From Acinetobacter phage Acj61: 64,000 bases of DNA. Shown piece by piece: positions 1 through 64,000 of this stretch. The number at the start of each line of letters is the position of its first letter. Position 1 is the first letter of the stretch. The stretch lies in sequence record GU911519.1; one strand, written 5' to 3'. The translations under genes and the position numbers were made by a program. The notes under the pieces were generated by a model. That model was not told the DNA's origin. It saw nothing but the letters and a program-made list of their open reading frames with translations, and did not search any database.

Positions 1-478
1 GAACAAAGATACCCGAGCTATTTTGTTCCAGCGTATTGGATACAAGTATGGCGGTGGTGGCAACTTGTTCAAACGCCCTGACTTGCGTGGTCTTTTTGTA
101 CGTGGTGCTGGCACGGGCCAAGACATCTTGGATGCACGCGGATATGACAATAAAAATAAACCTCTTTTAGGTAATGGTTGTGATGGCGGTTACCTAGGAC
201 AAGTTCAAAAGCAACAGATTGCTGAACACAAACACGCAACCGGTTGGGGAGAACGATACACCGGTAATGAAGCACGATATGGACGATCTGCTGGTACAGG
301 CTACTATGGTTCTGCGAAATCCGACTGGGACAACTTCATGTACTTCACAAACGACGGATACGAAATCGACGCTGACTGGCAACGAAGCGAAGTAAGTACA
401 TTAAACCGTAAAGATTTGATTGGTACTGAAGTTCGTCCATGGAATATGTCTCTTTATTACATTATCAAGGTAGCTTAA
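1..478 (+). CDS. 12: Short tail fibre gp12, C-terminal part (gene starts upstream of the window)
   Basis: The ORF runs to the window edge. It has a PDLRGLFVRG tail-collar motif and Gly-rich repeats. It sits immediately upstream of wac, as in T4. Confidence 0.65.
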   Translation, partial: NKDTRAILFQRIGYKYGGGGNLFKRPDLRGLFVRGAGTGQDILDARGYDNKNKPLLGNGCDGGYLGQVQKQQIAEHKHATGWGERYTGNEARYGRSAGTGYYGSAKSDWDNFMYFTNDGYEIDADWQRSEVSTLNRKDLIGTEVRPWNMSLYYIIKVA

Positions 479-1729
479 ATGATTGCATTACACAAAATCC
501 CATTCGTAACTGGTCTTCCAGACGATGGTCAAAAAAGTATCACTTGGGTTCGCAATGGCGAACTCTTGGAAGGTGCTTCAACTAAAAAAGGACATGATGG
601 AGTATTGAATGCTGCAGGTGTCCAAATTCAAGAAAACGTCGTTGTATTGGACGAGAATCTTCGTCTAATCTCTGGCACACTGGATGTGTCAAACGAAAAA
701 ATCGAAAAGATTGAAGAAATTCTTGCTGTCACAGGTAACCTTGATTTGGTCGAACAAGTTAAGAAAAATACCGAGTCAATTGAAGGAATCAATTTCCATT
801 TAGAACAAACCAATGAGCGTGTCGATCGTATCAGTGCTGATAGTTCACAATTGGTTCTTGATGTTGGTACACGAACAATCAGTTCAGGTACTCGTACCAT
901 TTTTGATGACTTAGTTTTTGTCAAGTCTACTATTGGACAGAACACAGGCGAAGACATCAATGGTAACACAGTTCCAGGTAATGAAGCAACAGGTCTGACA
1001 CGTAAAGTACTCGATGTTACAAAACAGTCACTGAAAAACAAAGATGACGTAGCAATCGTTTCTGCTATTGTTGAATCAGCTGACTTGCCTCAATTGATTG
1101 CTAATGATGCTCAAATTCGTGCTGAACTTGGTACAAAACCTGTCGATCCAAATGTTCCACCAATCTATTTCCGAATCAACACATTGGAAAATTCTCATAT
1201 TGAGAATAAAGACAAGATTGCTGAAATCTCAACAGAAATTGGACTCGGTGCACGTCATATTGGTACTGAAGTGACATCAAACACAACTCGAATTTTGGCT
1301 CTTGAGGGTACAATCAACACTCCTTCAACAGGTTTGAAACCTCGTGTTGAAGTTCTTGAAGCTACTATTGCTACACCTGGTACAGGCCTCTCAGATCGAG
1401 TTGCTAAGAACACACTTGATATCTCAACAATAAATACAAAAATCGATACCGAACTTACAACAAACATTAAAAACGTTTCAGATTTCGTAGGTTATGGCAC
1501 TGTTCCTGCTCCAAAAACATCACTTGCTGGCAAATTGGACACATTGACTGCTCTTCATAACGATACGGCAGCATCAGTACAAGATTTGCAAGTTGAGATT
1601 GGAAACAACTCAAGTGGTATGAAGGCGGACATCAAGAAACTTCAAGATTCTGTAGCTGCACAAGCTCTAGAAATTAAAGCAATTGATGCTCGATTAAAAC
1701 TTGTAGAAGATAAAGTCGCAAATCTTTAA
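479..1729 (+). CDS. wac: Fibritin (whisker/neck fibre)
   Basis: 416 aa. The N-terminus (IPFVTGLPDDGQKSITWVRNGELLEG) aligns with the T4 Wac N-terminus. The protein has a long heptad/coiled-coil body. Its position between 12 and 13 matches T4. Confidence 0.85.
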   Translation: MIALHKIPFVTGLPDDGQKSITWVRNGELLEGASTKKGHDGVLNAAGVQIQENVVVLDENLRLISGTLDVSNEKIEKIEEILAVTGNLDLVEQVKKNTESIEGINFHLEQTNERVDRISADSSQLVLDVGTRTISSGTRTIFDDLVFVKSTIGQNTGEDINGNTVPGNEATGLTRKVLDVTKQSLKNKDDVAIVSAIVESADLPQLIANDAQIRAELGTKPVDPNVPPIYFRINTLENSHIENKDKIAEISTEIGLGARHIGTEVTSNTTRILALEGTINTPSTGLKPRVEVLEATIATPGTGLSDRVAKNTLDISTINTKIDTELTTNIKNVSDFVGYGTVPAPKTSLAGKLDTLTALHNDTAASVQDLQVEIGNNSSGMKADIKKLQDSVAAQALEIKAIDARLKLVEDKVANL

Positions 1730-1736
1730 GGCGATA

Positions 1737-1750
1737 GGGCCTTCGGGCCC
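1737..1750 (+). terminator. Stem-loop GGGCCTTCGGGCCC between wac and gene 13
   Basis: GC-rich hairpin with a TTCG-type loop. Weak T-tract. Confidence 0.45.
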
Positions 1751-1761
1751 ATTGAGGTATT

Positions 1762-2691
1762 ATGTTTACAGAACCAAAAAATCCACAACAGCTAAAGGAC
1801 TATATCCTTGAACGACTTGGTGCTCCGATTATCAATATCGAAGTCACAGAATCTCAAGTATATCAATGCATACAACGTTCTCTAGAGCTGTTTGGTGAAT
1901 ATCACTATAATGGACTCAACCGAACTTTCAAAGTAATCTACATTGGCGAAGATGAAAAATGGAAAGACGGCGTGTTCGACCTTCAAGACGACAATATTTT
2001 TGCTGTTACAAAGATTCTTCGTTCAAACACGTCTATGACAAGTTTAATGACAATGGATGGTTCAGCAACTTATCCATGGGCTCAAGACTTTATTTTAGGC
2101 ATGACTGGATTCAATGGCGGTAACTCATGTTCTCGTACATTTGGTCCTAACATGTTTGGTGGCGAGCTTGGTTATTTCACAATGATCATGCAGTACTGGA
2201 ATTTGATGCAGAAGATGTTCAATCCAGAGCCTGACTATTGGTACAATGACACAACAGGTCAATTGAAAATCATTGGCAATTTCAAGAAAAATGATTTCTT
2301 AGTTCTTGAAGTATGGACTAAAGCATTTGTTGATACCGAACGTTCAGTTGGAGCTTATGCTGGCTATGGCTATGCTGGCTCACAACAAACGAATAATTGG
2401 GGAGTTTCAGACATTTATGATAATGCTGATCGTCAACAAACCGGTTATTACGCAGGTGAGGAATCAAGTTTGAAACATGGAGCGTTCAATAATCGCTGGG
2501 TTAAAGACTATGCAACATGTCTAGTTAAGTACACGAATGGCCAAATTCTTGCCAAGCATCAAGGCATGGCATTACCAGGCGGTACAACAGTCGATGGAGT
2601 TCGATTGATTGATGAGGCTGAACGAGAAATGCTTCGATTACGAGAAGAGCTCGATTCATTGTCACCAGGCTGCCCAATCTTAATAGGATAA
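1762..2691 (+). CDS. 13: Neck protein gp13
   Basis: 309 aa, the same length as T4 gp13, and in the matching position in the 13-14-15 block. Confidence 0.85.
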   Translation: MFTEPKNPQQLKDYILERLGAPIINIEVTESQVYQCIQRSLELFGEYHYNGLNRTFKVIYIGEDEKWKDGVFDLQDDNIFAVTKILRSNTSMTSLMTMDGSATYPWAQDFILGMTGFNGGNSCSRTFGPNMFGGELGYFTMIMQYWNLMQKMFNPEPDYWYNDTTGQLKIIGNFKKNDFLVLEVWTKAFVDTERSVGAYAGYGYAGSQQTNNWGVSDIYDNADRQQTGYYAGEESSLKHGAFNNRWVKDYATCLVKYTNGQILAKHQGMALPGGTTVDGVRLIDEAEREMLRLREELDSLSPGCPILIG

Positions 2692-2694
2692 ATT

Positions 2695-3462
2695 ATGAAC
2701 ACATACGATAGTTCACTGTTTGCTAAACTCGGAAACGACACAGGCTACAATCAAACTAATGTTCACAACATCCTCAATCCATACGTAAACTTCCATAAAT
2801 TTGAAAACACTCAAACTCTTCAAGACGCATTGGTTGCAGAATCAGTGCAGATGAGAGGAGTTGAGTGTTACTATTTGCCTCGTGAATTTGCTAATCTTGA
2901 TTTGCTGTTCGGTGAAGACCCACAATCAAAATTCAACAAAGCATGGAAATTTGCAGCATATCTACAGTCATTCGAAAATTATAGTGGCTCAAATACTTTC
3001 TTTGGAAAGTTTGGTATGCAGGTCAATGATGAAGTAACATTAGCTATCAATCCAAACTTGTTCAAACACCAATGTAATGGCAAAGAGCCTATCGAAGGTG
3101 ATTTGATCTATTTCGCAATGGACAATTCATTGTTTGAAATCACTTGGGTTGAGCCTTACGATCCATTCTACCAAGTCGGTAAGAACGCAATTCGACGTAT
3201 AACAGCACAAAAATTCATCTACTCAGGTGAAGAGATCAAACCAGAGCTGCAACGAAATGAAGGAATCCACATCCCGGAATTTGATGAGCTTGAACTCAAT
3301 CCAATCCATAATCTCAATGGACGCGCTGACATTTACGAAGACGAGTTCCAAGAATCAAAATTGCTTCAAAAAGAATCGAGTGAATTTGTTCAGCCACATG
3401 TTGTCATCAACAACAGAGGAACTGAAGCAACTCCATTTGACGATGACTTTATGAGCATGTAA
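2695..3462 (+). CDS. 14: Neck protein gp14
   Basis: 255 aa against 256 aa in T4, in syntenic position. Confidence 0.85.
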
Positions 3463-3469
3463 CAGCATT

Positions 3470-3477
3470 TATAAATA
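3470..3477 (+). promoter_or_regulatory. Late promoter TATAAATA upstream of gene 15
   Basis: Exact T4 late consensus 36 nt before the ATG, followed by the stem-loop ACCTATTAC...GTAATAGGT. Confidence 0.6.
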
Positions 3478-3512
3478 CCTATTACAGAGACGTAATAGGT
3501 ATAGGAGGCGCC

Positions 3513-4336
3513 ATGTTTGGCTATTGGTACAATTCTGCGATGAGACGTTACATCGTCATGATGGGAGATTTGTTTTCACATGTCCAAGTCATGCGTCGCC
3601 GAGATGATAAGATTGAACTTCAACGAGTTCCTATCACTTATGCATCAAAAGAACGATTCGTAGAAAAATTAAGAGCGATCACATCAGTCAATTCTGAGAT
3701 GCCGATTGCTAAAGTAGAAACTATTCTGCCGCGCATGTCACTTCACTTAGTTGACATCGTATACAATGCACCGTATAAGACGAACATTCAAAATCGCTTG
3801 GTGCGAAATAAGCCAGGTTCTATTGAGACGATTTCTCAGTACAACCCAACGCCAGTCAAAATGATTTTCGAACTCGGTATTTTTACTCGTCATCAAGACG
3901 ACATGTTCCAAATCATTGAACAAATTTTTCCATACTTCCAACCACACTTTAATGTTAAGATGACTGAATTGCATCAGAATGACATTAAAATCGATCGTGA
4001 TATTCGAGTTGTGTTGCAATCAACAGCAATTGATGAAATGATCGAAACCGACAATTTAACACGTCGTCGATTGGAATGGACACTAATTTTCGAAGTCAAT
4101 GGATGGATTTATCCACCAGTTGCAGACATCGAAGGTGAAATTCGTACGATTTATCTCGATTTCTTTTCAAACGAAAAAGAACTCTCGCCAGAAGGCAGTT
4201 TTGAATCAGTTGACTTCCAAGTCGACCCAGTAGATTCATCACGTGAGGAGTGGGAGAAAAATCGTAAAGTTATAACCTCTCAGAGCGCTGGAAAACCAAT
4301 TCCACAAGACCCTGAGCCACCACATGTGAGAGAGCC

Positions 4337-4340
<4 letters not shown>
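3513..4340 (+). CDS. 15: Tail sheath stabiliser / tail completion protein gp15
   Basis: 275 aa against 272 aa in T4. It is preceded by a TATAAATA late promoter and overlaps gene 16 by ATGA. Confidence 0.85.
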
Positions 4341-6657
<2,317 letters not shown>

Positions 6658-6689
6658 TTGAAAAAGCACTCAAATTAAGAGGATTAATA

Positions 6690-8672
6690 ATGCCTTTATT
6701 ATCTCCGGGCGTTGAGCTCAAAGAAAATACCACACAAAGCACAGTGGTTCAAAACGCTACTGGTCGTGCAGCTATGGCCGGTAAGTTCCAATGGGGTCCA
6801 GCATTCCAAGTCATCCAAGTTACAAACGAAGTTGAACTTGTTGAAATGTTCGGTCAACCAGACACTCATACTTCTGACTATTTCTTGTCAGCATCAAACT
6901 TCTTAGCGTATGGTAATGACCTTCGTATCGTTCGTGTCGTTAACGTCGAAACAGCTAAGAACGCATCGCCTTTAACCGGTAACCTTAATTGGACAATCAC
7001 TGCTGGAGGTTCGAACTATGCTGTTGGTGATACAGTTCGTGTAAAATATCTCACAACTGTTGTTGAACCTGCTGGTAAAGTTACAAAAGTCGACCGTGAT
7101 GGTAAAATTTTGTCTGTGTTCATCCCAAGTGCAAAAATTTCGCAATATGCTAAATCGATTAGCCAATTCCCAGCCCTTAGTGATTCTTGGACAGTTGAGA
7201 TCGTTTCAACAGGTTCTGGTATCTCAGGCGCAATCACTGTAGGTGAAGTTGTTACTGATTCTGGAATTATTTTGACAGACCCAGACACATCACTTGAAAC
7301 CGTGAACAGCACTAAGTTCCAAACCGCTATCAAAAAATACGAAATGCCTTCAATCGTTGCATTGTATCCAGGTGAGACTGGTGATCAACTTGAAGTAGAA
7401 GTAATTTCTAAAGATGGTTATGAAGCCGGCGCTGGTAAAGAACTCAACATCTATCCAGATGGCGGTACTCGTACTTCAACAGCAAAAGCAGTATTTGGTT
7501 ATGGTCCACAAACTGAAAACCAATATGCGTTGATCGTTCGTCGTAATGATGCAATCGTTGAGTCAGTTGTTCTTTCAACAGTACGCGGTGAAAAAGACGT
7601 GTATGGCAACAACATCTTCATGGATGACTACTTTGCTAAAGGTTCATCAAACTTCATTTTCGCATCATCAATGAACTGGCCTAAAGGCTTCTCAGGTATT
7701 GTGAAATTACGTGGTGGTGTATCTGCAAATGATAAAGTTACTGCAGGCGATTTGATGCTTGGTTGGGACAAATTCGTTGATCGCGAAGCATTGTTCGTAA
7801 ACTTGCTTATCGCTGGTTCATGCGCTGGTGAATCTGATGAAGTTGCTTCAACAGTTCAGAAACACGTAGTTGCTATTGCTGATGAACGTCAAGATGTATT
7901 GGCTCTTGTATCACCTCCATGTGGCACAATTGTTAATGTACCTCTTATTCGTGCTGTTGATAACCTTATCGATTGGCGTACAGGTCAAGGTACTTATGAT
8001 ACAGCAAACATGAACATTGGTTCAACTTACGTTGAAATTGATGGTAACTACAAGTACCAATACGACAAATATAATGACGTGAACCGTTGGGTTCCATTGG
8101 CAGCTGATATTGCTGGTTTATGTGCTCGTACAGACAACGTATCACAGCCTTGGATGTCACCAGCTGGTTATAACCGTGGTCAAATCTTGAACTGCATCAA
8201 ATTGGCTATCGAACCTCGTCAAGCACAACGTGATCGTTTGTATCAAGAAGGAATCAACCCAGTGACTGGCTTCTCTGGTGGTGATGGCTTCATTCTATTT
8301 GGTGATAAGACAGCTACAAAAGCTCCTACACCATTCGATCGTATCAACGTTCGTCGTTTGTTCAACATGCTCAAGAAAAACATTGGCGATGCTTCAAAAT
8401 ATCGTTTGTTTGAGATGAATGACGCGTTCACTCGTAGTTCATTCCGTATGGAGACATCTCAATACTTAAGTGGTATTAAAGCATTGGGTGGTATCTATGA
8501 CTTCCGAGTTGTATGTGATACTACTAACAACACGCCTGCAGTTATTGATCGTAATGAATTTGTTGCTACGTTTTATATCAAACCGGCGCGGTCGATTAAT
8601 TACATCACTCTTAACTTTGTTGCAACTGCAACAAGTGCAGACTTTGACGAGTTGATTGGCACAAATAATTAA
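6690..8672 (+). CDS. 18: Tail sheath protein gp18
   Basis: 660 aa against 659 aa in T4. A TATAAATA late promoter lies at 6650-6657 and an SD (AAGAGGA) precedes the start. Confidence 0.95.
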   Translation: MPLLSPGVELKENTTQSTVVQNATGRAAMAGKFQWGPAFQVIQVTNEVELVEMFGQPDTHTSDYFLSASNFLAYGNDLRIVRVVNVETAKNASPLTGNLNWTITAGGSNYAVGDTVRVKYLTTVVEPAGKVTKVDRDGKILSVFIPSAKISQYAKSISQFPALSDSWTVEIVSTGSGISGAITVGEVVTDSGIILTDPDTSLETVNSTKFQTAIKKYEMPSIVALYPGETGDQLEVEVISKDGYEAGAGKELNIYPDGGTRTSTAKAVFGYGPQTENQYALIVRRNDAIVESVVLSTVRGEKDVYGNNIFMDDYFAKGSSNFIFASSMNWPKGFSGIVKLRGGVSANDKVTAGDLMLGWDKFVDREALFVNLLIAGSCAGESDEVASTVQKHVVAIADERQDVLALVSPPCGTIVNVPLIRAVDNLIDWRTGQGTYDTANMNIGSTYVEIDGNYKYQYDKYNDVNRWVPLAADIAGLCARTDNVSQPWMSPAGYNRGQILNCIKLAIEPRQAQRDRLYQEGINPVTGFSGGDGFILFGDKTATKAPTPFDRINVRRLFNMLKKNIGDASKYRLFEMNDAFTRSSFRMETSQYLSGIKALGGIYDFRVVCDTTNNTPAVIDRNEFVATFYIKPARSINYITLNFVATATSADFDELIGTNN

Positions 8673-8679
8673 TCTTGAT

Positions 8680-8710
8680 GGCTCTCTATAAATAATCAAT
8701 ATAGAGAGCC
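8680..8710 (+). promoter_or_regulatory. Late promoter TATAAATA (8687-8694) embedded in the 11-bp inverted repeat GGCTCTCTATA/TATAGAGAGCC, upstream of the HNH gene
   Basis: Exact consensus. The palindrome arms are at 8680-8690 and 8700-8710. Confidence 0.55.
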
Positions 8711-8723
8711 TATTGAGATAGAG

Positions 8724-9350
8724 ATGATTATTGATCAAACTGTTAAAGTTAAAATTGTCGCAAGTAACTTCAAATATTTTTCTGAACTTGGATATGAGTT
8801 GAAGAAGCTCGAACGTCGTGGTGCTAACCCTCAAATTCTTGATGTCAAAATTGAGCATTTGAAACCAGGATCAAATATGCAAGTTTCATGTCAATGTGAT
8901 AGATGTTCAGAAGTGTACACGCAGAGATTCTGTCGAGACACTGACACCTGTTATGCATGTAGAAAACATTTAAGTCTTTTAGGTAACAAGCATGGTGCAG
9001 GTGGTGGATATACTATCCCTTCTATGCAAGGCGAAAATCACCCTCGTTGGAACCCTAATAAATCTGAAAAACGAAAGTACACAAATGCGTGCAATAAAGT
9101 AACAGCACAATTTGATTTAAGCGTACTTGAAAATTCTGATAAGCCTAGAGGTTTATGTGGTGTTGAAGGCGCATATCAACTTGATCATATCATTCCTATC
9201 CAATACGGATTTGAAAATAGTATCCCGCCAGAAATTATTGGACATATCGATAATCTCCAATTTATTCCATGGGAAGAAAATAATGCTAAACGAGACAAAT
9301 TACTAAAGGAGATTCCTAATGGAATTGACCGATTTAACACGCGCGTTTGA
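8724..9350 (+). CDS. Free-standing HNH homing-type endonuclease
   Basis: 208 aa. It has CxxC...CxxC zinc knuckles and an HNH core (YQLDHIIPIQYG...NLQFIPWEENNAKRD). It has its own TATAAATA promoter inside a hairpin and overlaps gene 19 by 32 nt. T4 has no gene between 18 and 19. Confidence 0.8.
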   Translation: MIIDQTVKVKIVASNFKYFSELGYELKKLERRGANPQILDVKIEHLKPGSNMQVSCQCDRCSEVYTQRFCRDTDTCYACRKHLSLLGNKHGAGGGYTIPSMQGENHPRWNPNKSEKRKYTNACNKVTAQFDLSVLENSDKPRGLCGVEGAYQLDHIIPIQYGFENSIPPEIIGHIDNLQFIPWEENNAKRDKLLKEIPNGIDRFNTRV

Positions 9351-9810
9351 GTCTGGCGACTTTGCACGTCCGAACTTGTTTGAAGTAGAAATCCCTTATC
9401 TTGGTAAGAATTTTAGCTTCAAATGTAAAGCTGCTGCGATGCCAGCTGCTAATGTAGACAAAATTGCTGTTGGCTACATGAACCGAAAATTAAACGTTGC
9501 TGGTGACCGAACATTTGATGATTGGAACTGCACAATTTATTCTGATGACAAGCATGAAACACGTCAAGCGATTCTCGATTGGCAAAACATGGCACATGGT
9601 CAGGGTAACGAAATCACTGGTGCTACACCGGCTGAGTACAAGAAACAAGCTATTGTTCGTCAATTTGCTCGTGATGGTAAGACAATTACAAAAGAGTACA
9701 CCATCTACGGTCTGTGGCCTACAGTTGTTGGTGAAGTACAACTTGACTGGGATACCAACTCAGAAGTTGAAACGTTCGAATCAACATTCGCATTAGACTG
9801 GTGGTTGTAA
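9319..9810 (+). CDS. 19: Tail tube protein gp19
   Basis: 163 aa, the same length as T4 gp19, in syntenic position. Confidence 0.9.
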   Translation: MELTDLTRAFESGDFARPNLFEVEIPYLGKNFSFKCKAAAMPAANVDKIAVGYMNRKLNVAGDRTFDDWNCTIYSDDKHETRQAILDWQNMAHGQGNEITGATPAEYKKQAIVRQFARDGKTITKEYTIYGLWPTVVGEVQLDWDTNSEVETFESTFALDWWL

Positions 9811-9830
9811 TCTGATGTGCACCTGATTGG

Positions 9831-9838
9831 TATAAATA
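9831..9838 (+). promoter_or_regulatory. Late promoter TATAAATA upstream of gene 20
   Basis: Exact consensus about 33 nt before the assigned start. Confidence 0.6.
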
Positions 9839-9870
9839 ATCTTATCAATCGGGTGCAATCTGTAGGAGGA

Positions 9871-11439
9871 TATATGCTAGGAGATCAAAACGTTTTAAAA
9901 ATGTTTAGTTTTTGGCAGAAAGTAGACACCACAGAATACGACAACCTTATCAATAACAACTCAGAATCAATCACCGCTCCAAAATTTGATGACGGAGCTC
10001 AAGAAATTGAGTCAGGCTCAGTTGAAGCAGCTTACACAGGTGTAATGCAGCAACTATATGGTGGTACTGATTCAAATGCGAAATCGACTCGTGAGTTAAT
10101 TGACGTTTATCGTAGTTTGATGAATAACTACGAAGTTGATAATGCTGTTCAGGAAATCGTTTCCGATGCAGTTGTGTATGAAGAAGGGCATAATCCTGTC
10201 TCAATTGGTTTAGATCAAACTGGATTCAGTGCTAACATTAAAGACAAAATTTTAGAAGAGTTCAATGTCATTTTGAATTCGTTGAATTTCCAACGAAAGG
10301 GTGCTGATCATTTCAGACGTTGGTATGTCGATTCTCGTGTGTTCTTCCACAAAATTATCGACCCTAAACGCCCTAAGGATGGTATTCTCGAACTTCGACG
10401 TCTCGATCCGCGAAATGTTCAATTCATTCGTGAAATCGTAACTGAGAATGAGGCAGGTGTCAAAGTTGTTAAAGGCTATAAAGAGTACTTTATTTACGAC
10501 ACAGCCAATGAATCGTATGCGTGTGGAGCTCAAATCTTTGCACCTGGTACCAAAATCAAGATTCCTTACTCGGCAATGGTCTATGCTCATTCTGGCTTAG
10601 TTGATTGTTGTGGTAAAAATATTATTGGCTACTTGCATCGTGCAATTAAGCCAGCGAACCAATTAAAAATGCTTGAAGATGCGATGGTAATTTATCGTAT
10701 CACACGTGCACCTGATCGTCGAATTTTCTACATCGATACAGGGAACATGCCTTCTAAAAAGGCTGCTCAGCACATGCAGCACATTATGAATTCGATGCGA
10801 AATCGTGTAGTTTATGATGCTGCTACAGGTAAAATCAAAAATAATCAGAACAACATGGCGTTGACTGAAGATTATTGGTTGCAACGACGTGATGGTAAGG
10901 CTGTTACTGAAGTTGATACATTGCCTGGTATGACGGGAATGAATGAGATGGATGACATCTTATACTTCCGTAAAGCTCTTTATATGGCTCTTCGTGTGCC
11001 TTTATCTCGTATCCCAGACGAACAGACTCAATCAATGTTCGATGCAGGTACAACGATTTCACGTGATGAGTTGCAATTTGACAAATTTATTGCTTCGCTT
11101 CAACATAAGTTTGAAGAGATTTTTCTCAATCCTCTTAAGTCGAACCTATTGCTTAAACGCATTATCACAGACGATGAGTGGAAAGACGAAATAAATAATA
11201 TAAAGATTGTGTTCCACAAAGATTCGTATTTCGCTGAATTGAAAGACGTTGAACTTGACGAACGCAGAATCAACATTCTATCTTTAGCAGAACCGTATGT
11301 TGGTAAGTACATTTCTCACCAAACAGCGATGCGTAAGTACTTACGTATGTCTGACGAAGACATTGAGACCGAGCAAAAGCTAATTAAAGAAGAATTGTCG
11401 AACAAAATTTTTAATCCACCAGACGAAGAGGAAATCTAA
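9871..11439 (+). CDS. 20: Portal vertex protein gp20
   Basis: Long blocks are nearly identical to T4 gp20 ([48 protein letters not shown]). The start is moved to the internal Met (MLGDQ) after the late promoter and an AGGAGGA SD. Confidence 0.95.
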
Positions 11440-11663
11440 TGGATGATCTAATTCAAGCCATTGCTTCCAGCGATTTTGTTAAAGTAAAGCAATGTTTTAA
11501 TGAAGCGATGGAACAGCGTAAAGAGTCAGTTATTGCTGAACAACGCAAACTCATTGCATCAAGCGTTATGATCGAAGGCGAAGTAGTTGTTGAAGCCGAA
11601 GACGACGTTGATGACGATGGCAAAACTAAAGACGAAGATGACGAAGATGACGAGGACGAGTAA
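11439..11663 (+). CDS. 67: Prohead core protein gp67
   Basis: 74 aa with an acidic DE-rich C-terminus. It lies between 20 and 68, as in T4. Confidence 0.7.
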
Positions 11664-12082
11664 TGATTATTGTCGAAAACCAAGTTGTTTTTGATGACGT
11701 TAATGCCTTGCTACCTGAAGCCCAGTCTCGTTTTGATAGCCTTTCAAAGGTGTTTAGCCAAGACGAGATTCGTTCTTTGACTGAAAATTTGGTAAAATCA
11801 GAACCATTAGTTGCTATTGCGCTCGGTTCGATTAACGAAAATATTCAGTTGAATGAGTTCATTGTTAAACATGTATCCGCTAAGGGTGAAGTTACAAAAA
11901 CTCAAGACCGAAAAACTCGTGAACGTAAAGCGTTCCAAACAACTGGCCTTTCAAAATCAGCACGTCGTCAAATTGCTCGCAAGGCTGCCAAGACAAAAAA
12001 GGCTAATCCATCTGAAAAAGTTCGCACTGTCAAAAAACACAAAAAGGCGATGGATAAGCGTAAACGATTAGGACTTGACTAA
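11663..12082 (+). CDS. 68: Prohead core protein gp68
   Basis: 139 aa against 141 aa in T4, with a basic C-terminus, in syntenic position. Confidence 0.7.
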
Positions 12083-12726
12083 TGACACAAGAACTCCAAT
12101 TGCTCGTTGAGCATTGGGGTCAGCCTTACGATGTATCAGAAATCAAAGCTACTCAGTTAGATGAATCTTCATCAACTGGACTGCGACCTGGGCTGTACAT
12201 TGAAGGAATTTTCTTGCAAGCCAACGTTGTGAATCGAAACAAGCGAATGTACCCGAAGTCAATTTTGGAACAAGCGATTGATCGTTATATGACTGAGCAA
12301 GTGAAGACCTGTCAAGCTTTAGGTGAATTAAATCATCCACCTCGAGCTATGGTTGACCCAATGCAAGCTGCCATTATTATCGAAGATATGTGGTGGGAAG
12401 GCGATAATGTTTATGGTCGGGCTCGAGTCGTCGAAGGCGATAACGGAGCTGGAGATAAATTAGCCGCATTGATTCGTGCTGGGTGGAAACCTGGTGTATC
12501 GAGTCGTGGACTCGGACAAGTCAAATCTTCAGGACGAGGTTATAATATCGTTCAGGAAGGATTCCGTCTCACCGTAGGTGTGGACGTAGTTTGGGGACCT
12601 AGTGCTCCAGATGCATGGGTAACTCCTAAAGAGATTACCGAAAGCGTTGTGGAAGACACAGTGGTTACAAAACCAAGCGCTGATTCTGCATTTAATTCTC
12701 TCATTGAGAACATGAATGCGTTATAA
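12082..12726 (+). CDS. 21: Prohead core protease gp21
   Basis: 214 aa against 212 aa in T4, in syntenic position upstream of 22-23. Confidence 0.85.
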   Translation: MTQELQLLVEHWGQPYDVSEIKATQLDESSSTGLRPGLYIEGIFLQANVVNRNKRMYPKSILEQAIDRYMTEQVKTCQALGELNHPPRAMVDPMQAAIIIEDMWWEGDNVYGRARVVEGDNGAGDKLAALIRAGWKPGVSSRGLGQVKSSGRGYNIVQEGFRLTVGVDVVWGPSAPDAWVTPKEITESVVEDTVVTKPSADSAFNSLIENMNAL

Positions 12727-12729
12727 ATA
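12722..12729 (+). promoter_or_regulatory. Late promoter TATAAATA upstream of gene 22
   Basis: Exact consensus about 29 nt before the ATG. Confidence 0.6.
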
Positions 12730-12757
12730 AAATTATACAAAATCACAGGAACTTGAA

Positions 12758-13582
12758 ATGCTGAAAGATCAATTACTTAAAGAAGCTCAAGAAATTGAAG
12801 CTTCTGTAGAATTAGACAGTATTTTTGAATCAGTAGAACTTTCTGAAGATGTTAAAAGCAAATTCAGCACTGTATTCGAATCTACCGTCAAAAAACACGC
12901 TATTGCGTTAGCGGAAAGCCACATCATTGCAATCGCTGAAAAAGCTGATGCTCTAGTCGAATCACAAGTTGAAGCTAAGGCAACTGAAGCTGAGCAAAAA
13001 TTTGTTGAAAAAGCCGACAAATTTTTCGAGCACATCGCAAAAGAATGGCTTACTGAAAACCAAGTCGAAATCCATAAAGGCATCAAAGCTGACTTATTTG
13101 AGTCAATGTTCAGTGGTCTTAAGACTTTAGTCGTTGAACATAATGTTGTACTTCCTGAAGAATCTGTTGACATCGTTGCAGAAATGGAAGACGAACTTAC
13201 TGAATCTAAGCAAGAAGCAACAAACTTGTTTGAACAAACAGTTGCACTTCGTAAAGAAGTTGATACACTTAAACGTGATCAAGCTATTGTTGAAGCAACC
13301 CGCGAATTGACTGAAAGCCAAAAAGAAAAGGTAGAAGGTTTGATCGAAGGACTTGCGTATAGCGATTCATTTGAGACCAAATTGACTGCTATCGTCGAAA
13401 TGGCTACTGCCGCTAAGACTGCAGAAAAACCACTCGTTGAAAGCGAAATAAATAAAAATGTAACTGCTGACACGCCAGATGGCCTTGATTATGTTGTTGA
13501 AGCTGTTGAACCAGCATCAGACACTAAGGCAACTACTTCACCACGTATGTCATCATATGTGAACTCAGCAACTCGTATCTAA
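12758..13582 (+). CDS. 22: Major prohead scaffolding core protein gp22
   Basis: 274 aa. It is acidic and alpha-helical with a KAEL-rich sequence. A TATAAATA promoter lies at 12722-12729. Confidence 0.8.
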   Translation: MLKDQLLKEAQEIEASVELDSIFESVELSEDVKSKFSTVFESTVKKHAIALAESHIIAIAEKADALVESQVEAKATEAEQKFVEKADKFFEHIAKEWLTENQVEIHKGIKADLFESMFSGLKTLVVEHNVVLPEESVDIVAEMEDELTESKQEATNLFEQTVALRKEVDTLKRDQAIVEATRELTESQKEKVEGLIEGLAYSDSFETKLTAIVEMATAAKTAEKPLVESEINKNVTADTPDGLDYVVEAVEPASDTKATTSPRMSSYVNSATRI

Positions 13583-13607
13583 TTTTCTACCACAGGTAAT
13601 TTAACAC

Positions 13608-15182
13608 ATGTCTACTCAAATCAAAACTAAAGCACAACTTGTTGCAGATTGGAAACCTCTTTTAGAAGCTGAAGGCGCTCCAGAGATTGCACAAGGCAAA
13701 CATGCGATCATCGCAAAAATGTTCGAAAACCAAGAAGCCGATATCAAATCTGATGCTGCTTATCGTGATGAAAAACTTGCTGAAGCATTCGGTGGTTTTT
13801 TAACTGAAGCGGAAATTGGCGGAGACCATGGTTACGATCCTCAAAATATCGCAGCTGGTCAAACTTCTGGTGCTGTAACCCAGATCGGGCCTGCAGTCAT
13901 GGGTATGGTACGTCGTGCAATTCCTAACTTAATTGCATTCGATATCTGTGGTGTACAACCTATGCAAGGTCCGACTGGTCAAGTATTTGCTCTTCGCGCT
14001 GTATATGGCAAAGACCCAATCGCTGCTGGTGCTAAAGAAGCATTCCACCCAATGTATGCACCAGATGCAATGTTCTCTGGTCGTGGTTCGCACGAAGTAT
14101 TTGCACCACTTGCATCAGGCACTGTAGTTGCTCAAGGTACTATCTACAAACACGAATTTGTAGCAACTGGTACTGCATTCCTTCAAGCAACTGGCGCTGT
14201 AACATTGGCTACAACTGCTGATGCTGCTGAACTTGATGCTGAAGTTATTAAGCAAATGGATGCTGGTATTCTCGTTGAAATTGCTGAAGGTATGGCTACT
14301 TCAATCGCGGAATTGCAAGAAGGCTTCAATGGCTCAAATAACAACCCATGGAATGAAATGGGCTTCCGTATCGATAAGCAAGTTATCGAAGCTAAATCTC
14401 GTCAATTGAAAGCTCAATACTCAATTGAACTTGCTCAAGACTTACGCGCTGTACATGGTATGGATGCCGATGCTGAGCTTGCAAACATTCTTGCTACTGA
14501 GATCATGTTGGAAATCAACCGTGAAGTTATCGATTGGATTAACTACTCAGCACAAGTTGGTAAAACTGGTCAAACATTGACAGTTGGTTCTAAAGCCGGT
14601 GTATTCGACTTCCAAGACCCTATCGATGTACGTGGTGCTCGTTGGGCTGGTGAATCATTCAAAGCGTTACTGTTCCAAATCGACAAAGAATCTGCAGAGA
14701 TTGCTCGTCAAACTGGACGTGGTGCTGGTAACTTCATCATCGCTTCTCGTAACGTAGTTAACGTATTAGCTTCAGTTGATACAAGCGTTACTCCAGCTGC
14801 ACAAGGTCTTGCACGTGGTCTTAACACAGACACTACCAAAGCGGTATTTGCCGGTATTCTTGGTGGTCGTTATAAAGTGTACATTGACCAATATGCACGT
14901 CAAGATTACTTCACAATTGGCTACAAAGGTGATAACGAAATGGATGCTGGTATCTACTACGCTCCGTACGTTGCCTTGACACCTTTACGTGGTGCTGATC
15001 CGAAGAACTTCCAACCAGTATTGGGCTTCAAAACTCGTTACGGTATTGGTATCAACCCATTAGCTGATACAGCTGCTCAGCAACCTGCTGGTAATGCACG
15101 TATCGCAAACGGTATGCCATCAATTGCTAACTCTGTTGGTAAAAATGGTTACTTCCGTCGTGTACTTGTTAAAGGCATCTAA
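13608..15182 (+). CDS. 23: Major capsid protein gp23
   Basis: 524 aa against 521 aa in T4. Conserved gp23 blocks are present (AIPNLIAFDICGVQPM, FIIASRNVVNVLAS). A terminator hairpin follows. Confidence 0.97.
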   Translation: MSTQIKTKAQLVADWKPLLEAEGAPEIAQGKHAIIAKMFENQEADIKSDAAYRDEKLAEAFGGFLTEAEIGGDHGYDPQNIAAGQTSGAVTQIGPAVMGMVRRAIPNLIAFDICGVQPMQGPTGQVFALRAVYGKDPIAAGAKEAFHPMYAPDAMFSGRGSHEVFAPLASGTVVAQGTIYKHEFVATGTAFLQATGAVTLATTADAAELDAEVIKQMDAGILVEIAEGMATSIAELQEGFNGSNNNPWNEMGFRIDKQVIEAKSRQLKAQYSIELAQDLRAVHGMDADAELANILATEIMLEINREVIDWINYSAQVGKTGQTLTVGSKAGVFDFQDPIDVRGARWAGESFKALLFQIDKESAEIARQTGRGAGNFIIASRNVVNVLASVDTSVTPAAQGLARGLNTDTTKAVFAGILGGRYKVYIDQYARQDYFTIGYKGDNEMDAGIYYAPYVALTPLRGADPKNFQPVLGFKTRYGIGINPLADTAAQQPAGNARIANGMPSIANSVGKNGYFRRVLVKGI

Positions 15183-15200
15183 TAGCTTTAACTGATGAAC

Positions 15201-15223
15201 AGGAGCCTTATGGCTCCTGTTTT
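15201..15223 (+). terminator. Intrinsic terminator after gene 23
   Basis: AGGAGCC-TTAT-GGCTCCT followed by GTTTTG. Confidence 0.6.
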
Positions 15224-15265
15224 GCATTCCGGGTAATAAATACTCCTATATAACGAGAGATCACT

Positions 15266-16558
15266 ATGTCAATTTCAAACCTATTAAGTGAGTCAAACAC
15301 AACTATTTCTAATGCACAAGGACGCCCTGCATTACTAGCGTTGACTCGAGCTACAACAAAATTGATTTATCAAGATTTAGTAGCAACACAATATACAAAT
15401 CAGCCAACAGCTGCGTTGTACGGCGTCAAATATTTAAACCCTAACAAAGAACTGTCATTCGTCACTGGTGCCACTTATTCAGGCCAATATGGTTCTAAAG
15501 ACCGTGAAACCCTTGAAGAAATCACAACTGCAAACAAAGATTCGTTTACAAAAGGTAAACTATTCTTGTTCCAAGATGTTGTGTTCAAAAGTCTTTCTGA
15601 TACTCCTTTCGCAGGCAGCACAGAAACAGAGATTTTCGATATCATCTCTGAAGCTAATGCAGCATCAACTATTCGTATGGCCCCTGAAGCAGCAGACACG
15701 TCCAAATTTGAAACTCCAACCGGTGATGTCTCTGCAGCAGGATTTGTTGTCAATAAATGGCAAGCACCTGTCAAATCTCGTAAGTTTAAAACCGAGTTGA
15801 CTGTTGAATTAGCACAAGACATGGAAGCTGCTGGTTTTGATGCACCTACTATGCTAGAAGATATTCTTGCTACGCAAATGGCAGAAGAAGTAAACAAAGA
15901 TGTTTTGCAATCACTTGTGACTGTTTCTAGTCGATTCAAAGTGAATGGTGTTTCTGACAAAGGCGTACTTGATCTTTCAACACTCGGTAGTTCAGTTGAC
16001 CAGGCTCGTAACTTGTATCGATTCATTTGTGAAATGAATGCATCAATTCAACGTGCTACATCATACTCTGCTACATACGTAGTTGCCTCATCACGCGTTG
16101 CAGCTTTACTAGCTTCTTCTGGCTGGTTACAACAAAAAGAAGGACAACCTGAAACATGTTATGGTGTTCTAAATAATAGTTTAGTTGTGTACTGCGATAA
16201 CAACAGCCCAGTCGAATATGTCATCGTTGGTGTTAAAGATTCATACGGTCCTGAAGAAATGATTGGTTCGTTATTCTATGCACCGTATGCTGAAGGATTA
16301 TCTAAAGATGCTGACCCAACTGATCATATTGGAGCATACAAAGTCATCAATGATCCTGATAGTTTACAACCAAAATTAATGCTCTTGATTCGTTATGCAC
16401 TTTGTGTTAATCCATACACAATGGGTCTAACTGATGAAGAAGCTCGAATTATCGATGCATCAGATATCGATAATTTCGCTGGTCGCAGCCAGATGTCAGT
16501 TTTCCTTGGTGTCAAATTACCAAAACTTAAAGGTGACGAATTACCAAAACAGGACTGA
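15266..16558 (+). CDS. 24: Capsid vertex protein gp24
   Basis: 430 aa against 427 aa in T4. It is a paralogue of gp23 and is followed by a strong palindromic terminator. Confidence 0.9.
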   Translation: MSISNLLSESNTTISNAQGRPALLALTRATTKLIYQDLVATQYTNQPTAALYGVKYLNPNKELSFVTGATYSGQYGSKDRETLEEITTANKDSFTKGKLFLFQDVVFKSLSDTPFAGSTETEIFDIISEANAASTIRMAPEAADTSKFETPTGDVSAAGFVVNKWQAPVKSRKFKTELTVELAQDMEAAGFDAPTMLEDILATQMAEEVNKDVLQSLVTVSSRFKVNGVSDKGVLDLSTLGSSVDQARNLYRFICEMNASIQRATSYSATYVVASSRVAALLASSGWLQQKEGQPETCYGVLNNSLVVYCDNNSPVEYVIVGVKDSYGPEEMIGSLFYAPYAEGLSKDADPTDHIGAYKVINDPDSLQPKLMLLIRYALCVNPYTMGLTDEEARIIDASDIDNFAGRSQMSVFLGVKLPKLKGDELPKQD

Positions 16559-16565
16559 ATAATAC

Positions 16566-16601
16566 ATACCGCAATGGGACTCATATGAGTCCCATTGCGG
16601 T
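16566..16601. terminator. Palindromic terminator (CATATG centre) after gene 24
   Basis: 17-bp perfect arms TACCGCAATGGGACTCA/TGAGTCCCATTGCGGTA. Confidence 0.7.
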
Positions 16602-16901
16602 ATTAGTCACCCCATAAATGATGCCATGTTCAAGTGCAGATCGATGTACAATCCGTCCATGACGAGATTCTTGTACATCAACTTCTGGATAGTCAGTAAT
16701 CATTTTTGCAAGTGCTGCAAGATGTGGTTTGTATTTGCTATCCTCAGGAGGATCCTTCCAATCTTTGCCTTCACTTGTGAGTTTTTCAATTTCATCCATA
16801 ACCCACCAACCTACCCAGATGTATGCTGAATTACGGCAAGGCAAAGGATGAATTACAGGTGGTTTGTCTTTTTCTACCATTGAGTTGTTCGGTGTAGCCA
16901 T
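16581..16901 (-). CDS. Hypothetical protein (Trp-rich)
   Basis: 106 aa ORF with an SD (GGAGATAAT) before the ATG. It is bracketed by two terminator hairpins. Confidence 0.45.
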   Translation of the reverse strand: MATPNNSMVEKDKPPVIHPLPCRNSAYIWVGWWVMDEIEKLTSEGKDWKDPPEDSKYKPHLAALAKMITDYPEVDVQESRHGRIVHRSALEHGIIYGVTNTAMGLI

Positions 16902-16914
16902 ATTATCTCCAAAA

Positions 16915-16928
16915 GGGCCCGAAGGCCC
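16915..16928. terminator. Stem-loop GGGCCCGAAGGCCC between minus-strand ORFs
   Basis: GC hairpin flanked by A-run and T-run. It mirrors the 1737-1750 hairpin. Confidence 0.45.
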
Positions 16929-16932
16929 GTGG

Positions 16933-17592
16933 TTATTCTAGTACAACAAAGCTTGAATTTCGAGTTTCTCGAATTCGTACAAATCCATCACGTTGGATGT
17001 AATAGATTAAGCTTAAAAGTGTTTTCACTCCATGAAAATCATGGAATGAATTTGGATCGGTTTTCCATTGTGGATTTTTAGTGATCCAATCATAAATCCA
17101 CCAAGGCAGTGTCACATACGCTGTGTGAGCACGTCCTAGCATTTGAATAGTCGGAGAAAAATTTGGTGGCAATTGGAATGCTGGCTGTTCAACAACTTCT
17201 TGAACTTCAGGTTCGTCTTGCTTAATTTCTTCCTTTTGTTCGACAACTTCAACTTGTTCCGTTGGAGCTGTCTCTACAGGTTTTTCTTCAACAATTTCAC
17301 CACGAAGAGCAGCAAGTGCTGATTCTTTGGCTTCACCTTCAAAAACTGATTTGCCTGAAATTTCATCACTTGCTTGAATTAAGTCAGTGATTGTTAAACC
17401 TTCAGAAGGCTGTTCTGGCATTGGTTCATTAGCAAGCTTGGCCAATTCATCTTTGATGTCAGCAACCATGTTGTCGAATGAACGAGTTTTCTTTACGGAA
17501 ATGTTGAACTGAGCTGCATACTCAGCGAGTTTCTCTTTAGATTCTTTAACACCTAAAGTTTTGATTTCATCAATGTACGCTTTATCTAACAT
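16933..17592 (-). CDS. Hypothetical late protein with an N-terminal HeH/Rho-N-like helix and an acidic linker. It occupies the T4 hoc/inh region.
   Basis: 219 aa. A minus-strand late promoter (TATAAATA on the minus strand, 17620-17627) lies upstream. No confident family assignment. Confidence 0.5.
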   Translation of the reverse strand: MLDKAYIDEIKTLGVKESKEKLAEYAAQFNISVKKTRSFDNMVADIKDELAKLANEPMPEQPSEGLTITDLIQASDEISGKSVFEGEAKESALAALRGEIVEEKPVETAPTEQVEVVEQKEEIKQDEPEVQEVVEQPAFQLPPNFSPTIQMLGRAHTAYVTLPWWIYDWITKNPQWKTDPNSFHDFHGVKTLLSLIYYIQRDGFVRIRETRNSSFVVLE

Positions 17593-17619
17593 AAGAAATT
17601 TTCCATGTGTAATATGATT

Positions 17620-17646
17620 TATTTATACTATTGATGTTTATAAATA
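17620..17646. promoter_or_regulatory. Divergent late promoters: TATAAATA on the minus strand (17620-17627) and on the plus strand (17639-17646, for uvsW)
   Basis: Exact consensus octamers on both strands in the 100-bp divergent intergenic region. Confidence 0.55.
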
Positions 17647-17695
17647 CTTTTATCATTTCCACTAGTATGGATTGCAAATTAGGAAACTTATCATG

Positions 17696-19195
17696 GCAGA
17701 CATCAACTTAGAATTTTATGACTACAGTTTTGTCTACATTGATGCACCTGACGGATTGTTCAGAGAAATTCGAGATTATTTTTCATTCTTCGCAGACGGG
17801 TATCAATTTAGCAACAAATTCAAATATGGCACTTGGGATGGCAAAATTCGATTAGTTGAAAACGATCGATTGCTTCCTATTGGACTCGTAACTCAACTAT
17901 GCAAATTCGCATCAAACAACGATCTATCAATTGCTGTACATCATGACGTCAAACATAAAAATAGTTTGAGTCGTGATCAATTCGATACATGGGTCAATTC
18001 AATGACATACTGGTCTGGCAATCGTGAAATTATGCCTTATTGGTATCAAATGAATGCGGTCTATGAAGCTCTTGTTCACAAACGTCGAATTTTGAACTTG
18101 CCAACTTCTGCTGGTAAATCTTTGATTCAAGCTCTTTTGTCTAAAAAGACAATCGAAGAATCAGATCGTTCAGTACTCATTTTGGTTCCGACCACTGCTC
18201 TCGTTACTCAAATGAAAGATGATTTTGTTGATTATCGATTGTTCAAAGCTGATGAGATTGCTGAAGTTCGTTCTGGATGCAAACAAACGAATGAACGCGT
18301 CGTAGTTGCAACATGGCAATCAGCTATCAAGAAACCTCAATCATGGTTCAATCAATTTGGTATGCTGTTATGTGATGAGATGCATCTTGCTATTGGTAAG
18401 TCGATTTCAACAATCATCAAAAAGTTAGCATATTGCGAATACAAGATCGGTTTGTCTGGTTCACTTCGTGATGGCAAAGCTAACTTGATGCAGTACGTCG
18501 GATTATTCGGTGAGATTTATAATCCTGTTTCAACAGCTGATTTGATGGCTGCAGGTCAAGTAACTCAGCTCAGAATCAATGCTTTGTTTTTGAAGTATCC
18601 TGAACATGTTTCATCAACAATGAAATCTCTTGACTATGCTGCTGAAATCAAATTCATCACATCGCTCAACAAACGAACTCAATGGGTATCACGTCTTGCT
18701 GTTAAACTAGCAAATCGTAATGAAAATGCATTTGTTATGTTTAAACATATTGAGCATGGTAAATCGATTTATGATGCAATTAAGAGTGCTGGACACGAGA
18801 AAGTGTACTATGTATCGGGTGAAATTGATACTGATACACGAACAAAATTGAAGAAGATTGCAGAAGAACAAACAGGTGTCATTATTATTGCATCATATGG
18901 AGTGTTCTCAACTGGTATTTCTGTAAAGAATCTTCATCATGTCATTTTGGCTCATCCGGTTCGCTCAAAAGTTATTGTGCTTCAAACAATTGGCCGTGTG
19001 TTACGTATTCACGGTTCAAAGAAATTAGCACAGATCTGGGATTTGATTGATGATATGTCACTCACTAAAGACAAACACGGAATCAAAACTCGAGTCAATG
19101 TCAACTACGCTCTAAAGCACGGTGTTGAACGTATCGAAAGATATGGCCTTGAAAAATTTGACTACGTCATGAAAACTATCGAATTTTTGAAATAG
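17696..19195 (+). CDS. uvsW: UvsW DNA/RNA helicase
   Basis: It is near-colinear with T4 UvsW (LNLPTSAGKS, FGEIYNPVST, VFSTGISVKNLHHV). The start is set at MADINLE. A TATAAATA promoter lies at 17639-17646. Confidence 0.95.
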   Translation, partial: ADINLEFYDYSFVYIDAPDGLFREIRDYFSFFADGYQFSNKFKYGTWDGKIRLVENDRLLPIGLVTQLCKFASNNDLSIAVHHDVKHKNSLSRDQFDTWVNSMTYWSGNREIMPYWYQMNAVYEALVHKRRILNLPTSAGKSLIQALLSKKTIEESDRSVLILVPTTALVTQMKDDFVDYRLFKADEIAEVRSGCKQTNERVVVATWQSAIKKPQSWFNQFGMLLCDEMHLAIGKSISTIIKKLAYCEYKIGLSGSLRDGKANLMQYVGLFGEIYNPVSTADLMAAGQVTQLRINALFLKYPEHVSSTMKSLDYAAEIKFITSLNKRTQWVSRLAVKLANRNENAFVMFKHIEHGKSIYDAIKSAGHEKVYYVSGEIDTDTRTKLKKIAEEQTGVIIIASYGVFSTGISVKNLHHVILAHPVRSKVIVLQTIGRVLRIHGSKKLAQIWDLIDDMSLTKDKHGIKTRVNVNYALKHGVERIERYGLEKFDYVMKTIEFLK

Positions 19196-19197
19196 CA

Positions 19198-19222
19198 ATG
19201 GGACCTTTCGGTCCCATTTTTG
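19198..19222 (+). terminator. Intrinsic terminator after uvsW
   Basis: ATGGGACCTTTCGGTCCCAT plus TTTTTG. Confidence 0.7.
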
Positions 19223-19225
19223 TTG

Positions 19226-19513
19226 CTAAGAAATAAGTTCGTCACATTCTTCACAAACAGTCATTGCAGCAATCTCATTGTGAACTCGAACATACGGGTC
19301 ATGCCAGATGTCACAGTTCTCACATAAGAATGTGTATTGTTCTAATGCATCGGTGAATATTTGACTGTGAACAACTTCAAAGTCGATTCCCAAATCTTCG
19401 AGAACTGAACGTATAGCACCAGTTTTGCCATGGGCTCCACCTGTCTCTTGACAGCCTTGAAGTTCATTTGCTATTTCGCGATATTGATCGTCGGTTGGAT
19501 AAACTAAACTCAT
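19226..19513 (-). CDS. Hypothetical Cys-rich protein (CENCD...CEECD, probable zinc ribbon)
   Basis: 95 aa. It overlaps the upstream ORF by ATGA. It lies where T4 has uvsY, but it is not UvsY-like. Confidence 0.5.
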   Translation of the reverse strand: MSLVYPTDDQYREIANELQGCQETGGAHGKTGAIRSVLEDLGIDFEVVHSQIFTDALEQYTFLCENCDIWHDPYVRVHNEIAAMTVCEECDELIS

Positions 19514-19827
19514 TTGTACACCTTTTCGTCTACATAAAATTCTAACTCTTTAGTGACGCCATCAACAATGACTACACCACGTTCAAAATCAAACTCTTTA
19601 ACAAGCAAACGAGTTTGCCATGGGTCGATGCCCCATCCCCAATCAAATTTACGATATGGGCAAACGTAATGAACGTTGGTGAGATTTTTACACCCGTCCA
19701 TAGTAGCAAAATTCAATCCAGGTGCTCCAACGAATTGTACTACCCAGCGTTCTGACAAGTTGCGTACAGTCGGTTCGTCGCAAGTCAATTTAACTTGTTC
19801 TGCACGAAAAGATGATACCTTACCCAT
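19510..19827 (-). CDS. Hypothetical protein
   Basis: 105 aa. It is preceded on the minus strand by an early promoter with a palindromic -10 (19850-19889). Confidence 0.5.
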   Translation of the reverse strand: MGKVSSFRAEQVKLTCDEPTVRNLSERWVVQFVGAPGLNFATMDGCKNLTNVHYVCPYRKFDWGWGIDPWQTRLLVKEFDFERGVVIVDGVTKELEFYVDEKVYK

Positions 19828-19849
19828 AATGTTTTACTCATTAATTGTT

Positions 19850-19889
19850 GATAGGACTATTATAACACAGTCCTATCTCGATGTAAACT
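19850..19889 (-). promoter_or_regulatory. Early promoter (-35 GTTTAC, -10 TGTTATAAT) with its -10 inside the dyad GATAGGACT...AGTCCTATC
   Basis: The minus strand reads GTTTAC-N17-TATAAT-AGTCCTATCA. It lies upstream of the 19510-19827 ORF. Confidence 0.65.
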
Positions 19890-19890
19890 G

Positions 19891-20058
19891 CTATAGCAAC
19901 AATTCTGTTTCTAGAAGCACATCGCTATCGCTTTCAAAAACTGGCATCTGTTCTACATGCTGTAAGCATACACCAGGATGCACAGGACCATTTGCAGTTT
20001 CAACTACTAACAAGTCATCAATAGGCTGCTTACACACAGCACAAATTTGCTTTTCCAT
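19891..20058 (-). CDS. Small putative zinc-ribbon protein (CxxC...HPGxC)
   Basis: 55 aa. A GAGGAA SD lies 7 nt before the ATG. It is below the ORF-track length cutoff. Confidence 0.3.
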   Translation of the reverse strand: MEKQICAVCKQPIDDLLVVETANGPVHPGVCLQHVEQMPVFESDSDVLLETELLL

Positions 20059-20223
20059 GATAATTCCTCTAAATTAATTTAACCAAGTCCATAACCATCT
20101 AATATCATCTGAACACCTATCTATTCCGACCAAATAATAATGGGTGGATCTTAGCATTGATAGCATTGTATCATACAAATAAATACAGCATAGGCTCGCG
20201 AAAACCAAGTGTCTATTTTTTGA

Positions 20224-20622
20224 TCAAGCTAAGCCATTGCTAAGCTGTAACTTCAATGCTTCTAACGTGTCCGGGTTATCCAAAATGCTAAACCGTACGT
20301 CGACGATAATTGTGTTAAGGTCATATTGTGGAATGACATTGACACCTAATCGCACGATTCGAGGCTCGTATGTTCTAACTGCAGCAGTGATACTCTTTTC
20401 AAGCGTGTTTGCTGTTAGAGGAGACAAGTTCTCAAATAATTGATCTGACATATCACAACCAAATTCTGGGTCAAAAGGTTTTGAACCTTTTCGTGTTGTG
20501 ATAATCCCTAAAAGAGAGTTCTTGACAGCACGTGTGCCAACACTCTTTGCGACATCTCGGTTCCATGCCATTGACATTTCAGGCGAGATGTCTGTGTACA
20601 TCTGATTGATTGATACGCTCAT
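20224..20622 (-). CDS. 25: Baseplate wedge protein gp25
   Basis: 132 aa, the same length as T4 gp25. Conserved blocks are nearly identical (LLGIITTRKGSKPFDPEFGCD, SDQLFEN). Confidence 0.95.
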   Translation of the reverse strand: MSVSINQMYTDISPEMSMAWNRDVAKSVGTRAVKNSLLGIITTRKGSKPFDPEFGCDMSDQLFENLSPLTANTLEKSITAAVRTYEPRIVRLGVNVIPQYDLNTIIVDVRFSILDNPDTLEALKLQLSNGLA

Positions 20623-21278
20623 TATAAAATCCGAATGAATTCGCTAAAACCTTCAATGACGTGTACATGCTTCTTGCCGCATTTAGGACAAGTAATTGGC
20701 ACCGCCAACTGCACCTTTGGTGCTAATAAGAATTTTTTGATAGAATTAATATCATCAGGCGTAATAGCTTTGTGAATGTCATCGAGCTCGGATTCAGTCA
20801 ATTCATCAACTGGAATTCGATCGTCGCCTACGTACGCAGCTTCAATTGCTTTAACGAGCATAAGAGGCACGTTGTCATCATCAAACAGTTCTGGCCAGTT
20901 GAATGACAATTTAAAGTTCGGGAACGCATATAAATTTTCTGTGCTCTCGCCTTTGAAGTCAATACCTGCATGTGATAGATCGAGTTTGACTTGGAACTCG
21001 TGCTTACATTCACAGACATAATCCTGAAGAATTTCGTCTTGGTTGATGCTTCGTCCAATAAGATTAACGAGCAATAATTCTGCATCGTGTTTGGAAAGCT
21101 TAGAAGCATTTGTGTATTTCTCGATAACTTCTCGAGACCATTTTTTGATCAAGTCTGAATTATCAGAGCCTCGTGACAGCAGCAATTTCACATAGTCTTC
21201 TAACGTGATTGTTGTACACTCGACAGTTTGATCACTAAGTTTAACGCTAAATTTTGTTTCGTACATAATAGTCACCAC
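20622..21278 (-). CDS. 26: Baseplate hub subunit gp26
   Basis: 218 aa against 208 aa in T4. It has a CPKCGK motif shared with gp51. It is served by a divergent late promoter. Confidence 0.75.
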   Translation of the reverse strand: MVTIMYETKFSVKLSDQTVECTTITLEDYVKLLLSRGSDNSDLIKKWSREVIEKYTNASKLSKHDAELLLVNLIGRSINQDEILQDYVCECKHEFQVKLDLSHAGIDFKGESTENLYAFPNFKLSFNWPELFDDDNVPLMLVKAIEAAYVGDDRIPVDELTESELDDIHKAITPDDINSIKKFLLAPKVQLAVPITCPKCGKKHVHVIEGFSEFIRIL

Positions 21279-21287
21279 TTTATTGAG

Positions 21288-21299
21288 TATTTATAAATA
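21288..21299. promoter_or_regulatory. Bidirectional palindromic late promoter TATTTATAAATA serving gp26 (-) and gp51 (+)
   Basis: The 12-bp perfect palindrome contains TATAAATA on each strand. It sits in the 41-bp divergent spacer. Confidence 0.6.
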
Positions 21300-21319
21300 T
21301 TTTAAACACGGAGGCTTGT

Positions 21320-22078
21320 ATGGCTAATATTATTCGATGCAAACTACCTGATGGCATTCATCGTTTCAAACCATTCACAGTGGCTGATTATCGAGATTTC
21401 TTGTTAGTGCGCAACGACATGCTTTCTAAAGAGATCAAAGAGCAAAAAGAACTTGTCAATGAACTGGCTGCTGATTATTTCAGTGAGTACCCAGAAACTT
21501 GGCAGCAATACATTTTCTTGAATGTGTTCACAGGCTCGATCGGCAAAACGAAAATTCCAATTGTGTATGATTGTCCTAAATGTGGCAAAACACATAAGAG
21601 AATCTTCAATCTCGAGCAAGAACCACTAAGTGACCCAATACTTGAAATCAATGAAAGCACATCAGTACATTTCAAATTCCCTGAAGTCAATTCTGAAAAC
21701 TTGCAAGAGTTAGTACTTCAAAATATCAAAGGCGTTACTCATGACGAAAAATTCTATGAGTGGTCTTCTCTTGATGAGCAAACAAAAGAGAATATTATTG
21801 ATAGCATTGATTTTGAATCGTTCGAGAAATTGATCAAGAATTTGAAGCCTATTCACTTTCAACTTAAATTGAAATGCTGTGGTAATGAGTCAAAAATTGT
21901 GTATGATGACTTGCATTCAGTTTTCAATTTGCTAATTAATCCAGATGAAGTCTTTTCATTCTACGAGATCAATCACATTCTGATCAAGAACAAGTATGAT
22001 CAACAAGCAGTGATGAACATGATTCCGATTGAACGAAGTATGGCTCTATCACTTATTGAAAGGGACAATAAAAAATGA
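21320..22078 (+). CDS. 51: Baseplate hub assembly catalyst gp51
   Basis: 252 aa against 249 aa in T4. It has a CPKCGKTH motif. A late promoter lies at 21292-21299. Confidence 0.75.
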   Translation: MANIIRCKLPDGIHRFKPFTVADYRDFLLVRNDMLSKEIKEQKELVNELAADYFSEYPETWQQYIFLNVFTGSIGKTKIPIVYDCPKCGKTHKRIFNLEQEPLSDPILEINESTSVHFKFPEVNSENLQELVLQNIKGVTHDEKFYEWSSLDEQTKENIIDSIDFESFEKLIKNLKPIHFQLKLKCCGNESKIVYDDLHSVFNLLINPDEVFSFYEINHILIKNKYDQQAVMNMIPIERSMALSLIERDNKK

Positions 22079-23661
22079 CAACTATGCAGAAGCCTGGGTA
22101 TCCTAACGTCAGTATCAAATTATACGAAAGTTACGATGCTTGGAAAGAAAATCGATTTGTTGAACTTGGCGCTACGTTCACAACACTCACTATTCGTGAT
22201 GGGCTGTTCGGGCGAAATGAAGGCATGTTGCAATTCTATGACAATAAGAACATTCATACAAAAATGGATGGCGAACAGATTATTCAAATCTCATTGTCAA
22301 ATGCTAACACAAATGATGTCTTCAACCGAATTTATGGCATCAAACACTTTGCGACATCAGTCGATGAAAAAGGTGACAACATTATCGGTGTCGACTTAGC
22401 TCCATTGCACATTGTTGAACACTTGAAATTTTCTCGTGCGTTCTTTGCCAACGCTACTGAATCGATTCAAGAAATGATTCGAGTCATCTACGCTAAACGA
22501 GCCGAGATTGCTCCTAAAGTTGAAGGAATCAACGTCTACGTACCTAAAGTTGCTTGGGTCAATGATATCGAAATGTACATGGACTATGTACGTGAGATCG
22601 GCATGGCTGTTGAATCAGAGACATTCGTATTCGCATGGGAAGACATGATCGGAATTCACTTACAGGACTACAAACAAATCAGCGAACAAGAAGCTCGTAA
22701 AATGGTTGTAGGTGACATCAATCAAATTGGTACATTCGTCCAGTCAATGGATATTGGACTTGCATACGAGTTTGTATGGCTTTCAAAAGCTAATAGATAC
22801 GATCGTAATCCAATGGAGAACGTGACGATTTATTCTCACTCATTCAATGACAAAGAAATCCAACGTGTGACACAAGACGAAGGTGCTAACTCGATTTATG
22901 TAACTCGTTCTGGCGGATATTCTGACATGACATATCGTAATGGATATGAAGAAGCTATTCGATTGCTTACAATGGCTCAATATGATGGTTATGCTCAGTG
23001 CAAAACTGTCGGTGATTTCACAATTCGTCCTGGCATGAAAATCAATTTTGGTGATCAGAAAAATCAGTTCAAGACTGATTTCTACGTCGATGAAGTCATT
23101 CATGAAATTTCTAACAACTCATCTGTAACGAACATGTATATGTTCACTAACGGTAAGGCATTAAAACCTGTGGAAATCGAAAAAATCAAAAATGAAATTC
23201 CTACTTTGGAAACACCGAGCGAATCTGTTCAGCCTGAACCATCTGGCGACATTAAAGGTTCTGACTGGGACCTTGATAAAATGGCAACAGTTGTTACAAA
23301 GAATGCTCAAGGACGTAGTTCGACTGGTGATTGTGCATTATATGTTCGTAAAGCATTACAAGCATCTCAAATCAAACAGTTCTTTGCTGGTGGACTTGGA
23401 CACGCTAACCAAATGCCAACTCAACTTATTCGAATGAACTGGGTTGCGGTAGGCCAAAATGTAACCTCATGGAAGAAAGGCGACATCGTTGTTTTCCAAC
23501 GAACAAATACACGACTTGGACAAAAATATGGTCATGTTGCTATTTTCAACGGCTCACAGTGGGTATCAGATTTCATTCAACCAAGCGTCCAACCAAATCT
23601 AAAAGATAATTTAACGTACACGCTGTACAGAGCTCGTTACGGCTACACTAAAGGTGCATAA
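22075..23661 (+). CDS. 27: Baseplate hub protein gp27 with a C-terminal CHAP/NlpC-P60-like extension
   Basis: 528 aa against 391 aa in T4. The last ~135 aa contain STGDCALYVRKAL...KYGHVAIFNG, a Cys...His peptidase-like signature. Confidence 0.8.
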   Translation: MTTMQKPGYPNVSIKLYESYDAWKENRFVELGATFTTLTIRDGLFGRNEGMLQFYDNKNIHTKMDGEQIIQISLSNANTNDVFNRIYGIKHFATSVDEKGDNIIGVDLAPLHIVEHLKFSRAFFANATESIQEMIRVIYAKRAEIAPKVEGINVYVPKVAWVNDIEMYMDYVREIGMAVESETFVFAWEDMIGIHLQDYKQISEQEARKMVVGDINQIGTFVQSMDIGLAYEFVWLSKANRYDRNPMENVTIYSHSFNDKEIQRVTQDEGANSIYVTRSGGYSDMTYRNGYEEAIRLLTMAQYDGYAQCKTVGDFTIRPGMKINFGDQKNQFKTDFYVDEVIHEISNNSSVTNMYMFTNGKALKPVEIEKIKNEIPTLETPSESVQPEPSGDIKGSDWDLDKMATVVTKNAQGRSSTGDCALYVRKALQASQIKQFFAGGLGHANQMPTQLIRMNWVAVGQNVTSWKKGDIVVFQRTNTRLGQKYGHVAIFNGSQWVSDFIQPSVQPNLKDNLTYTLYRARYGYTKGA

Positions 23662-24219
23662 ATGAACAAAATCAATTTAGACATTCGTCCAGTATTTCGT
23701 ATGCTTTCAATTAATGGCAAAGACATCAAGATTCCTCGTCTCGGTTTAAAGCACCACGCAATTTTAAAGGACCCTAATGATCACGAGGACGCTATGAAAA
23801 AATTGATGGCGTCTATCCATCCTAATTTATCTGCTGCAGAACGTGATTTGGTATCACTTCATTTGTTGGCATATAATGAACGTCTGAAACACTCAGTGGT
23901 CATTGATGGCAATACATATACGGTGGATGATGTAATTATCAATCAAAAACTCAGATTCAATATAGGTGAAACTGAGTTCAAGTTCAAAACACCGAAACTT
24001 GAGAACTTGAATGCTACAATCCCGGAATTGTTACGTTCAAGTTGTGTGAGTGTTAAAGATGGTAATGGAAATCCACAGGAAATTCCAGACTTCTTACAAA
24101 TGCCTGCATATACATACAAATGGGCTGATGACATCTGTTCAACTATTGAACTTCGTACTTCTACAGGTAGTGTCAAAGGTCTTTATAAATTAATGGAGCT
24201 ATTCGATGGCGCAGCCTAA
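23662..24219 (+). CDS. 28: Baseplate hub distal subunit gp28
   Basis: 185 aa against 177 aa in T4, in syntenic position. Confidence 0.8.
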   Translation: MNKINLDIRPVFRMLSINGKDIKIPRLGLKHHAILKDPNDHEDAMKKLMASIHPNLSAAERDLVSLHLLAYNERLKHSVVIDGNTYTVDDVIINQKLRFNIGETEFKFKTPKLENLNATIPELLRSSCVSVKDGNGNPQEIPDFLQMPAYTYKWADDICSTIELRTSTGSVKGLYKLMELFDGAA

Positions 24220-25999
24220 TCCACCAAAATCAGAACTTTTAGGAGTCAGTGGAGCAAATGATGAAGCAGTTACACGTAACGTACCAGCGCCTTTGAAGCG
24301 TCCGGCTGCTCAAACATCGTTTCGAAAAACACCAGCTCCTGATATGAAGGCAGCAAATGATGCATTAGATGATATTCGTGATCAAGTCTCTGATAAAGCT
24401 GACGATCCAATCGATACTCTTGATGCATCAAAACAGTCATTGGCATCTATTGACAATAAGATGTCACAACAAATCTCTGATAATTTAGCAAGTTCGATTG
24501 TTCAACGCCGATATGAAGGTACAATGATTGGCGAGACACAGAATATTTCTGCTAAGTTATCTTTGCTGTTAGGTAAATTGACCGAGATGCATGTTGATGC
24601 ACAAGTCGAAGCAGCACAAAAGGATAACATCAAGTCTGAGCCAACTACATCTGAAGTGATTGGAGACTTGATCAAAAAGGAACAGCCAGAGCAAAAACCT
24701 GAAATTGCTGAAAAAATTCTCCCAACAGAAGAAAAGCCATCAACTAAATTACTTGATGAAAATGCTGGTAAGTCCGGCAAAGAGTTAGTTGGTAAAGCAA
24801 ATCCAATTGTGATGGGACTTGATAAAGTTGGTGGTCTATTAAAGACTGGCTTCAAATCAAGTATCGGAGTCATGGACAAAATTTCTGGTATGTTGTTCAA
24901 GTTCACAGCTACCCAAGCAATCAATGCAGCTAAAGTCGCAGCAGCGATCTTTGCAATTATTCTTGCTATCGATTTGATCAAAATTTACTGGTCAGTCTGG
25001 GGCGAGAAAATTATGGCTAAGTTGTCTGAATGGGCTGAAATTTTCAAAGGTTGGTGGGATACATTTACCGACTGGGGCTCTCAATTTTCTGACTTCAAGA
25101 CAGCATTTGAAGGTATGGGTGCTAATTTGATGGAAATCAAAAATGCTTGGGTATCAGGAGATTTTCCTGCTCTGGCTAAAGCACTTGGTAATGCAATCAT
25201 TGATATGGGCAAGACAATTTCGGGTATCATTGGCCGAACTCTGGCATCGCTTTTTGGTCCTCTGTTGCGAAAATTAGGCTTTGGAGAAACTGCTGATAAT
25301 CTCGAAGCTGCTGGTCTGCGTCATTATCAAAATATGACTGACAACCGATTGAGTCCAGAGAACCAACGAAAACTTGCTGAAAATCAGGTCAAGCAAGAAG
25401 CTAAAGATGGCAAAACAGCTACTGAACGTGGAATGACTGATTTCTTGCCTAACACATGGCGTAACAAACTTGGATTTATTTCCGATAACGAATTGAGTCA
25501 AATCAATGCAGAGAAGAAAGATCAAAGTGCTCGTTCGAATTTATCACAAGAGCAAAAAGTTGATTCTGTTGCAGCTACAAATGAAGCTCGAGAAGCAATT
25601 GCCCGATATAAGAAATTTGCAGATGCAGCTAACCCTGATAATGCCGGAGATATGGCCAAAGTTGATAAATACAAGAAAGAAGCCGCACAATACTTGAGCA
25701 ATAAAGCTCTGGATTTGACACCTTCAATCAAGTCTGAACTTCAAACGCAATACAACGCGATTAAAGTCAAGTCTAAAAAGGACGATGTCAAACCAGAAAC
25801 TTCAGCAGCGAGTAAAGACACTCAAACCGTCAACTCGATCAAAACTGCCGAAGCAGCTAAAGCTAATCAGCAAACACAACAAACTAACGTCGCAAACGTT
25901 CAGAATAATGTTGTCAAGAATAGCAAAACTGTTCATGTTCAGGCTCCAACAACTAGTACACGAGCTCCAGGTGTCCATAAGGCTACCGGAGTCAACTAA
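24206..25999 (+). CDS. 29: Baseplate hub / tail length determinator gp29
   Basis: 597 aa against 590 aa in T4. It has low-complexity Q/K/A-rich termini and a hydrophobic central segment. Confidence 0.85.
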   Translation: MAQPNPPKSELLGVSGANDEAVTRNVPAPLKRPAAQTSFRKTPAPDMKAANDALDDIRDQVSDKADDPIDTLDASKQSLASIDNKMSQQISDNLASSIVQRRYEGTMIGETQNISAKLSLLLGKLTEMHVDAQVEAAQKDNIKSEPTTSEVIGDLIKKEQPEQKPEIAEKILPTEEKPSTKLLDENAGKSGKELVGKANPIVMGLDKVGGLLKTGFKSSIGVMDKISGMLFKFTATQAINAAKVAAAIFAIILAIDLIKIYWSVWGEKIMAKLSEWAEIFKGWWDTFTDWGSQFSDFKTAFEGMGANLMEIKNAWVSGDFPALAKALGNAIIDMGKTISGIIGRTLASLFGPLLRKLGFGETADNLEAAGLRHYQNMTDNRLSPENQRKLAENQVKQEAKDGKTATERGMTDFLPNTWRNKLGFISDNELSQINAEKKDQSARSNLSQEQKVDSVAATNEAREAIARYKKFADAANPDNAGDMAKVDKYKKEAAQYLSNKALDLTPSIKSELQTQYNAIKVKSKKDDVKPETSAASKDTQTVNSIKTAEAAKANQQTQQTNVANVQNNVVKNSKTVHVQAPTTSTRAPGVHKATGVN

Positions 26000-26008
26000 G
26001 GAATAAGT

Positions 26009-27103
26009 ATGTTAGTAAAAGAAATCGTAGATTCCGAAACTAACCTCATCGAGCGAATCGGTAGCTTTGTTGCTGCCGGTCGCAGCTCAAAAGAGGAAGA
26101 ATCAAAGACAAAAATCTTTGAAGCACAATATCCCGATGGACGTGCAGCAGCGACAGATTCTGTTGACGATGCACGAATCCAAGACCTTTATGCAAATGGT
26201 TTGCTGTTCACTGCTGTCGAGTACAAAGGACGTACAACTCCTGAAATGACCGACATGCGTGGACAAGTAATGAAGAATATGGTCGATGCTATTGATCAAG
26301 CCAAAGGTGTCTTCAATCAACTTCGTGGTAAGAGCGGTGGCAATAAGAAAATTTCAAGTGCCATCAAAAATCCAGTTTGTCAAATTTTGTTGCCTCGTTC
26401 AAAGACAGACACTGACACAATTTCTCACAAGTTCAATGATGTTAATGAATCTCTTATCACACGTGGTAACGGTACAGCAACAGGCATCTTGTCGAACTTA
26501 GCATCAACAGCAGTTTTTGGTGCAGTTGAGTCAATTTCACAAGGCGTTATGGCTGACCATGGTGAGCAAATTTATAACACATCACGTGCAATGTATGGCG
26601 GTGCTGAAAATCGTACAAAGACATACACATGGGAATTGACACCTCGAACTGAAGGTGACTTAGTACAAATCATTCGAATTTATGAGTTGTTCTCTTTCTT
26701 TTCATATGGCGTGACAGGTAACTCTGCCTATGCTAAAGAAATCAAAGGACAAATTGATGATTGGTACAAAAAGACATTCATCAATAATTTGACACCAGAA
26801 GGTGCAGATCGATCTGGGACAATGATGGAATCTGTTACTTCATTCTTGTCGAACGTGATTGTTGTCTCTAATCCGACAGTTTGGTTCATTCAAAACTTCG
26901 GTACAATGACTACATACGATAAGCATGCTGACGTGTTTGGCCCAGCTCAAATTTCAAACATTCGTTTTGATAAAGCACCTGATGGAAATTTCAGTGGTCT
27001 TGCTATTGCACCTAACATGCCATCAACATTCGTATTAGAAATCACATTCCGAGAAATTCTTACACTTAACCGTGGCTCATTATATGGACGAGACGTACTA
27101 TGA
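26009..27103 (+). CDS. 48: Baseplate tail tube cap gp48
   Basis: 364 aa, the same length as T4 gp48. Gene order 29-48-54 is conserved. Confidence 0.85.
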   Translation: MLVKEIVDSETNLIERIGSFVAAGRSSKEEESKTKIFEAQYPDGRAAATDSVDDARIQDLYANGLLFTAVEYKGRTTPEMTDMRGQVMKNMVDAIDQAKGVFNQLRGKSGGNKKISSAIKNPVCQILLPRSKTDTDTISHKFNDVNESLITRGNGTATGILSNLASTAVFGAVESISQGVMADHGEQIYNTSRAMYGGAENRTKTYTWELTPRTEGDLVQIIRIYELFSFFSYGVTGNSAYAKEIKGQIDDWYKKTFINNLTPEGADRSGTMMESVTSFLSNVIVVSNPTVWFIQNFGTMTTYDKHADVFGPAQISNIRFDKAPDGNFSGLAIAPNMPSTFVLEITFREILTLNRGSLYGRDVL

Positions 27104-28005
27104 ATGGTATTGCATTTACATTAGATGAATTCAATAGCCAGGTTATCAATGCAGACTTTCAGAGAACAAATATGTTCTCTATGGTCTTCGCAACAAAACC
27201 TAATGGCAAGACACAAGAGTTACTCAACAACGTCGGTAACTCAGTAGCTGAAATGATTCCAGAAACGTTAGATGCGTTAGGAGTTACACAAGGTGTCTTG
27301 ACACAGGCTATCACAACAGTCATTACAATGGGCAGTCGTAAGATTGTCCGTAAAGCAGGTGTTAGTAAGGTTCTAATTGGCGCTATGACTAACCGAGTAT
27401 TTCAGTCACTTCTCGGTGAATTGAAAGTTGGTACATACTTACTCGATTACTTCAACATGGTCTTTCCAACGTCAGGTTTAATGGTCCAAGCGGTTAAAAT
27501 CCCAGACAATAAGTTAAACCATGAAATGGATCGTTTGCATAACTCTCCTAATATCAAAATTACCGGCCGAGATTTCGAACCACTTGTAATTACGTTCCGA
27601 ATGGACTCGGCTGCTGTCAACTATCGTTCGATGAATGATTGGGTCAACTCGGTTGAAGACCCAGTTACAGGTTTACGAGCTCTACCAAGTTCAGTAGAAG
27701 CTGACTTGCAAATCAATTTGCACGCGCGTAATGGGCTCCCACACTCGGTTGTGCTGTTCACAGGTTGTGTACCAGTTGGAGTCACGTCGCCTCAATTGTC
27801 ATATGAAGACAATAACCAAATCACTACATTTGATGTCATCTTTGCATACCGAACCATGTCGATGGGACCTGTTGAATTGCAAGCTGCCAAAGAATGGATG
27901 GAAGATACTGCCATCAAATTAGGCAAACAAGCAATGGACCCAAATATTAACTTATCATCTCATTCTCGTTTGAGTGGTAGTGCAAATGGTATCGCTAAGC
28001 TATAA
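27100..28005 (+). CDS. 54: Baseplate tail tube initiator gp54
   Basis: 301 aa against 320 aa in T4. It overlaps gene 48 by ATGA. Confidence 0.85.
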   Translation: MNGIAFTLDEFNSQVINADFQRTNMFSMVFATKPNGKTQELLNNVGNSVAEMIPETLDALGVTQGVLTQAITTVITMGSRKIVRKAGVSKVLIGAMTNRVFQSLLGELKVGTYLLDYFNMVFPTSGLMVQAVKIPDNKLNHEMDRLHNSPNIKITGRDFEPLVITFRMDSAAVNYRSMNDWVNSVEDPVTGLRALPSSVEADLQINLHARNGLPHSVVLFTGCVPVGVTSPQLSYEDNNQITTFDVIFAYRTMSMGPVELQAAKEWMEDTAIKLGKQAMDPNINLSSHSRLSGSANGIAKL

Positions 28006-28008
28006 ATA
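28001..28008 (+). promoter_or_regulatory. Late promoter TATAAATA upstream of alt
   Basis: Exact consensus about 14 nt before the ATG region. Confidence 0.5.
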
Positions 28009-28021
28009 CAATTAAACATAT

Positions 28022-30121
28022 TTGGAGAATATCATGGATCAATTTGATCTTGAACAATTGAATGAAGTATTCGATGGCCCAGAAGACAATAATTATGACG
28101 TTGTAGATTTAATGCCTAAAGCAAAAACGCCTCAAATGTTTTTGCTTAAAGGTGAAGGAATCCACAATCTAGTAGTTCGTTTGATGGCACAAAAAGAAGG
28201 TGGTGATACTCTTCGTAATTTGATGCCTAATGACAAGAACGTCGTTGTTTTCGTCATGACATTGAATGACAAAGGTAACCTTGGTGAGTTGAAAGGTGGA
28301 CTTGGTGGAAATCCAGTTCGTGCTCTTGTAACTATCTTTGACACAGTTTATAAAGCAATCAATCCTACTGTTACACAAACAATCATGTTCCGATTCCCAG
28401 CCAAGAAAATGGGTGGTCAAGAACGATCAGTTCGTCGTGTACTTGAACGTTTGATTAAAGTTCGTGGTAAGAATCACTTTGCCGTACTTTCTGAACTTGC
28501 AAATTATTCAGCAAAATATTCATATGTTGTAGCTCACAAACGCAACATGGAATATACCGATTTGCCAGGCGCATCTGTTGACACAGAAAAATTTAAGAAA
28601 GTAGATACTAAAGTTGGTGACGTTTATATCGATAACGACACAGGAAAAGAAACTACCTTGGCTAATGCCGTTGCTGGAGAAATAGCTAAAAAGTATGACA
28701 AGATCACAACTGCGTCGGTTATTTCAAAAACTAAGTTGAGTCGTAAAGTTTTGATGGGTGCTATGTACTCAGCTGAAGTATTCAATACTAAACGTAATTC
28801 TGAGAATCAAGAGCTGTTTGATAATTTCTCGGATAGCAACTCAGTTCATGAATCGACTGGTACAAAGTCGCCGATTCAAAAGGACATCAATACCATCGAT
28901 ATGCCTGCTCTCGGCAAATACTTAGAAGACTTCCAAGTCAAAGGCTGGAAAACTTCGGACTCGGTTTCACAAATGCATACTTTCAAACTTAAAGATGCTA
29001 TTGAAGGTATCGCTAAGAGCAAATTAGCATTTAAACCAGGTGGAAAGGACAGTGCAGCAATTACTAACACATTGATTAATGGAGTTGGTGCTATTATTTC
29101 TAAGGCTAGCCCGAAGAACTTACAAGCAGCAATCGTTGAAATTTCTGAGTTAGTTTCTCGTACGGACTTTGGCGAAATGGAAAAGTGGGAACGTATTTCT
29201 ATAACACGAACAATCATTGCAGCAGTTCTTAACGGTCCTGTTGGAAATCGAATTCGTGAAGCATACACATCAGATGCATCAAAAAAGGAAACTTACTACC
29301 AATATCCTAAAGAGCAGATTGAAGCTATCGAAACATATACAGGTTATCGATATGAGAACATCAACAATTTCTTGATTGGACTCGACGAGAAGCTCCACCC
29401 CGAAGATTTGAAGACTATTCGGAATCTTGATGAAGCATTCAAAAATGGTTCAACATTGGAAAAGGGCACAGTTCTTTATCGTGGTCAAAAGATGAAGATC
29501 GATCAAGTACGCCCTATGCTTGACAACAAAGTACTTTATTTCAAGAACTTTGTTTCAACATCATTGCAGCCGGTGATTTATTCACAATTTGCAAATAGTA
29601 CTCCAAACATCGAACCTGGTGCTCAGGACCAGACCGATTTCACGTCTGCTGATTTAGCTCAATCTACATCATTTGATGATGGTGATAAAGAACGAATTGA
29701 AGACAACGATTCACGAGTATCTGTTGATTGTGGTATTGTAATCAAAGGTGCTGATAAAATCAACGTTATTATTCCAGGTGCTGTTTCATCATATCCAATG
29801 GAATGTGAAGTAATTCTTCCTCGTGGTACAGCTCTCAAAATCACTAAAGCATTAGGTGAACGAGCCGATGGAAGTTCTGAAGGTACTATGTTGCTTGAAA
29901 CAAATGTCATTTCAGCCGATCAACTTGATGAAAGCACTGACGTTTATGATGGTGACACATTCTTGACTGAAGGACGTCTCGAAAAGATCAATCCATTTAG
30001 TTTCTCTGCGTTCTACAACAACGAGGTTATAAGTGAAGCGATAATTCCTGATGATAGTTCTGCCGCAGAGTTATTGTTAGCCATTATTGATTTAAGTGAT
30101 CTATCAAACAAGTTTAAGTGA
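28022..30121 (+). CDS. alt: Alt-like ADP-ribosyltransferase packaged in the capsid
   Basis: 699 aa against 682 aa in T4. The C-terminal domain carries an R-S-E ART signature (YTGYRYENIN, LYRGQK, FVSTSL, PMECEVILP). A late promoter lies at 28001-28008. Confidence 0.85.
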   Translation: MENIMDQFDLEQLNEVFDGPEDNNYDVVDLMPKAKTPQMFLLKGEGIHNLVVRLMAQKEGGDTLRNLMPNDKNVVVFVMTLNDKGNLGELKGGLGGNPVRALVTIFDTVYKAINPTVTQTIMFRFPAKKMGGQERSVRRVLERLIKVRGKNHFAVLSELANYSAKYSYVVAHKRNMEYTDLPGASVDTEKFKKVDTKVGDVYIDNDTGKETTLANAVAGEIAKKYDKITTASVISKTKLSRKVLMGAMYSAEVFNTKRNSENQELFDNFSDSNSVHESTGTKSPIQKDINTIDMPALGKYLEDFQVKGWKTSDSVSQMHTFKLKDAIEGIAKSKLAFKPGGKDSAAITNTLINGVGAIISKASPKNLQAAIVEISELVSRTDFGEMEKWERISITRTIIAAVLNGPVGNRIREAYTSDASKKETYYQYPKEQIEAIETYTGYRYENINNFLIGLDEKLHPEDLKTIRNLDEAFKNGSTLEKGTVLYRGQKMKIDQVRPMLDNKVLYFKNFVSTSLQPVIYSQFANSTPNIEPGAQDQTDFTSADLAQSTSFDDGDKERIEDNDSRVSVDCGIVIKGADKINVIIPGAVSSYPMECEVILPRGTALKITKALGERADGSSEGTMLLETNVISADQLDESTDVYDGDTFLTEGRLEKINPFSFSAFYNNEVISEAIIPDDSSAAELLLAIIDLSDLSNKFK

Positions 30122-30127
30122 TACACG

Positions 30128-30157
30128 AATGGGACTCAATTGAGTCCCATTTTTTGG
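30128..30157. terminator. Palindromic terminator (CAATTG centre) after alt
   Basis: AATGGGACTCAATTGAGTCCCATT plus TTTTTT. Confidence 0.7.
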
Positions 30158-30158
30158 C

Positions 30159-30335
30159 TTAGATGATAGTGGCTTTTCGATGAATTACGAATCCAACACC
30201 TTCTTCTGCATGTACTAATTCATTCAAGAATTTCTCTTGAGCAGCCTTAGTTTTGATGTTGAGTTCAATTAATTGAACTGCTGGACTGACGCCTTGTTCT
30301 TTGCTTACTACGATAACTTCTAATAAGATTGCCAT
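30159..30335 (-). CDS. Small hypothetical protein (30.1-like position)
   Basis: 58 aa from the internal Met. It starts directly after the ligase stop and ends before the terminator at 30128. Confidence 0.35.
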   Translation of the reverse strand: MAILLEVIVVSKEQGVSPAVQLIELNIKTKAAQEKFLNELVHAEEGVGFVIHRKATII

Positions 30336-30336
30336 G

Positions 30337-31800
30337 TTACACCTCTTGGAATACGAATTTAGCATCAGGGAATGCTTCTTCGAATGTGTTAGTTTCAGTT
30401 TTGTCAATACGAAGTTTTTGGATGATTGGTAAGAATAAGCTTACGTTCGAAGTACGACCTTCTGCAGCAACCCATCCATTACATTTGATTTCTGCAATAG
30501 TACCAATCAATTGATCTTTGATTGTCCATAAACGTTTGCGGTTCAATTCATCAAGTTCTTCAAATGGAATATCGATCCATTGTCCTTTAACTTTGATTTG
30601 ATCTGTGTCTGTGAAGCCAGAACCACAACGTACTTTGATTTTTCCATCGTCTGACGCAAGAATCACTGCACCAAGTTTATTTTCATCTTTTGAATGGACT
30701 TGAACATCGACAATACGTAGATCGACCATCAATTCTTCTTTGAACTTCACCAAGTTCTTAGAACGTTTGTTTTCCCAGATCGAATCGATATTTTTGAGGA
30801 TGATACCTTCAAGACCTTGTTCAACATAATTTTTGTAGATATCCTTAGCTTCTTCAAGGTTGTTGACTAATGTGTTTTCGATTGTTAAGATTCGTGGAGA
30901 ACCTTCAAACAATGATTCAAGTTGTTCAAAACGAACTTTGTATGAACTTGATTTTTCTGAATCATAAATCGCTGTAGTTGGAACCAAATCCCAAACTTGG
31001 AAGCTCATGTATGCAGCTTCTTGCTGATTGATTGTACCTTTAAGAGATTTGTTTGCAATGCCGTTTGATTCAGAACGAAGAACTACTGCCTTTTGATCTT
31101 GTTCTCCCATCATCGTTTCAAGTGCAGTTTTTGGAGCAGATGGAGCGATGTAAACAAGTTCGCCATCAACCATTACTGAACCATGAACTTCACGATATGC
31201 TTTAGTACGAGCAATCAATTCTTTTTTGAGGTTGTCGAGGCCTTTGTACTCATTACCTGCACGAGAGTACATTTTGACATCTTCGACGTCATCGCCATAA
31301 ATTTCAGCGAAACAACGAGCTCCATCAGCTTTTAACTGCGCATACGCTGGGAATTTGATGAATGATAACGCCTTTTCTGAATATGAACTTGCAAGCATTT
31401 GAGGTTGTTTTGGAATCAAATCTTTCCAAACTTTGTTAGCCATAGTAGCTGAAGCACCACATTCAAGATCACGTTTGATGATTCGTTCAACGATAATTGC
31501 ATCGGCTTGTGGAAGACCAGATAGATAATCAGCTAACATTGTAATTGCAGCATTGCCGGTTACTTTACGAGTAGCAATAACTTTTTCAAGTAAATGAAGA
31601 ACTTCTTCCAGTGTACGTTCGGTATCAGAACCTTGAATATCGTATGCAGGAATCTTTTTGATACCATATTGGAGACGCGGATGATATGCTAAACGATATA
31701 CGTCGATCATATTGGTTCGATTAGCATTAAGTTTCAAAATTGCTAACTTTTCATTAGTAGAATCAGTTGCAGCAATTTTATTCAGAACTTCTAAAATCAT
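30337..31800 (-). CDS. 30: ATP-dependent DNA ligase gp30
   Basis: 487 aa, the same length as T4 gp30. It has the KxDG adenylation motif (QLKADGARC). An early promoter lies upstream at 31824-31863. Confidence 0.95.
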   Translation of the reverse strand: MILEVLNKIAATDSTNEKLAILKLNANRTNMIDVYRLAYHPRLQYGIKKIPAYDIQGSDTERTLEEVLHLLEKVIATRKVTGNAAITMLADYLSGLPQADAIIVERIIKRDLECGASATMANKVWKDLIPKQPQMLASSYSEKALSFIKFPAYAQLKADGARCFAEIYGDDVEDVKMYSRAGNEYKGLDNLKKELIARTKAYREVHGSVMVDGELVYIAPSAPKTALETMMGEQDQKAVVLRSESNGIANKSLKGTINQQEAAYMSFQVWDLVPTTAIYDSEKSSSYKVRFEQLESLFEGSPRILTIENTLVNNLEEAKDIYKNYVEQGLEGIILKNIDSIWENKRSKNLVKFKEELMVDLRIVDVQVHSKDENKLGAVILASDDGKIKVRCGSGFTDTDQIKVKGQWIDIPFEELDELNRKRLWTIKDQLIGTIAEIKCNGWVAAEGRTSNVSLFLPIIQKLRIDKTETNTFEEAFPDAKFVFQEV

Positions 31801-31823
31801 GGAATAATTCCTTTGTTTGATTT

Positions 31824-31863
31824 GATAGGACCATTATATCATGGTCCCTTAGAGATGTAAACT
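31824..31863 (-). promoter_or_regulatory. Early promoter upstream of ligase gene 30
   Basis: Minus strand: GTTTAC...TGATATAATGGTCCTATCA. The -10 lies inside the dyad GGACCAT/ATGGTCC. Confidence 0.65.
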
Positions 31864-31868
31864 GCTGC

Positions 31869-32540
31869 TTATGATCTTTTTGGTGGACGTGCATAAGTTT
31901 TTGGAATAACTTCGCTTGCTGCTACAGCTCCGACACATCCAGGATGGATAGCATTTAAATTCGAGATTTGTATGCAATTGATGCCTTCTGTCTTGACTGG
32001 CTCGCGTGGACCTCGAATGATGTGATAGTAGTTGATGCCTTTAGGCAGAACTTCAGCGGCATCTTCGATATTGATTGCAAGATCATCAATAAATGAAACT
32101 ATACGTCCATCATATTTTTTGACAGCACTCTTGAACATGTCTGTCTTTGATTCACCAAAACCACAGCTCATGATGTCGATGAATGCACCAGGGAATAATG
32201 CATTGAGATTTGACAGACGATTAAGAATTGCTTCAGGCTTGTCTGATAATGCTGTTACTGCAACAAAGTCATAAGTTTTCTTTGCTTCATTGACCCATGA
32301 CAACGCATCACGATACGCACTAAGGTAACGAATGAATTTACTGTTATTGTACTCTTTCAATAACTTTGTAGCAATTTCTGGATTGAGACCAAACATTTCA
32401 GCAGGTGAAATGAATGCTTCAGTACGCATTGATTCAATAGCTTTTTCAGTGTTGAGACTATGTTTAGCCAAGAAATAAGGCAAACCTGATTGCCATTGAA
32501 TGAGGCATCCATCGATATCGGTTAAAATTACATCTTTCAT
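31869..32540 (-). CDS. HAD-superfamily-like hydrolase (DxDGC motif) in 30.2 position
   Basis: 223 aa. The N-terminal motif ILTDIDGCL resembles the DxDx(T/C) motif I of HAD phosphatases. Confidence 0.5.
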   Translation of the reverse strand: MKDVILTDIDGCLIQWQSGLPYFLAKHSLNTEKAIESMRTEAFISPAEMFGLNPEIATKLLKEYNNSKFIRYLSAYRDALSWVNEAKKTYDFVAVTALSDKPEAILNRLSNLNALFPGAFIDIMSCGFGESKTDMFKSAVKKYDGRIVSFIDDLAINIEDAAEVLPKGINYYHIIRGPREPVKTEGINCIQISNLNAIHPGCVGAVAASEVIPKTYARPPKRS

Positions 32541-32640
32541 GCGTAAGGCCCTGCCATCAAACGAAGTGTTGAGTTGTGTGAGTTGTTTAAAGAATTTCGC
32601 AGTTTTGCTAAAAGCTCTACCAATTTTTGGTGTTCAGATT

Positions 32641-33114
32641 TCATACCATTTCCTTTAAATACAGTTCAAATTTAGAACGAACGTAGTTTAAAGCAAAAAT
32701 AAATTCTTGCTCGGTTAAGATTGTATCAAATGGGTCACTTTTACCAATTGAATGAGTCAATGTGCTTCCTAATGATGCAGCCAGAGCTTGTTGGAATAAC
32801 TCATTTTGTGCAAAACATTTTAGATACGCACGTGTGTACAGGCTGCGATAGTAGTCGCTATGCCGGTTGAAGGGCTGTCCTTTCCAATACAATGTTTGAT
32901 CTTTAATAACAATAGCTCGGCCCAGTTGTTTTGCTTCGATTCCGCTTTTAGAAAATAGAACCAATTGTTTTGCAGGGTCCTTTTCACGAAGTCCTTGCAA
33001 GAAGCCTTCAATTGATCCGAACACTACATCATCCATGATAAATGAGTTAGCCCATAAGTTCGAGAGAACATTAGCTGGGTATTGACCACGAGAATTAATA
33101 TCAATTACTTTCAT
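32641..33114 (-). CDS. NADAR (YbiA/DUF1768)-like protein
   Basis: 157 aa. LSNLWANSF...GSIEGFLQGLR matches the NADAR signature (FSNF...F...S.EH.FQ). It has a strong SD (AGAGGAAATCAGTATG) and an early promoter at 33143-33175. Confidence 0.6.
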   Translation of the reverse strand: MKVIDINSRGQYPANVLSNLWANSFIMDDVVFGSIEGFLQGLREKDPAKQLVLFSKSGIEAKQLGRAIVIKDQTLYWKGQPFNRHSDYYRSLYTRAYLKCFAQNELFQQALAASLGSTLTHSIGKSDPFDTILTEQEFIFALNYVRSKFELYLKEMV

Positions 33115-33142
33115 ACTGATTTCCTCTTTAGTAGTTGATGGA

Positions 33143-33175
33143 TTAATTATACCACAAAAGGCAGTCTAAGTAAAC
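33143..33175 (-). promoter_or_regulatory. Early promoter upstream of the NADAR-like gene
   Basis: Minus strand: GTTTAC-N17-TGGTATAAT. Confidence 0.55.
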
Positions 33176-33185
33176 TGCCTTTTAA

Positions 33186-33503
33186 TTATTTTCCAACTAA
33201 TTTTGAACTCTTTTTAGGTATATGAATTGATACCCAGAGATCACGATACATTTCAACTGATTCAATGTGGACCTCTTCGCCTTCATGATGAGAATACTGG
33301 AAGAACTCATCATCAGCCTTCAAGATATGTGAACCTTCTAAAACTCGTCCCTTGATGTCTAGAACTGCTTCACCAACAGATCGACCTCGATTCACGTCAA
33401 CAAATATGTAATCCTTAGGACCCAATTGACGAGGTGTTTCCAATGTTGTAGAGTATCCAGCATCTTGGCTGTCTTCGTATAGTTGTGCAAATGAAATTGT
33501 CAT
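33186..33503 (-). CDS. Hypothetical protein
   Basis: About 105 aa from the internal Met with a GAGGAAAGTCAATG SD. No recognisable motifs. Confidence 0.4.
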   Translation of the reverse strand: MTISFAQLYEDSQDAGYSTTLETPRQLGPKDYIFVDVNRGRSVGEAVLDIKGRVLEGSHILKADDEFFQYSHHEGEEVHIESVEMYRDLWVSIHIPKKSSKLVGK

Positions 33504-33553
33504 TGACTTTCCTCTGATACAAAAATGGCTGATAAAAATATCAGCCATTTGAA

Positions 33554-33802
33554 TTATTTAAGCGTTACAACAAAGTGACGTACTGCTTTATGAGCACGAG
33601 AGCAAAGTCGTTTTGCAAACTTGAGTTCATCAAGTTGAGATAGCTCTTCTTCCAACGCCTTTTGAGCAGGATTAAGATGCTTGAAATACTTCAAGAAGTA
33701 TAGCGTCGCAGCCTGTACATCGATCGATGCACCATAATTGTCGTGGCCATTGCGCCATGCTTGACGTTGAATTGTTAGAATGTGTTTGATATTTTCTTGC
33801 AT
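33554..33802 (-). CDS. rIII: rIII lysis-inhibition accessory protein
   Basis: 82 aa, colinear with T4 rIII (QRQAWRNGHDNYGASIDVQA...YFKHLNPAQ...KAVRHFVVTLK). A minus-strand TATAAATA promoter lies upstream. Confidence 0.85.
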   Translation of the reverse strand: MQENIKHILTIQRQAWRNGHDNYGASIDVQAATLYFLKYFKHLNPAQKALEEELSQLDELKFAKRLCSRAHKAVRHFVVTLK

Positions 33803-33857
33803 TTCGTTATCCTCAGGAGAGGTTGATCTTCAATAACATGTTGTTATTACCTAAAGA

Positions 33858-33865
33858 TATTTATA
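33858..33865 (-). promoter_or_regulatory. Minus-strand late promoter TATAAATA upstream of rIII
   Basis: Reverse complement of the consensus octamer about 55 nt upstream of the rIII start. Confidence 0.4.
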
Positions 33866-33869
33866 ACGA

Positions 33870-33893
33870 AAAAAGGAGCCTTAAGGCTCCTTT
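33870..33893. terminator. Bidirectional terminator after gene 31
   Basis: AAAAGGAGCCTTAAGGCTCCTTTT, with A/T tracts on both sides. Confidence 0.65.
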
Positions 33894-33908
33894 TAAAAAT
33901 TTCAAACG

Positions 33909-34235
33909 TTAGTTTGCATATAACGCTGGCACATTGGTATAATGTACAGAAATGAATTTTTCATCGATTTCTTTTGCCAATTTTTCTTTTGTTGCAACAA
34001 GTGGATGTGGAATGTTAGCCATTTTTCCGAGAGGTACTGGAGTCATGTCACCAATTTTGAAGATACCTTCTGGGACGCCAGGACCAATGTCATGTACATA
34101 ACATACTTCAGGAATTTCGCCTTGTTCACGTACACCTACAACTAAACCTGGAACAGTGTCTGAATAAATTTCAGAACCAGCTGGTTTTGCGATTGCACGT
34201 AGTACTAAGAATTCGCCTAATGCTTTAATTTGCAT
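33909..34235 (-). CDS. 31: Co-chaperonin gp31 (GroES analogue)
   Basis: 108 aa against 111 aa in T4. Conserved EIPEVCYVHDIGPGVPEG and C-terminal HYTNVPALY. It is followed by a bidirectional terminator at 33870-33893. Confidence 0.9.
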   Translation of the reverse strand: MQIKALGEFLVLRAIAKPAGSEIYSDTVPGLVVGVREQGEIPEVCYVHDIGPGVPEGIFKIGDMTPVPLGKMANIPHPLVATKEKLAKEIDEKFISVHYTNVPALYAN

Positions 34236-34237
34236 GG

Positions 34238-34600
34238 TTATACCTCTAAATCAATGTCTGCTTGTTTAAGAACTGTATCGATATTTATACCGTCCACAGA
34301 AATTAATTTGTCAAAGCTGAATGAACGCCATGCTGATGCTTCAACGTCGAATGTTGGTAGTGAAGTTGTACTTTCACTTCGCTCAGCGCCATCTTTACGT
34401 GGAGGTGGATTCATGAACTGTTCGAACAATTCTGCAGAAATAAGAGCAGAATCACGAGTTCCACGAAGTACACGAATCGATTTGTCTTTCTTTTCAAACA
34501 CAATTTCGTGTGTACCAACTGAAAGTTTTGCTTTCAAAAATTCGCGAAGCTTGATCGAATCGCCGGTAGTTAAAATTAAATTAGTCATGTTGACCTCCAA
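34238..34600 (-). CDS. Hypothetical protein (31.1-like position)
   Basis: 120 aa ORF between cd and 31. It overlaps the cd 3' end by 20 nt. Confidence 0.45.
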   Translation of the reverse strand: MEVNMTNLILTTGDSIKLREFLKAKLSVGTHEIVFEKKDKSIRVLRGTRDSALISAELFEQFMNPPPRKDGAERSESTTSLPTFDVEASAWRSFSFDKLISVDGINIDTVLKQADIDLEV

Positions 34601-35135
34601 AATTGATGATGTTTTCCCAATTCAGGGATGTGAGTTTTGATTTAGGCAATTGATGAACTTCAACGCCTGCATCAATAAGTTCTTGGTCCCAACCAGGTTG
34701 ATTTCGGTCATACAATTCACTATACACAAGTTTCTTGATGCCGGTTTGAAGAATTGATTTCGCACATTCTCGACAAGGAGATAATGTGACATACATCGTT
34801 GCTCCATCGATAGGAAGACCATTTTTTGCTGCGAATAAGATTGCATTCAATTCAGCATGAATTTCATGTGCTGACGACCAAGCGGAGTGAACTTCACGAA
34901 ATTCGTTTTTCAAAACAACTTGATTCACATGAGGCGGCACCGGATTGTAACGCTGTTCAGTCCATCCTTGTTCATGAGCATGATCACAACAGTTCACTCC
35001 ACCTTCACGAGTACCATTATAGCCAGTCGAAATAATTCGGCCATTTTTAGCGATCACTGCTCCAACTTTCCATGATACGCATTTTGATTCTTGTGAAACA
35101 AGGTATGCGATTTGCATAAATGAACTTGGCTTCAT
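34581..35135 (-). CDS. cd: dCMP deaminase
   Basis: 184 aa. It has the HAE...PCxxC zinc-deaminase motifs (SAHEIHAELNAI, LSPCRECAK). Confidence 0.9.
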   Translation of the reverse strand: MKPSSFMQIAYLVSQESKCVSWKVGAVIAKNGRIISTGYNGTREGGVNCCDHAHEQGWTEQRYNPVPPHVNQVVLKNEFREVHSAWSSAHEIHAELNAILFAAKNGLPIDGATMYVTLSPCRECAKSILQTGIKKLVYSELYDRNQPGWDQELIDAGVEVHQLPKSKLTSLNWENIINFGGQHD

Positions 35136-35545
35136 ATGTTACATCCTGGTGCTGGTTCACCGAACAGTTCCCAATGCAAACGATTCTTTTGAAGATCGCA
35201 TGTATCTTTGATGCTTGGCTTAGGTTTTGGAGTTTCTTTAACAGCTGGTTCAGGAACTGGGTCATTTGAACCTTCAGAATAATCGATTTCTGGATGACGC
35301 TCGATCGCTTGATTATAGTTGCTGCGTTCGTCCATCATTGTATCAACTTCATCAAATGTAGGACGTTTGAGATTTGAATCAGTTAGACGTTTTTCTGTTG
35401 CTGCATTCAAAACTTTGAGATATTGAATATCAGCTGAATAGTCTTGGCTATTCACAACTGCTAATGTTGCAGATGTAGCGCTGGCGATAGAAATGATTGA
35501 TGCAAGCAAAAGATGCTTTAGCGATGCTGGAGCATTTAGGTTCAT
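35132..35545 (-). CDS. Hypothetical secreted/periplasmic protein with an N-terminal signal peptide
   Basis: About 137 aa from the Met with an AGAGGAAATCAAAATG SD. It has a hydrophobic LLLASIISIASATSATLA leader. An early promoter lies at 35587-35625. It overlaps the cd start by ATGA. Confidence 0.5.
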   Translation of the reverse strand: MNLNAPASLKHLLLASIISIASATSATLAVVNSQDYSADIQYLKVLNAATEKRLTDSNLKRPTFDEVDTMMDERSNYNQAIERHPEIDYSEGSNDPVPEPAVKETPKPKPSIKDTCDLQKNRLHWELFGEPAPGCNI

Positions 35546-35586
35546 TTTGATTTCCTCTATTTCATGAATAGCCATTAGGTTATGTT

Positions 35587-35625
35587 GATAGGACTATTAT
35601 AACATAGTCCTATCATGAAGTAAAT
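35587..35625 (-). promoter_or_regulatory. Early promoter with a perfect 11-bp dyad GATAGGACTAT-TATAAC-ATAGTCCTATC around the -10
   Basis: Minus strand: ATTTAC-N18-TATAAT. It lies upstream of the secreted-protein ORF. Confidence 0.6.
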
Positions 35626-35630
35626 AGCTG

Positions 35631-35957
35631 TTAGGCTAATTTAACAACTAAATAACGAGTATTGCGGGTAACCAGAACTTCAAGATCAGTGTCAAGAACT
35701 TCGACTTGAGCAATACGAGATGTACGGACATAGTCTGCATCTTCGAATCGTCCAAGAGAATCACTGAACACATGACCATAGGCAACATTTGCATAAGGAC
35801 GTTCAACGATAAGAACTGCATGACAGTGATTGTCTTCTACCAACTGTTCGATATCGACATGAGCACGAATATCTTCCATGATTTCTGCTGCATCTTCATG
35901 AAGATCGTCGCTGATGAAATTATACTTTGCTTTAAGTGCTTTAACTAATGCAGTCAT
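35631..35957 (-). CDS. Hypothetical protein
   Basis: 108 aa acidic ORF in the pseT operon. Confidence 0.4.
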   Translation of the reverse strand: MTALVKALKAKYNFISDDLHEDAAEIMEDIRAHVDIEQLVEDNHCHAVLIVERPYANVAYGHVFSDSLGRFEDADYVRTSRIAQVEVLDTDLEVLVTRNTRYLVVKLA

Positions 35958-36325
35958 TAGATTACTCCAAAATGTTTAAGGGCTAAGTTGTTATAGGCTG
36001 CGAATGAGCCTGTTAATAAAACTGTTGGATCGAGCCATTCAACTAGTCCAGTCTCCGTGTCATCAACGCCTGCATTAATATCAGAGATTCGACACAAGAA
36101 TGTAGTAACTTCATGGCTTCCACATTGATGAGTAAAGGTCATTTCGCTTGTATGAATGACTGAATAACCTGTTTCTTCAAGAACTTCGCGTTCCATTGCA
36201 TCTTCGAGAGATTCATTACCATCGACCTTTCCACCAGGCATTCCAAAATCATTGTGATCATCTTTACGAGATACACACAACGCTTTACCATTACGAAGAA
36301 TCAGAGCACATACTGCTTTTTTCAT
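35957..36325 (-). CDS. Nudix hydrolase (MutT-like)
   Basis: 122 aa. It has the Nudix box GGKVDGNESLEDAMEREVLEETG. Confidence 0.75.
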   Translation of the reverse strand: MKKAVCALILRNGKALCVSRKDDHNDFGMPGGKVDGNESLEDAMEREVLEETGYSVIHTSEMTFTHQCGSHEVTTFLCRISDINAGVDDTETGLVEWLDPTVLLTGSFAAYNNLALKHFGVI

Positions 36326-36326
36326 A

Positions 36327-36515
36327 TCAACAAGTCCAAAAGATAATTAGTGGGAGACAGATAATTGCTATGATAGCAATTCCCCATCCGAATAATTTCA
36401 ATACGTCAATCACAGCTGCCTTTAAGCGTTCAATGATTGTGCCGTGTTCAAATGCAAAACTAATTGCGGTCATTATGACGAAGGCAGCCCAGATAAGGAA
36501 TATGCATTCAGCCAT
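36327..36515 (-). CDS. Small two-helix membrane protein
   Basis: 62 aa with two hydrophobic stretches. Its start overlaps the pseT stop (ATGA). Confidence 0.4.
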   Translation of the reverse strand: MAECIFLIWAAFVIMTAISFAFEHGTIIERLKAAVIDVLKLFGWGIAIIAIICLPLIIFWTC

Positions 36516-37438
36516 TAGAATTCACCGAATGCGATTTGAGCGCAGTTTACGCCGATGCGTCGCCACATTTCAACTACCCTGTCGCGGTCATCTACTGCGA
36601 GGACTACATTGTATCGAGGTGCAATATGCTCATAGAAGATTTCTTCTTTAATGATGTCATCCTTTCGACTATCGCCAGTTTTACGCATCCATAGCTCATC
36701 AGGTAAGATGCCATGCTCGTTTAACCATGCGTCGGTCATATCAAAGTACTTGCGTTCATCTGCTTTGATACCTGAATGACGTCCTGATACACAGATGATT
36801 TTGTGACCTGAAGCACGATACATATTCAACATATCTACAACAAATTCAATAGGGCTATCTTTATGGAGTTCCCATAACGCATACGGAGATCGATGATCGT
36901 TGTTAGCCAATGTACCGTCAATATCAAAAATGACTGCTTTAGGCAACTCTTTGTTAGGAACGTATGCAACATGTTCACCTAAATACTTTTTCATTTTCAA
37001 GTACATAGAACGCAATACGTCTTTAGGAACAGCTTTGTTGCCGCGAGTTAGGTTACGCTTTTCAAGTTCAACCCAAGGCACATCAAATGTCTTTTCTTCG
37101 ACAGCGATTGTAGGGATTTTCAAACCTGAATTTTTGATTTTGGCGTTCTTTGTTTCAACAACCTTTTTGTAACCATTGCGAGTTGACTCGTTCAAGTTCG
37201 TATCGGCAATGATCATAGTTTCAAAATGATCTTGTTCCAAGAACTGTTCTAATGCCTGTTTAACATGAGCAGTAACTGCTTGTTCTTTGGCACGTGAGTA
37301 TTTGTACTCTCCACCGAACATCATTTGGCGTAAGTCATCACGACATACGATAAACACTTTAGGATTTTTAGCTTGTTCGGTAGCCCAGGTAGATTTACCG
37401 GCTCCAGGAGCTCCGATTGTTAAAATGACTTTCTTCAT
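36515..37438 (-). CDS. pseT: Polynucleotide 5'-kinase / 3'-phosphatase
   Basis: 307 aa against 301 aa in T4. Walker A (GAPGAGKSTWA) plus HAD motif I (VIFDIDGTLA). The C-terminus is nearly identical to T4 (VVEMWRRIGV). An early promoter lies at 37462-37500. Confidence 0.95.
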   Translation of the reverse strand: MKKVILTIGAPGAGKSTWATEQAKNPKVFIVCRDDLRQMMFGGEYKYSRAKEQAVTAHVKQALEQFLEQDHFETMIIADTNLNESTRNGYKKVVETKNAKIKNSGLKIPTIAVEEKTFDVPWVELEKRNLTRGNKAVPKDVLRSMYLKMKKYLGEHVAYVPNKELPKAVIFDIDGTLANNDHRSPYALWELHKDSPIEFVVDMLNMYRASGHKIICVSGRHSGIKADERKYFDMTDAWLNEHGILPDELWMRKTGDSRKDDIIKEEIFYEHIAPRYNVVLAVDDRDRVVEMWRRIGVNCAQIAFGEF

Positions 37439-37461
37439 GTCTATACCTTCTTGGTAGATTT

Positions 37462-37500
37462 GATAGGACCATTATATCATAGTCCTATCATAAAGTAAAC
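37462..37500 (-). promoter_or_regulatory. Early promoter upstream of pseT, with a GATAGGAC...GTCCTATC dyad
   Basis: Minus strand: GTTTAC-N17-TGATATAATGGTCCTATCA. Confidence 0.65.
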
Positions 37501-37511
37501 TATTTTCGAAA

Positions 37512-38669
37512 TTAATATTCGTTTTTGAGTGTTTCAAAACCTGCTGGAACATATTTCTTGTAGTTCTTCATGAAAACTACGTTGATGTTTTTGATGGTTT
37601 GCTCTTGGTCCGCACCTTTATAGAGTTCCATCATGACACCGAATAATTCAAGTTGATCTGTGTTACGAAGAATTGTCTGGCATTCGATTGCATAGGTTTT
37701 GCGATCTGAACCAATCAATTGACGTTGCAAATCGAATACAAAGTTAGATGTCTTTTTGAGATAATCTAAGAATGCAGTTTCAAATGATTCAATTTTTGTT
37801 CGAGACAAGTCATCAGTGAACAGAGATTTCATGTCGTCAGAACCACCAGCAACAACGACCATGAATAACGCTTCGCTATTATTGAGAGTGTCTTTGACAC
37901 GATGCAAGTTTGAGTACCATTCAGTTTTGAGTTTGAATTTCAGACCTGACGCATGCTGGAACACAAAACCTTCGATGTCAACCATTTCACGAATTTCTTT
38001 GATCATTTCGTTAGTATCAATGTCTTCACGTGGTGGATAAACATCTATCAAATAATTACGAAGAACTGGGTCCTTCTGCAATTCAGCCATTGGCACGTAT
38101 TCACCGGTTTCGTTATGACGAACGTTAAGTAGAATTAAATCTTTCTTAGCATAGTTCAACACAATTCGGTTATTTGGTGCAACATATTCAAAGTTACAAG
38201 TGAAGCCATCTTTAGCTAATTCAAGTGCACGTTCAGCCAATGGTTTGTAATTGATATCGAGCAACAACTGTTTTGATTCAATTGCTTGAGATGAGCTAAT
38301 AGAACCTTTTGATTTCGTGTACAAATATCCTTGATCGACATAAGTAGAAATCAATGACCCATCAGCTTTAGTCATTGCATATTCAAGCTGAGAAAGATCT
38401 AAATCCATTGTGAATGGATTCTCTTCTAAGTTGAAGAATTTCTCCATTGGGCGAGCCATTACACGAACTGGCTGATTGTCGGCATCTAATTCGAACATGA
38501 TACCACGAGATTCTAGAGCACCTGGCAATAACCAATCAGAGTACGCTGCATAGTTATATGAGAAGATGCGACACTTTGTGCCAGGCTGTGTTACAACGTC
38601 TTTATAGAAAAACTTCGAGATGTCGTTTGGGTCTTGGAGAGCCATTAAATTGTCAAATAATTCTTTCAT
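37512..38669 (-). CDS. rnlA: RNA ligase 1
   Basis: 385 aa, colinear with T4 gp63 (RIFSYNYAAYSDWLLPGALESRGIMFE, EKFFNLEENPFTM). Confidence 0.95.
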   Translation of the reverse strand: MKELFDNLMALQDPNDISKFFYKDVVTQPGTKCRIFSYNYAAYSDWLLPGALESRGIMFELDADNQPVRVMARPMEKFFNLEENPFTMDLDLSQLEYAMTKADGSLISTYVDQGYLYTKSKGSISSSQAIESKQLLLDINYKPLAERALELAKDGFTCNFEYVAPNNRIVLNYAKKDLILLNVRHNETGEYVPMAELQKDPVLRNYLIDVYPPREDIDTNEMIKEIREMVDIEGFVFQHASGLKFKLKTEWYSNLHRVKDTLNNSEALFMVVVAGGSDDMKSLFTDDLSRTKIESFETAFLDYLKKTSNFVFDLQRQLIGSDRKTYAIECQTILRNTDQLELFGVMMELYKGADQEQTIKNINVVFMKNYKKYVPAGFETLKNEY

Positions 38670-38725
38670 GATGTATCCTCTTCGTTAATATGATCATTAT
38701 ATAACGAATAAATTAAAAGCAACAA
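38670..38725 (-). promoter_or_regulatory. Candidate middle (MotA-box TTGCTTTTA) / -10 TATATAAT promoter upstream of rnlA
   Basis: Minus strand: GTTGCTTTTAATTTATTCGTTATATAATGATCAT, then an SD and the ATG. Confidence 0.35.
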
Positions 38726-38742
38726 ATATTCGCTACGCGAAA

Positions 38743-38807
38743 GGGCCGTGAGGCCCTGTATCTTGTCGCCATTACTTCTGAGTCAGCTGGTCCGGACCCG
38801 GACCAGA
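38743..38807 (-). terminator. Stacked hairpins downstream of nrdB (AGGGCCGTGAGGCCCT; CTGGTCCGGACCCGGACCAG)
   Basis: Two GC-rich perfect stems in the 250-bp nrdB-rnlA spacer. Confidence 0.4.
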
Positions 38808-38919
38808 AATACACTTCGTAAATAACTAACGAAGTTATTTATAACTTTTAAAAGTTGACTTGCACGAAAAGTGATCAAAAATGATTAGTTCTTGATCACT
38901 TAGTGTAAAGATTTGTAAC

Positions 38920-40053
38920 TTACTTACGTAGATACTTTTTGTATTTTTCCATGATCGCATCAGTGATGTCATTGTCAATCTGTGACACCAGGTATGATCC
39001 GATTTCAACTTCTTGAGGTGCTGCTTGTACAGTGTTAGATTTCAAGAATTTAGTCAACCATGGGAACGGGTTACGTTTTGGTGCTACAATTGAAGATGAG
39101 TCAAGACCGAGTTCATTCATACGAGGTACTGTCGCATAGTCAATATAATCACTTACTAGCCCAACGCTGAGACCTTGTGGAGCACCTGATTGGTATACAT
39201 ACTTACACCATTCTTTCTCTTGCTCATTAGTTGCTAAGAAAATATTCGTAGCTTCTTCACGGCATTCTTCAGCAATTTTAATCCATTCAGGACCTTCTTC
39301 ACCTGATTGTAGGCGTTTGATCATATAACGAGTACCTTGGTGATGCAGGTTTTCATCTCGTGCAATGAACGTCATGATTTTGCTGTTACCTTCCATGACC
39401 TTTTGAGTTTCAAAGAAGTTGAATGTGTTAATAAACGATACGAAGAATCGAATTGCTTCTAAGGCATTGATTGTGTGTAAGCATAAGTAGAACGCCTTTT
39501 TCAATTCGTAAAGTTGTTCTTCAGTTGCAATACCACGGATTTTATCTGCAGAGTACAGAGTCCATTTAATTTCCAATTCATCGTAGTACTTACAAATTGA
39601 TGCAGCACGAGCCATGATTTGATCGTCAAGAACTACACTGTCGAAAATTTCTGTTGGATTATTATACAGATTTCGAATGATGTGAGTGTATGAACGTGAA
39701 TGGATAGTCTCAAAGAATGTCCATGTTTGAATCCATGTGTCGAGACCAATGTCTGAACAAATTGGACCAAGAATTTCAGATGGAGCAGAACCTTGTACAG
39801 TGTCCATGATTGCTTGGTATAACAAATTCAATGTGAATGTACGTTGATCACGTGGATGTAATTTTTTGAATTGAGAACTATCGGTTGTCAAGTTGATCTC
39901 TTCTGGACGCCAGAAAAAACTCAATGCTTGAACTGTCAAATTTTCGATAGTTGGATGCTTTGGACTTTCATAACGTGCAATTGATGTTGACTCACCAAAG
40001 AACATAGGCTGTTGTGCATAGTCATAGTTGGAGTCACGGTTGAAAACTGTCAT
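38920..40053 (-). CDS. nrdB: Ribonucleotide reductase beta subunit
   Basis: 377 aa, uninterrupted (no intron). It has a di-iron ferritin-like RNR small-subunit architecture. Its position before nrdA matches T4. Confidence 0.9.
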   Translation of the reverse strand: MTVFNRDSNYDYAQQPMFFGESTSIARYESPKHPTIENLTVQALSFFWRPEEINLTTDSSQFKKLHPRDQRTFTLNLLYQAIMDTVQGSAPSEILGPICSDIGLDTWIQTWTFFETIHSRSYTHIIRNLYNNPTEIFDSVVLDDQIMARAASICKYYDELEIKWTLYSADKIRGIATEEQLYELKKAFYLCLHTINALEAIRFFVSFINTFNFFETQKVMEGNSKIMTFIARDENLHHQGTRYMIKRLQSGEEGPEWIKIAEECREEATNIFLATNEQEKEWCKYVYQSGAPQGLSVGLVSDYIDYATVPRMNELGLDSSSIVAPKRNPFPWLTKFLKSNTVQAAPQEVEIGSYLVSQIDNDITDAIMEKYKKYLRK

Positions 40054-40125
40054 TGTATTTCCTCATTAAAACTTTTAGACATTATAACATAAATTGAAGG
40101 AAGCGGGACCGAAGTCCCGAATCAT

Positions 40126-42378
40126 TTACAGTTTGCAACCTTCACAACCTTCATCACTTGAATCAAGACCAGAACCATCGTCTGTGTTATGATAGTACAT
40201 GTTCTTGTTACCATAGAAGTTGGCAAACAAGATGTCATCAATAATTTCTGACATTGGAACTTTACCATTCTCGTAACGAGACGGCAAGTAGTACGTGTTC
40301 AGTGAGATTGCTTGGTCATTCCATTTTTGGATAATCGAACATTGAGTCAGATATCCTTTGTTGCCAGTTTTAGCAAGTTCCCATGCGAAGTCATAGAACA
40401 ACTGATTTTCTGCATAGTTAGGAACTACTTGGTTGAATGCACCACCCTTAGATGACTTGACTGATACTGGACCACGTGGTGGCTCAAGACCATTTGTTGA
40501 ATTACTTACTTGACTTGATGATTCACAAGGCATCATCGCAGACAATGTAGTATTTCTCATTCCATAAAGAATCAAATCTTCACGAAGGGCTTCCCAATCA
40601 AGAACATAGACTGGCTCAACAAGTTCATCAACTGATGGACGATACCAATCGATCGGAAGTTTGCCTTGTCCGTATTTGGTCATGTACAATCGAGGACTTG
40701 GACCTTTTTCTTTCGCTAATTGAATCGATGCTTTGATCAATGCGTATTGCAAACGTTCAAACAATTCATGAGTAATTTCATTGGCGTCATTGTATGATGC
40801 GCTGTTTGAAGCTAACCATGCTGCATAGTTTGTGACACCTACACCGAGTGATCGATATTCTTTGGCACTTAATGCTTTCTCATGAGGATAATCTTGGTAG
40901 TCGAGTAAGTTATCTAATGATCGAACCATAACCATAGCGATTCGGTTGATTTCATCTTGATTTTTCCAATCGAACGAATCAAGAACGAAGGCGCTAAGCG
41001 TGCAGAGGGCGATTTCACCATCTTCACGACCAATGTCTTTAGTATGAAGTGCGATTTCCATACACAAGTTCGATTGACGAACTGGAGCAATTTCACGAAT
41101 CCAAGGACCGTATTCGTTAATGTTGTCTACAAATGAAGGGTAGATACGAGCTGTGTTAGCACGTTCGGTTGCAAACATTTCTTCCCAAAGTGTACGAGCT
41201 TTCATACGTTTCTTGCGAACAAGAGGCTGTTTTTCAAGGTCTTCGTAAATTTCACGGAAGCGTTCTGGGTTGCTAAAATATGAGTCATACAACTCAGGAT
41301 GAGCATCTGGACTGAACAAAGTAATGTAGTCGTTATTGATATAACGCTCAATAAGTAACTCATTGATTTGAAGGCCATAATCCATGTGACGAATACGGTT
41401 TTCTTCAACACCTTTGTTGTTCTTCAACACAATCAAGTTTTCCACTTCAAGGTGCCACATAGGGAAGAACATTGTTGCCGAACCTTTACGAATACCACCT
41501 TGAGAACAGCAATGAACCGCTGAGTTAAAGTGCTTCCAGAAAGGTACTACGCCAGTGTGTTTGACTTCGCCTGGGCCAATTTTCGAACCTTCAGCTCGAA
41601 TCATGCCTGCGTTAATCCCGATACCTGCTCGCTTAGAAACATACTTAACAATAGCAGAGTTTGCATCATTGATTGAGTCAAGGCTGTCACCAGATTCAAT
41701 AACTACACATGAACTGAATTGACGAGTTGGGGTACGAACACCAGCCATAATTGGAGTAGGCAACGAGATTTTACGAGTTGAAACAGCTTCATAAAATTCT
41801 TTGACTGCTTGTAGACGAGTTGATTTGTCTTCATCTTGATGCAAACACATACCGATGAGCATGAATGCAAATTGTGGAGTTTCATAAATCTTGCCAGTTG
41901 AACGATCTTTGACAAGATATTTGTCCATTAACTGACAAGTGCCTGCATAGGTAAACGTGAAGTCACGTGAATGGTCGATGGCTTCTTCGAGTTCTTCAAA
42001 TTCCGCTGGCGAATATTTAAGTAGGATTTCGGAGTCGTATAAGCCATGGGCTGTGACACTTGTAACATGATCAATAAATTTAGGCGGGTCAAATTGGCCA
42101 AATACTGCTTTACGTAAACCAAACTGTGCGAGATTTGATGCAACATATTGATAATCCTGTTCTTCCAATGTGATTGAGTCAGCTGCAACTTTAACAATTG
42201 CATCTTGAATTTCTGATGTGGTCATCTCATCTTTCAAATGAGGAATGATGCGATCGAACAAATCATATACATCGATGTCGCTGGTAAACTCGATACCTTC
42301 GAGAGCCCAGTTCAATACCTGCATGATTTTGTTTTGATCAAATTCTTGAGCGATACCGCTCGACTTAATTACTTTCAT
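40126..42378 (-). CDS. nrdA: Ribonucleotide reductase alpha subunit
   Basis: 750 aa against 754 aa in T4. It has an N-terminal ATP-cone, and the C-terminal tail with CxxC (CEGCKL) is typical of class Ia. Confidence 0.95.
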   Translation of the reverse strand: MKVIKSSGIAQEFDQNKIMQVLNWALEGIEFTSDIDVYDLFDRIIPHLKDEMTTSEIQDAIVKVAADSITLEEQDYQYVASNLAQFGLRKAVFGQFDPPKFIDHVTSVTAHGLYDSEILLKYSPAEFEELEEAIDHSRDFTFTYAGTCQLMDKYLVKDRSTGKIYETPQFAFMLIGMCLHQDEDKSTRLQAVKEFYEAVSTRKISLPTPIMAGVRTPTRQFSSCVVIESGDSLDSINDANSAIVKYVSKRAGIGINAGMIRAEGSKIGPGEVKHTGVVPFWKHFNSAVHCCSQGGIRKGSATMFFPMWHLEVENLIVLKNNKGVEENRIRHMDYGLQINELLIERYINNDYITLFSPDAHPELYDSYFSNPERFREIYEDLEKQPLVRKKRMKARTLWEEMFATERANTARIYPSFVDNINEYGPWIREIAPVRQSNLCMEIALHTKDIGREDGEIALCTLSAFVLDSFDWKNQDEINRIAMVMVRSLDNLLDYQDYPHEKALSAKEYRSLGVGVTNYAAWLASNSASYNDANEITHELFERLQYALIKASIQLAKEKGPSPRLYMTKYGQGKLPIDWYRPSVDELVEPVYVLDWEALREDLILYGMRNTTLSAMMPCESSSQVSNSTNGLEPPRGPVSVKSSKGGAFNQVVPNYAENQLFYDFAWELAKTGNKGYLTQCSIIQKWNDQAISLNTYYLPSRYENGKVPMSEIIDDILFANFYGNKNMYYHNTDDGSGLDSSDEGCEGCKL

Positions 42379-42728
42379 AAATCCTCGATACTAAATTCGT
42401 CTTTAAAAACTTTGTTAACAATCTTAGCTATTATATCACCATGACACGAAAGCGGATGACATGTACAACCTAATTTCATTCCTCTTAAAACTTCCAAATG
42501 GTCCATAGTGATTTCTCTGGCCTTGATCTTTTTGATAAAATATTCTTTGAAGAGAGGAATCGCTTGGTCTCCGTGCTCTTCTCGTGTAAATGGATTTCCC
42601 CAGATCGTTCCTCTCTGGATATTGACATCAAAATCGGAATTGTATTTATTCACAACTCGACAGACTTCGTGCGACCTCCAGAGACGAACTTCTTTAGGAA
42701 TCATTTTTGCTCTCCATGAAGCATCCAA
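42375..42728 (-). CDS. DUF4326-like protein (GNPF...CTCHP..CHG motif)
   Basis: 117 aa with the motifs GNPF and LGCTCHPLSCHGDI. It overlaps the nrdA start. Confidence 0.5.
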   Translation of the reverse strand: MDASWRAKMIPKEVRLWRSHEVCRVVNKYNSDFDVNIQRGTIWGNPFTREEHGDQAIPLFKEYFIKKIKAREITMDHLEVLRGMKLGCTCHPLSCHGDIIAKIVNKVFKDEFSIEDL

Positions 42729-42870
42729 TAACTAGAGCTAGCATTGCAATAGCAAATACTAGTCCAGTTGCCATGAACCCGTAGTTCATGTTATTGGTGC
42801 TTGTGTAAGTTATGGCACCAACTAAGATGCCAAACCAAAACACAATTTCCAGATCAAATAGCCCTTTCAT
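42694..42870 (-). CDS. Small membrane protein
   Basis: About 58 aa from the internal Met, with two hydrophobic segments. Its start overlaps the td stop. Confidence 0.3.
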   Translation of the reverse strand: MKGLFDLEIVFWFGILVGAITYTSTNNMNYGFMATGLVFAIAMLALVIGCFMESKNDS

Positions 42871-42871
42871 A

Positions 42872-43825
42872 TCAAACCGCGATATCAAACTTGATTGGTG
42901 GCAATGGATTGTAGTCAATCAATTCAAAATCTTCAGGAACGTAATCATAAATTGAATCACGTTTATTGAGCTTCAAAATCGGCGAATCGGGTTCATCTTC
43001 ACGTTCAAGATACTCAACTGTTGCATCGATAGCATTTTTGTACACATGACAGTGAGCACCTGAGTGGTACACATGACCAGGTTTCATGCCAAGCTGCTGA
43101 GCAATCATATATGTGAACAATGTTGCTGTCCAAATATTACCCATGCCAACTCCAATAGGATAATCAGCACTTCGTTGGAATAAATGACAGTTGAGTACGT
43201 TCATTTCTCCATTTTCGTCCGGACTAACAATAAAACTATAAAACGCATGACAAGCAGGCAAAATGGCTTGATTGTTCGTGTCTGGGCGCCAAAATGTGAA
43301 ACAGGCTTGTCGTGATTTTGGATTAGCTCGTAACGTGTTTATCACATAATCAAGTTGGTTGAATCCTTTAGATTTCGGATAAATCTTATCTAACATGTGC
43401 TCATCAACATTGTTAAACGGATTTTGTTCTGCAAGTCTACGACTTTCAACTTGCTTGACATCTGCACCGAAATGAATTAAATTGAACCCGTAAACATAAC
43501 CTGCTGAACCTTCGACAAAACCGTGCTTTGTTTCAAATTCTTTAGATTTCCAAGGCGTCCAGATTTTAGCACCCATTGCTTCGAGATCATTAATGTTTGA
43601 TGAACCTGAAATATACCAAAGGACTTCTTTGACAATTGATTTCCATGCAACCTTTCGTTTGGTCAAAACAGGAACACGTTCTGAAATATCATACTTTGTG
43701 TTGATACCGAATTTGGCGACTGTACCTACCCCAGTCCGGTCGCCATCGATATCGAACCCATTGTCAATGATATCACGAAGAGCTAAATCATATTCGCGCA
43801 TTACATAATTAGGGTTCGATTGCAT
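42872..43825 (-). CDS. td: Thymidylate synthase
   Basis: 317 aa, uninterrupted. It has ThyA motifs (DRTGVGT, VLWYISG, active-site LPACHAFYSFIV). Confidence 0.9.
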   Translation of the reverse strand: MQSNPNYVMREYDLALRDIIDNGFDIDGDRTGVGTVAKFGINTKYDISERVPVLTKRKVAWKSIVKEVLWYISGSSNINDLEAMGAKIWTPWKSKEFETKHGFVEGSAGYVYGFNLIHFGADVKQVESRRLAEQNPFNNVDEHMLDKIYPKSKGFNQLDYVINTLRANPKSRQACFTFWRPDTNNQAILPACHAFYSFIVSPDENGEMNVLNCHLFQRSADYPIGVGMGNIWTATLFTYMIAQQLGMKPGHVYHSGAHCHVYKNAIDATVEYLEREDEPDSPILKLNKRDSIYDYVPEDFELIDYNPLPPIKFDIAV

Positions 43826-44037
43826 TAGATTGCTCCTTTCAATTCATAAACCTTGTTTGCGATGAAGCCAATTGCAGTGTTCAGATTTTCATCAGTTTCT
43901 ACATAGGTTGAAGTACCAGTGTCGTTAACAAATGATAGTGACACTGTGAACTCATTGTCTACAGAACAGAATTGGATATCGAGAGAAGCCATTTCTTCGT
44001 TTTTGAATGCGCGTAAGATATTTTTTGCAATGTTCAT
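43825..44037 (-). CDS. Hypothetical protein (frd.x-like)
   Basis: About 70 aa from the internal Met with an ACGAGG SD. It lies between frd and td. Confidence 0.35.
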   Translation of the reverse strand: MNIAKNILRAFKNEEMASLDIQFCSVDNEFTVSLSFVNDTGTSTYVETDENLNTAIGFIANKVYELKGAI

Positions 44038-44038
44038 A

Positions 44039-44563
44039 TTAACCTCGTAGGATGATTTCTTCAGTAACAGTAGTTGTTGGATCAATTATATAACAATGTG
44101 ATTCAGAAGCACGATATTTTTCAATATCATTTAAGAAATTTGATGTCAAAAATTGAGTGACGTCTTTCAGATCAAGTGGATGTACTTTGATCTTAGTTTT
44201 GATTACCTTCTTAGCGAATGGCAATGCAAGTTCAAGAATTTGAGCTCCTCCAATAACAGAGATGACTTTGTCATTGAACTCATTGTTGCGAAGAATCTGT
44301 TCGAAGCCAGTGATTGAAACATATTGATGCGCTTCAGAACCATCTTTCGCTTTAGGACGTCCACGAACTGGGTCATAGACTACAACGTGCTTGCGTCCAG
44401 GCAAGATTCCAGGCAGAGTAGAGAAGGTCTTTGCACCCATAACAAGAGTTGAGCCTTCAGTACGTGCTTTAAAATTTTTGAAGTCTTGACTGATGTGTGG
44501 CCAAGGCATTCCATCTTTGGAGCCAAAGTAGTAACCACAATGAGCGAATACTAATTGAATCAT
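44039..44563 (-). CDS. frd: Dihydrofolate reductase
   Basis: About 174 aa from MIQLVFAHCG with a GAGGAAATTGAAATG SD. The upstream ATG would lie before the promoter-defined transcription start. DHFR fold motifs are present. Confidence 0.9.
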   Translation of the reverse strand: MIQLVFAHCGYYFGSKDGMPWPHISQDFKNFKARTEGSTLVMGAKTFSTLPGILPGRKHVVVYDPVRGRPKAKDGSEAHQYVSITGFEQILRNNEFNDKVISVIGGAQILELALPFAKKVIKTKIKVHPLDLKDVTQFLTSNFLNDIEKYRASESHCYIIDPTTTVTEEIILRG

Positions 44564-44585
44564 TTCAATTTCCTCTATTTCAGAT

Positions 44586-44625
44586 GATAGGACCATTATA
44601 ACAAACAGTTCTAAGAAAGTAAACT
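44586..44625 (-). promoter_or_regulatory. Early promoter upstream of frd
   Basis: Minus strand: GTTTAC-N17-TGTTATAATGGTCCTATCA. Confidence 0.65.
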
Positions 44626-44628
44626 GCT

Positions 44629-45117
44629 TTATGGCTTAAATTTATATGCATTTGTAACATCAATCAATTGCATCAGGATAGCACGAGGTTGGTCAGATTC
44701 TTCCAAATTATCAGTGATAATCCGAGTACGGTTTCTGAAATCCTCATAATGATATGAATCGTCAGGGCCATCAGGAACTGAATGTGTCAGTCTCCACAGA
44801 AGACTTAAAAGGTCCCTATTGATATTCCATTTGGAAACAAGTTCAGTACCATCCTGACACTCCAGAATGACCTGCTTGAGTTCAAAGTCAACGACCACAT
44901 TATAGTTATTCATCAACCAGAGAGCCTTGGTGATGATCATATGTGACTCGACTTTATAATGATTACTATTTGACCATAGTCGTTCTAAGTACCACCACAA
45001 ACCTTCTAACTGAGCATCATCAAAATGCTGTTTAAGATTTAAACAAGGTGCATCAAGTATGCCACCGCAGTTCTTAATCTCCTTTTGAAGTTTGAACAAA
45101 TCATTTATCTGTTTCAT
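44629..45117 (-). CDS. Hypothetical protein
   Basis: 162 aa. The upstream early promoter has its -10 buried in a 14-bp-arm hairpin (45133-45166). Confidence 0.5.
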   Translation of the reverse strand: MKQINDLFKLQKEIKNCGGILDAPCLNLKQHFDDAQLEGLWWYLERLWSNSNHYKVESHMIITKALWLMNNYNVVVDFELKQVILECQDGTELVSKWNINRDLLSLLWRLTHSVPDGPDDSYHYEDFRNRTRIITDNLEESDQPRAILMQLIDVTNAYKFKP

Positions 45118-45132
45118 TTTCTCACCTACACA

Positions 45133-45178
45133 AAAAGGGTATGATAAGATTATATCATACCCTTTTCAAATCGTAAAC
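45133..45178 (-). promoter_or_regulatory. Early promoter with its -10 inside a 14-bp-arm hairpin AAAAGGGTATGATA/TATCATACCCTTTT
   Basis: Minus strand: GTTTAC-N17-TGATATAAT. The dyad is at 45133-45146 and 45153-45166. Confidence 0.6.
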
Positions 45179-45188
45179 TAATTATTGA

Positions 45189-46097
45189 TTAGATTTCGTC
45201 AAGAAGATCATCAAGTGAATCAGTTGCAGCAGGTTTAGTTTCAGCTGGTTGTTCAGCAGTTTGAGTTGGAGCGGCATTAAATTCAGCCATTTGAGAATCA
45301 AAGTTATCCAATTCATCAGCTAATGCATCAGCTTGTTTTGCAGCGTTTGCAGCAGCTCCACCAGAAGCAGAAGTACCAAGAACAGCTTTAAATTCTTCGG
45401 TTAATTTATCCAAAGGTTTGAATTGATCTGGAGAAGCGATAGTTGCAAGATCGAACATGTCGGCATCAAGTGTAGTTTGGAATGCTTCATCATCAATTTT
45501 TGGAATCGCAGTTTGCTTAGCGAATTTAGATTCGTCATAGTTACTGAATCCACCAACTTGTTTCACTTTAAGAACAAAGTTAGCACCATCCCATGGGCAA
45601 GTTACATCAACTGGAGTTTCACCAACTGAAGTATCTACTTCAACCATTGCATTGATTTTGTCCATTACCTTTTGACCAAAACGATATTTGAACACTTTAC
45701 CTTCATTTTCAGGAGTAGTTGGGTCTTTAACAACTAAGATGTTAGCCCAGAATGAAGTTTTGCGTTTGAATTTACCGTAAGCAGCTTTGTCAGTATTGTA
45801 CAAGTCGTTTTCTGAAATGTGTTTACATACTGGGCAGTTATCGAAATCGCCATGAGTAGAAGAACAGTTTTCAGAGTAATATTTTTTGCCAGTACCTTTG
45901 AAGAAGTGATTTACCAATTTAACAAATGGTAGACCTTCAGCACCTTTACCAGGCAAGAAACGAATTAGAGCAGAACCATTACCTTGTGGGTCAAGAGCAA
46001 GTTTCCATTCTTTACCATCAGCTTGATTGTAAGAATTACCACCTTTTAAAGATTGAAGTTGAGCTTGAAGTTGTGCAGGGTCTTTACGTTGAAACAT
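45189..46097 (-). CDS. 32: Single-stranded DNA-binding protein gp32
   Basis: 302 aa against 301 aa in T4. Long blocks are identical ([37 protein letters not shown]). It has an acidic C-terminus. Confidence 0.95.
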
Positions 46098-46245
46098 AAT
46101 AATTTCCTTTGGAAGTTTTAAAAGATTTTGAAAGTTGTTTGATGTACGTTTCCGGTTACTACATTCAATTTGATGTACATCGATCAGAATGAATGTTTAT
46201 TATATCATAACAATTTTGAAGCAATCGTTATGATATTATTTATAC

Positions 46246-46896
46246 TCAATATTTCACCGACTTTATCGTTTCCATAAAGAGTTCTTTGCATTGATCGGAA
46301 TCAACAACAAAGAGTTTTCGATAGGCTTTGAGCCGTGTCGAGTATGATGACCAAATGATGTTATCGTGTTGATCATGGTTGTCGACGATATTCATAAAAC
46401 TGTCAAGCATAACAAAGGTTTCAAATGAAATGATACCGCTTTGCAATAATTTGAAGATGTATGATGTTTGTACCTGTTCATTATATACAAAAATTTCTTT
46501 CAGCGCACTGACTTCAACTTTCTTTGCAAAATAATAAATGTTCTTAACATCATCAGCAAATCTAGATTTCACAGCTTTCAGTCTTGCAAGATAGAGTTTG
46601 TAGAATTCGACGGCATCAGAATCACTGATCTCACCGATCCATGCGTTTTCGTTTGCGACTAAGTTGCTGATAAAAATCAAACAAAGTTCTTTAAGGCGAT
46701 ATTTCTGACTAAGCTTTTCAAAGAAAAACTTGTCTCGACGACTGGCATATGATTTATCAGAAACATTCATATTCCAGTCGTACTTAACTACATCATATCG
46801 TCCATTGAAATGGTTTTTCAATTGAAGGTACAGTTTGTATACACTTTTACCATCAATGAATATATTGTTGTTTGGAGGCAACAATAATCTAACCAT
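46246..46896 (-). CDS. 59: Helicase loader gp59
   Basis: About 216 aa from the internal Met. It is colinear with T4 gp59 (IDGKSVYKLYL, ELCLIFISNLVAN, FKLLQSGIISFETF). Confidence 0.9.
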   Translation of the reverse strand: MVRLLLPPNNNIFIDGKSVYKLYLQLKNHFNGRYDVVKYDWNMNVSDKSYASRRDKFFFEKLSQKYRLKELCLIFISNLVANENAWIGEISDSDAVEFYKLYLARLKAVKSRFADDVKNIYYFAKKVEVSALKEIFVYNEQVQTSYIFKLLQSGIISFETFVMLDSFMNIVDNHDQHDNIIWSSYSTRLKAYRKLFVVDSDQCKELFMETIKSVKY

Positions 46897-47197
46897 ACAT
46901 AAATTCCAATGAAGAATGAGTGTTGACCTTTGTCTGAGACGGACGCAATAATCCATCTTCAACAGTTTCGATTTTGATTTTTTCAATTATTGTTGAAGGA
47001 ACATATTTCGAGAACTGATTCTCTGGTATAGATCGTTCTTCCATCCATTGACTCGTTGCTTCGAGATATGTCATCCCTTGTGCAACGTACTCATCAATTT
47101 CTGCTGCAGCCTGTTGTTTATCGACTGCATCAAGAATTGCTTTGTGAGTAGGTTGTTCGGGCTCAAGGCCCGATTCATCACTTAGTAAAAACTGCGT
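46889..47197 (-). CDS. 33: Late transcription co-activator gp33
   Basis: About 102 aa from MTQFLLSDESGL. It matches T4 gp33 (SYLEAT, EENSIPE.QF.K..PS.IIEKI, LLRPS). Confidence 0.85.
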   Translation of the reverse strand, partial: TQFLLSDESGLEPEQPTHKAILDAVDKQQAAAEIDEYVAQGMTYLEATSQWMEERSIPENQFSKYVPSTIIEKIKIETVEDGLLRPSQTKVNTHSSLEFMYG

Positions 47198-47444
47198 CAT
47201 AATCTTCCAATACCTCTTCCGATGCATTTTCAAATTCTTCACGTTGATCTTTGTGATACATGTTCAACATTTTATTGAACTTACCACCTGGATATCCGAG
47301 TTCATCTTGAGCAGTTTTACGCAGTTCACGAATTGCTTCATTTGCACTTTCGATGATAGCACGATGATCAGAGCATTGCTTGATGATGTGATGAAGCTGT
47401 TCACCATGTACCGCTGCGTTATATTCTACTTTCTCTTTAGCCAT
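47178..47444 (-). CDS. dsbA: dsDNA-binding protein DsbA (late transcription enhancer)
   Basis: 88 aa against 89 aa in T4. It begins MAKEK, like T4 DsbA. Confidence 0.85.
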   Translation of the reverse strand: MAKEKVEYNAAVHGEQLHHIIKQCSDHRAIIESANEAIRELRKTAQDELGYPGGKFNKMLNMYHKDQREEFENASEEVLEDYDAVFTK

Positions 47445-47484
47445 TTGAAGCTCCTCAATTAAATTAACTGGATTTGAATAAATT

Positions 47485-47520
47485 TGATAAGACCATTATA
47501 TCACTTCCTTGTGATAGCAA
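47485..47520 (-). promoter_or_regulatory. Promoter upstream of dsbA (-10 TGATATAATGGTCTTATCA; -35 region is TTGCTA/MotA-box-like)
   Basis: It has the conserved -10/downstream module. The upstream element resembles a MotA box rather than GTTTAC. Confidence 0.45.
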
Positions 47521-48588
47521 TCAGAATTGATTGATGTCCTTTAACAATTTTGACATGCCTGATTTCACGAAGTAACCATACATTTTTCCACGAGGCGCAG
47601 GCTTGTAGTTTTTGTACGTTTCGAGAATTGCATCAACCATATCCTGACGAATGTAATCAAAGTCAATCAAGACTCGATTCTGTTTGAAACGAATGAACTG
47701 AGCATCAGCAATGAACTTACCGAGTTTTTCATTGTCGTTGATAAATGGTTCAAAATCTTCAGATTTCAGGCCTTGTAACTTGATGAGTTTGAGAGCTTCA
47801 GTCACACCGTGTTTCTTATGTCCAACTTTCTTCATAACTTCTGCATGAATAGTTTCATACACTTGCTCGTCAGTTTTGCCGACCATTGCTTCGATATAAC
47901 TTGTCGATGTCGGAGGAGTACGTTCAACATCGACTTCATAATTCAACCAGAAATCACCACGAACTTTAATCGCTGCAACACAGTCTTTTCGGTCGCCTTT
48001 AAGAATTTTGACCATACAATCCATTTCTGGAGACTTAGTCTTAACTTTGACGAATTTTTTCTGCATCGGTGAATATTGATCTACATCTTGTAACTTGTGA
48101 AGTTGCGTGAAGTCACCATCTGATGAAATGATACGAACTTTGAAATTACCAGTTGTCGTTAGGTATTTTGCTAAAACTGCAATACAGTCATCGGCCTCAG
48201 CATGATTGACATCTAAGACAATGTATGGCATGTAGTCTTTCAACTCTTGAATTGTGGTCGATAGACCTTCGAAATAACCATCCCAATCGAAAGTTTCTGC
48301 TGACTCTTCACGAGCGATAGCACGATTTCGTTTGTAATAATCTTGTTCTTGGCGTCGCCAATACCCGTAACGGGCGTTATCAACACAGATCACTACTTTG
48401 TTGAAGCCTTCATTTTTGAATTTGAATGCATTGTGCTTTAAGGTACTCAAAATCATATGTCGTACTTCATGAACTGTGAATTTCATTCCAGGTTCGTATG
48501 TTTGCATCACTGTCGCTAATGCGATCTGTGATAAATCGACAAGAAGAACGCCTTCTTTGTCATCGAATAAATGATCTAAATTCATCAT
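47521..48588 (-). CDS. rnh: RNase H / 5'-3' exonuclease (FEN-1 family)
   Basis: 355 aa. Conserved SQIALATV and ISSDGDFTQLHK blocks. It carries a ~50-aa insertion in the C-terminal third relative to T4 (305 aa). Confidence 0.9.
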   Translation of the reverse strand: MMNLDHLFDDKEGVLLVDLSQIALATVMQTYEPGMKFTVHEVRHMILSTLKHNAFKFKNEGFNKVVICVDNARYGYWRRQEQDYYKRNRAIAREESAETFDWDGYFEGLSTTIQELKDYMPYIVLDVNHAEADDCIAVLAKYLTTTGNFKVRIISSDGDFTQLHKLQDVDQYSPMQKKFVKVKTKSPEMDCMVKILKGDRKDCVAAIKVRGDFWLNYEVDVERTPPTSTSYIEAMVGKTDEQVYETIHAEVMKKVGHKKHGVTEALKLIKLQGLKSEDFEPFINDNEKLGKFIADAQFIRFKQNRVLIDFDYIRQDMVDAILETYKNYKPAPRGKMYGYFVKSGMSKLLKDINQF

Positions 48589-48599
48589 GAACTCCGTTC

Positions 48600-48650
48600 G
48601 TTAATGTTGGTACCATTATATTATACTACGCATTAAGCAATAAATAAATA
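48600..48650 (-). promoter_or_regulatory. Candidate middle promoter upstream of rnh (MotA box TTGCTTAAT, -10 TATAATATAAT)
   Basis: Minus strand: TATTGCTTAATGCGTAGTATAATATAATGGTACC. Confidence 0.4.
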
Positions 48651-48862
48651 CAAGATAATCGAATCTTTTGTGCACAGCACAAACTGCGCAGCAGACAGTC
48701 TATCTGACCGAACAGATAAATTAGAGCGGATGAAGCAGCTGAAGCTATTATAACATATCAAAAATATTAAGCCCTAGCTTTGTCGGTTTGATCGATCAAA
48801 TTTTAATCACACACAGATACGATCACATTTAATAAATAGTTCATATACTAAAAGGAACTCAC

Positions 48863-51800
48863 ATGTCTGAATTAATCAAAACCAAATTCCGTGCATCATA
48901 TGGTCTCGATGCAGCAGGTGAGAAAGTTGTAAACGTTGCATTGGCTGATCGTACAGTGATGACCGATGGCGTTAACGTTGCATATCTCATCCAAGAAAAT
49001 ACTCTTCAAAAGTATGACCCAACACGTTCATACCCAGAAGGATTTGCTGTCATCTACCAAAACCGTACATGGACAGCAGTACGTGATACGCCTAACCCAG
49101 CTGGCCCATTCGATGAATTGTACTGGAAAGCTCTTCGTAGTGACCCAAAATGGATTCCAATCAATGCAGGTGTTCGTGCTTTAGAAGTAGGTAACTACAT
49201 CGCAGTCGACACCGCTCCAGGCAACGATGTTGAACTAACACTCCCATCCAATGCACAAACAGGCGATACCATTGTTGTCAAAGATATTGGTGGTCGTACA
49301 GGTTATGCTTCAGTAATCATCAAAGCTGGTCAACAATCGATTATCGATCGTGGTAAGCAACTTCAACAAGCACAAATGACAGTTCCTTACTCAGAATATG
49401 TGTTTGTCTTCGTAAATCGTTTATGGCACTTATACAACGGCTCAGAAGCTGATGGTGTCAAATATGTCACTACAGCAGGTTTAGGTGAACTCCAAGCATC
49501 AGACGTAGTTGTTCGTCAATATGATCGCTTGCAGCCAATCAAAGTGCGTTTCCCTAAGTATGCTAATTCTGGTGACATTATCTATTTCATGGGTATGAAT
49601 AACATCAATGCTTTAGAACCATACTACCACTTAGAACTTGAAACTGCTGATGCTAACTCAAGTATCTTTGAACCGGGTGTGAAATCTCGAGTTATCTATC
49701 GTTCATTGAGTGGTTACTTCGTATTCGATTCTTCAACCAAAACTTGGATTCTATTTGACAGCGACACAACAGATCGTCTTCGTACCGTTTCAGGCGACAC
49801 AAACTTGTTCCCGAACGAGACTGTTTCTGTAGTAGGCACAAATAACACAGACCCATCTTCATTGACTTTGACTCTTCCAAAGAATGTTGATGCTGGTGCT
49901 CAGATCACAGTTGCATTGAATTATATGCGTCGTGGTCAAACTGTAAACATTGCTACACTTGCTCCTGACATGATCTTGACAAGTAAAGAATTGATGCAGT
50001 TCCCTAAACGTTCAAAATATCCGCCAGAAGGCAACTGGGTCAACACAAATAAATTGACTTTCAACGGTGCTGCTGATTATCCACCAATCATCACATTCGC
50101 TTATATCCCTATGGGACCAGTAGGTGCTCCACCAGTTCTTGGTCAATGGATGGTTGTAGAAAACGTTCCACAGTTAGAACGTGTTGACCCATCAACTGAT
50201 GCTACTCGTGCTCGTTTAGGTGTTATCGCATTAGCGACTCAAGACCAAGCAAACTTGAATCATGAAGACATCACTGATGCATCTCGTGAAATTGCTATCA
50301 CACCAGAAACTTTAGCGAATCGTACAGCGAATAAAACTCGTCGCGGTATTGCTCGAATTTCAACTGATGCAGAGAATCAATATCCAACTAATGACTCACG
50401 TTATTTAGACGATGTTATTGTAACTCCAAAAATGTTGAATAACAAGCAAGCTACTGAAATCATGCGTGGTATTGCTGAAATCGCTGATCAAGGTGAAGCG
50501 AATGGTTCAACTGATGATGCACGAATCATCACAGCTAAGAAATTAGATGCTCGACGTGCTAACCCTGACATGGCTGGTGTAGCTCCGGTTGTACGTGCAG
50601 GCGGTGCACCTGTAACAGGCACAGGTAAGACTCGTGATGATAAAGGTACATTGATTTATGATTTTGATGACTACTCAAATATCGTAACTCCAAAAACTCT
50701 TCGTGAATACATTGCTACCACATTATCTCTTGGTTCTGTGTACATTGCTACAAATGCCGAAGTTATCGCTGGAACAGCTACAGATGCTAAGCATCCTATC
50801 GTTGTTACACCTGCTGATTTGCATTCAAAAACTGCTACAGAAGCTCGAATTGGTTTCTCTGAAATTGCTACACAAGATGAAACGAATGCTGGTACCGATG
50901 ACTTCCGATTCATCACTCCAAGGAAACTTGCTGGACGTGGTTCATCAGAAACAATGACAGGCGTCGTTCGAATTGCTACACAAGGTGAATTCGATGCAGG
51001 TGTTCTTGACAACGTATTCAGTTCTCCATTGAAAGTTAAGACTCATTTTAACTCAACTGCACGTACAACTGTTGATCAAACTTCTGGTCTTCGTGAATCT
51101 GGTACATTATGGGGACAATATTCTCTTAATATCCTTCAATCAACTGAAGCTCAACGTGGTTCATTACGAGTTGCTTCACAAGCATTGACTGATGCAGGTG
51201 TTGATGACCTGACCGCTGTGACTCCTAAAAAGTTACAAGCTAAGAAAGCGACAGAAGCTGTTGAAGGTATTGTACAAATCGCTGATAACGCTGTTACTGC
51301 AGCTGGTGCATCAAACAGCCGTGCTGTGAGTCCACAAAGTCTCAAATACGTGATGCAAGATCATATTGACTGGGAAGCTACTACAACTCGTCGTGGTACA
51401 GTTAAGATGACTGAAGGCGCATTGACTTGGTCAGGTAACGATACACAGGGTAACACAAAACCTGTCGATCAGTTCTTCAAGTCAGGTTATGCAATTTCAC
51501 CATTTGAATTCATCTCAACATTGTCTCATTACTTGCCTATCAAAGGTAAAGCATTTGATTCTGATTTGTTAGATGGAATTGACAGTACTCAATTCATTCG
51601 TCGTGATATTGATCAAGTTGTTGATGGAGCTTTGACTCTTAATAAGACATTGACTACTAAGAATGTAGTTGCTAGTGGTAACTCTACAGTTACAATAGGC
51701 ACAACTGGTTCTGGTGTATTAAATGACGATCAAGATAAATTGTTATTGACTCCGCCTACTCACACAGCAGGTCCTTGGAAATTTGCTATCAACGATGGCG

Positions 51801-52717
51801 CATTAAGTACTTTGAAAATCAAGTATGGTGCAACAGCAACTCCGGTTGAATTTGGTTCTGAAGGCGATACAAAATTCAATGGCAATGTAACCATTAGCAA
51901 AGCGTTAAATGTTGGAACTACATTAACTGTAACAAACAACATCAACACAGCTTCTGGGTTATATGCAATCAACAGCAAACCTGTTGTTCAAATCGCATCT
52001 AACGTATCAACGTTTGGCGACACATCCATTTCTACTTCTATTCGGAGCTCAGATGCTAATGCTATAACTGCGGTCGATGGAACTGGTGGATATGTTATTG
52101 TAACATCAAAGAATATGCAGACTCAATTGAATCCACTTTACGTTCGACGTGATGGGTCAACAATGAGTGGTCGTTTGACAAGTACAGCACCTTCTGTATT
52201 TGCTATCCCGCAAACTTCTGCTGCTATTCGTGATCCGCTGGATGCCTCAAACTTTGGTACATGGACTACTGAGATCACAACAGACACACTCTACAAGCAA
52301 TTACCGGGGTATGTCGTTCCAGTTCCAGACTTGAACAATGATACTGGTGAGCCAACAGGCTTCATCAAAGAGTACAAAGAATTTGCAGGTCCTGGTACTC
52401 TGTCTCAATTCGGTTCAAGCGCTTCAAATGGTTCCGGTACATATCAAATGTGGGCTCCACGTCCAACAGTTACGACTGATAACCACCAAGCTCAGACATT
52501 CTACATGCGTTCTTGGAACACAGTTAAAGGTCAATTTGATGGATGGGGACGAGTGTATACTTCGAACAACCCACCAACAGCAAATGAAATTGGTGCTATG
52601 TCTGATAATGGTTCAATCTTCTCTTCATTGAAGATTCGTGATTGGATTCAAATCGGTAATGTACGCATCTATGCTGACCCATTATCTCGTTCAGTTAAAT
52701 TTGACTGGATTGATTAA
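48863..52717 (+). CDS. 34: Long tail fibre proximal subunit gp34
   Basis: 1284 aa against 1289 aa in T4. It is the first gene of the 34-35-36-37 block after rnh, as in T4. Confidence 0.9.
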   Translation: MSELIKTKFRASYGLDAAGEKVVNVALADRTVMTDGVNVAYLIQENTLQKYDPTRSYPEGFAVIYQNRTWTAVRDTPNPAGPFDELYWKALRSDPKWIPINAGVRALEVGNYIAVDTAPGNDVELTLPSNAQTGDTIVVKDIGGRTGYASVIIKAGQQSIIDRGKQLQQAQMTVPYSEYVFVFVNRLWHLYNGSEADGVKYVTTAGLGELQASDVVVRQYDRLQPIKVRFPKYANSGDIIYFMGMNNINALEPYYHLELETADANSSIFEPGVKSRVIYRSLSGYFVFDSSTKTWILFDSDTTDRLRTVSGDTNLFPNETVSVVGTNNTDPSSLTLTLPKNVDAGAQITVALNYMRRGQTVNIATLAPDMILTSKELMQFPKRSKYPPEGNWVNTNKLTFNGAADYPPIITFAYIPMGPVGAPPVLGQWMVVENVPQLERVDPSTDATRARLGVIALATQDQANLNHEDITDASREIAITPETLANRTANKTRRGIARISTDAENQYPTNDSRYLDDVIVTPKMLNNKQATEIMRGIAEIADQGEANGSTDDARIITAKKLDARRANPDMAGVAPVVRAGGAPVTGTGKTRDDKGTLIYDFDDYSNIVTPKTLREYIATTLSLGSVYIATNAEVIAGTATDAKHPIVVTPADLHSKTATEARIGFSEIATQDETNAGTDDFRFITPRKLAGRGSSETMTGVVRIATQGEFDAGVLDNVFSSPLKVKTHFNSTARTTVDQTSGLRESGTLWGQYSLNILQSTEAQRGSLRVASQALTDAGVDDLTAVTPKKLQAKKATEAVEGIVQIADNAVTAAGASNSRAVSPQSLKYVMQDHIDWEATTTRRGTVKMTEGALTWSGNDTQGNTKPVDQFFKSGYAISPFEFISTLSHYLPIKGKAFDSDLLDGIDSTQFIRRDIDQVVDGALTLNKTLTTKNVVASGNSTVTIGTTGSGVLNDDQDKLLLTPPTHTAGPWKFAINDGALSTLKIKYGATATPVEFGSEGDTKFNGNVTISKALNVGTTLTVTNNINTASGLYAINSKPVVQIASNVSTFGDTSISTSIRSSDANAITAVDGTGGYVIVTSKNMQTQLNPLYVRRDGSTMSGRLTSTAPSVFAIPQTSAAIRDPLDASNFGTWTTEITTDTLYKQLPGYVVPVPDLNNDTGEPTGFIKEYKEFAGPGTLSQFGSSASNGSGTYQMWAPRPTVTTDNHQAQTFYMRSWNTVKGQFDGWGRVYTSNNPPTANEIGAMSDNGSIFSSLKIRDWIQIGNVRIYADPLSRSVKFDWID

Positions 52718-52727
52718 GGAGTAATCA

Positions 52728-53879
52728 ATGGCTGAAACACTAATGATGAACGTTGATAAAGATCTTATCAGCGTTCGCATGGTGTCAGAATCAAATTCTG
52801 TCGCCTATAAAATGAACATTGGAGTGCCTTCTTCAGGAAATCCTAAGAATGCATATTTGAAAATCAATGACAAAGAATTGCACAGTTCACCTGGTTCTGT
52901 TACATCATCAACAGGCTTGAACATTCGAACATTCAATACTCCCGATAAATGGAATGAAGTTAAAAATTTCACATTGAGTTCTAATGACGCTTCGACAATC
53001 AATACAGGTTTTATTGACTATATGAATAGCGTTACTGATAAACTTGTTGTGATTTATTCAGGAACAGCACTTCGATCTAGCGCTCGAATCGATGATTGGT
53101 TTGCTAGTGTTAGTTCAAAGAACTGGCCTGGTGCTGATCGATGTAATCGATTTAGTTTTACGTACATCGGATTGTACTCACCTTCTAAACGAAAAATTAT
53201 TGCCGAAGCTTACAAAGGCTACCATGATTTATTGCCAAACGATTCATTCAATACTCTCGAAGTTGTGTATGATTCATTAGATGACATTGGTGCTGTTGGA
53301 TTTGCTAAAAGTGCAGTGTATGATTCTAAAGAGTACGTGACGACATCAGAATATGAATTCGTTCGATATCCTACTGATGCTGGTCTTGTAGCTCCACTTG
53401 CGGATTATGGACTTCGTCCTAACTCGCTTGTTATGTTGTCAGGTGAATTATTTCAAAGTGCTGAACTTGTTGCAGCAGGACTTGTTACACGTCTGAATGT
53501 TCGATGGTATCGTGGTACTACTTTACGAGATTCATTTTCCATCTCGCCTCCTGTTGATGTCAAAGAGACTTGGTGGAAAATGCCAGACACGTTCTTGAAT
53601 ATCCCAGCTGACGCAGATGGATTCACTATCGTTGCAGCTCGATATCCTCGAAATGATGCATTAAATGCATTAGCTGGTATCAAGAACATTGCACTTACAG
53701 AAGTTGGTCGTAAAGATGAGAAATCTACCCCAGCATCGATTGGCGTTAATGGTATCAAAACCAACAATCTCGTTGAAGGTACAAATGCTCCTATGTTATT
53801 ACAACTTGTTGACCCAGAAACATTCGCAGTCAATAATGTCCCTGTGGTAGCACTACGAGAACTTGAACTAGAGTACTAG
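52728..53879 (+). CDS. 35: Long tail fibre hinge (knee) gp35
   Basis: 383 aa against 372 aa in T4. It is followed by a terminator hairpin at 53877-53892. Confidence 0.8.
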   Translation: MAETLMMNVDKDLISVRMVSESNSVAYKMNIGVPSSGNPKNAYLKINDKELHSSPGSVTSSTGLNIRTFNTPDKWNEVKNFTLSSNDASTINTGFIDYMNSVTDKLVVIYSGTALRSSARIDDWFASVSSKNWPGADRCNRFSFTYIGLYSPSKRKIIAEAYKGYHDLLPNDSFNTLEVVYDSLDDIGAVGFAKSAVYDSKEYVTTSEYEFVRYPTDAGLVAPLADYGLRPNSLVMLSGELFQSAELVAAGLVTRLNVRWYRGTTLRDSFSISPPVDVKETWWKMPDTFLNIPADADGFTIVAARYPRNDALNALAGIKNIALTEVGRKDEKSTPASIGVNGIKTNNLVEGTNAPMLLQLVDPETFAVNNVPVVALRELELEY

Positions 53880-53898
53880 GGACTTCGGTCCCTTTGTG
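53877..53898 (+). terminator. Terminator after gene 35
   Basis: AGGGACTTCGGTCCCT plus TTGTGG. Confidence 0.55.
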
Positions 53899-53932
53899 GT
53901 ATGCATAAATAAAAAATATAAGAGGATAAATT

Positions 53933-54631
53933 ATGGCTGAGTTAAAAACAGGCACAACGATTGGTGGTACACTCGTTTGGACCCAGGGAAATTTCCCATT
54001 GTATCCTACAGGGAATACACTTCTTTATAAGAGTTACATGATCTATTCTGAGTTCAACAAACCTCAGGCTGTAGACAATGACTTTGTATCAAAGGCTAAT
54101 GGCGGTACATATGGCGCAGCTCTGAATGCTAAATCACTAGGCATTACGAACACTGTTGGCAATGGGCAAGGTCTTAGCTTACATAACGGCGCTACTGATG
54201 GCGAACCAAACAATGGTATCCATTTTAGTAAGACCGCAGGACCTGCTGGTGGTAAGCACTCGTACGACAATATTACTTCGGATTGGGCTACGTATTTCAA
54301 GCATGATGCTGCATATCCATGGAATTTCAAAGTCGGCAGTAATGTCGTGGCTTATGTTTCTGGTAATGGCACAATTGTTGGGTCTCAAATGGTATCAATG
54401 CTCGGCGCTATCAACCCAGAACACCTTACACGAAAAGATTATGTTGACTCATTAATAAATACTACTACAAACAACGCTAACTCACGAGTTCTTAAAGCTG
54501 GTGATACAATGACAGGTACTCTGGTAACACCAGCAGTCGAGCTCAAAGCCGAAGCAGCAAATCCACTTCATGCAGCTCGTTTGAGCCAAGTCATTGTTAA
54601 AGGCACAGTACTAGATTACGGCGAATTTTAA
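53933..54631 (+). CDS. 36: Long tail fibre distal connector gp36
   Basis: 232 aa against 221 aa in T4, in syntenic position. Confidence 0.8.
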   Translation: MAELKTGTTIGGTLVWTQGNFPLYPTGNTLLYKSYMIYSEFNKPQAVDNDFVSKANGGTYGAALNAKSLGITNTVGNGQGLSLHNGATDGEPNNGIHFSKTAGPAGGKHSYDNITSDWATYFKHDAAYPWNFKVGSNVVAYVSGNGTIVGSQMVSMLGAINPEHLTRKDYVDSLINTTTNNANSRVLKAGDTMTGTLVTPAVELKAEAANPLHAARLSQVIVKGTVLDYGEF

Positions 54632-54640
54632 GGAATAATT

Positions 54641-57600
54641 ATGGCTTTAGACCCAAACATCGGAAGAATTAAGTTTCTTCGTACAAAGACTATCGGTCGC
54701 AAACCGACTACAAATGACATCCAAGAAGGCGAATTAGCTCTTAACCTTACTGATCGCACAATTTTTTCTCGTAGCGGCGATAATATTGTCGATCTTGGGT
54801 TTGGACGTGGCGGTAAAATTGAAGGTTCTATTACTGCTACTGGTGATATAACTTCGAATAATGCTAACTTCACTCGTGTGTATTCGACTAATTACTATTC
54901 ACCAAACAATTTCAAATTCTACACACCAAATAATGGTGCGCAGAATATTGTTGCAGGCGGCATAGGTGTCATGGGTGAGTATGCTAACGAAGGCAAGATT
55001 CCGGGTAACGGCATCTACTCACAAGGACAAATCAAAAGTGATTCGTCTGTAACTGCTCCTTCATTTGTTGGCGAATTGACAGGCAACTCTGCAACTACAT
55101 CAAAATTGAAAAATGCTGTTCGAATCAATAGTGTTCTTTTTGATGGTACTACAAACATCACAACTCCGGGTTATATCAACGTGATTGCTGATGACAATCT
55201 CACTATTCGTCCATCGCAATTGACTCCAGGCTCGTTAGGTGTTTATTTTGCTTCTATTGCTGGTCTAAATGGCGTAGCTGATAGTAATTTTGCAGACGTT
55301 TTAGCGATCAACACATATAAAGACAATACAGGCGGCCTGTTGTCAGGTTTAGCATTCCCGAAAACAGGTCTACAAAACCCTATCCATTATCGCACAGATT
55401 ATGGTTCAGCTACATGGGGCACAGGACGTCGTTTAGCATATCTCGATGATGACTCAACTGGTAACTCAGCAACAGCGTCTCGTTTGAATAAAACTACACG
55501 AATCGCGACAGTTCAAGCGGTGACTTGGTATCGTTTAGGTAAAGTCACAATTCCACAAAACGGGCGTACTCTTGCTATTCGAATGTATGGCGGTGTCGGA
55601 TACAATGGCTTGTCAAATCAATCCGCAGCAGCAACAGTCATTTTCAAAACTGGTAATGCTAACCCTGTTAACGCTGGCGTCGCTATGGACGTTCTCGACG
55701 GTACTTCAATTCCAGGACAAGTTGGGTTGCTTAAACTCGATGATAGCAACTATGAAATCTTTGTTCAATTTGGCGGATATTCAACATTCAACTGTGTAGT
55801 TGAAGAAGAAGAAGGTACAACGTGGACTTGGCAGTATGCTTCATATGCGACACTTCCTGCTGGCTTCCAAGCAGGTACAGTACGTGTTTTAGCACAAACT
55901 ACAAGTAACGTTTCATCTGCTACTCGCCTTCAGACTCCACGCACAATCAACGGTGTTAGCTTTAACGGTACTTCTGATATTACTATTGCGGATAATACTA
56001 AATTACCGTTAACTGGTGGTACTTTAACTGGCGGTTTAACTGCACCTAATCTTACGGTTACTGGTAGTACAAAATCTACTACGATTAATGCTAGTGGAAT
56101 GGGTAATTATTCCCCATCAGAGCAGGGCGCATACCTTTCATGGAATAGAAATAATGGATCGGGTAAAACTGACTTTATTAATAATAGAGGTGGTGGTCCA
56201 GGCGGTTTTGATTGGTGGAATGGAAACGAAAGTAGTTACACCCAGGTAATGACTCTAGACCAAAGCGGAGTATTATCAACTATAGGTGGTTTTAACGGTA
56301 ATGCTACTACTGCTACTAGTCTACAAACTGCAAGAACTATTAATGGCGTAGCATTTAACGGTACAGCAAATATCACTATTGCAGATTCCACAAAGTTACC
56401 AACGGCAGGCGGCACAGTTACAGGTGCATTGGCGGTTAATGGACTGCTGACGGCAAATGGTGGATTCAAAGGACATTATGTAGCAACTGACAACCGCGCT
56501 TTAGTGCCAAGTGCAACACCTAAAGGTGCGATTGGCGCCTATTTCACCTCGCAAGGTGGACTGACGGGCGCAGCCAATGCAGCCTATGGCGACCTGTTGA
56601 TGTTGAACTCCTACCATGACACATCAGGCGGCAATGCAAATGCTTTGTTCTTCTCCAAAGGTGGCAAGTCAATCTTTCACTACCAAGCATCGCAAGATGC
56701 AACAAGTTGGGGAGCCGCAAGTCAGCTTGCCTATGTGACCGACAATGTGGCTTCTGCAACCAAGTTAGCCACAGCCCGCACGATCAACGGTGTTAGCTTT
56801 GACGGTACATCCAATATTACTATTGCGGATAGTACTAAATTACCGTTAACTGGCGGCACAATTACAGGCAGTTTAAATGTAAGCGATACAATCACTATTA
56901 CAAATGTAGGTGATCAGGCAGGTGCATTTAAGAAACTTATTCAAGCTGATACTACTACGGATGGTGGATATCTTGCAGTAGGTAATAATGCTGCAGATAG
57001 AGGCTACGTTGAAATCGGCACTATTGATGATGCGGATGCAGAGATTTATGCTTCGCAGCGAACTAGTGCAAATGCTGTAATACGTAGAGCAAAATTATTA
57101 GATGGTGCTGGTAATACAAGCTTTCCGGGCAACCTATCTGCTAACTCTTTGGGTGTAAACAACACCTCAAACTCAAGTGGTTTAGGTGTTTCGCTTTACG
57201 ATGGTGCGACTGGTGGAATGCCTAGTTACGGTCTTGCGTTCTCAGGTACAGCAACCTTTGGTACGCATGGGGGTGTAGTTGGAGATTGGGCAACATACTT
57301 CACTATGAGCGGCGCGACAAACCGAGGGTGGATTTTCAAATCAGGTAATACAGCCGGAGGAAATGTTGCGTCTATATCAGCATCTGGCGTGATTACTGCA
57401 CCTCAATTTGTGGGCAATTTATCGGGAAATGCTGATACTGCGTCTAACGCTGTTGGTGTAGGTCAAAGCTGGTATGTTTATACTGCACCTACACGTGAGC
57501 AAAATACCTTATACACTAATACAACAGGTAGAACCATCACGGTTTCTATTTCTTTGGTTGCTATGGGTAACTATACAATGACTGTTGATATCAACGGCAC

Positions 57601-57745
57601 AGCTATGCAGGAACATGCGGTTAACACAAGCTCGAATAACGGCGGAATATTATATTTCCAAGTTCCACCAGGTCAAACGTACAAAGTTTATTTCACTAGA
57701 GCATCTAATGCAACACCTTTTCTGAAATGGGCAGAACTTAGATAA
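54641..57745 (+). CDS. 37: Long tail fibre distal subunit gp37 (receptor-binding)
   Basis: 1034 aa against 1026 aa in T4. It contains repeated RTINGVSFNGT..ITIAD.TKLPLTGGT modules. The distal half has shifted codon usage. Confidence 0.9.
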   Translation: MALDPNIGRIKFLRTKTIGRKPTTNDIQEGELALNLTDRTIFSRSGDNIVDLGFGRGGKIEGSITATGDITSNNANFTRVYSTNYYSPNNFKFYTPNNGAQNIVAGGIGVMGEYANEGKIPGNGIYSQGQIKSDSSVTAPSFVGELTGNSATTSKLKNAVRINSVLFDGTTNITTPGYINVIADDNLTIRPSQLTPGSLGVYFASIAGLNGVADSNFADVLAINTYKDNTGGLLSGLAFPKTGLQNPIHYRTDYGSATWGTGRRLAYLDDDSTGNSATASRLNKTTRIATVQAVTWYRLGKVTIPQNGRTLAIRMYGGVGYNGLSNQSAAATVIFKTGNANPVNAGVAMDVLDGTSIPGQVGLLKLDDSNYEIFVQFGGYSTFNCVVEEEEGTTWTWQYASYATLPAGFQAGTVRVLAQTTSNVSSATRLQTPRTINGVSFNGTSDITIADNTKLPLTGGTLTGGLTAPNLTVTGSTKSTTINASGMGNYSPSEQGAYLSWNRNNGSGKTDFINNRGGGPGGFDWWNGNESSYTQVMTLDQSGVLSTIGGFNGNATTATSLQTARTINGVAFNGTANITIADSTKLPTAGGTVTGALAVNGLLTANGGFKGHYVATDNRALVPSATPKGAIGAYFTSQGGLTGAANAAYGDLLMLNSYHDTSGGNANALFFSKGGKSIFHYQASQDATSWGAASQLAYVTDNVASATKLATARTINGVSFDGTSNITIADSTKLPLTGGTITGSLNVSDTITITNVGDQAGAFKKLIQADTTTDGGYLAVGNNAADRGYVEIGTIDDADAEIYASQRTSANAVIRRAKLLDGAGNTSFPGNLSANSLGVNNTSNSSGLGVSLYDGATGGMPSYGLAFSGTATFGTHGGVVGDWATYFTMSGATNRGWIFKSGNTAGGNVASISASGVITAPQFVGNLSGNADTASNAVGVGQSWYVYTAPTREQNTLYTNTTGRTITVSISLVAMGNYTMTVDINGTAMQEHAVNTSSNNGGILYFQVPPGQTYKVYFTRASNATPFLKWAELR

Positions 57746-57752
57746 ATGTGGT

Positions 57753-57800
57753 AATCGTGTATCATTCATTATAAATATTTTTTTTAAATGATACACGATT
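57753..57800 (+). promoter_or_regulatory. Late promoter TATAAATA (57770-57777) inside the 14-bp-arm inverted repeat AATCGTGTATCATT/AATGATACACGATT. A second TATAAATA lies at 57872-57879, upstream of t.
   Basis: Exact octamers. The hairpin arms are at 57753-57766 and 57787-57800. Confidence 0.5.
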
Positions 57801-57843
57801 AAAAATTAAAATGAATACTCAAGACAACAAACAACTAACACGA

Positions 57844-57870
57844 ACGGGGCTCAATTGAGTCCCGTTTTTC
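57844..57870 (+). terminator. Terminator after gene 37
   Basis: ACGGGGCTCAATTGAGTCCCGT plus TTTTTC. Confidence 0.7.
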
Positions 57871-57944
57871 GTATAAATATTATCATAAGTCATAAGACTG
57901 TAACTACCAAGTTAATCCTATCAACGCTACAAAAGTATATAACG

Positions 57945-58625
57945 ATGAGCACTGATAATAACCAAACACCAGAACAGAAAAACACAGGGATTCCAGTCTT
58001 CGACTTTATCTTCGGACTCCTTGATCGTATTTTCAAAGACAACGCTACTGGTAAAATTTTAGCGTCACGTGTCGTCGTTCTAATTGTTTTATTCGCAATG
58101 GGTATCATTTGGACCAAAGGTGACCAATATTTGGCACTGTATAAAGAGTCGAGATACGAGACCTACGCAGCTATAATGCAAAAAGATAAAGACGCACGAT
58201 TCGAAACTGTAGCATTAGAACAACTACAAATTGTTCACGTTTCAAGCGGAGCAGACTTTTCAGCTGTGTACTCTTTCCGCCCAAAGAACTTTAACTATTT
58301 TGTAGATTTGATCGCGTATGAAGGACAACTACCCGCATCTGTTGACCCGAAGAACCTAGGCGGGTTCCCTATTGATAAGACTTCAAACGAATATAGTAAA
58401 CATTTATCTGGCTCTTCTTTCAGTAGTGAAAATGAGTTCAAATATTTGCCGACTACTGATCATGAAGTTGGAGTGAAGTACATGTACTCATGCCCGTATT
58501 TCAACATGGACAATGTCTATTCAGGAACAGTCGCAATGTACTGGTTTTCGAAGCCAGTACATTCTGAAGAAAAATTAAGTGCGATCTGTGGTCAAGCGGT
58601 GAGGGCGTTAGGAAGAGCTCGTTAA
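57945..58625 (+). CDS. t: Holin T
   Basis: About 226 aa from MSTDNNQ. It is near-identical to T4 T in its conserved blocks (LDRIFKDNATGKILASRV, FETVALEQLQIVHVSSGADFSAVYSFRPKN, YMYSCPYFN). It has a single TM segment. Confidence 0.9.
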   Translation: MSTDNNQTPEQKNTGIPVFDFIFGLLDRIFKDNATGKILASRVVVLIVLFAMGIIWTKGDQYLALYKESRYETYAAIMQKDKDARFETVALEQLQIVHVSSGADFSAVYSFRPKNFNYFVDLIAYEGQLPASVDPKNLGGFPIDKTSNEYSKHLSGSSFSSENEFKYLPTTDHEVGVKYMYSCPYFNMDNVYSGTVAMYWFSKPVHSEEKLSAICGQAVRALGRAR

Positions 58626-58900
58626 GCAGTTTTGACAGTATTGGTGTACATGGCCAATTTGCGATAGATTGGTTCATGTCCCATGTTGAATTCTTCGATC
58701 AATTGTTTCTTCTGAGAAGTAGTGATTTCTTGAGTCAACATGTAAAGATTTGCTGAAGTAACTTTCTTGCCTTGGATTGTGATCTCAAGTTCGTTGAGAT
58801 ATGCAATGAACAAGTTGTGGTTTTCAAGAATGTCATCAAAACCGAATTTGATTAAGATTGAAGCAACGGCAATGATTTCAGCTAAAGTATTGAATAACAT
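58622..58900 (-). CDS. asiA: Anti-sigma70 factor AsiA
   Basis: 92 aa against 90 aa in T4. VASILIKF, IAYLNE and AMYTN blocks are conserved. Confidence 0.9.
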   Translation of the reverse strand: MLFNTLAEIIAVASILIKFGFDDILENHNLFIAYLNELEITIQGKKVTSANLYMLTQEITTSQKKQLIEEFNMGHEPIYRKLAMYTNTVKTA

Positions 58901-58930
58901 AATAAGGATTCCTTTAAAATTGAGTTAGAG

Positions 58931-59572
58931 TTAAGCGGTTTCGATTAATGCATCGATGATGTTGACAATGTTGTCTTCAGTACATTCGATATCGAAATAA
59001 GTTTGAGCAGGTGTTTGTCGATATTTCATGCCAATTGATGCAAGTTTCTCGACAACTTTATCAGATGGTTTTCTACCAACTACTCGTACTTCGCCTTTGT
59101 TTTTGATTTCGAGTGCTCCAACTGAAGAGATTCGTTTAGCAAATAAGATTAAAAAATTGCTTCGATCTACGACAGTGTTCTTCACTTCGATTTTGTCTGT
59201 TAAATATTCGAGTGCAAAATCTTTGAACGCTTCCATACATTCATGAATTTCTCGTTTCTTACGAGTACCTTTAGCTTCAAGAAGTTCTGGTCGTTCTGAT
59301 TCAACCCAAGCTTTTGCTGCAGCTTCGATTGCATCATCACCTTCAGGCGTTGTCAAGAATTTGTCTACAGAGATTTCAACCAGGTTTAACGCTGAGTTCT
59401 GCATCTTAGTTAGAGATGATATAACATCAATAACATCAGATTCGATGATATCTGCAATCATCTGAGGAGTCTGAAATGACTGTTTGTACAACTCTTTCAG
59501 AATTTTGTAATCCAATTCGACAAGTTGACCTTTATCTCCAAGGATTTGATTTAAGTAATCAATCTGCTTCAT
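58931..59572 (-). CDS. motA: Middle-transcription activator MotA (probable)
   Basis: 213 aa against 211 aa in T4. It lies between asiA and gene 52, as in T4. Direct sequence resemblance is only weak. Confidence 0.55.
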   Translation of the reverse strand: MKQIDYLNQILGDKGQLVELDYKILKELYKQSFQTPQMIADIIESDVIDVISSLTKMQNSALNLVEISVDKFLTTPEGDDAIEAAAKAWVESERPELLEAKGTRKKREIHECMEAFKDFALEYLTDKIEVKNTVVDRSNFLILFAKRISSVGALEIKNKGEVRVVGRKPSDKVVEKLASIGMKYRQTPAQTYFDIECTEDNIVNIIDALIETA

Positions 59573-59594
59573 AATAATTTATCCATATTTGATT

Positions 59595-59634
59595 TGATAA
59601 GACTATAATAACACAAGTCAAAGCGTTTGTAAAC
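59595..59634 (-). promoter_or_regulatory. Early promoter upstream of motA
   Basis: Minus strand: GTTTAC-N17-TGTTATTATAGTCTTATCA. Confidence 0.5.
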
Positions 59635-59647
59635 CGTTACATACCAC

Positions 59648-59672
59648 AAAAAGGGACCAATTGGTCCCTTTT
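59648..59672. terminator. Bidirectional terminator after gene 52
   Basis: AAAAGGGACCAATTGGTCCCTTTTT. Confidence 0.7.
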
Positions 59673-59675
59673 TAA

Positions 59676-61073
59676 TCATTTAGATAACTCATCTAAATCT
59701 TTTTCATATTCGATCTGAACTGTGGTCTCTTTCCAATAATCGAGTTCAGTTTTTGCGGCGTGTGCGGCTTCACGAAGACGAACAACTTCATCATCAGTCA
59801 AATGATAGAGATTCATTGCCAATAGTTGATCTTCAAAGCCTTGGAAAACCGAGATTTTCGAAAGTTCTTCTTTCAACTCAGATTTTTTCTTGCCTTTGAT
59901 GACGGTCTCACCATTGTTGACTGTTTTGATGAACATCGCCTTGGCAATAGCCAATTTGAATTGACGTTCGGTTTTGTTGATCATGAATTCGATACGTCCT
60001 TTGACATATTTCTTTCGTACTTCAACAAAGTACTTGATCAAATCTGATGCATTTTCAAATTTGTCGTTGAGTTTACCATTTTCATCGATGACTACGATGT
60101 ATTGAGGTACCTTTTCAGTAAGTTTGAAATCTCGCATGATTTTTTCATGCATCAAACCTTCATCTTCTGGCAACTTATAGTCCTTACGGAATTTGACCTT
60201 GAATCCGAAGCCATGCTTAGAACAGTCATCATCATATGTGATGAAGCCTTTGTCTTCTAATGGATCGAGAACTTTTTCAACGTACTTAGCACGATCGAAT
60301 GAGTATGGAATTTCAGAGATGTACATCTGAGTTTTTGAAGTGAATTTGTATACACCTTGTAACTCATATTTGCCATCTTCAGTTTTGACAATGTTACCGT
60401 TGAACTGCGGGAATGCAACTTCTGGTTCCTTGTCTAATTTGCCTTGAAGAGCCAATCGAGTACACTCAATCACAGATTCAAGACTGTGTGGCAAGATTGA
60501 AGTCGAATAACCTGTTGCAATACCACGTACACCGTTCAATAGAACTGTTGGGATGACTGGCAAATAATGTTTTGGCGGCAAGTGCTCTTCGTCTTCGTGT
60601 TGTGGAGCGATTTCGATGTCTTTGAACACTTTTCGGAAGTTGTCAGAGATTCGACAGAAAATATAACGAGATGCTGCAGCTTCTTGTACTAATCGAGAAC
60701 CAAAGTTACCTTGTCCATCTAAGAATGGGAAGTTGTTGTTCCATGTGTTTGCCATCAAAGCACCAGCTTCTTGAGCCGAGTTTTCACCATGGTGATAACC
60801 AGCGTCAGCAACACCACCAGCAACAGATGCTAATTTGTGGAATTTTTGATGATTGCCTTTAGCCATTTCGAGTGCACGATAAACCATGAAACGTTGAACT
60901 GGCTTGAAGCCATCCATTAAGTTCGGAATTGCTCGGTTTTCGACAGTATAAATTGCATAAGCCAATGCTTCGTTATTGATAATGCTATCTAATTCGCGAT
61001 CTACACTATTCATTTGAACTCCTGATTTGATAGTGGAAAAATTTACTGCAACCGAAGTTGCAGTTTGAATCAT
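59676..61073 (-). CDS. 52: DNA topoisomerase II medium subunit gp52 (GyrA-like)
   Basis: 465 aa against 442 aa in T4. It has the GyrA N-terminal signature (AIPNLMDGFKPVQRFMVY). Confidence 0.9.
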   Translation of the reverse strand: MIQTATSVAVNFSTIKSGVQMNSVDRELDSIINNEALAYAIYTVENRAIPNLMDGFKPVQRFMVYRALEMAKGNHQKFHKLASVAGGVADAGYHHGENSAQEAGALMANTWNNNFPFLDGQGNFGSRLVQEAAASRYIFCRISDNFRKVFKDIEIAPQHEDEEHLPPKHYLPVIPTVLLNGVRGIATGYSTSILPHSLESVIECTRLALQGKLDKEPEVAFPQFNGNIVKTEDGKYELQGVYKFTSKTQMYISEIPYSFDRAKYVEKVLDPLEDKGFITYDDDCSKHGFGFKVKFRKDYKLPEDEGLMHEKIMRDFKLTEKVPQYIVVIDENGKLNDKFENASDLIKYFVEVRKKYVKGRIEFMINKTERQFKLAIAKAMFIKTVNNGETVIKGKKKSELKEELSKISVFQGFEDQLLAMNLYHLTDDEVVRLREAAHAAKTELDYWKETTVQIEYEKDLDELSK

Positions 61074-61245
61074 TATAAACTAATTTCCGAACAGCTATTT
61101 GACTAGCTTAAAGCATACTATGAAGAATATGATGTTCGTTAAAATGAATGGGACAACAAAATTCAGGTTATTGAAGTCCATTGCTGGCGTTGCCTTGTGA
61201 ATTGACGCATACAAAACCATTAGAACCATTGCCAAAATTTGATTA

Positions 61246-61428
61246 CTAGTCATTGTGACCTCCCATTAAAAAGTATACTGCACCAGACACAATCACTGTC
61301 CAGTTGAAATAAATCATGTTGTCTGTCAGATCACCTACGTATAGGTCATGTGCCGATAAAATCATTGCGATAATTACGATAAACACCATCATATTAGTAC
61401 TTCTGTGCGTAGAATTTGAAGTTGTCAC
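61246..61428 (-). CDS. Small membrane protein (ndd.1-like position)
   Basis: 60 aa with two hydrophobic helices. It overlaps the ndd 3' end. Confidence 0.3.
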   Translation of the reverse strand: MTTSNSTHRSTNMMVFIVIIAMILSAHDLYVGDLTDNMIYFNWTVIVSGAVYFLMGGHND

Positions 61429-61867
61429 TCAACATACGATTGAGTTCTTCAAGATTCTGGAAACGATCGTTATGGCTGCGAGTAAGCAATAATGCAAACT
61501 TACCTTTCATGAATCCGTTCGTTAATGGCTTCATATGTTCTAAAGGCAAGAAGAACACATCGAATGGTACATGAGCATTCATGATAACTTCACCTACAGA
61601 AGAACGTTGCAAACGTAACTGAGATGCAGTGTTGTTGAAGCCTTGTTTCGAACGTTGGCGACCTACATAGAATCGTGCGTAAACAGTTTCTTTACGTGGG
61701 TGTACCATGAAGTAGAAGCCTGGACGAGACAAGTCAGCAGTCGGTTTTAATCCGAGAGCAAAGTTCTTGCCAGGTTCACGAAGCTTGCCAGTTGATGTGA
61801 ACTGTGCAACTCGTTGAGCTCCTACGACACGTAGGTCTTTAACACGCATAATTGATTTAACTTTCAT
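61394..61867 (-). CDS. ndd: Nucleoid disruption protein Ndd
   Basis: 157 aa against 151 aa in T4. Conserved SRPGFYF, ARFYVGRQRSKQGF, MKPLTNGF and EELNRMLSDNFKF blocks. Confidence 0.85.
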   Translation of the reverse strand: MKVKSIMRVKDLRVVGAQRVAQFTSTGKLREPGKNFALGLKPTADLSRPGFYFMVHPRKETVYARFYVGRQRSKQGFNNTASQLRLQRSSVGEVIMNAHVPFDVFFLPLEHMKPLTNGFMKGKFALLLTRSHNDRFQNLEELNRMLSDNFKFYAQKY

Positions 61868-61930
61868 TTCATATTCCTCTTAAACATTACAATTGAATTA
61901 ATTTCTCTAACAATATTGAATATTGTTTTT

Positions 61931-61970
61931 GATAGGACCATTATATCACATCTTTTTGATAAAGTAAACT
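61931..61970 (-). promoter_or_regulatory. Early promoter upstream of ndd
   Basis: Minus strand: GTTTAC-N17-TGATATAATGGTCCTATCA. Confidence 0.65.
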
Positions 61971-61980
61971 ATCTTGTGAA

Positions 61981-62613
61981 TTATTTTTGAAAATAAAAAT
62001 AATTCATCAAATCAGACACTTTTTCGGAGATGAATCCGAGTTTCAAGAAGTAGCCATCGCCGTACTGAGACTCATGAGTTACACGAGGATGTCTTAAAGC
62101 ATTTGGGTCTAACATGACTTTAGGAATCATTATCCATCCACCAGAGGTTATGTCTGGTTTAGTTTCGATAACAATCATGACATCAGCAATACCAAGATCA
62201 AGGAACGGGCGAACGTGCAAGCCTTTGGTACCTTTGAATGGGCCGACGTGCCCGGTGTTGACAGATATGTAATTTGATGCCGACTGATGGGTTTTCACTT
62301 CAATCCGCATACCGCAGTACTTGATGTTTGATAGTACATCATACGCATAGGAAAGTGGATCAGATGTATCCTCAGAGCCATGATTGCACCAACCTTCCAT
62401 CCATTGAGCGACTAATTGTTCTGCAAGTTGAGCGATAACGCATCGTTCTACAACAACTTCTTTCTGTTGGAACGGATCTTGTGACAATGAATAGCGAACA
62501 GTATCGATAACCTTTTGACGACTCTCGGGAGTCAAGTCGGTTGAACGCATGCGAGTTTTAGGCAATTGAGAAAGGCGTAGCCATCCAGGATTATTTTTCA
62601 TTTCAAACTCCAA
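61981..62613 (-). CDS. denB: Putative endonuclease IV (DenB) by position
   Basis: 210 aa ORF between ndd and rIIB, where T4 denB lies. I could not verify it by sequence. Confidence 0.45.
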   Translation of the reverse strand: MEFEMKNNPGWLRLSQLPKTRMRSTDLTPESRQKVIDTVRYSLSQDPFQQKEVVVERCVIAQLAEQLVAQWMEGWCNHGSEDTSDPLSYAYDVLSNIKYCGMRIEVKTHQSASNYISVNTGHVGPFKGTKGLHVRPFLDLGIADVMIVIETKPDITSGGWIMIPKVMLDPNALRHPRVTHESQYGDGYFLKLGFISEKVSDLMNYFYFQK

Positions 62614-62636
62614 AGGGACTCATATGAGTCCCATAT
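62612..62636. terminator. Palindromic terminator (CATATG centre) after rIIB
   Basis: AAAGGGACTCATATGAGTCCC, then an AT-rich tail. Confidence 0.6.
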
Positions 62637-62648
62637 TCGTGATTAGGA

Positions 62649-63938
62649 TTAGAATTGATCAGTTACGTCTTCGACTACAACATAACCACATGTACGCATT
62701 TTAGCATTTTTGTAATCACGTGGAATTGCGACTACATCTTGAGGATGGACCTTACACTTAACGACTCGGGCTCCATTTGACCATGAACCATAATGAGACA
62801 AATATGATTTAGAGCAAACATGTAGACCACGAGAACATGTTGTAGTATCATCTTCGTCTACCTGATTTCGAGGCATACGTGGAGGATTCTTACCATTTGG
62901 CGTGTTGTCATAATCACCCGTGTAGATGTCTTTGTAGTCTGCTGCAACTTTCTTCCAAGCATAGAAGTAGCCATCTTTTGTGATTTCGATGTCGTTAGCT
63001 TCTAAGAAGTCAAACAAACGATTCACAGCTTTTTCACTTGGATTGAGCATCAAGTTTTCAAGGAATGGCAAGTAGAATTCAAAGTCTTCGCCGTCATTCA
63101 TTGACTTGATGATTCGTTGTGCGATACCATTTTTGAGATTGATGTTCTTGTAGAACAATGAACCGTTTTCGATGGTAACGTTGCCTTTTACATAACGCTT
63201 GACAGCACGTTCAACAACAATCAATTCAACAGCCTTTTCGAATTGACCCACACTTAATGCGTTCAGTGCAGATGCGAAGTTTGGATGCTCGTTTGATGCG
63301 TTCCAGACTTCACGTCCACGAGTAATCGAGATGAATTTATTGCTTGCATTCCAAACGAATTCTGGTGCCTTTTTGAATGTGCGATTCAACTTGACCATTA
63401 CGGCAAAGTATGGAGCTTCATGGCTCGGGATTGCTTGAGTCTTTTTAGCAGTAGGATGTTTTTCGAAGTCAAACTTGCAATCTTCATAGCAATCTTCGCT
63501 TGCGCCATCATGTACTTTGACTTCGCCGACTTTAACAATTTTGACAATACCGACATCAGTTTCACCAAACTCTAAATCACTAAGCGGATAGTCGGTGTCA
63601 GAACCGTCATTGCGTTCCCATAGAGCACCAAGAATCAAGATGCCATCGTTAGGGTCACCAGTGATTTCTAACTTATCACAAACGAAGCATTCACGAACTG
63701 ATAATGTTGGCACAACACCTGTAACACCTTTAGGAGCTCCACCAAAATCAGTATTGAGTTTATATTTGCCATCAGTGTCTTCAACAAATAACGTCATGAA
63801 TCGAGTATTGTTTCGTTCGACTCGACGAATAGTATCAGGTGACACTTCATATTCTTTTGCAAGATCAACTTGTTTCATGCCTGATGCACGTCGAATACAA
63901 ATGTCTGTGATTGCCTTAGCATCTAATTTAGTAGCCAT
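62649..63938 (-). CDS. rIIB: rIIB membrane-associated protein
   Basis: 429 aa. Its C-terminal ~250 aa are colinear with T4 rIIB (WNASNKFISIT, NFEFYLPFLENL, DDTTTCSRGLHVCSKSYL, KMRTCGYVVVEDVTDQF). It has an extra ~100-aa insertion. Confidence 0.9.
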   Translation of the reverse strand: MATKLDAKAITDICIRRASGMKQVDLAKEYEVSPDTIRRVERNNTRFMTLFVEDTDGKYKLNTDFGGAPKGVTGVVPTLSVRECFVCDKLEITGDPNDGILILGALWERNDGSDTDYPLSDLEFGETDVGIVKIVKVGEVKVHDGASEDCYEDCKFDFEKHPTAKKTQAIPSHEAPYFAVMVKLNRTFKKAPEFVWNASNKFISITRGREVWNASNEHPNFASALNALSVGQFEKAVELIVVERAVKRYVKGNVTIENGSLFYKNINLKNGIAQRIIKSMNDGEDFEFYLPFLENLMLNPSEKAVNRLFDFLEANDIEITKDGYFYAWKKVAADYKDIYTGDYDNTPNGKNPPRMPRNQVDEDDTTTCSRGLHVCSKSYLSHYGSWSNGARVVKCKVHPQDVVAIPRDYKNAKMRTCGYVVVEDVTDQF

Positions 63939-64000
63939 ATTAGTCTTCCTTTAGTTAAGAGATGAATAAATTATAACACATTTTTGAGAATGAATCCTAG

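Follow-up and report, generated by a model that had tools for sequence, protein, structure and literature searches.

Early promoters of Acinetobacter phage Acj61 are probably PeSL-type cassettes that combine a promoter with a stem-loop

Promoter/stem-loop cassettes named PeSLs were defined in the T4 relatives RB49 and phi1 and extended to PST/T4 and nt-1/KVP40 (Arbiol 2010, PMC2839356; Comeau 2014, PMC4122927). PeSL-like sequences are also mentioned for the Aeromonas phages 44RR2.8t, 25 and Aeh1 and for RB43 and JS98 (Arbiol 2010, PMC2839356). The preliminary description of the DNA analysed here had cited PeSLs from Aeromonas and RB43-group phages, which is correct as to their mention there and imprecise as to where they were defined. 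PeSL-like elements at the IP loci are credited to Repoila 1994, as cited by Arbiol 2010 (PMC2839356). The PeSLs of RB49/phi1 recur between genes; each cassette consists of an A+T-rich region and a strong early promoter of sigma-70 type, together with a stem-loop, and ends in an SD and an ATG. The place of the stem-loop varies (upstream, over -35, between the boxes or over -10), positions between -35 and -10 or overlapping -10 being commonest (Arbiol 2010, PMC2839356). Its proposed role is to terminate or attenuate transcription from upstream, and when one PeSL stem-loop was assayed with lacZ, it behaved like a terminator (Arbiol 2010, PMC2839356).

The Acj61 elements resemble those of RB49/phi1 in cassette structure, in the varying place of the stem-loop and in the role that we propose below. 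They differ in detail. RB49 PeSLs carry TTGACA-N17-TATAAT and polyG/polyC stems, whereas Acj61 uses GTTTAC and TGnTATAAT, with mixed or A+T-rich stems that contain a conserved core TAGGAC/GTCCTA and mostly lack a U run; moreover, several Acj61 elements stand ahead of conserved core genes, not ORFans. The PeSL-like elements of the T-evens, relative to which Acj61 is a distant Acj9-like lineage, likewise have T4-type promoters (TTTACW-N17-TAYWAT) and weaker, A+T-richer stems (Comeau 2014, PMC4122927). The stem consensus given there for T4/PST, AGNA-loop-TCNT, fits AGGAct..agTCCT of Acj61, whereas the legend places PST stems "just upstream of" the promoter and the Acj61 class holds the -10 in the loop. 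Since the elements of Acj61 combine an oriented early promoter, a stem-loop in a described position and repeated intergenic placement, we consider it probable that they are composite cassettes of the PeSL type.

The window, i.e. the whole 64-kb stretch of GU911519.1 that was analysed, contains eight exact minus-strand matches to GTTTAC-N15-19-TATAAT, with 0.05 expected, and a relaxed scan yielded two additional sites at 35625 (-35 ATTTAC) and 59634 (-10 TATTAT). GTTTAC..TATAAT at 49920-49948, which has no TG and falls within a gene 34-like ORF, was left out of the count. Nine minus-strand T4-type early promoters, with GTTTAC or ATTTAC, 18 nt and TGnTATAAT or TATTAT, thus stand out of the at least ten early promoters described before. 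The remaining one, at 47485-47520, has no GTTTAC and carries a MotA-box-like TTGCTAT at about -30; therefore it is middle-type, not early. This promoter (47485..47524, minus strand, GATTGCTAT as the MotA-box-like sequence, extended -10 TGATATAAT, module GGTCTTATCA) is located upstream of a dsbA-like gene and shows no significant hairpin. Both motA and asiA are encoded within the window.

A downstream module RGTCYTATCA has 11 matches (0.46 expected), eight of them directly 3' of a minus-strand -10 hexamer, and GATAGGAC has nine (0.69 expected). GGTC(C/T)TATCA had been described as following all promoters; it is exact at five sites, whereas three have AGTCYTATCA, the promoter at 33146 has TAATCCATCA in place of the module, and at 45149 the module is displaced by 3 nt (CTTATCA). 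An A-rich region lies 5' of GTTTAC. The stop codon of the preceding gene is 2-41 nt from the -35 at the promoter cassettes, of which there are ten in 42 kb, and the intergenic gaps that hold the promoters measure about 60-110 nt. On sequence evidence, all early promoters point to an ORF start 14-66 nt downstream; homologues of the T4 early genes 30, pseT, frd, motA and ndd follow some and small ORFs the others. PeSLs are described as lying preferentially in hyperplastic regions, beside ORFans and indels; in Acj61 some cassettes stand ahead of small ORFs of unknown function and others ahead of the five genes named, and the comparison with close relatives covered stretches of about 4 kb.

Five promoters hold the -10 within an inverted repeat, with RNA folds of -13 to -21.5 kcal/mol and z-scores of -2.8 to -5.8 against shuffles, which confirms the earlier observation of promoters inside hairpins for these sites; at 61945, 59610 and 33151 a dyad around the -10 is absent, and at 44600 it is decayed. 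The palindromes, previously given arms of 8-14 bp, are real as dyads and form stems of 11-12 bp with a 6-nt loop. Those of the GATAGGACT class (class A; 19864, 31838, 35601 and 37476) are centred near -11.5. Watson-Crick arms comprise 9-10 bp at 19864, 35601 and 37476, and 5 bp plus one G.T at 31838. The cassette at 19849..19888 (minus strand, as are all that follow; -35 GTTTAC 19883-19888, -10 TATAAT 19859-19864) has GATAGGACT at 19869-19877 as left and AGTCCTATC at 19850-19858 as right arm. The preceding stop codon is 2 nt from its -35, the ATG of a 105-aa ORF is at 19827, and the RNA fold reaches -16.9 kcal/mol (z -4.9). The gene 30 (DNA ligase) promoter at 31823..31862 (-10 31833-31838) has a variant class A stem, GGGACCAT/ATGGTCCT, with one G.U pair (-13.1 kcal/mol, z -2.8). 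At 35586..35625 (-35 ATTTAC, -10 35596-35601) the arms are TGATAGGACT (35606-35615) and AGTCCTATCA (35586-35595), folding at -17.8 kcal/mol as RNA (z -5.8) and -10 as DNA (z -5.4). The promoter of pseT (polynucleotide kinase; 37461..37500, -10 37471-37476), 11 nt past the rnlA stop codon, pairs TGATAGGACT (37481-37490) with GGTCCTATCA (37461-37470) at -17.5 kcal/mol (z -4.7).

The fifth promoter of this kind, at 45128..45178 (-35 45173-45178, -10 45149-45154), is fused to the gene 32 terminator, and a terminator after gene 32 is conserved among T4-likes (Nolan 2006). Its 14-bp arms AAAAGGGTATGATA/TATCATACCCTTTT (45133-45166; 12 bp Watson-Crick, 14 with G.T) enclose the loop TAATCT and are followed by a U run; the hairpin begins 23 nt past the gene 32 stop codon and folds at -21.5 kcal/mol (z -4.8). 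Its centre lies 4 nt downstream of that of class A (class B register). In a natural variant of this element the hairpin loop, including the -10, is exactly inverted, and a loop inversion is also found in the T4 record.

Three further hairpins lie elsewhere: a first covers the -35, and the other two stand upstream of the promoter. At 33146..33183 (-35 33170-33175, -10 33146-33151) a terminator-like hairpin AAAAGGCAG..CTGCCTTTT at 33156-33183 spans the -35, with a U run behind it (z -4.4); its Acj9 orthologue, AAAAGGACT..AGTCCTTTT, has compensatory arms. In the motA cassette (59595..59673; -35 59629-59634, -10 TATTAT 59605-59610, module AGTCTTATCA) a hairpin resembling an intrinsic terminator, AAAAAGGGACC-AATT-GGTCCCTTTTT at 59648-59673 (z -3.3), stands after gene 52 and ahead of the promoter. 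Upstream of the ndd promoter (61930..62005; -35 61964-61969, -10 61940-61945, module GGTCCTATCA) an A+T-only hairpin GAATTATTTTT..AAAAATAATTC occupies 61978-62005 at the end of denB; the z-scores of -2.8 to -5.8 refer to the other seven of the eight hairpins. The frd (dihydrofolate reductase) promoter at 44585..44624 has the downstream module GGTCCTATCA and a decayed remnant of a left arm, without significant hairpin (z -0.6).

Of the eight hairpins, three (45133-45166, 33156-33183 and 59648-59673, at the 45154, 33151 and 59610 sites) resemble intrinsic terminators: they stand right after a gene and have a G+C-containing stem with a U run behind it. The four class A hairpins are followed by A-rich sequence and no U run; therefore they are not canonical intrinsic terminators. 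Rfam covariance models detected no family at gathering score anywhere in the window.

Elsewhere in the 64 kb the -10-like hexamers lack comparable dyads, and in a set of 156 unrelated IMG/VR promoters with GTTTAC..TGnTATAAT, dyads of this kind were no commoner than chance. There is a negligible probability that the dyads have no function and reflect chance or recent duplications of one promoter. Identical arms in three copies fit such a duplication, but stems of at least 9 bp are expected at about 0.001 per promoter, the free positions are unlike among the copies, and independent arms occur in the same register across several genera.

The T4 promoters dmd, mobD.2, motB, cd.3 and ipI show matching geometry, and T4 arms in the same register are GACAAGACT/AGTCTTGTC, AGTTGACAAGATT/AATCTTGTCAACT, GGGACC/GGTCCC and GGTAGAGTT/AGCTCTACC. 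This geometry recurs in Mosigvirus G53 of E. coli, in contigs resembling Serratia and Acinetobacter phages, and in T4-like IMG/VR contigs; G53 and the IMG/VR contigs have different arms in that register. The Acj9 ligase promoter has a different 12-bp dyad with its register shifted by 4 nt, and at other Acj9 orthologues the hairpins surround the -35 or precede it, their arms being compensatory. Arm sequences are thus unlike among sites (GATAGGACT, AAAAGGGTATGATA, T4 GACAAGACT and GGTAGAGTT, Acj9 GTGTTTGTAGTA), and the hairpin is not at a constant position relative to the promoter, lying over the -10, over the -35 or upstream.

Pairing between the arms is preserved through sequence change. In a set of 30 promoters taken without selection, pairing holds in 63.6% of the cells, compared with 34-52% when the partner is slid. 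In 26 stem-bearing promoters, a set chosen for pairing, double-sided changes occur at 10 of 10 pairs, in 35 cells versus 8.0±2.5 in shuffles (0 of 500 reach 35). Internal non-Watson-Crick pairs among pairs 1-10 are seven G.U and no A.C on the sense strand, a small count in which some elements may share descent. In population variants of the ligase promoter, A-U replaces G.U and G.U replaces G-C, so that sense-strand pairing is kept.

Dimeric helix-turn-helix operators of the LexA or phage-repressor type can overlap the -10, and a dyad across the -10 of Acj61 would similarly occlude RNA polymerase. We regard it as very unlikely that a dimeric phage or host protein bound to TAGGAC-N-GTCCTA shuts off a subset of early promoters here, a form of the repressor-site reading. 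The symmetric core TAGGAC..GTCCTA is kept in Acj61, Acinetobacter phages and E. coli Mosigviruses, across phage genera and far beyond what pairing alone needs, and the mechanism of T4 early-promoter shut-off is still unknown (Hinton 2010; Uzan and Miller 2010). This excess conservation is in part explained, since the right arm is the conserved promoter region, also found without a left arm. Half of the promoters, and the middle promoter too, have the downstream half-site alone. Furthermore, unrelated arms occupy the same geometry at other sites, the symmetry centre moves by 4 nt at some sites and sits at the -35 at others, and single changes yield G.T, not random mismatches. No significant hairpin was found around the -10 at 4 of 9 early promoters here, nor any significant hairpin at about 31 of 37 T4 candidates; therefore an operator could not be a general shut-off device. 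Taken together, covarying arms, a varying position and G.U pairs on the sense strand argue for a stem-loop under selection rather than a sequence-specific dimeric operator. They also favour the stem-loop (PeSL) reading of the preliminary description, as do the hairpins over or upstream of the -35 and the match to the published elements (Arbiol 2010, PMC2839356).

The selected structure could in principle act in DNA, as a cruciform or single-strand hairpin that, with the -10 in its loop, tunes supercoiling-dependent opening or marks replication or recombination sites. Either strand folds as DNA into stable hairpins (-9.4 to -11.9 kcal/mol, z -4.6 to -6.1), their centre is A+T-rich, and the loop inversion seen in the natural variant and the T4 record shows a palindrome active in DNA, at least as a mutational substrate. 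Nevertheless, the G.U bias favours one strand, as it means A.C mismatches on the other strand of a cruciform, and equivalent hairpins are found away from the -10. Moreover, endonuclease VII and gp46/47, both encoded by T4-type phages, attack cruciforms and palindromes. Hence a DNA element seems very improbable to us.

Exchange between PeSL copies, which would shuffle genes and either carry the hairpin along or be promoted by it, has been proposed, and mini-circles were detected (Arbiol 2010, PMC2839356; Comeau 2014, PMC4122927). In KARL-1 the element occupies non-orthologous positions, and it does so in many genomes, in favour of this reading. The copies in the window, however, are alike only at functional positions and diverge in the flanks and at the five free positions of the spacer, which leaves no more than about 25-30 nt of interrupted identity for exchange. 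Covariation, moreover, indicates selection on pairing itself, and in Acj61 not just small ORFs but conserved core early genes too follow these elements. As the primary role, recombination is thus unlikely, though deserving some weight.

For the PeSL-type cassette, which we prefer, the following mechanism is probable. Each cassette provides a strong sigma-70 T4-type early promoter with RGTCYTATCA as conserved discriminator/start region, and transcription presumably starts at the A of TATCA. Because the gaps measure only about 60-110 nt, a hairpin closing the upstream cistron must extend into the promoter that follows. In the main class the spacer positions -26 to -17, the only free ones of the promoter, have probably evolved to complement the fixed positions -6 to +4, and as a result of this complementarity the extended -10 tops the 11-12 bp hairpin. 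Such a hairpin should be impossible in transcripts from its own promoter and would form in RNA read through from upstream. There the stem-loop would most likely serve in attenuation, termination or 3' stabilisation: hairpins with a U run (45154, 33151 and 59610) would most likely be terminators or attenuators, those without (GATAGGACT class) attenuators, 3'-end stabilisers or processing barriers. Promoter motifs, folding, covariation, strand bias and the spread over phages are observed here, and we infer RNA as the acting molecule, the effect on transcripts and the role of the class lacking a U tract. PeSL cassettes are known from T4 relatives, and Acj61 would thus mostly be a further example of a known design.

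The consensus GTTTAC-N15–19-TATAAT has eight matches in the window, all on the minus strand, where 0.05 are expected. With one mismatch allowed and TG required, nine early promoters were obtained, whose -10 hexamers start at 19864, 31838, 33151, 35601, 37476, 44600, 45154, 59610 and 61945 (minus strand); the sites are named here by these positions. Every promoter lies in a short intergenic gap, 14–66 nt ahead of the next start codon, and the upstream stop codon precedes it by 2–11 nt, except at 59610 (41 nt). The preliminary description had listed 47485–47520 as a tenth promoter of this kind. This site, however, lacks GTTTAC and carries TTGCTAT, similar to a MotA box, near -30; since the phage encodes MotA and AsiA, it is a middle-type promoter. 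A GTTTAC-N17-TATAAT match without TG at 49920–49948 (minus strand), inside and antisense to a gene 34-like ORF (48863–52717, plus strand), is probably due to chance, or possibly an antisense promoter.

The downstream module RGTCYTATCA occurs 11 times in the window (0.46 expected), in 8 of these cases directly after a -10 hexamer, and GATAGGAC nine times (0.69 expected). Since 47485–47520 bears the same module, it is not specific to early promoters. It is found without any left arm at 61945, 44600, 59610, the middle promoter at 47500 and promoters of phage Acj9. The core of the module, CTATCA, agrees with the conserved ..CTATCAAC.. located 3' of the -10 in many T4 early promoters. T4 early promoters have 'additional regions of consensus' (Hinton 2010), and C is preferred at -3 to -1 (Nolan 2006). 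We infer that the region is fixed by promoter function as discriminator and start site, where the A of TATCA would be +1.

The 16-mer TATAAT[AG]GTCCTATCA was also considered as a widespread phage signal. It has 21 + 53 loci in IMG/VR, many of them in coding sequence, a total near chance by a rough, uncomputed estimate, and we make no such claim. Every T4-like context with TATAGT from this search has the left arm. The 16-mer is also present in non-T4-like contigs in promoter-like settings, some with a TTGAC-type -35 and a downstream SD-ATG, and some adjoining sequence that resembles the end of a tRNA gene. Literature searches for the motif strings returned only unrelated primers, and those for T4 start-site or 3'-end maps nothing usable.

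The dyads were measured as the longest Watson-Crick stem that the spacer can form with the 18 nt following the -10. It comprises 12 bp at 45154 (14 with G·T), 10 bp at 35601, 9 bp at both 37476 and 19864, and 5 bp at 31838 (plus one G·T), all on the minus strand. The location of the -10 inside a dyad, which the preliminary description had noted at several early promoters, holds for these five. As RNA, the five dyads form stems of 8–16 bp with a 6-nt loop (-13.1 to -21.5 kcal/mol, z -2.8 to -5.8); as DNA, the folding energy of either strand is roughly -6 to -12 kcal/mol. When every -10-like hexamer of the window was scanned, no further dyad exceeded the 6-bp chance level, and an Rfam search of the window gave no match. 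A dyad as a general trait of GTTTAC..TGnTATAAT promoters was rejected: in 156 distinct promoters of this consensus from a random sample of IMG/VR viral contigs, stem lengths equal those of permuted and mirror controls. Consequently, the promoter consensus does not by itself produce the dyad.

The window derives from a T4-like myovirus. At the DNA level it best matches Acinetobacter phage Acj9, in the ligase gene (74.6%), and NrdA has about 69% identity to Acinetobacter and Serratia T4-like phages. The gene order at 19–64 kb is that of Acj9 at 122–170 kb and of T4 at 120–169 kb, including 30, pseT, rnlA, nrdB/A, frd, 32, 59, dsbA and rnh as well as 34–37, asiA, motA, 52, ndd, denB and rIIB. While a PseT search of IMG/VR found no close relatives, exact-protein look-ups in metagenomes led to relatives of 96–98% identity, among them the 163,409-bp scaffold_7 of ERZ28616041 and a number of contigs from wastewater. 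In a relative with 96% DNA identity, the gene calls downstream of pseT differ at 34900–38700 (a 143-aa NUDIX protein, no 62-aa ORF), a difference that points to frameshifts or small indels among the small genes of this region.

The same geometry recurs outside this phage. A search with 48 nt of the 37476 element matches 398 phage records, including 258 Escherichia and 59 Acinetobacter phages, and the Escherichia phages have five to seven such places per genome with about 89% identity. Four promoters of Mosigvirus G53 read GTTTAC..GATAGGACT-ATGT-TATAGT-AGTCCTATC, two of them with a G·T in the left arm, and a fifth carries the unrelated arms TGAGAGC/GCTCTCA. In T4 the register is shared by the promoters of dmd (arms GACAAGACT/AGTCTTGTC), mobD.2 (13 bp, AGTTGACAAGATT/AATCTTGTCAACT), motB (GGGACC/GGTCCC) and cd.3 (GGTAGAGTT/AGCTCTACC); further hairpins overlap the -10 of the ipI and frd.1 promoters. 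Among 114 GTTTAC..TGnTATAGT promoters from IMG/VR, an unbiased sample, six have, in the fixed register, a stem with 7 or more pairs compared with 0.4 expected, and the TATAGT promoters add the arm variants GTAGGAGC/ACTCCTAC, CCTAGGGTC/GACCCTA and CCTAGGGCC/GGCCCT. The orthologous ligase promoter of Acj9 (12450 in the Acj9 segment compared, minus strand) has an unrelated perfect 12-bp dyad, GTGTTTGTAGTA-TAATGG-TACTACAAACAC, which surrounds the end of the -10, in the shifted register of 45154, whose centre lies 4 nt downstream. In the Acj9 orthologue of 33151 (14399 in the same segment, minus strand) the hairpin around the -35 is kept with AAAAGGACT..AGTCCTTTT where the window has AAAAGGCAG..CTGCCTTTT, corresponding to three compensatory pairs. 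A copy in KARL-1 was rejected as an orthologous site. It lies close to the primase gene instead of between rnlA and pseT, and hence is uninformative in this respect.

Covariation was assessed in two sets. The first, which was unselected, contains 30 strict promoters drawn from T4, G53 and the window; 63.6% of its cells pair in the proposed register compared with 34–52% when the partner is slid, and the covariation score is 0.297 compared with at most 0.18; 2–5 of 500 shuffles reached the observed values. The second set comprises 26 distinct stem-bearing promoters and was chosen for pairing, so that only its compensatory counts carry weight: double-sided changes occur in 10 of 10 pairs and in 35 cells, compared with 8.0±2.5 in shuffles, none of 500 reaching this number.

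Counted within pairs 1–10 where Watson-Crick pairs stand on both sides, non-Watson-Crick pairs comprise seven G·U and no A·C on the sense strand. The ligase promoter (31823–31862, minus strand) is polymorphic in the population, and both of the stem changes among its five differences keep the sense-strand pairing (G·U to A-U and G-C to G·U). In a population variant of 35601 the closing pair U-A is changed to U·G. Although the sample is small, this favours folding of the sense strand, i.e. of RNA. A DNA cruciform is energetically possible given the DNA folding energies on either strand, but fits neither the sense-strand bias nor the hairpins away from the -10. The operator of a dimeric repressor across the -10, as put forward in the preliminary description, is an attractive reading because the shut-off of T4 early promoters is unexplained (Hinton 2010; Uzan and Miller 2010). 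It is contradicted, however, by arms that covary, a centre that shifts and half-sites that occur alone. Moreover, dyads are a minority in T4, with four in the fixed register among about 21 strict candidates and significant folds in 6 of 37 relaxed candidates. Since most early promoters have no dyad, the dyads do not explain the shut-off.

Most promoters without a dyad at the -10 still have a hairpin nearby. The -35 of 33151 is enclosed by the terminator-like hairpin AAAAGGCAG..CTGCCTTTT with a U run (33156–33183, minus strand). A classical terminator, GGGACC-AATT-GGTCCC followed by T5 (59648–59673, minus strand), is located after gene 52 just upstream of the 59610 promoter, and an A+T hairpin is predicted by folding upstream of 61945 (minus strand). 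The 45154 hairpin (45133–45166) also has a U run and starts 23 nt after the stop codon of gene 32, behind which a terminator is conserved in T4-like phages (Nolan 2006). Altogether, promoter and stem-loop are combined in 8 of 10 cassettes, the stem-loop taking several positions. A simple terminator scan flags the 33156–33183 hairpin on the plus strand only and misses 45133–45166, presumably through its G+C and loop rules; 59648–59673 was outside the scanned range.

Hairpins also accompany other promoter types in the window. A hairpin of 14 bp ahead of gene 32 (ATATCATAACGATT / AATTGTTATGATAT, one G·U; 46199–46236, minus strand) has the MotA box ATTGCTTCA in and next to its loop, and the extended -10 TGATATAAT begins in its right arm. 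This middle promoter built into a hairpin resembles the PmSLs of phage nt-1. The terminator-like hairpins GGGCC-TCAC-GGCCC (38700–38760, minus strand) and GGGAC-TTCG-GTCCC (40070–40115, minus strand), upstream of rnlA and an nrdB-like gene, are each directly followed by a MotA-box-like sequence and TATAAT. At 33860–33894 (minus strand), the terminator AAAAGGAGCC-TTAA-GGCTCCTTTT immediately precedes TATAAATA, the T4 late-promoter consensus.

A repeated intergenic early promoter combined with a stem-loop is the structural definition of the promoter-early stem-loop (PeSL), and the stem-loop alternative of the preliminary description is supported. In PeSLs the stem-loop is most commonly found between the boxes or overlapping the -10 (Arbiol 2010, PMC2839356). 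The T-even version, with TTTACW-N17-TAYWAT promoters and 'AGNA-loop-TCNT' stems (Comeau 2014, PMC4122927), fits AGGAct..agTCCT of the window. By structural definition, the window elements belong with the PeSLs, of which terminator activity and recombination are the functional hallmarks. Recombination cassettes are possible as an additional consequence, but identity among the window copies is confined to functional positions.

We propose that the element is an intercistronic RNA hairpin which gene packing would force to overlap the next promoter. A transcript from its own promoter contains just 4 nt of the right arm, so that formation of the hairpin would require RNA reading through from upstream. 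An RNA hairpin of this kind would account for three observations: it always follows a stop codon and precedes the next SD, its position relative to the promoter varies, and three examples are canonical terminators. The spacer, otherwise free, may have evolved to complement the promoter-fixed RGTCYTATCA region, which would explain why both arms are so highly conserved in sequence. The GATAGGACT class (19864, 31838, 35601 and 37476), which has no U run, might serve in attenuation, 3'-end protection or as a processing barrier. One stem-loop of RB49 behaved like a terminator in a lacZ assay (Arbiol 2010, PMC2839356).

In the wastewater contig ERZ965129 k127_256399 (98.7% identical over 2.8 kb), the loop TAATCT of the gene 32 terminator/promoter (45147–45152, minus strand) reads AGATTA, an exact inversion that leaves the hairpin intact but abolishes the -10 TATAAT. 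Eight other contigs have the orientation of the window, and the inversion could be a real template-switch event or an artefact confined to one assembly. A second case concerns the cd.3 promoter of T4, for which the RefSeq entry notes at 133300–133313 an 'inverted complement of previously reported sequence; corrects the early promoter Pe133295'; these 14 nt fall in the hairpin GGTAGAGTT-GTGATATTAT-AGCTCTACC. Loop inversion may thus be recurrent at such promoter hairpins. That the palindrome makes these promoters invertible, and phage populations carry heritable on/off variants of single early genes, seems improbable to us. If true, a template-switch inversion of the loop would silence one early promoter or reverse an extended -10 while the hairpin stays intact.

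We found no mention of the covariation, the fixed register or the sense-strand bias in the published PeSL descriptions consulted. The covariation across genera is new support for the view that the stem-loop half of PeSL-type elements is selected for pairing of the sense strand. Natural compensatory variants, those of T4 included, could be used to probe intercistronic hairpins without a U tract. In a very compact phage genome, two signals would be packed into the same 40 bases, one that closes a transcription unit and one that opens its successor.

Follow-up and report, generated by a model that had tools for sequence, protein, structure and literature searches.

Gene 37 of Acinetobacter phage Acj61, which encodes the distal subunit of the long tail fibre, is very probably a mosaic that was put together by several independent homologous-recombination events, with the DNA of a repeated linker motif providing the crossover sites. 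The gene occupies positions 54641–57745 on the plus strand (as do all features below) of a 64,000-nucleotide stretch of sequence record GU911519.1, hereafter the window, and encodes 1034 amino acids according to the list of open reading frames and their translations. It exhibits a mosaic pattern, outliers in base composition, similarities to other phages that are incongruent with one another, and junctions that coincide with copies of the motif. A preliminary description of this DNA had proposed recombinational domain shuffling and horizontal acquisition, which is supported by a replacement relative to the sister genome L003, by the differing relatives of individual modules and by the composition of one module, D.

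The identification of the feature as tail-fibre gene 37 was upheld by synteny and by protein families. The reading frames of the late-gene block 34-35-36-37 lie at 48863–52717, 52728–53879, 53933–54631 and 54641–57745, giving the order g34-g35-g36-g37-t around gene 37. The late-gene order is that annotated in phage 133 and is also found in L003 and L008, and the synteny rnh-34-35-36-37-t-asiA-motA is common to Acj61 and phage 133. The gene product matches the Acj61 ‘putative tail fibre protein’ at 100% and PHROG 20242 (tail fibre) over its full length; residues 6–75 match two PHROG families named ‘long tail fiber protein distal subunit’, 19966 (E = 1e-22) and 1699 (E = 4e-20), and residues 1–75 are 72–95% identical to many MALDPNIGRIKFLR… proteins from T4-like contigs. 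By these matches the N terminus belongs to the conserved domain type that joins gp36, and it is predicted to do so here. Pfam scans of the whole of gp37 and of its parts detected no family over threshold, including any T4-like needle/His-box or tail-fibre domain and the Peptidase_S74 chaperone domain (PF13884). A PDB sequence search with the whole protein returned no relative at E < 0.06, only a chance-level match, and a literature search with the motif string gave noise only. No separate adhesin or chaperone gene 38 was found downstream; after about 200 nt of intergenic DNA, the next gene is the holin gene t (PHROG 860, E = 1e-99). A reading frame at 57855–58625 was considered as a gene-38-like candidate and rejected, as it is holin t, with its ATG at 57945 and a spurious TTG extension. 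Phage 133 likewise has no gene 38, so its absence marks a gp38-less subtype and does not exclude Acj61 from the T4-type gp37 family.

From its sequence, gp37 would form a trimeric beads-on-a-string fibre, in which globular or shaft modules of 80–120 residues (A, B, C, D, E, F and a tip) would be joined by a conserved linker motif of about 42 residues. Three copies of this motif (…ATKLxTARTINGVxFxGTxxITIADxTKLPLTGGT…; full consensus (G)NAxTAxKLxTARTINGVxFDGxxNITIxDxTKLPLxGGTxTG), with a core DNA identity of 62–86%, are present at residues 422–463, 553–594 and 701–742. They are m1 (SNVSSATRLQTPRTINGVSFNGTSDITIADNTKLPLTGGTLT; 55904–56029, DNA repeat core 55940–56042), m2 (GNATTATSLQTARTINGVAFNGTANITIADSTKLPTAGGTVT; 56297–56422, DNA repeat 56333–56435) and m3 (DNVASATKLATARTINGVSFDGTSNITIADSTKLPLTGGTIT; 56741–56866, DNA repeat 56777–56879). 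In a self-comparison, a degenerate copy, m0 (TGNSATTSKLKNAVRINSVLFDGTTNITTPGY…; 55079–55183, from residue ~147), matched the m1, m2 and m3 regions, and the self-comparison and module map also place a half-motif at residues ~916–937. The repeats described earlier as near-identical, at 55938–56030 and 56776–56870, are real and merely similar, with 86.4% identity over 103 nt between the m1 and m3 repeats (BLAST E = 5e-31). The more diverged copy placed at about 56330–56430 was recovered at 56333–56435 (62% identity ungapped, 74–76% by local alignment), and so were the two homologous modules of ~100 residues, which correspond to A and D: residues 182–271 (55184–55453) and 614–702 (56480–56746) are 36.7% identical (E = 2e-18). 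Among about 110 homologous fibres, the same linker motif borders many modules that are unrelated.

Synonymous sites are saturated among m1, m2 and m3, and the longest exact run that they share is 21 nt; the intragenic copies are therefore poor substrates for recombination with one another. Recent gene conversion among them was considered and rejected, given the saturated synonymous sites. Between the motif DNA of Acj61 and that of other phages, exact runs of 28–74 nt are found. A stretch of 28–74 identical nucleotides is sufficient for T4-type homologous recombination.

The closest genome to Acj61, the metagenomic L003, is 97.8% identical over 48001–54112, 90.6% over 54419–55996 and 98.5% over 57817–64000, and a genome comparison found no L003 homology to 55997–57816. 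Divergence begins at 55955, immediately after …ATCAACGGT, in the motif 1 codons that specify RTING|V, so that the distal replacement has its left breakpoint inside m1. In this interval, L003 contains a distal half of the S74-chaperone type (PF13884 in protein P0003 at residues 1040–1094, E = 2.5e-16) and a downstream 212-residue reading frame, for which PHROG and Pfam scans yielded nothing. The replaced cassette is closed by an Acj61-specific intergenic stretch (57746–57825) that includes an imperfect 25-nt palindrome (inverted repeat I1, 57752–57776/57777–57801; complementary at 84%, its perfect core 14 bp long); no L003 or L004 match was found after gene 37 before ~57817–57828. The right boundary (57843–57879) comprises a terminator-like hairpin (AACGGGGCTCAATTGAGTCCCGTT + T5; palindrome I3), which a consensus terminator scan did not call, and then the box TATAAATA (57872–57879); the whole region is identical in L003 and L004. 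On the basis of the T4 consensus, we take this box, which lies upstream of holin t (57945–58625), to be a T4-type late-promoter box.

The mosaicism is not confined to the interval first described (55938–57745): the proximal half of gene 37 is also affected, and so is gene 36. In proximal patch 1 (54825–54974, about residues 61–115), the sliding identity to L003 falls to 75%, against 97–100% next door, with dS of 0.87 versus 0.02–0.10 in the backbone and dN/dS of ~0.18. Module A constitutes patch 2, with 75–77% identity and dS of 1.02. The high dS (0.87–1.02) and low dN/dS (0.1–0.18) of the proximal patches point to recombination, not positive selection.

Base composition and codon usage were compared with 90-codon windows from 58 other reading frames (n = 467; GC3 mean 0.321, sd 0.064, maximum 0.500). 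The segment at 56531–56800 exhibits GC3 of 0.544 (z = 3.5), exceeding 467 of 467 background windows, and a CAI of 0.514, compared with a background minimum of 0.563. The GC-rich block, described previously as using GGC/GCC/ACC/CTG/TCC codons, thus lies outside the entire background range in the sliding analysis. Across most windows from 55901 to 57610, CAI z-scores lie between −1.2 and −3.9, and the CAI of gene 37 overall is moderately low (0.663). Module D (56423–56740), a GC-rich knob cassette of foreign composition, has GC of 0.513 and GC3 of 0.462 versus 0.32 for the genome (Fisher p = 0.003), and is enriched in GCC (5/19), CTG (4/10), GGC (6/16) and TCC (2/9). By GC3 alone, only D and E (0.196, p = 0.01) depart from the genome value; C (low, at 0.26), F and the tip are within range. 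The arginine codons AGA and AGG account for 8 of 15 in residues 434–1034, as against 1 of 19 in the proximal part and a share of 6.1% in other reading frames (binomial p = 8e-7), in agreement with the distal AGA usage reported before. Two further claims did not hold: GGA is not enriched among the glycine codons (20% in other reading frames), and the flanking blocks, with GC of 0.40–0.48 versus 0.395 for the 64-kb window, are not very AT-rich, only GC3 being low, in C and E. Horizontal acquisition is indicated by composition for module D only. Module A, the knob-type paralogue of D within gene 37, has a native GC3 of 0.278, so the signal in D is not due to fold or amino-acid content. The L002 genome, which carries a homologue of D with GC3 of 0.45, itself has GC3 of 0.454 ± 0.058, a composition equal to that of D.

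Individual modules have their nearest DNA relatives in different phages. Module C (56030–56296; residues 464–552) is 82–86% identical to DNA of phage 133, L005, L006, L007 and L008, with L008 (86%) and the temperate phage L007 (85%) nearest; its protein is 85% identical to prophage-type ‘MAINL…’ fibres of Acinetobacter, and both arginine codons of module C are AGA. For module D, the only DNA relative is L002 (83.3% over 56336–56819; 89% in protein, fibre P0031), with none closer among the IMG/VR and GTDB genomes scanned. Module E (56867–57142; residues 743–~834) is 86–93% identical to L004, L005, L007 and L008, with L005 nearest (93%), and 92% identical to P0010 in protein. Module F (57143–57385; residues ~835–915) is 83–84% identical to its nearest relatives, L006 and phage 133, over 57139–57389; its protein is 77.5% identical to that of Shewanella phage Thanatos-1, and gp36 of Acj61 has a paralogue of F as its central module. 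The T4-like genomes that carry these modules have backbones only 64–69% identical to Acj61, compared with 82–93% in the modules. L007 (with integrase and RecT) and L002 (a 107-kb phage-plasmid-like siphovirus with lambda-like gpM/L/K/J and Rep3) have no backbone in common with Acj61. Segment histories are thus incongruent with the genome, and neither this comparison nor the composition analysis, the two refuting checks put forward in the preliminary description, speaks against its reading. In a megablast of the locus against INPHARED phages, a collection without Acj61, only phage 133 was matched, and the tail region of L002 had no megablast match among phages. In phage 133, C adjoins F directly and D is absent, which indicates that 56426–57138 is an insertion in Acj61; L004 has an unrelated module in place of D, and in L007 an E-type module precedes a C-type module.

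The C-terminal tip (57386–57742), which is preceded by the half-motif (VITAPQFVGNLSGNADTAS) and ends in …KWAELR, is presumed to be the receptor-binding head, and its relatives share at most 38–48% identity. A word-indexed search with the tip alone found just two weak relatives; a large family surfaced in an exhaustive search, with 685 representative clusters and the tip domain C-terminal in nearly all of the matches listed. An AF2 monomer model of the tip has seven β-strands (pLDDT 66.5), and a model of m2-D-m3 has pLDDT of 70.7, with 83–91 in the core of D; Foldseek searches of the PDB returned no significant fold match for either. The nominal best matches for D were T4 gp34, the R2 pyocin fibre and the Mu fibre, at E > 0.1, a lead only. 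The C terminus of the phage L decoration protein Dec forms a trimeric β-helix. In a PDB search with a profile of motif plus knob, Dec was the only solved chain similar to the linker motif: its C-terminal stalk (PDB 6e3c) contains a linker-like NAETADKLSTARTI…SFDGSANVTIE, a weak, short match (profile E = 0.0066), and Dec, unlike gp37, decorates the capsid.

Similarity to other phages begins and ends abruptly. In eight comparisons, all match ends fall at five sites, which are the three canonical motifs (breakpoints at 55931–55955, 56336–56425 and 56771–56819), the half-motif (F|tip) and the E|F junction. Module-C matches in five other phages begin at 55931–55943, in m1. Within m2, matches end or start at 56336, 56341, 56384, 56400 and 56424/5, and in m3 module-E matches begin at 56771–56780 and the L002 match ends at 56819. 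Every module-E match stops at 57142. At the resulting E|F junction, 57142/57143 (…TTTCCGGGC|AACCTATCT…), where relatives carry a motif, Acj61 lacks one and shows a GGY|A microhomology only. Together with the right end in intergenic DNA, this junction indicates that not every joint was motif-mediated. The earlier suggestion that the repeats acted as crossover points thus agrees with the breakpoints inside the three motif copies and fails at E|F. Alignment ends are bound to land in conserved motifs, so the motif breakpoints are consistent with crossover there and do not prove it; by alignment ends, a crossover within a motif would be inseparable from one nearby that was followed by conservation.

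The last point bears on a different reading, in which exchange was real and the motifs are mere structural linkers: joints would be illegitimate or formed at microhomologies, and selection for trimer folding would retain those products that fall at module borders. The microhomology at E|F, the intergenic right end, the limit of 21 identical nt between intragenic copies and the tendency of conserved motifs to trap alignment ends wherever the crossover happened all fit this account. However, the switch between Acj61 and L003 lies inside continuous identity, within motif codons, and 28–74 nt of motif DNA are identical in other phages; T-even crosses also put exchanges in or near conserved motifs, according to PMC3157838. 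We consider this reading distinctly unlikely.

Explanations without exchange fare worse. Vertical descent, with the distal half an old resident made odd by rapid local evolution through diversifying selection and a Gly/Ala/Thr-rich composition, is hardly credible when the distal half in L003 is non-homologous between flanks that are 98% identical, and when modules are 82–93% identical to genes of phages whose backbones are 64–69% identical or unrelated. Fibre proteins are skewed in amino-acid content, the CAI is moderately low across gene 37 and the GC3 of C, F and tip is inside the genome range, but GC3 is a synonymous measure, the paralogous module A is native in it, and the divergent patches combine high dS with low dN/dS. 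Intragenic tandem duplication and divergence with no outside input would account for a repeated motif and paralogous A and D modules within a single gene, and small-domain duplication is known in T4 tail fibres (Tétart 1996, as cited in PMC3157838). Yet the copies (62–86% in nucleotides with saturated dS; A and D 37% in amino acids) are far more diverged than cross-genome copies, such as D and L002 (83% nt, 89% aa) and motif runs of up to 74 identical nt elsewhere, and foreign composition appears in D and not in A. The motif family may have originated by ancient duplication; as an account of the present arrangement, duplication is very improbable.

Under the favoured reading of recombination at motif DNA, the conserved linker would have offered in-frame crossover sites to other T4-like Acinetobacter phages, to temperate Acinetobacter prophages and to a higher-GC siphovirus of lambda-like or phage-plasmid type. 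Relative to L003, the replaced segment would begin within motif 1 (~55955) and end shortly before the t terminator and late promoter (~57817). Module D probably keeps the base composition of a donor lineage of ~47% GC, and the AGA-rich C, E and tip may bear a second non-native codon signature; composition is the one argument for this direction of transfer, and the nearest donor-like sequences are just 82–93% identical. The order of these events, like the recombination mechanism, is inferred. If the tip is the receptor-binding head, as seems likely, module swaps would be host-range changes. The term ‘receptor-binding segments’, used in the preliminary description, is plausible for the tip and does not extend to the other modules.

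Gene 37 of phage 133 (HM114315) resembles that of Acj61 in its synteny, in having no gene 38 and in its three copies of the same motif; the N-terminal domain is 68% identical over residues 1–72, and modules C and F are common to both (82–83% DNA identity). Unlike Acj61, it has no modules A, B, D or E and has a different C-terminal tip. The Peptidase_S74 fibres of L003 (P0003) and L004 (P0002) have the proximal half N-A-B-m1 of Acj61, at 77–99% per module, and with that proximal half the S74 architecture appears to be the commoner (P0003, P0004, P0012, P0017, P0019, P0020). By contrast, Acj61 gp37 has no S74 domain, no 212-residue reading frame after it and a ‘…WAELR’ β-sandwich tip. Transfer cases include P2 H, Mu S, P1 S, lambda stf/tfa and T4 g37, and tail-fibre segments are said, in work attributed to Haggård-Ljungquist et al. 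in 1992 and Sandmeier in 1994, to have moved horizontally among unrelated phages. In these cases, as in Acj61, fibre segments cross myovirus and siphovirus families and virulent and temperate phages; Acj61 differs in its Acinetobacter phages, its repeat family and its lack of an invertible segment or tfa-type chaperone gene.

That T-even tail-fibre and adhesin genes recombine within conserved motifs is established (Tétart 1996/1998, as cited in PMC3157838), and mosaicism of tail fibres among T4 relatives has been noted (PMC2993671). As described in the 2011 article (PMC3157838), T-even g37 is like Acj61 in its position in a T4-type genome, in its variable segments between short conserved motifs, and in chimeric genes formed by exchange in or near those motifs, with host-range change as the expected consequence. 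In line with the scheme of Tétart and Krisch, variable modules in Acj61 lie between repeated motifs (three full, one degenerate and one half copy), and in the eight comparisons similarity changes abruptly at motifs, with backbone-incongruent histories. The Acj61 motif (…TARTINGVSFDG…KLPLTGGT…) differs from the T-even His-box and glycine-rich motif set. Unlike the T-even system, Acj61 has holin gene t directly after gene 37 and no gene 38, its exchange partners include temperate and siphovirus types, and a clear donor-composition signature persists.

A bolder reading, doubtful if conceivable, holds that the TARTINGVSFDG…KLPLTGGT linker is the ‘splice-site’ grammar of a shared cassette pool, its nucleotide sequence selected as a recombination substrate. 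If so, in Acinetobacter and neighbouring hosts one pool would be common to virulent T4-like myoviruses, temperate prophages and SSU5-like phage-plasmids, linker similarity between genomes would be kept beyond the protein requirement, and Acj61 would record a switch from an S74-chaperone-dependent tip with an accessory gene to a self-sufficient ‘…WAELR’ tip. Gene 37 of Acj61 adds a well-documented case to the tail-fibre mosaicism already known (Tétart 1998), with no new mechanism, and it leaves the current understanding of tail-fibre evolution unchanged. It is an unusually clean, coordinate-level case of cassette exchange in a host-recognition gene, with a sister genome 98% identical up to a breakpoint resolved to a few codons and one cassette with the composition of another phage type. 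The module map and linker motif mark natural in-frame sites of past successful exchange of fibre modules, which may be of use in phage therapy, host-range engineering and other work on Acinetobacter phages.

The open reading frame at 54641–57745 is gene 37 (g37), encoding the distal long-tail-fibre subunit gp37; its 1,034-aa product matches, at 100% identity, the protein annotated in Acj61 (genome 164,093 bp) as 'putative tail fibre protein'. The gene lies downstream of g34 (48863–52717), g35 (52728–53879) and g36 (53933–54631) and is followed by the holin gene t (57945–58625), asiA and motA. The annotation of Acinetobacter phage 133 gives the identical order, g34–g35–g36–g37–t–asiA–motA. Gene 38 is absent from the Acj61 gene order at the tail-fibre locus, in which g37 is followed by t. 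The ORF finder placed the start of t at a TTG (57855; ORF 57855–58625), but this extension is spurious and the true start is the ATG at 57945. In the protein read from that ATG, similarity to the PHROG holin family starts at residue 15; t is also conserved in phage 133. DNA-level BLAST of the locus against a phage collection without Acj61 itself matched phage 133 only, and no literature specifically describing Acj61 gene 37 was found in the searchable papers.

A preliminary description had proposed that the distal half of gene 37 is mosaic, with repeated modules and blocks of foreign codon usage. The two repeats that it called near-identical are present and similar (55940–56042 and 56777–56879; 86% identity over 103 nt, E = 5e-31), as is a third, more diverged copy (56333–56435; 62% identity ungapped, 74–76% in local alignments). 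They translate to a motif of about 42 aa at aa 422–463, 553–594 and 701–742, which links the modules of the protein. A degenerate copy begins near aa 147 and a half-motif is found at aa ~916–937. The suggested homology of two modules of about 100 aa was also confirmed: aa 182–271 (module A, 55184–55453) align with aa 614–702 (56480–56746, from module D) at 36.7% identity (E = 2e-18).

In a large protein database, about 110 fibres share parts of gp37, and the DNA of eight relatives was compared. The most informative is the closest sister genome, L003, a 163-kb metagenomic T4-like scaffold, which matches the window at 97.8% identity over 48001–54112, 90.6% over 54419–55996 and 98.5% over 57817–64000, with no match at all to 55997–57816. 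The two genomes align together until …CACGCACAATCAACGGT (55954), within the RTING codons of the first motif copy, and then diverge. Past this point, L003 carries a Peptidase_S74-type distal half and an additional 212-aa ORF. This ORF, located 3′ of the S74-type gene 37 both in L003 (11399–12037) and in the other sister contig, L004 (3056–3694), is absent from Acj61 and matches nothing in Pfam or PHROG; it possibly serves the S74-type fibre in an accessory or assembly role. Similarity restarts upstream of t at a hairpin (AACGGGGCTCAATTGAGTCCCGTT) followed by T5 and a TATAAATA box (57843–57879; box at 57872–57879). The hairpin and box are identical in L003 and L004 and mark where the exchanged cassette ends on the right; a consensus terminator scan did not report the hairpin. 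An imperfect 25-nt palindrome (57752–57801; 84% complementary), with a perfect 14-bp core (AATCGTGTATCATT / AATGATACACGATT) and a TATAAATA box at its centre, directly follows the gene 37 stop, in the portion of the intergenic DNA that is specific to Acj61.

Each distal module has its own nearest relatives. Module C (56030–56296) is matched in L004 by an alignment that runs from the proximal part of the gene to the second motif copy (54825–56400; 89% DNA identity), and in phage 133 (55934–56425; 82%) and four other loci, L005 (55931–56341; 82%), L006 (55943–56384; 84%), L007 (55940–56424; 85%) and L008 (55934–56384; 86%). Module E (56867–57142) is matched in L004 (56771–57142; 86%), L005 (56780–57142; 93%), L007 (56771–57142; 88%) and L008 (56771–57142; 88%), module F (57143–57385) in phage 133 (57139–57389; 83%) and L006 (57139–57389; 84%), and module D in the contig L002 (56336–56819; 83%, with 89% protein identity over D). 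In their backbone genes, the T4-like members of this set are just 64–69% identical to Acj61; L007, which encodes an integrase and RecT, is temperate. In phage 133, C and F are contiguous, which indicates that 56426–57138 is an insertion in Acj61. L004 has an unrelated module in place of D, and in L007 an E-type module precedes a C-type module. As judged from these alignments, the comparisons show that the distal half of gene 37 is itself composite, and they support the original reading of recombinational shuffling and horizontal acquisition.

Module F also resembles tail-fibre segments of Shewanella phage Thanatos-1 (77.5% protein identity) and Pseudomonas phage PspYZU05 (57%), and it recurs in gp34, the proximal fibre subunit, of several A. 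baumannii phages (55%), indicating that the same cassette is used across host genera and fibre subunits.

The background for composition was a set of 467 windows, each 90 codons long, drawn from the other 58 ORFs. At 56531–56800, GC3 is 0.544, above the background maximum of 0.500 (mean 0.321, s.d. 0.064), and codon adaptation is the lowest of all (0.514 versus a background minimum of 0.563); the codon adaptation index is depressed in most windows between 55901 and 57610. With corrected borders (56423–56740), module D has a GC content of 0.513 and GC3 of 0.462 (p = 0.003), with the surplus of GCC, CTG, GGC and TCC that had been noted for a GC-rich block. Of the features ascribed to the flanking blocks, the use of AGA held: AGA/AGG account for 8 of the 15 Arg codons in the distal part, as against 1 of 19 in the proximal part and 6% in the other ORFs (p = 8e-7). 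GGA is not enriched, and the blocks are not very AT-rich (overall GC 0.40–0.48), low GC3 being confined to C and E. Fold and amino-acid content do not explain the signal of module D, because module A, its paralogue within gene 37, has a GC3 of 0.278. The D copy of L002 has the same composition (GC 0.517, GC3 0.45), and L002 genes have a GC3 of 0.454 ± 0.058. This match, together with the native-like module A, points to a phage lineage of about 47% GC as the probable source from which the Acj61 lineage acquired module D. L002 (Logan SRR29999943 contig, 107,555 bp), which holds the sole close relative of module D, also encodes DnaB, a Rep3 replicase and a lambda-like set of tail proteins. The contig is probably a phage-plasmid, because its gpJ is closest (42%) to those of the ~108-kb SSU5-type phage-plasmids of enterobacteria. 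No closer copy of module D was found in the IMG/VR or GTDB genomes scanned.

Sequence comparison with L003 indicates that the mosaicism reaches beyond the distal half originally described. Three low-identity patches interrupt a background of 97–100% identity: 54113–54418, which covers the central module of gp36 (aa ~61–162; ~40% DNA identity), and, in gene 37, 54825–54974 and 55125–55349 (module A). The gene 37 patches have dS values of 0.87 and 1.02 versus 0.02–0.10 in g34, g35, t and motA, and dN/dS of 0.1–0.18, which identifies them as recombination tracts from diverged lineages rather than sites of positive selection. In Acj61, the central module of gp36 and module F of gp37 are paralogues (42% identity, E = 9e-12); L003 gp36 has a different module type at this position.

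The tip of gp37 (aa 916–1034; 57386–57742) has only distant relatives (≤48% identity) in a large family of 685 representative clusters; among the matches listed, the domain is almost always C-terminal. A receptor-binding role is suggested by its location at the end of the protein and by the lack of a gene 38. The structural evidence is weak. The tip model has seven β-strands at moderate confidence and no significant structural match. The domain, with the signature '…GxGQxW…TYTNTTGRPI…WAELR', is also C-terminal in proteins of widely differing lengths and occurs in stand-alone proteins of 110–140 aa (database proteins P0113 and P0114). Elsewhere, the core of module D gave a confident model of a small β-rich domain (pLDDT 83–91). 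For the whole model from the second to the third motif copy, no PDB structure was significantly similar, and T4 gp34 and the R2 pyocin fibre were the top nominal hits (E > 0.1). In sequence, the linker motif is marginally similar to the stalk at the C-terminus of phage L Dec (6e3c; E = 0.0066).

Across the eight comparisons, the ends of all matches lie at five sites, and canonical motifs make up three of these. The F–tip junction is the half-motif, in which VITAPQFVGNLSGNADTAS resembles the TVTAPTFSGALSGNAATATKL motif start of relatives, and the E–F junction is a direct GGC|AAC joint where relatives have a full motif. The motif DNA of Acj61 and that of other phages have identical stretches of 28–74 nt in common, lengths adequate for homologous recombination. 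Recent conversion between the motif copies within gene 37 is unlikely because these copies have no more than 21 identical nt in a row and their synonymous sites are saturated. In-frame homologous exchange through motif-coding DNA is the most likely mechanism. Such exchange would take place during co-infection or infection of lysogens, with microhomology joints arising occasionally besides, and host-range selection would work on the products. According to the summary in PMC3157838, work on T-even phages (Tétart 1996/1998) has established the same exchange model for their fibre and adhesin genes. The paper that lists Acj61 (PMC2993671) notes tail-fibre mosaicism in T4 relatives in general terms. 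The mosaic organization initially observed is confirmed, and direct comparison with relatives supports its interpretation. Because tail-fibre mosaicism is a well-known phenomenon, the case is of modest interest, and Acj61 gene 37 is a well-resolved further instance of it.
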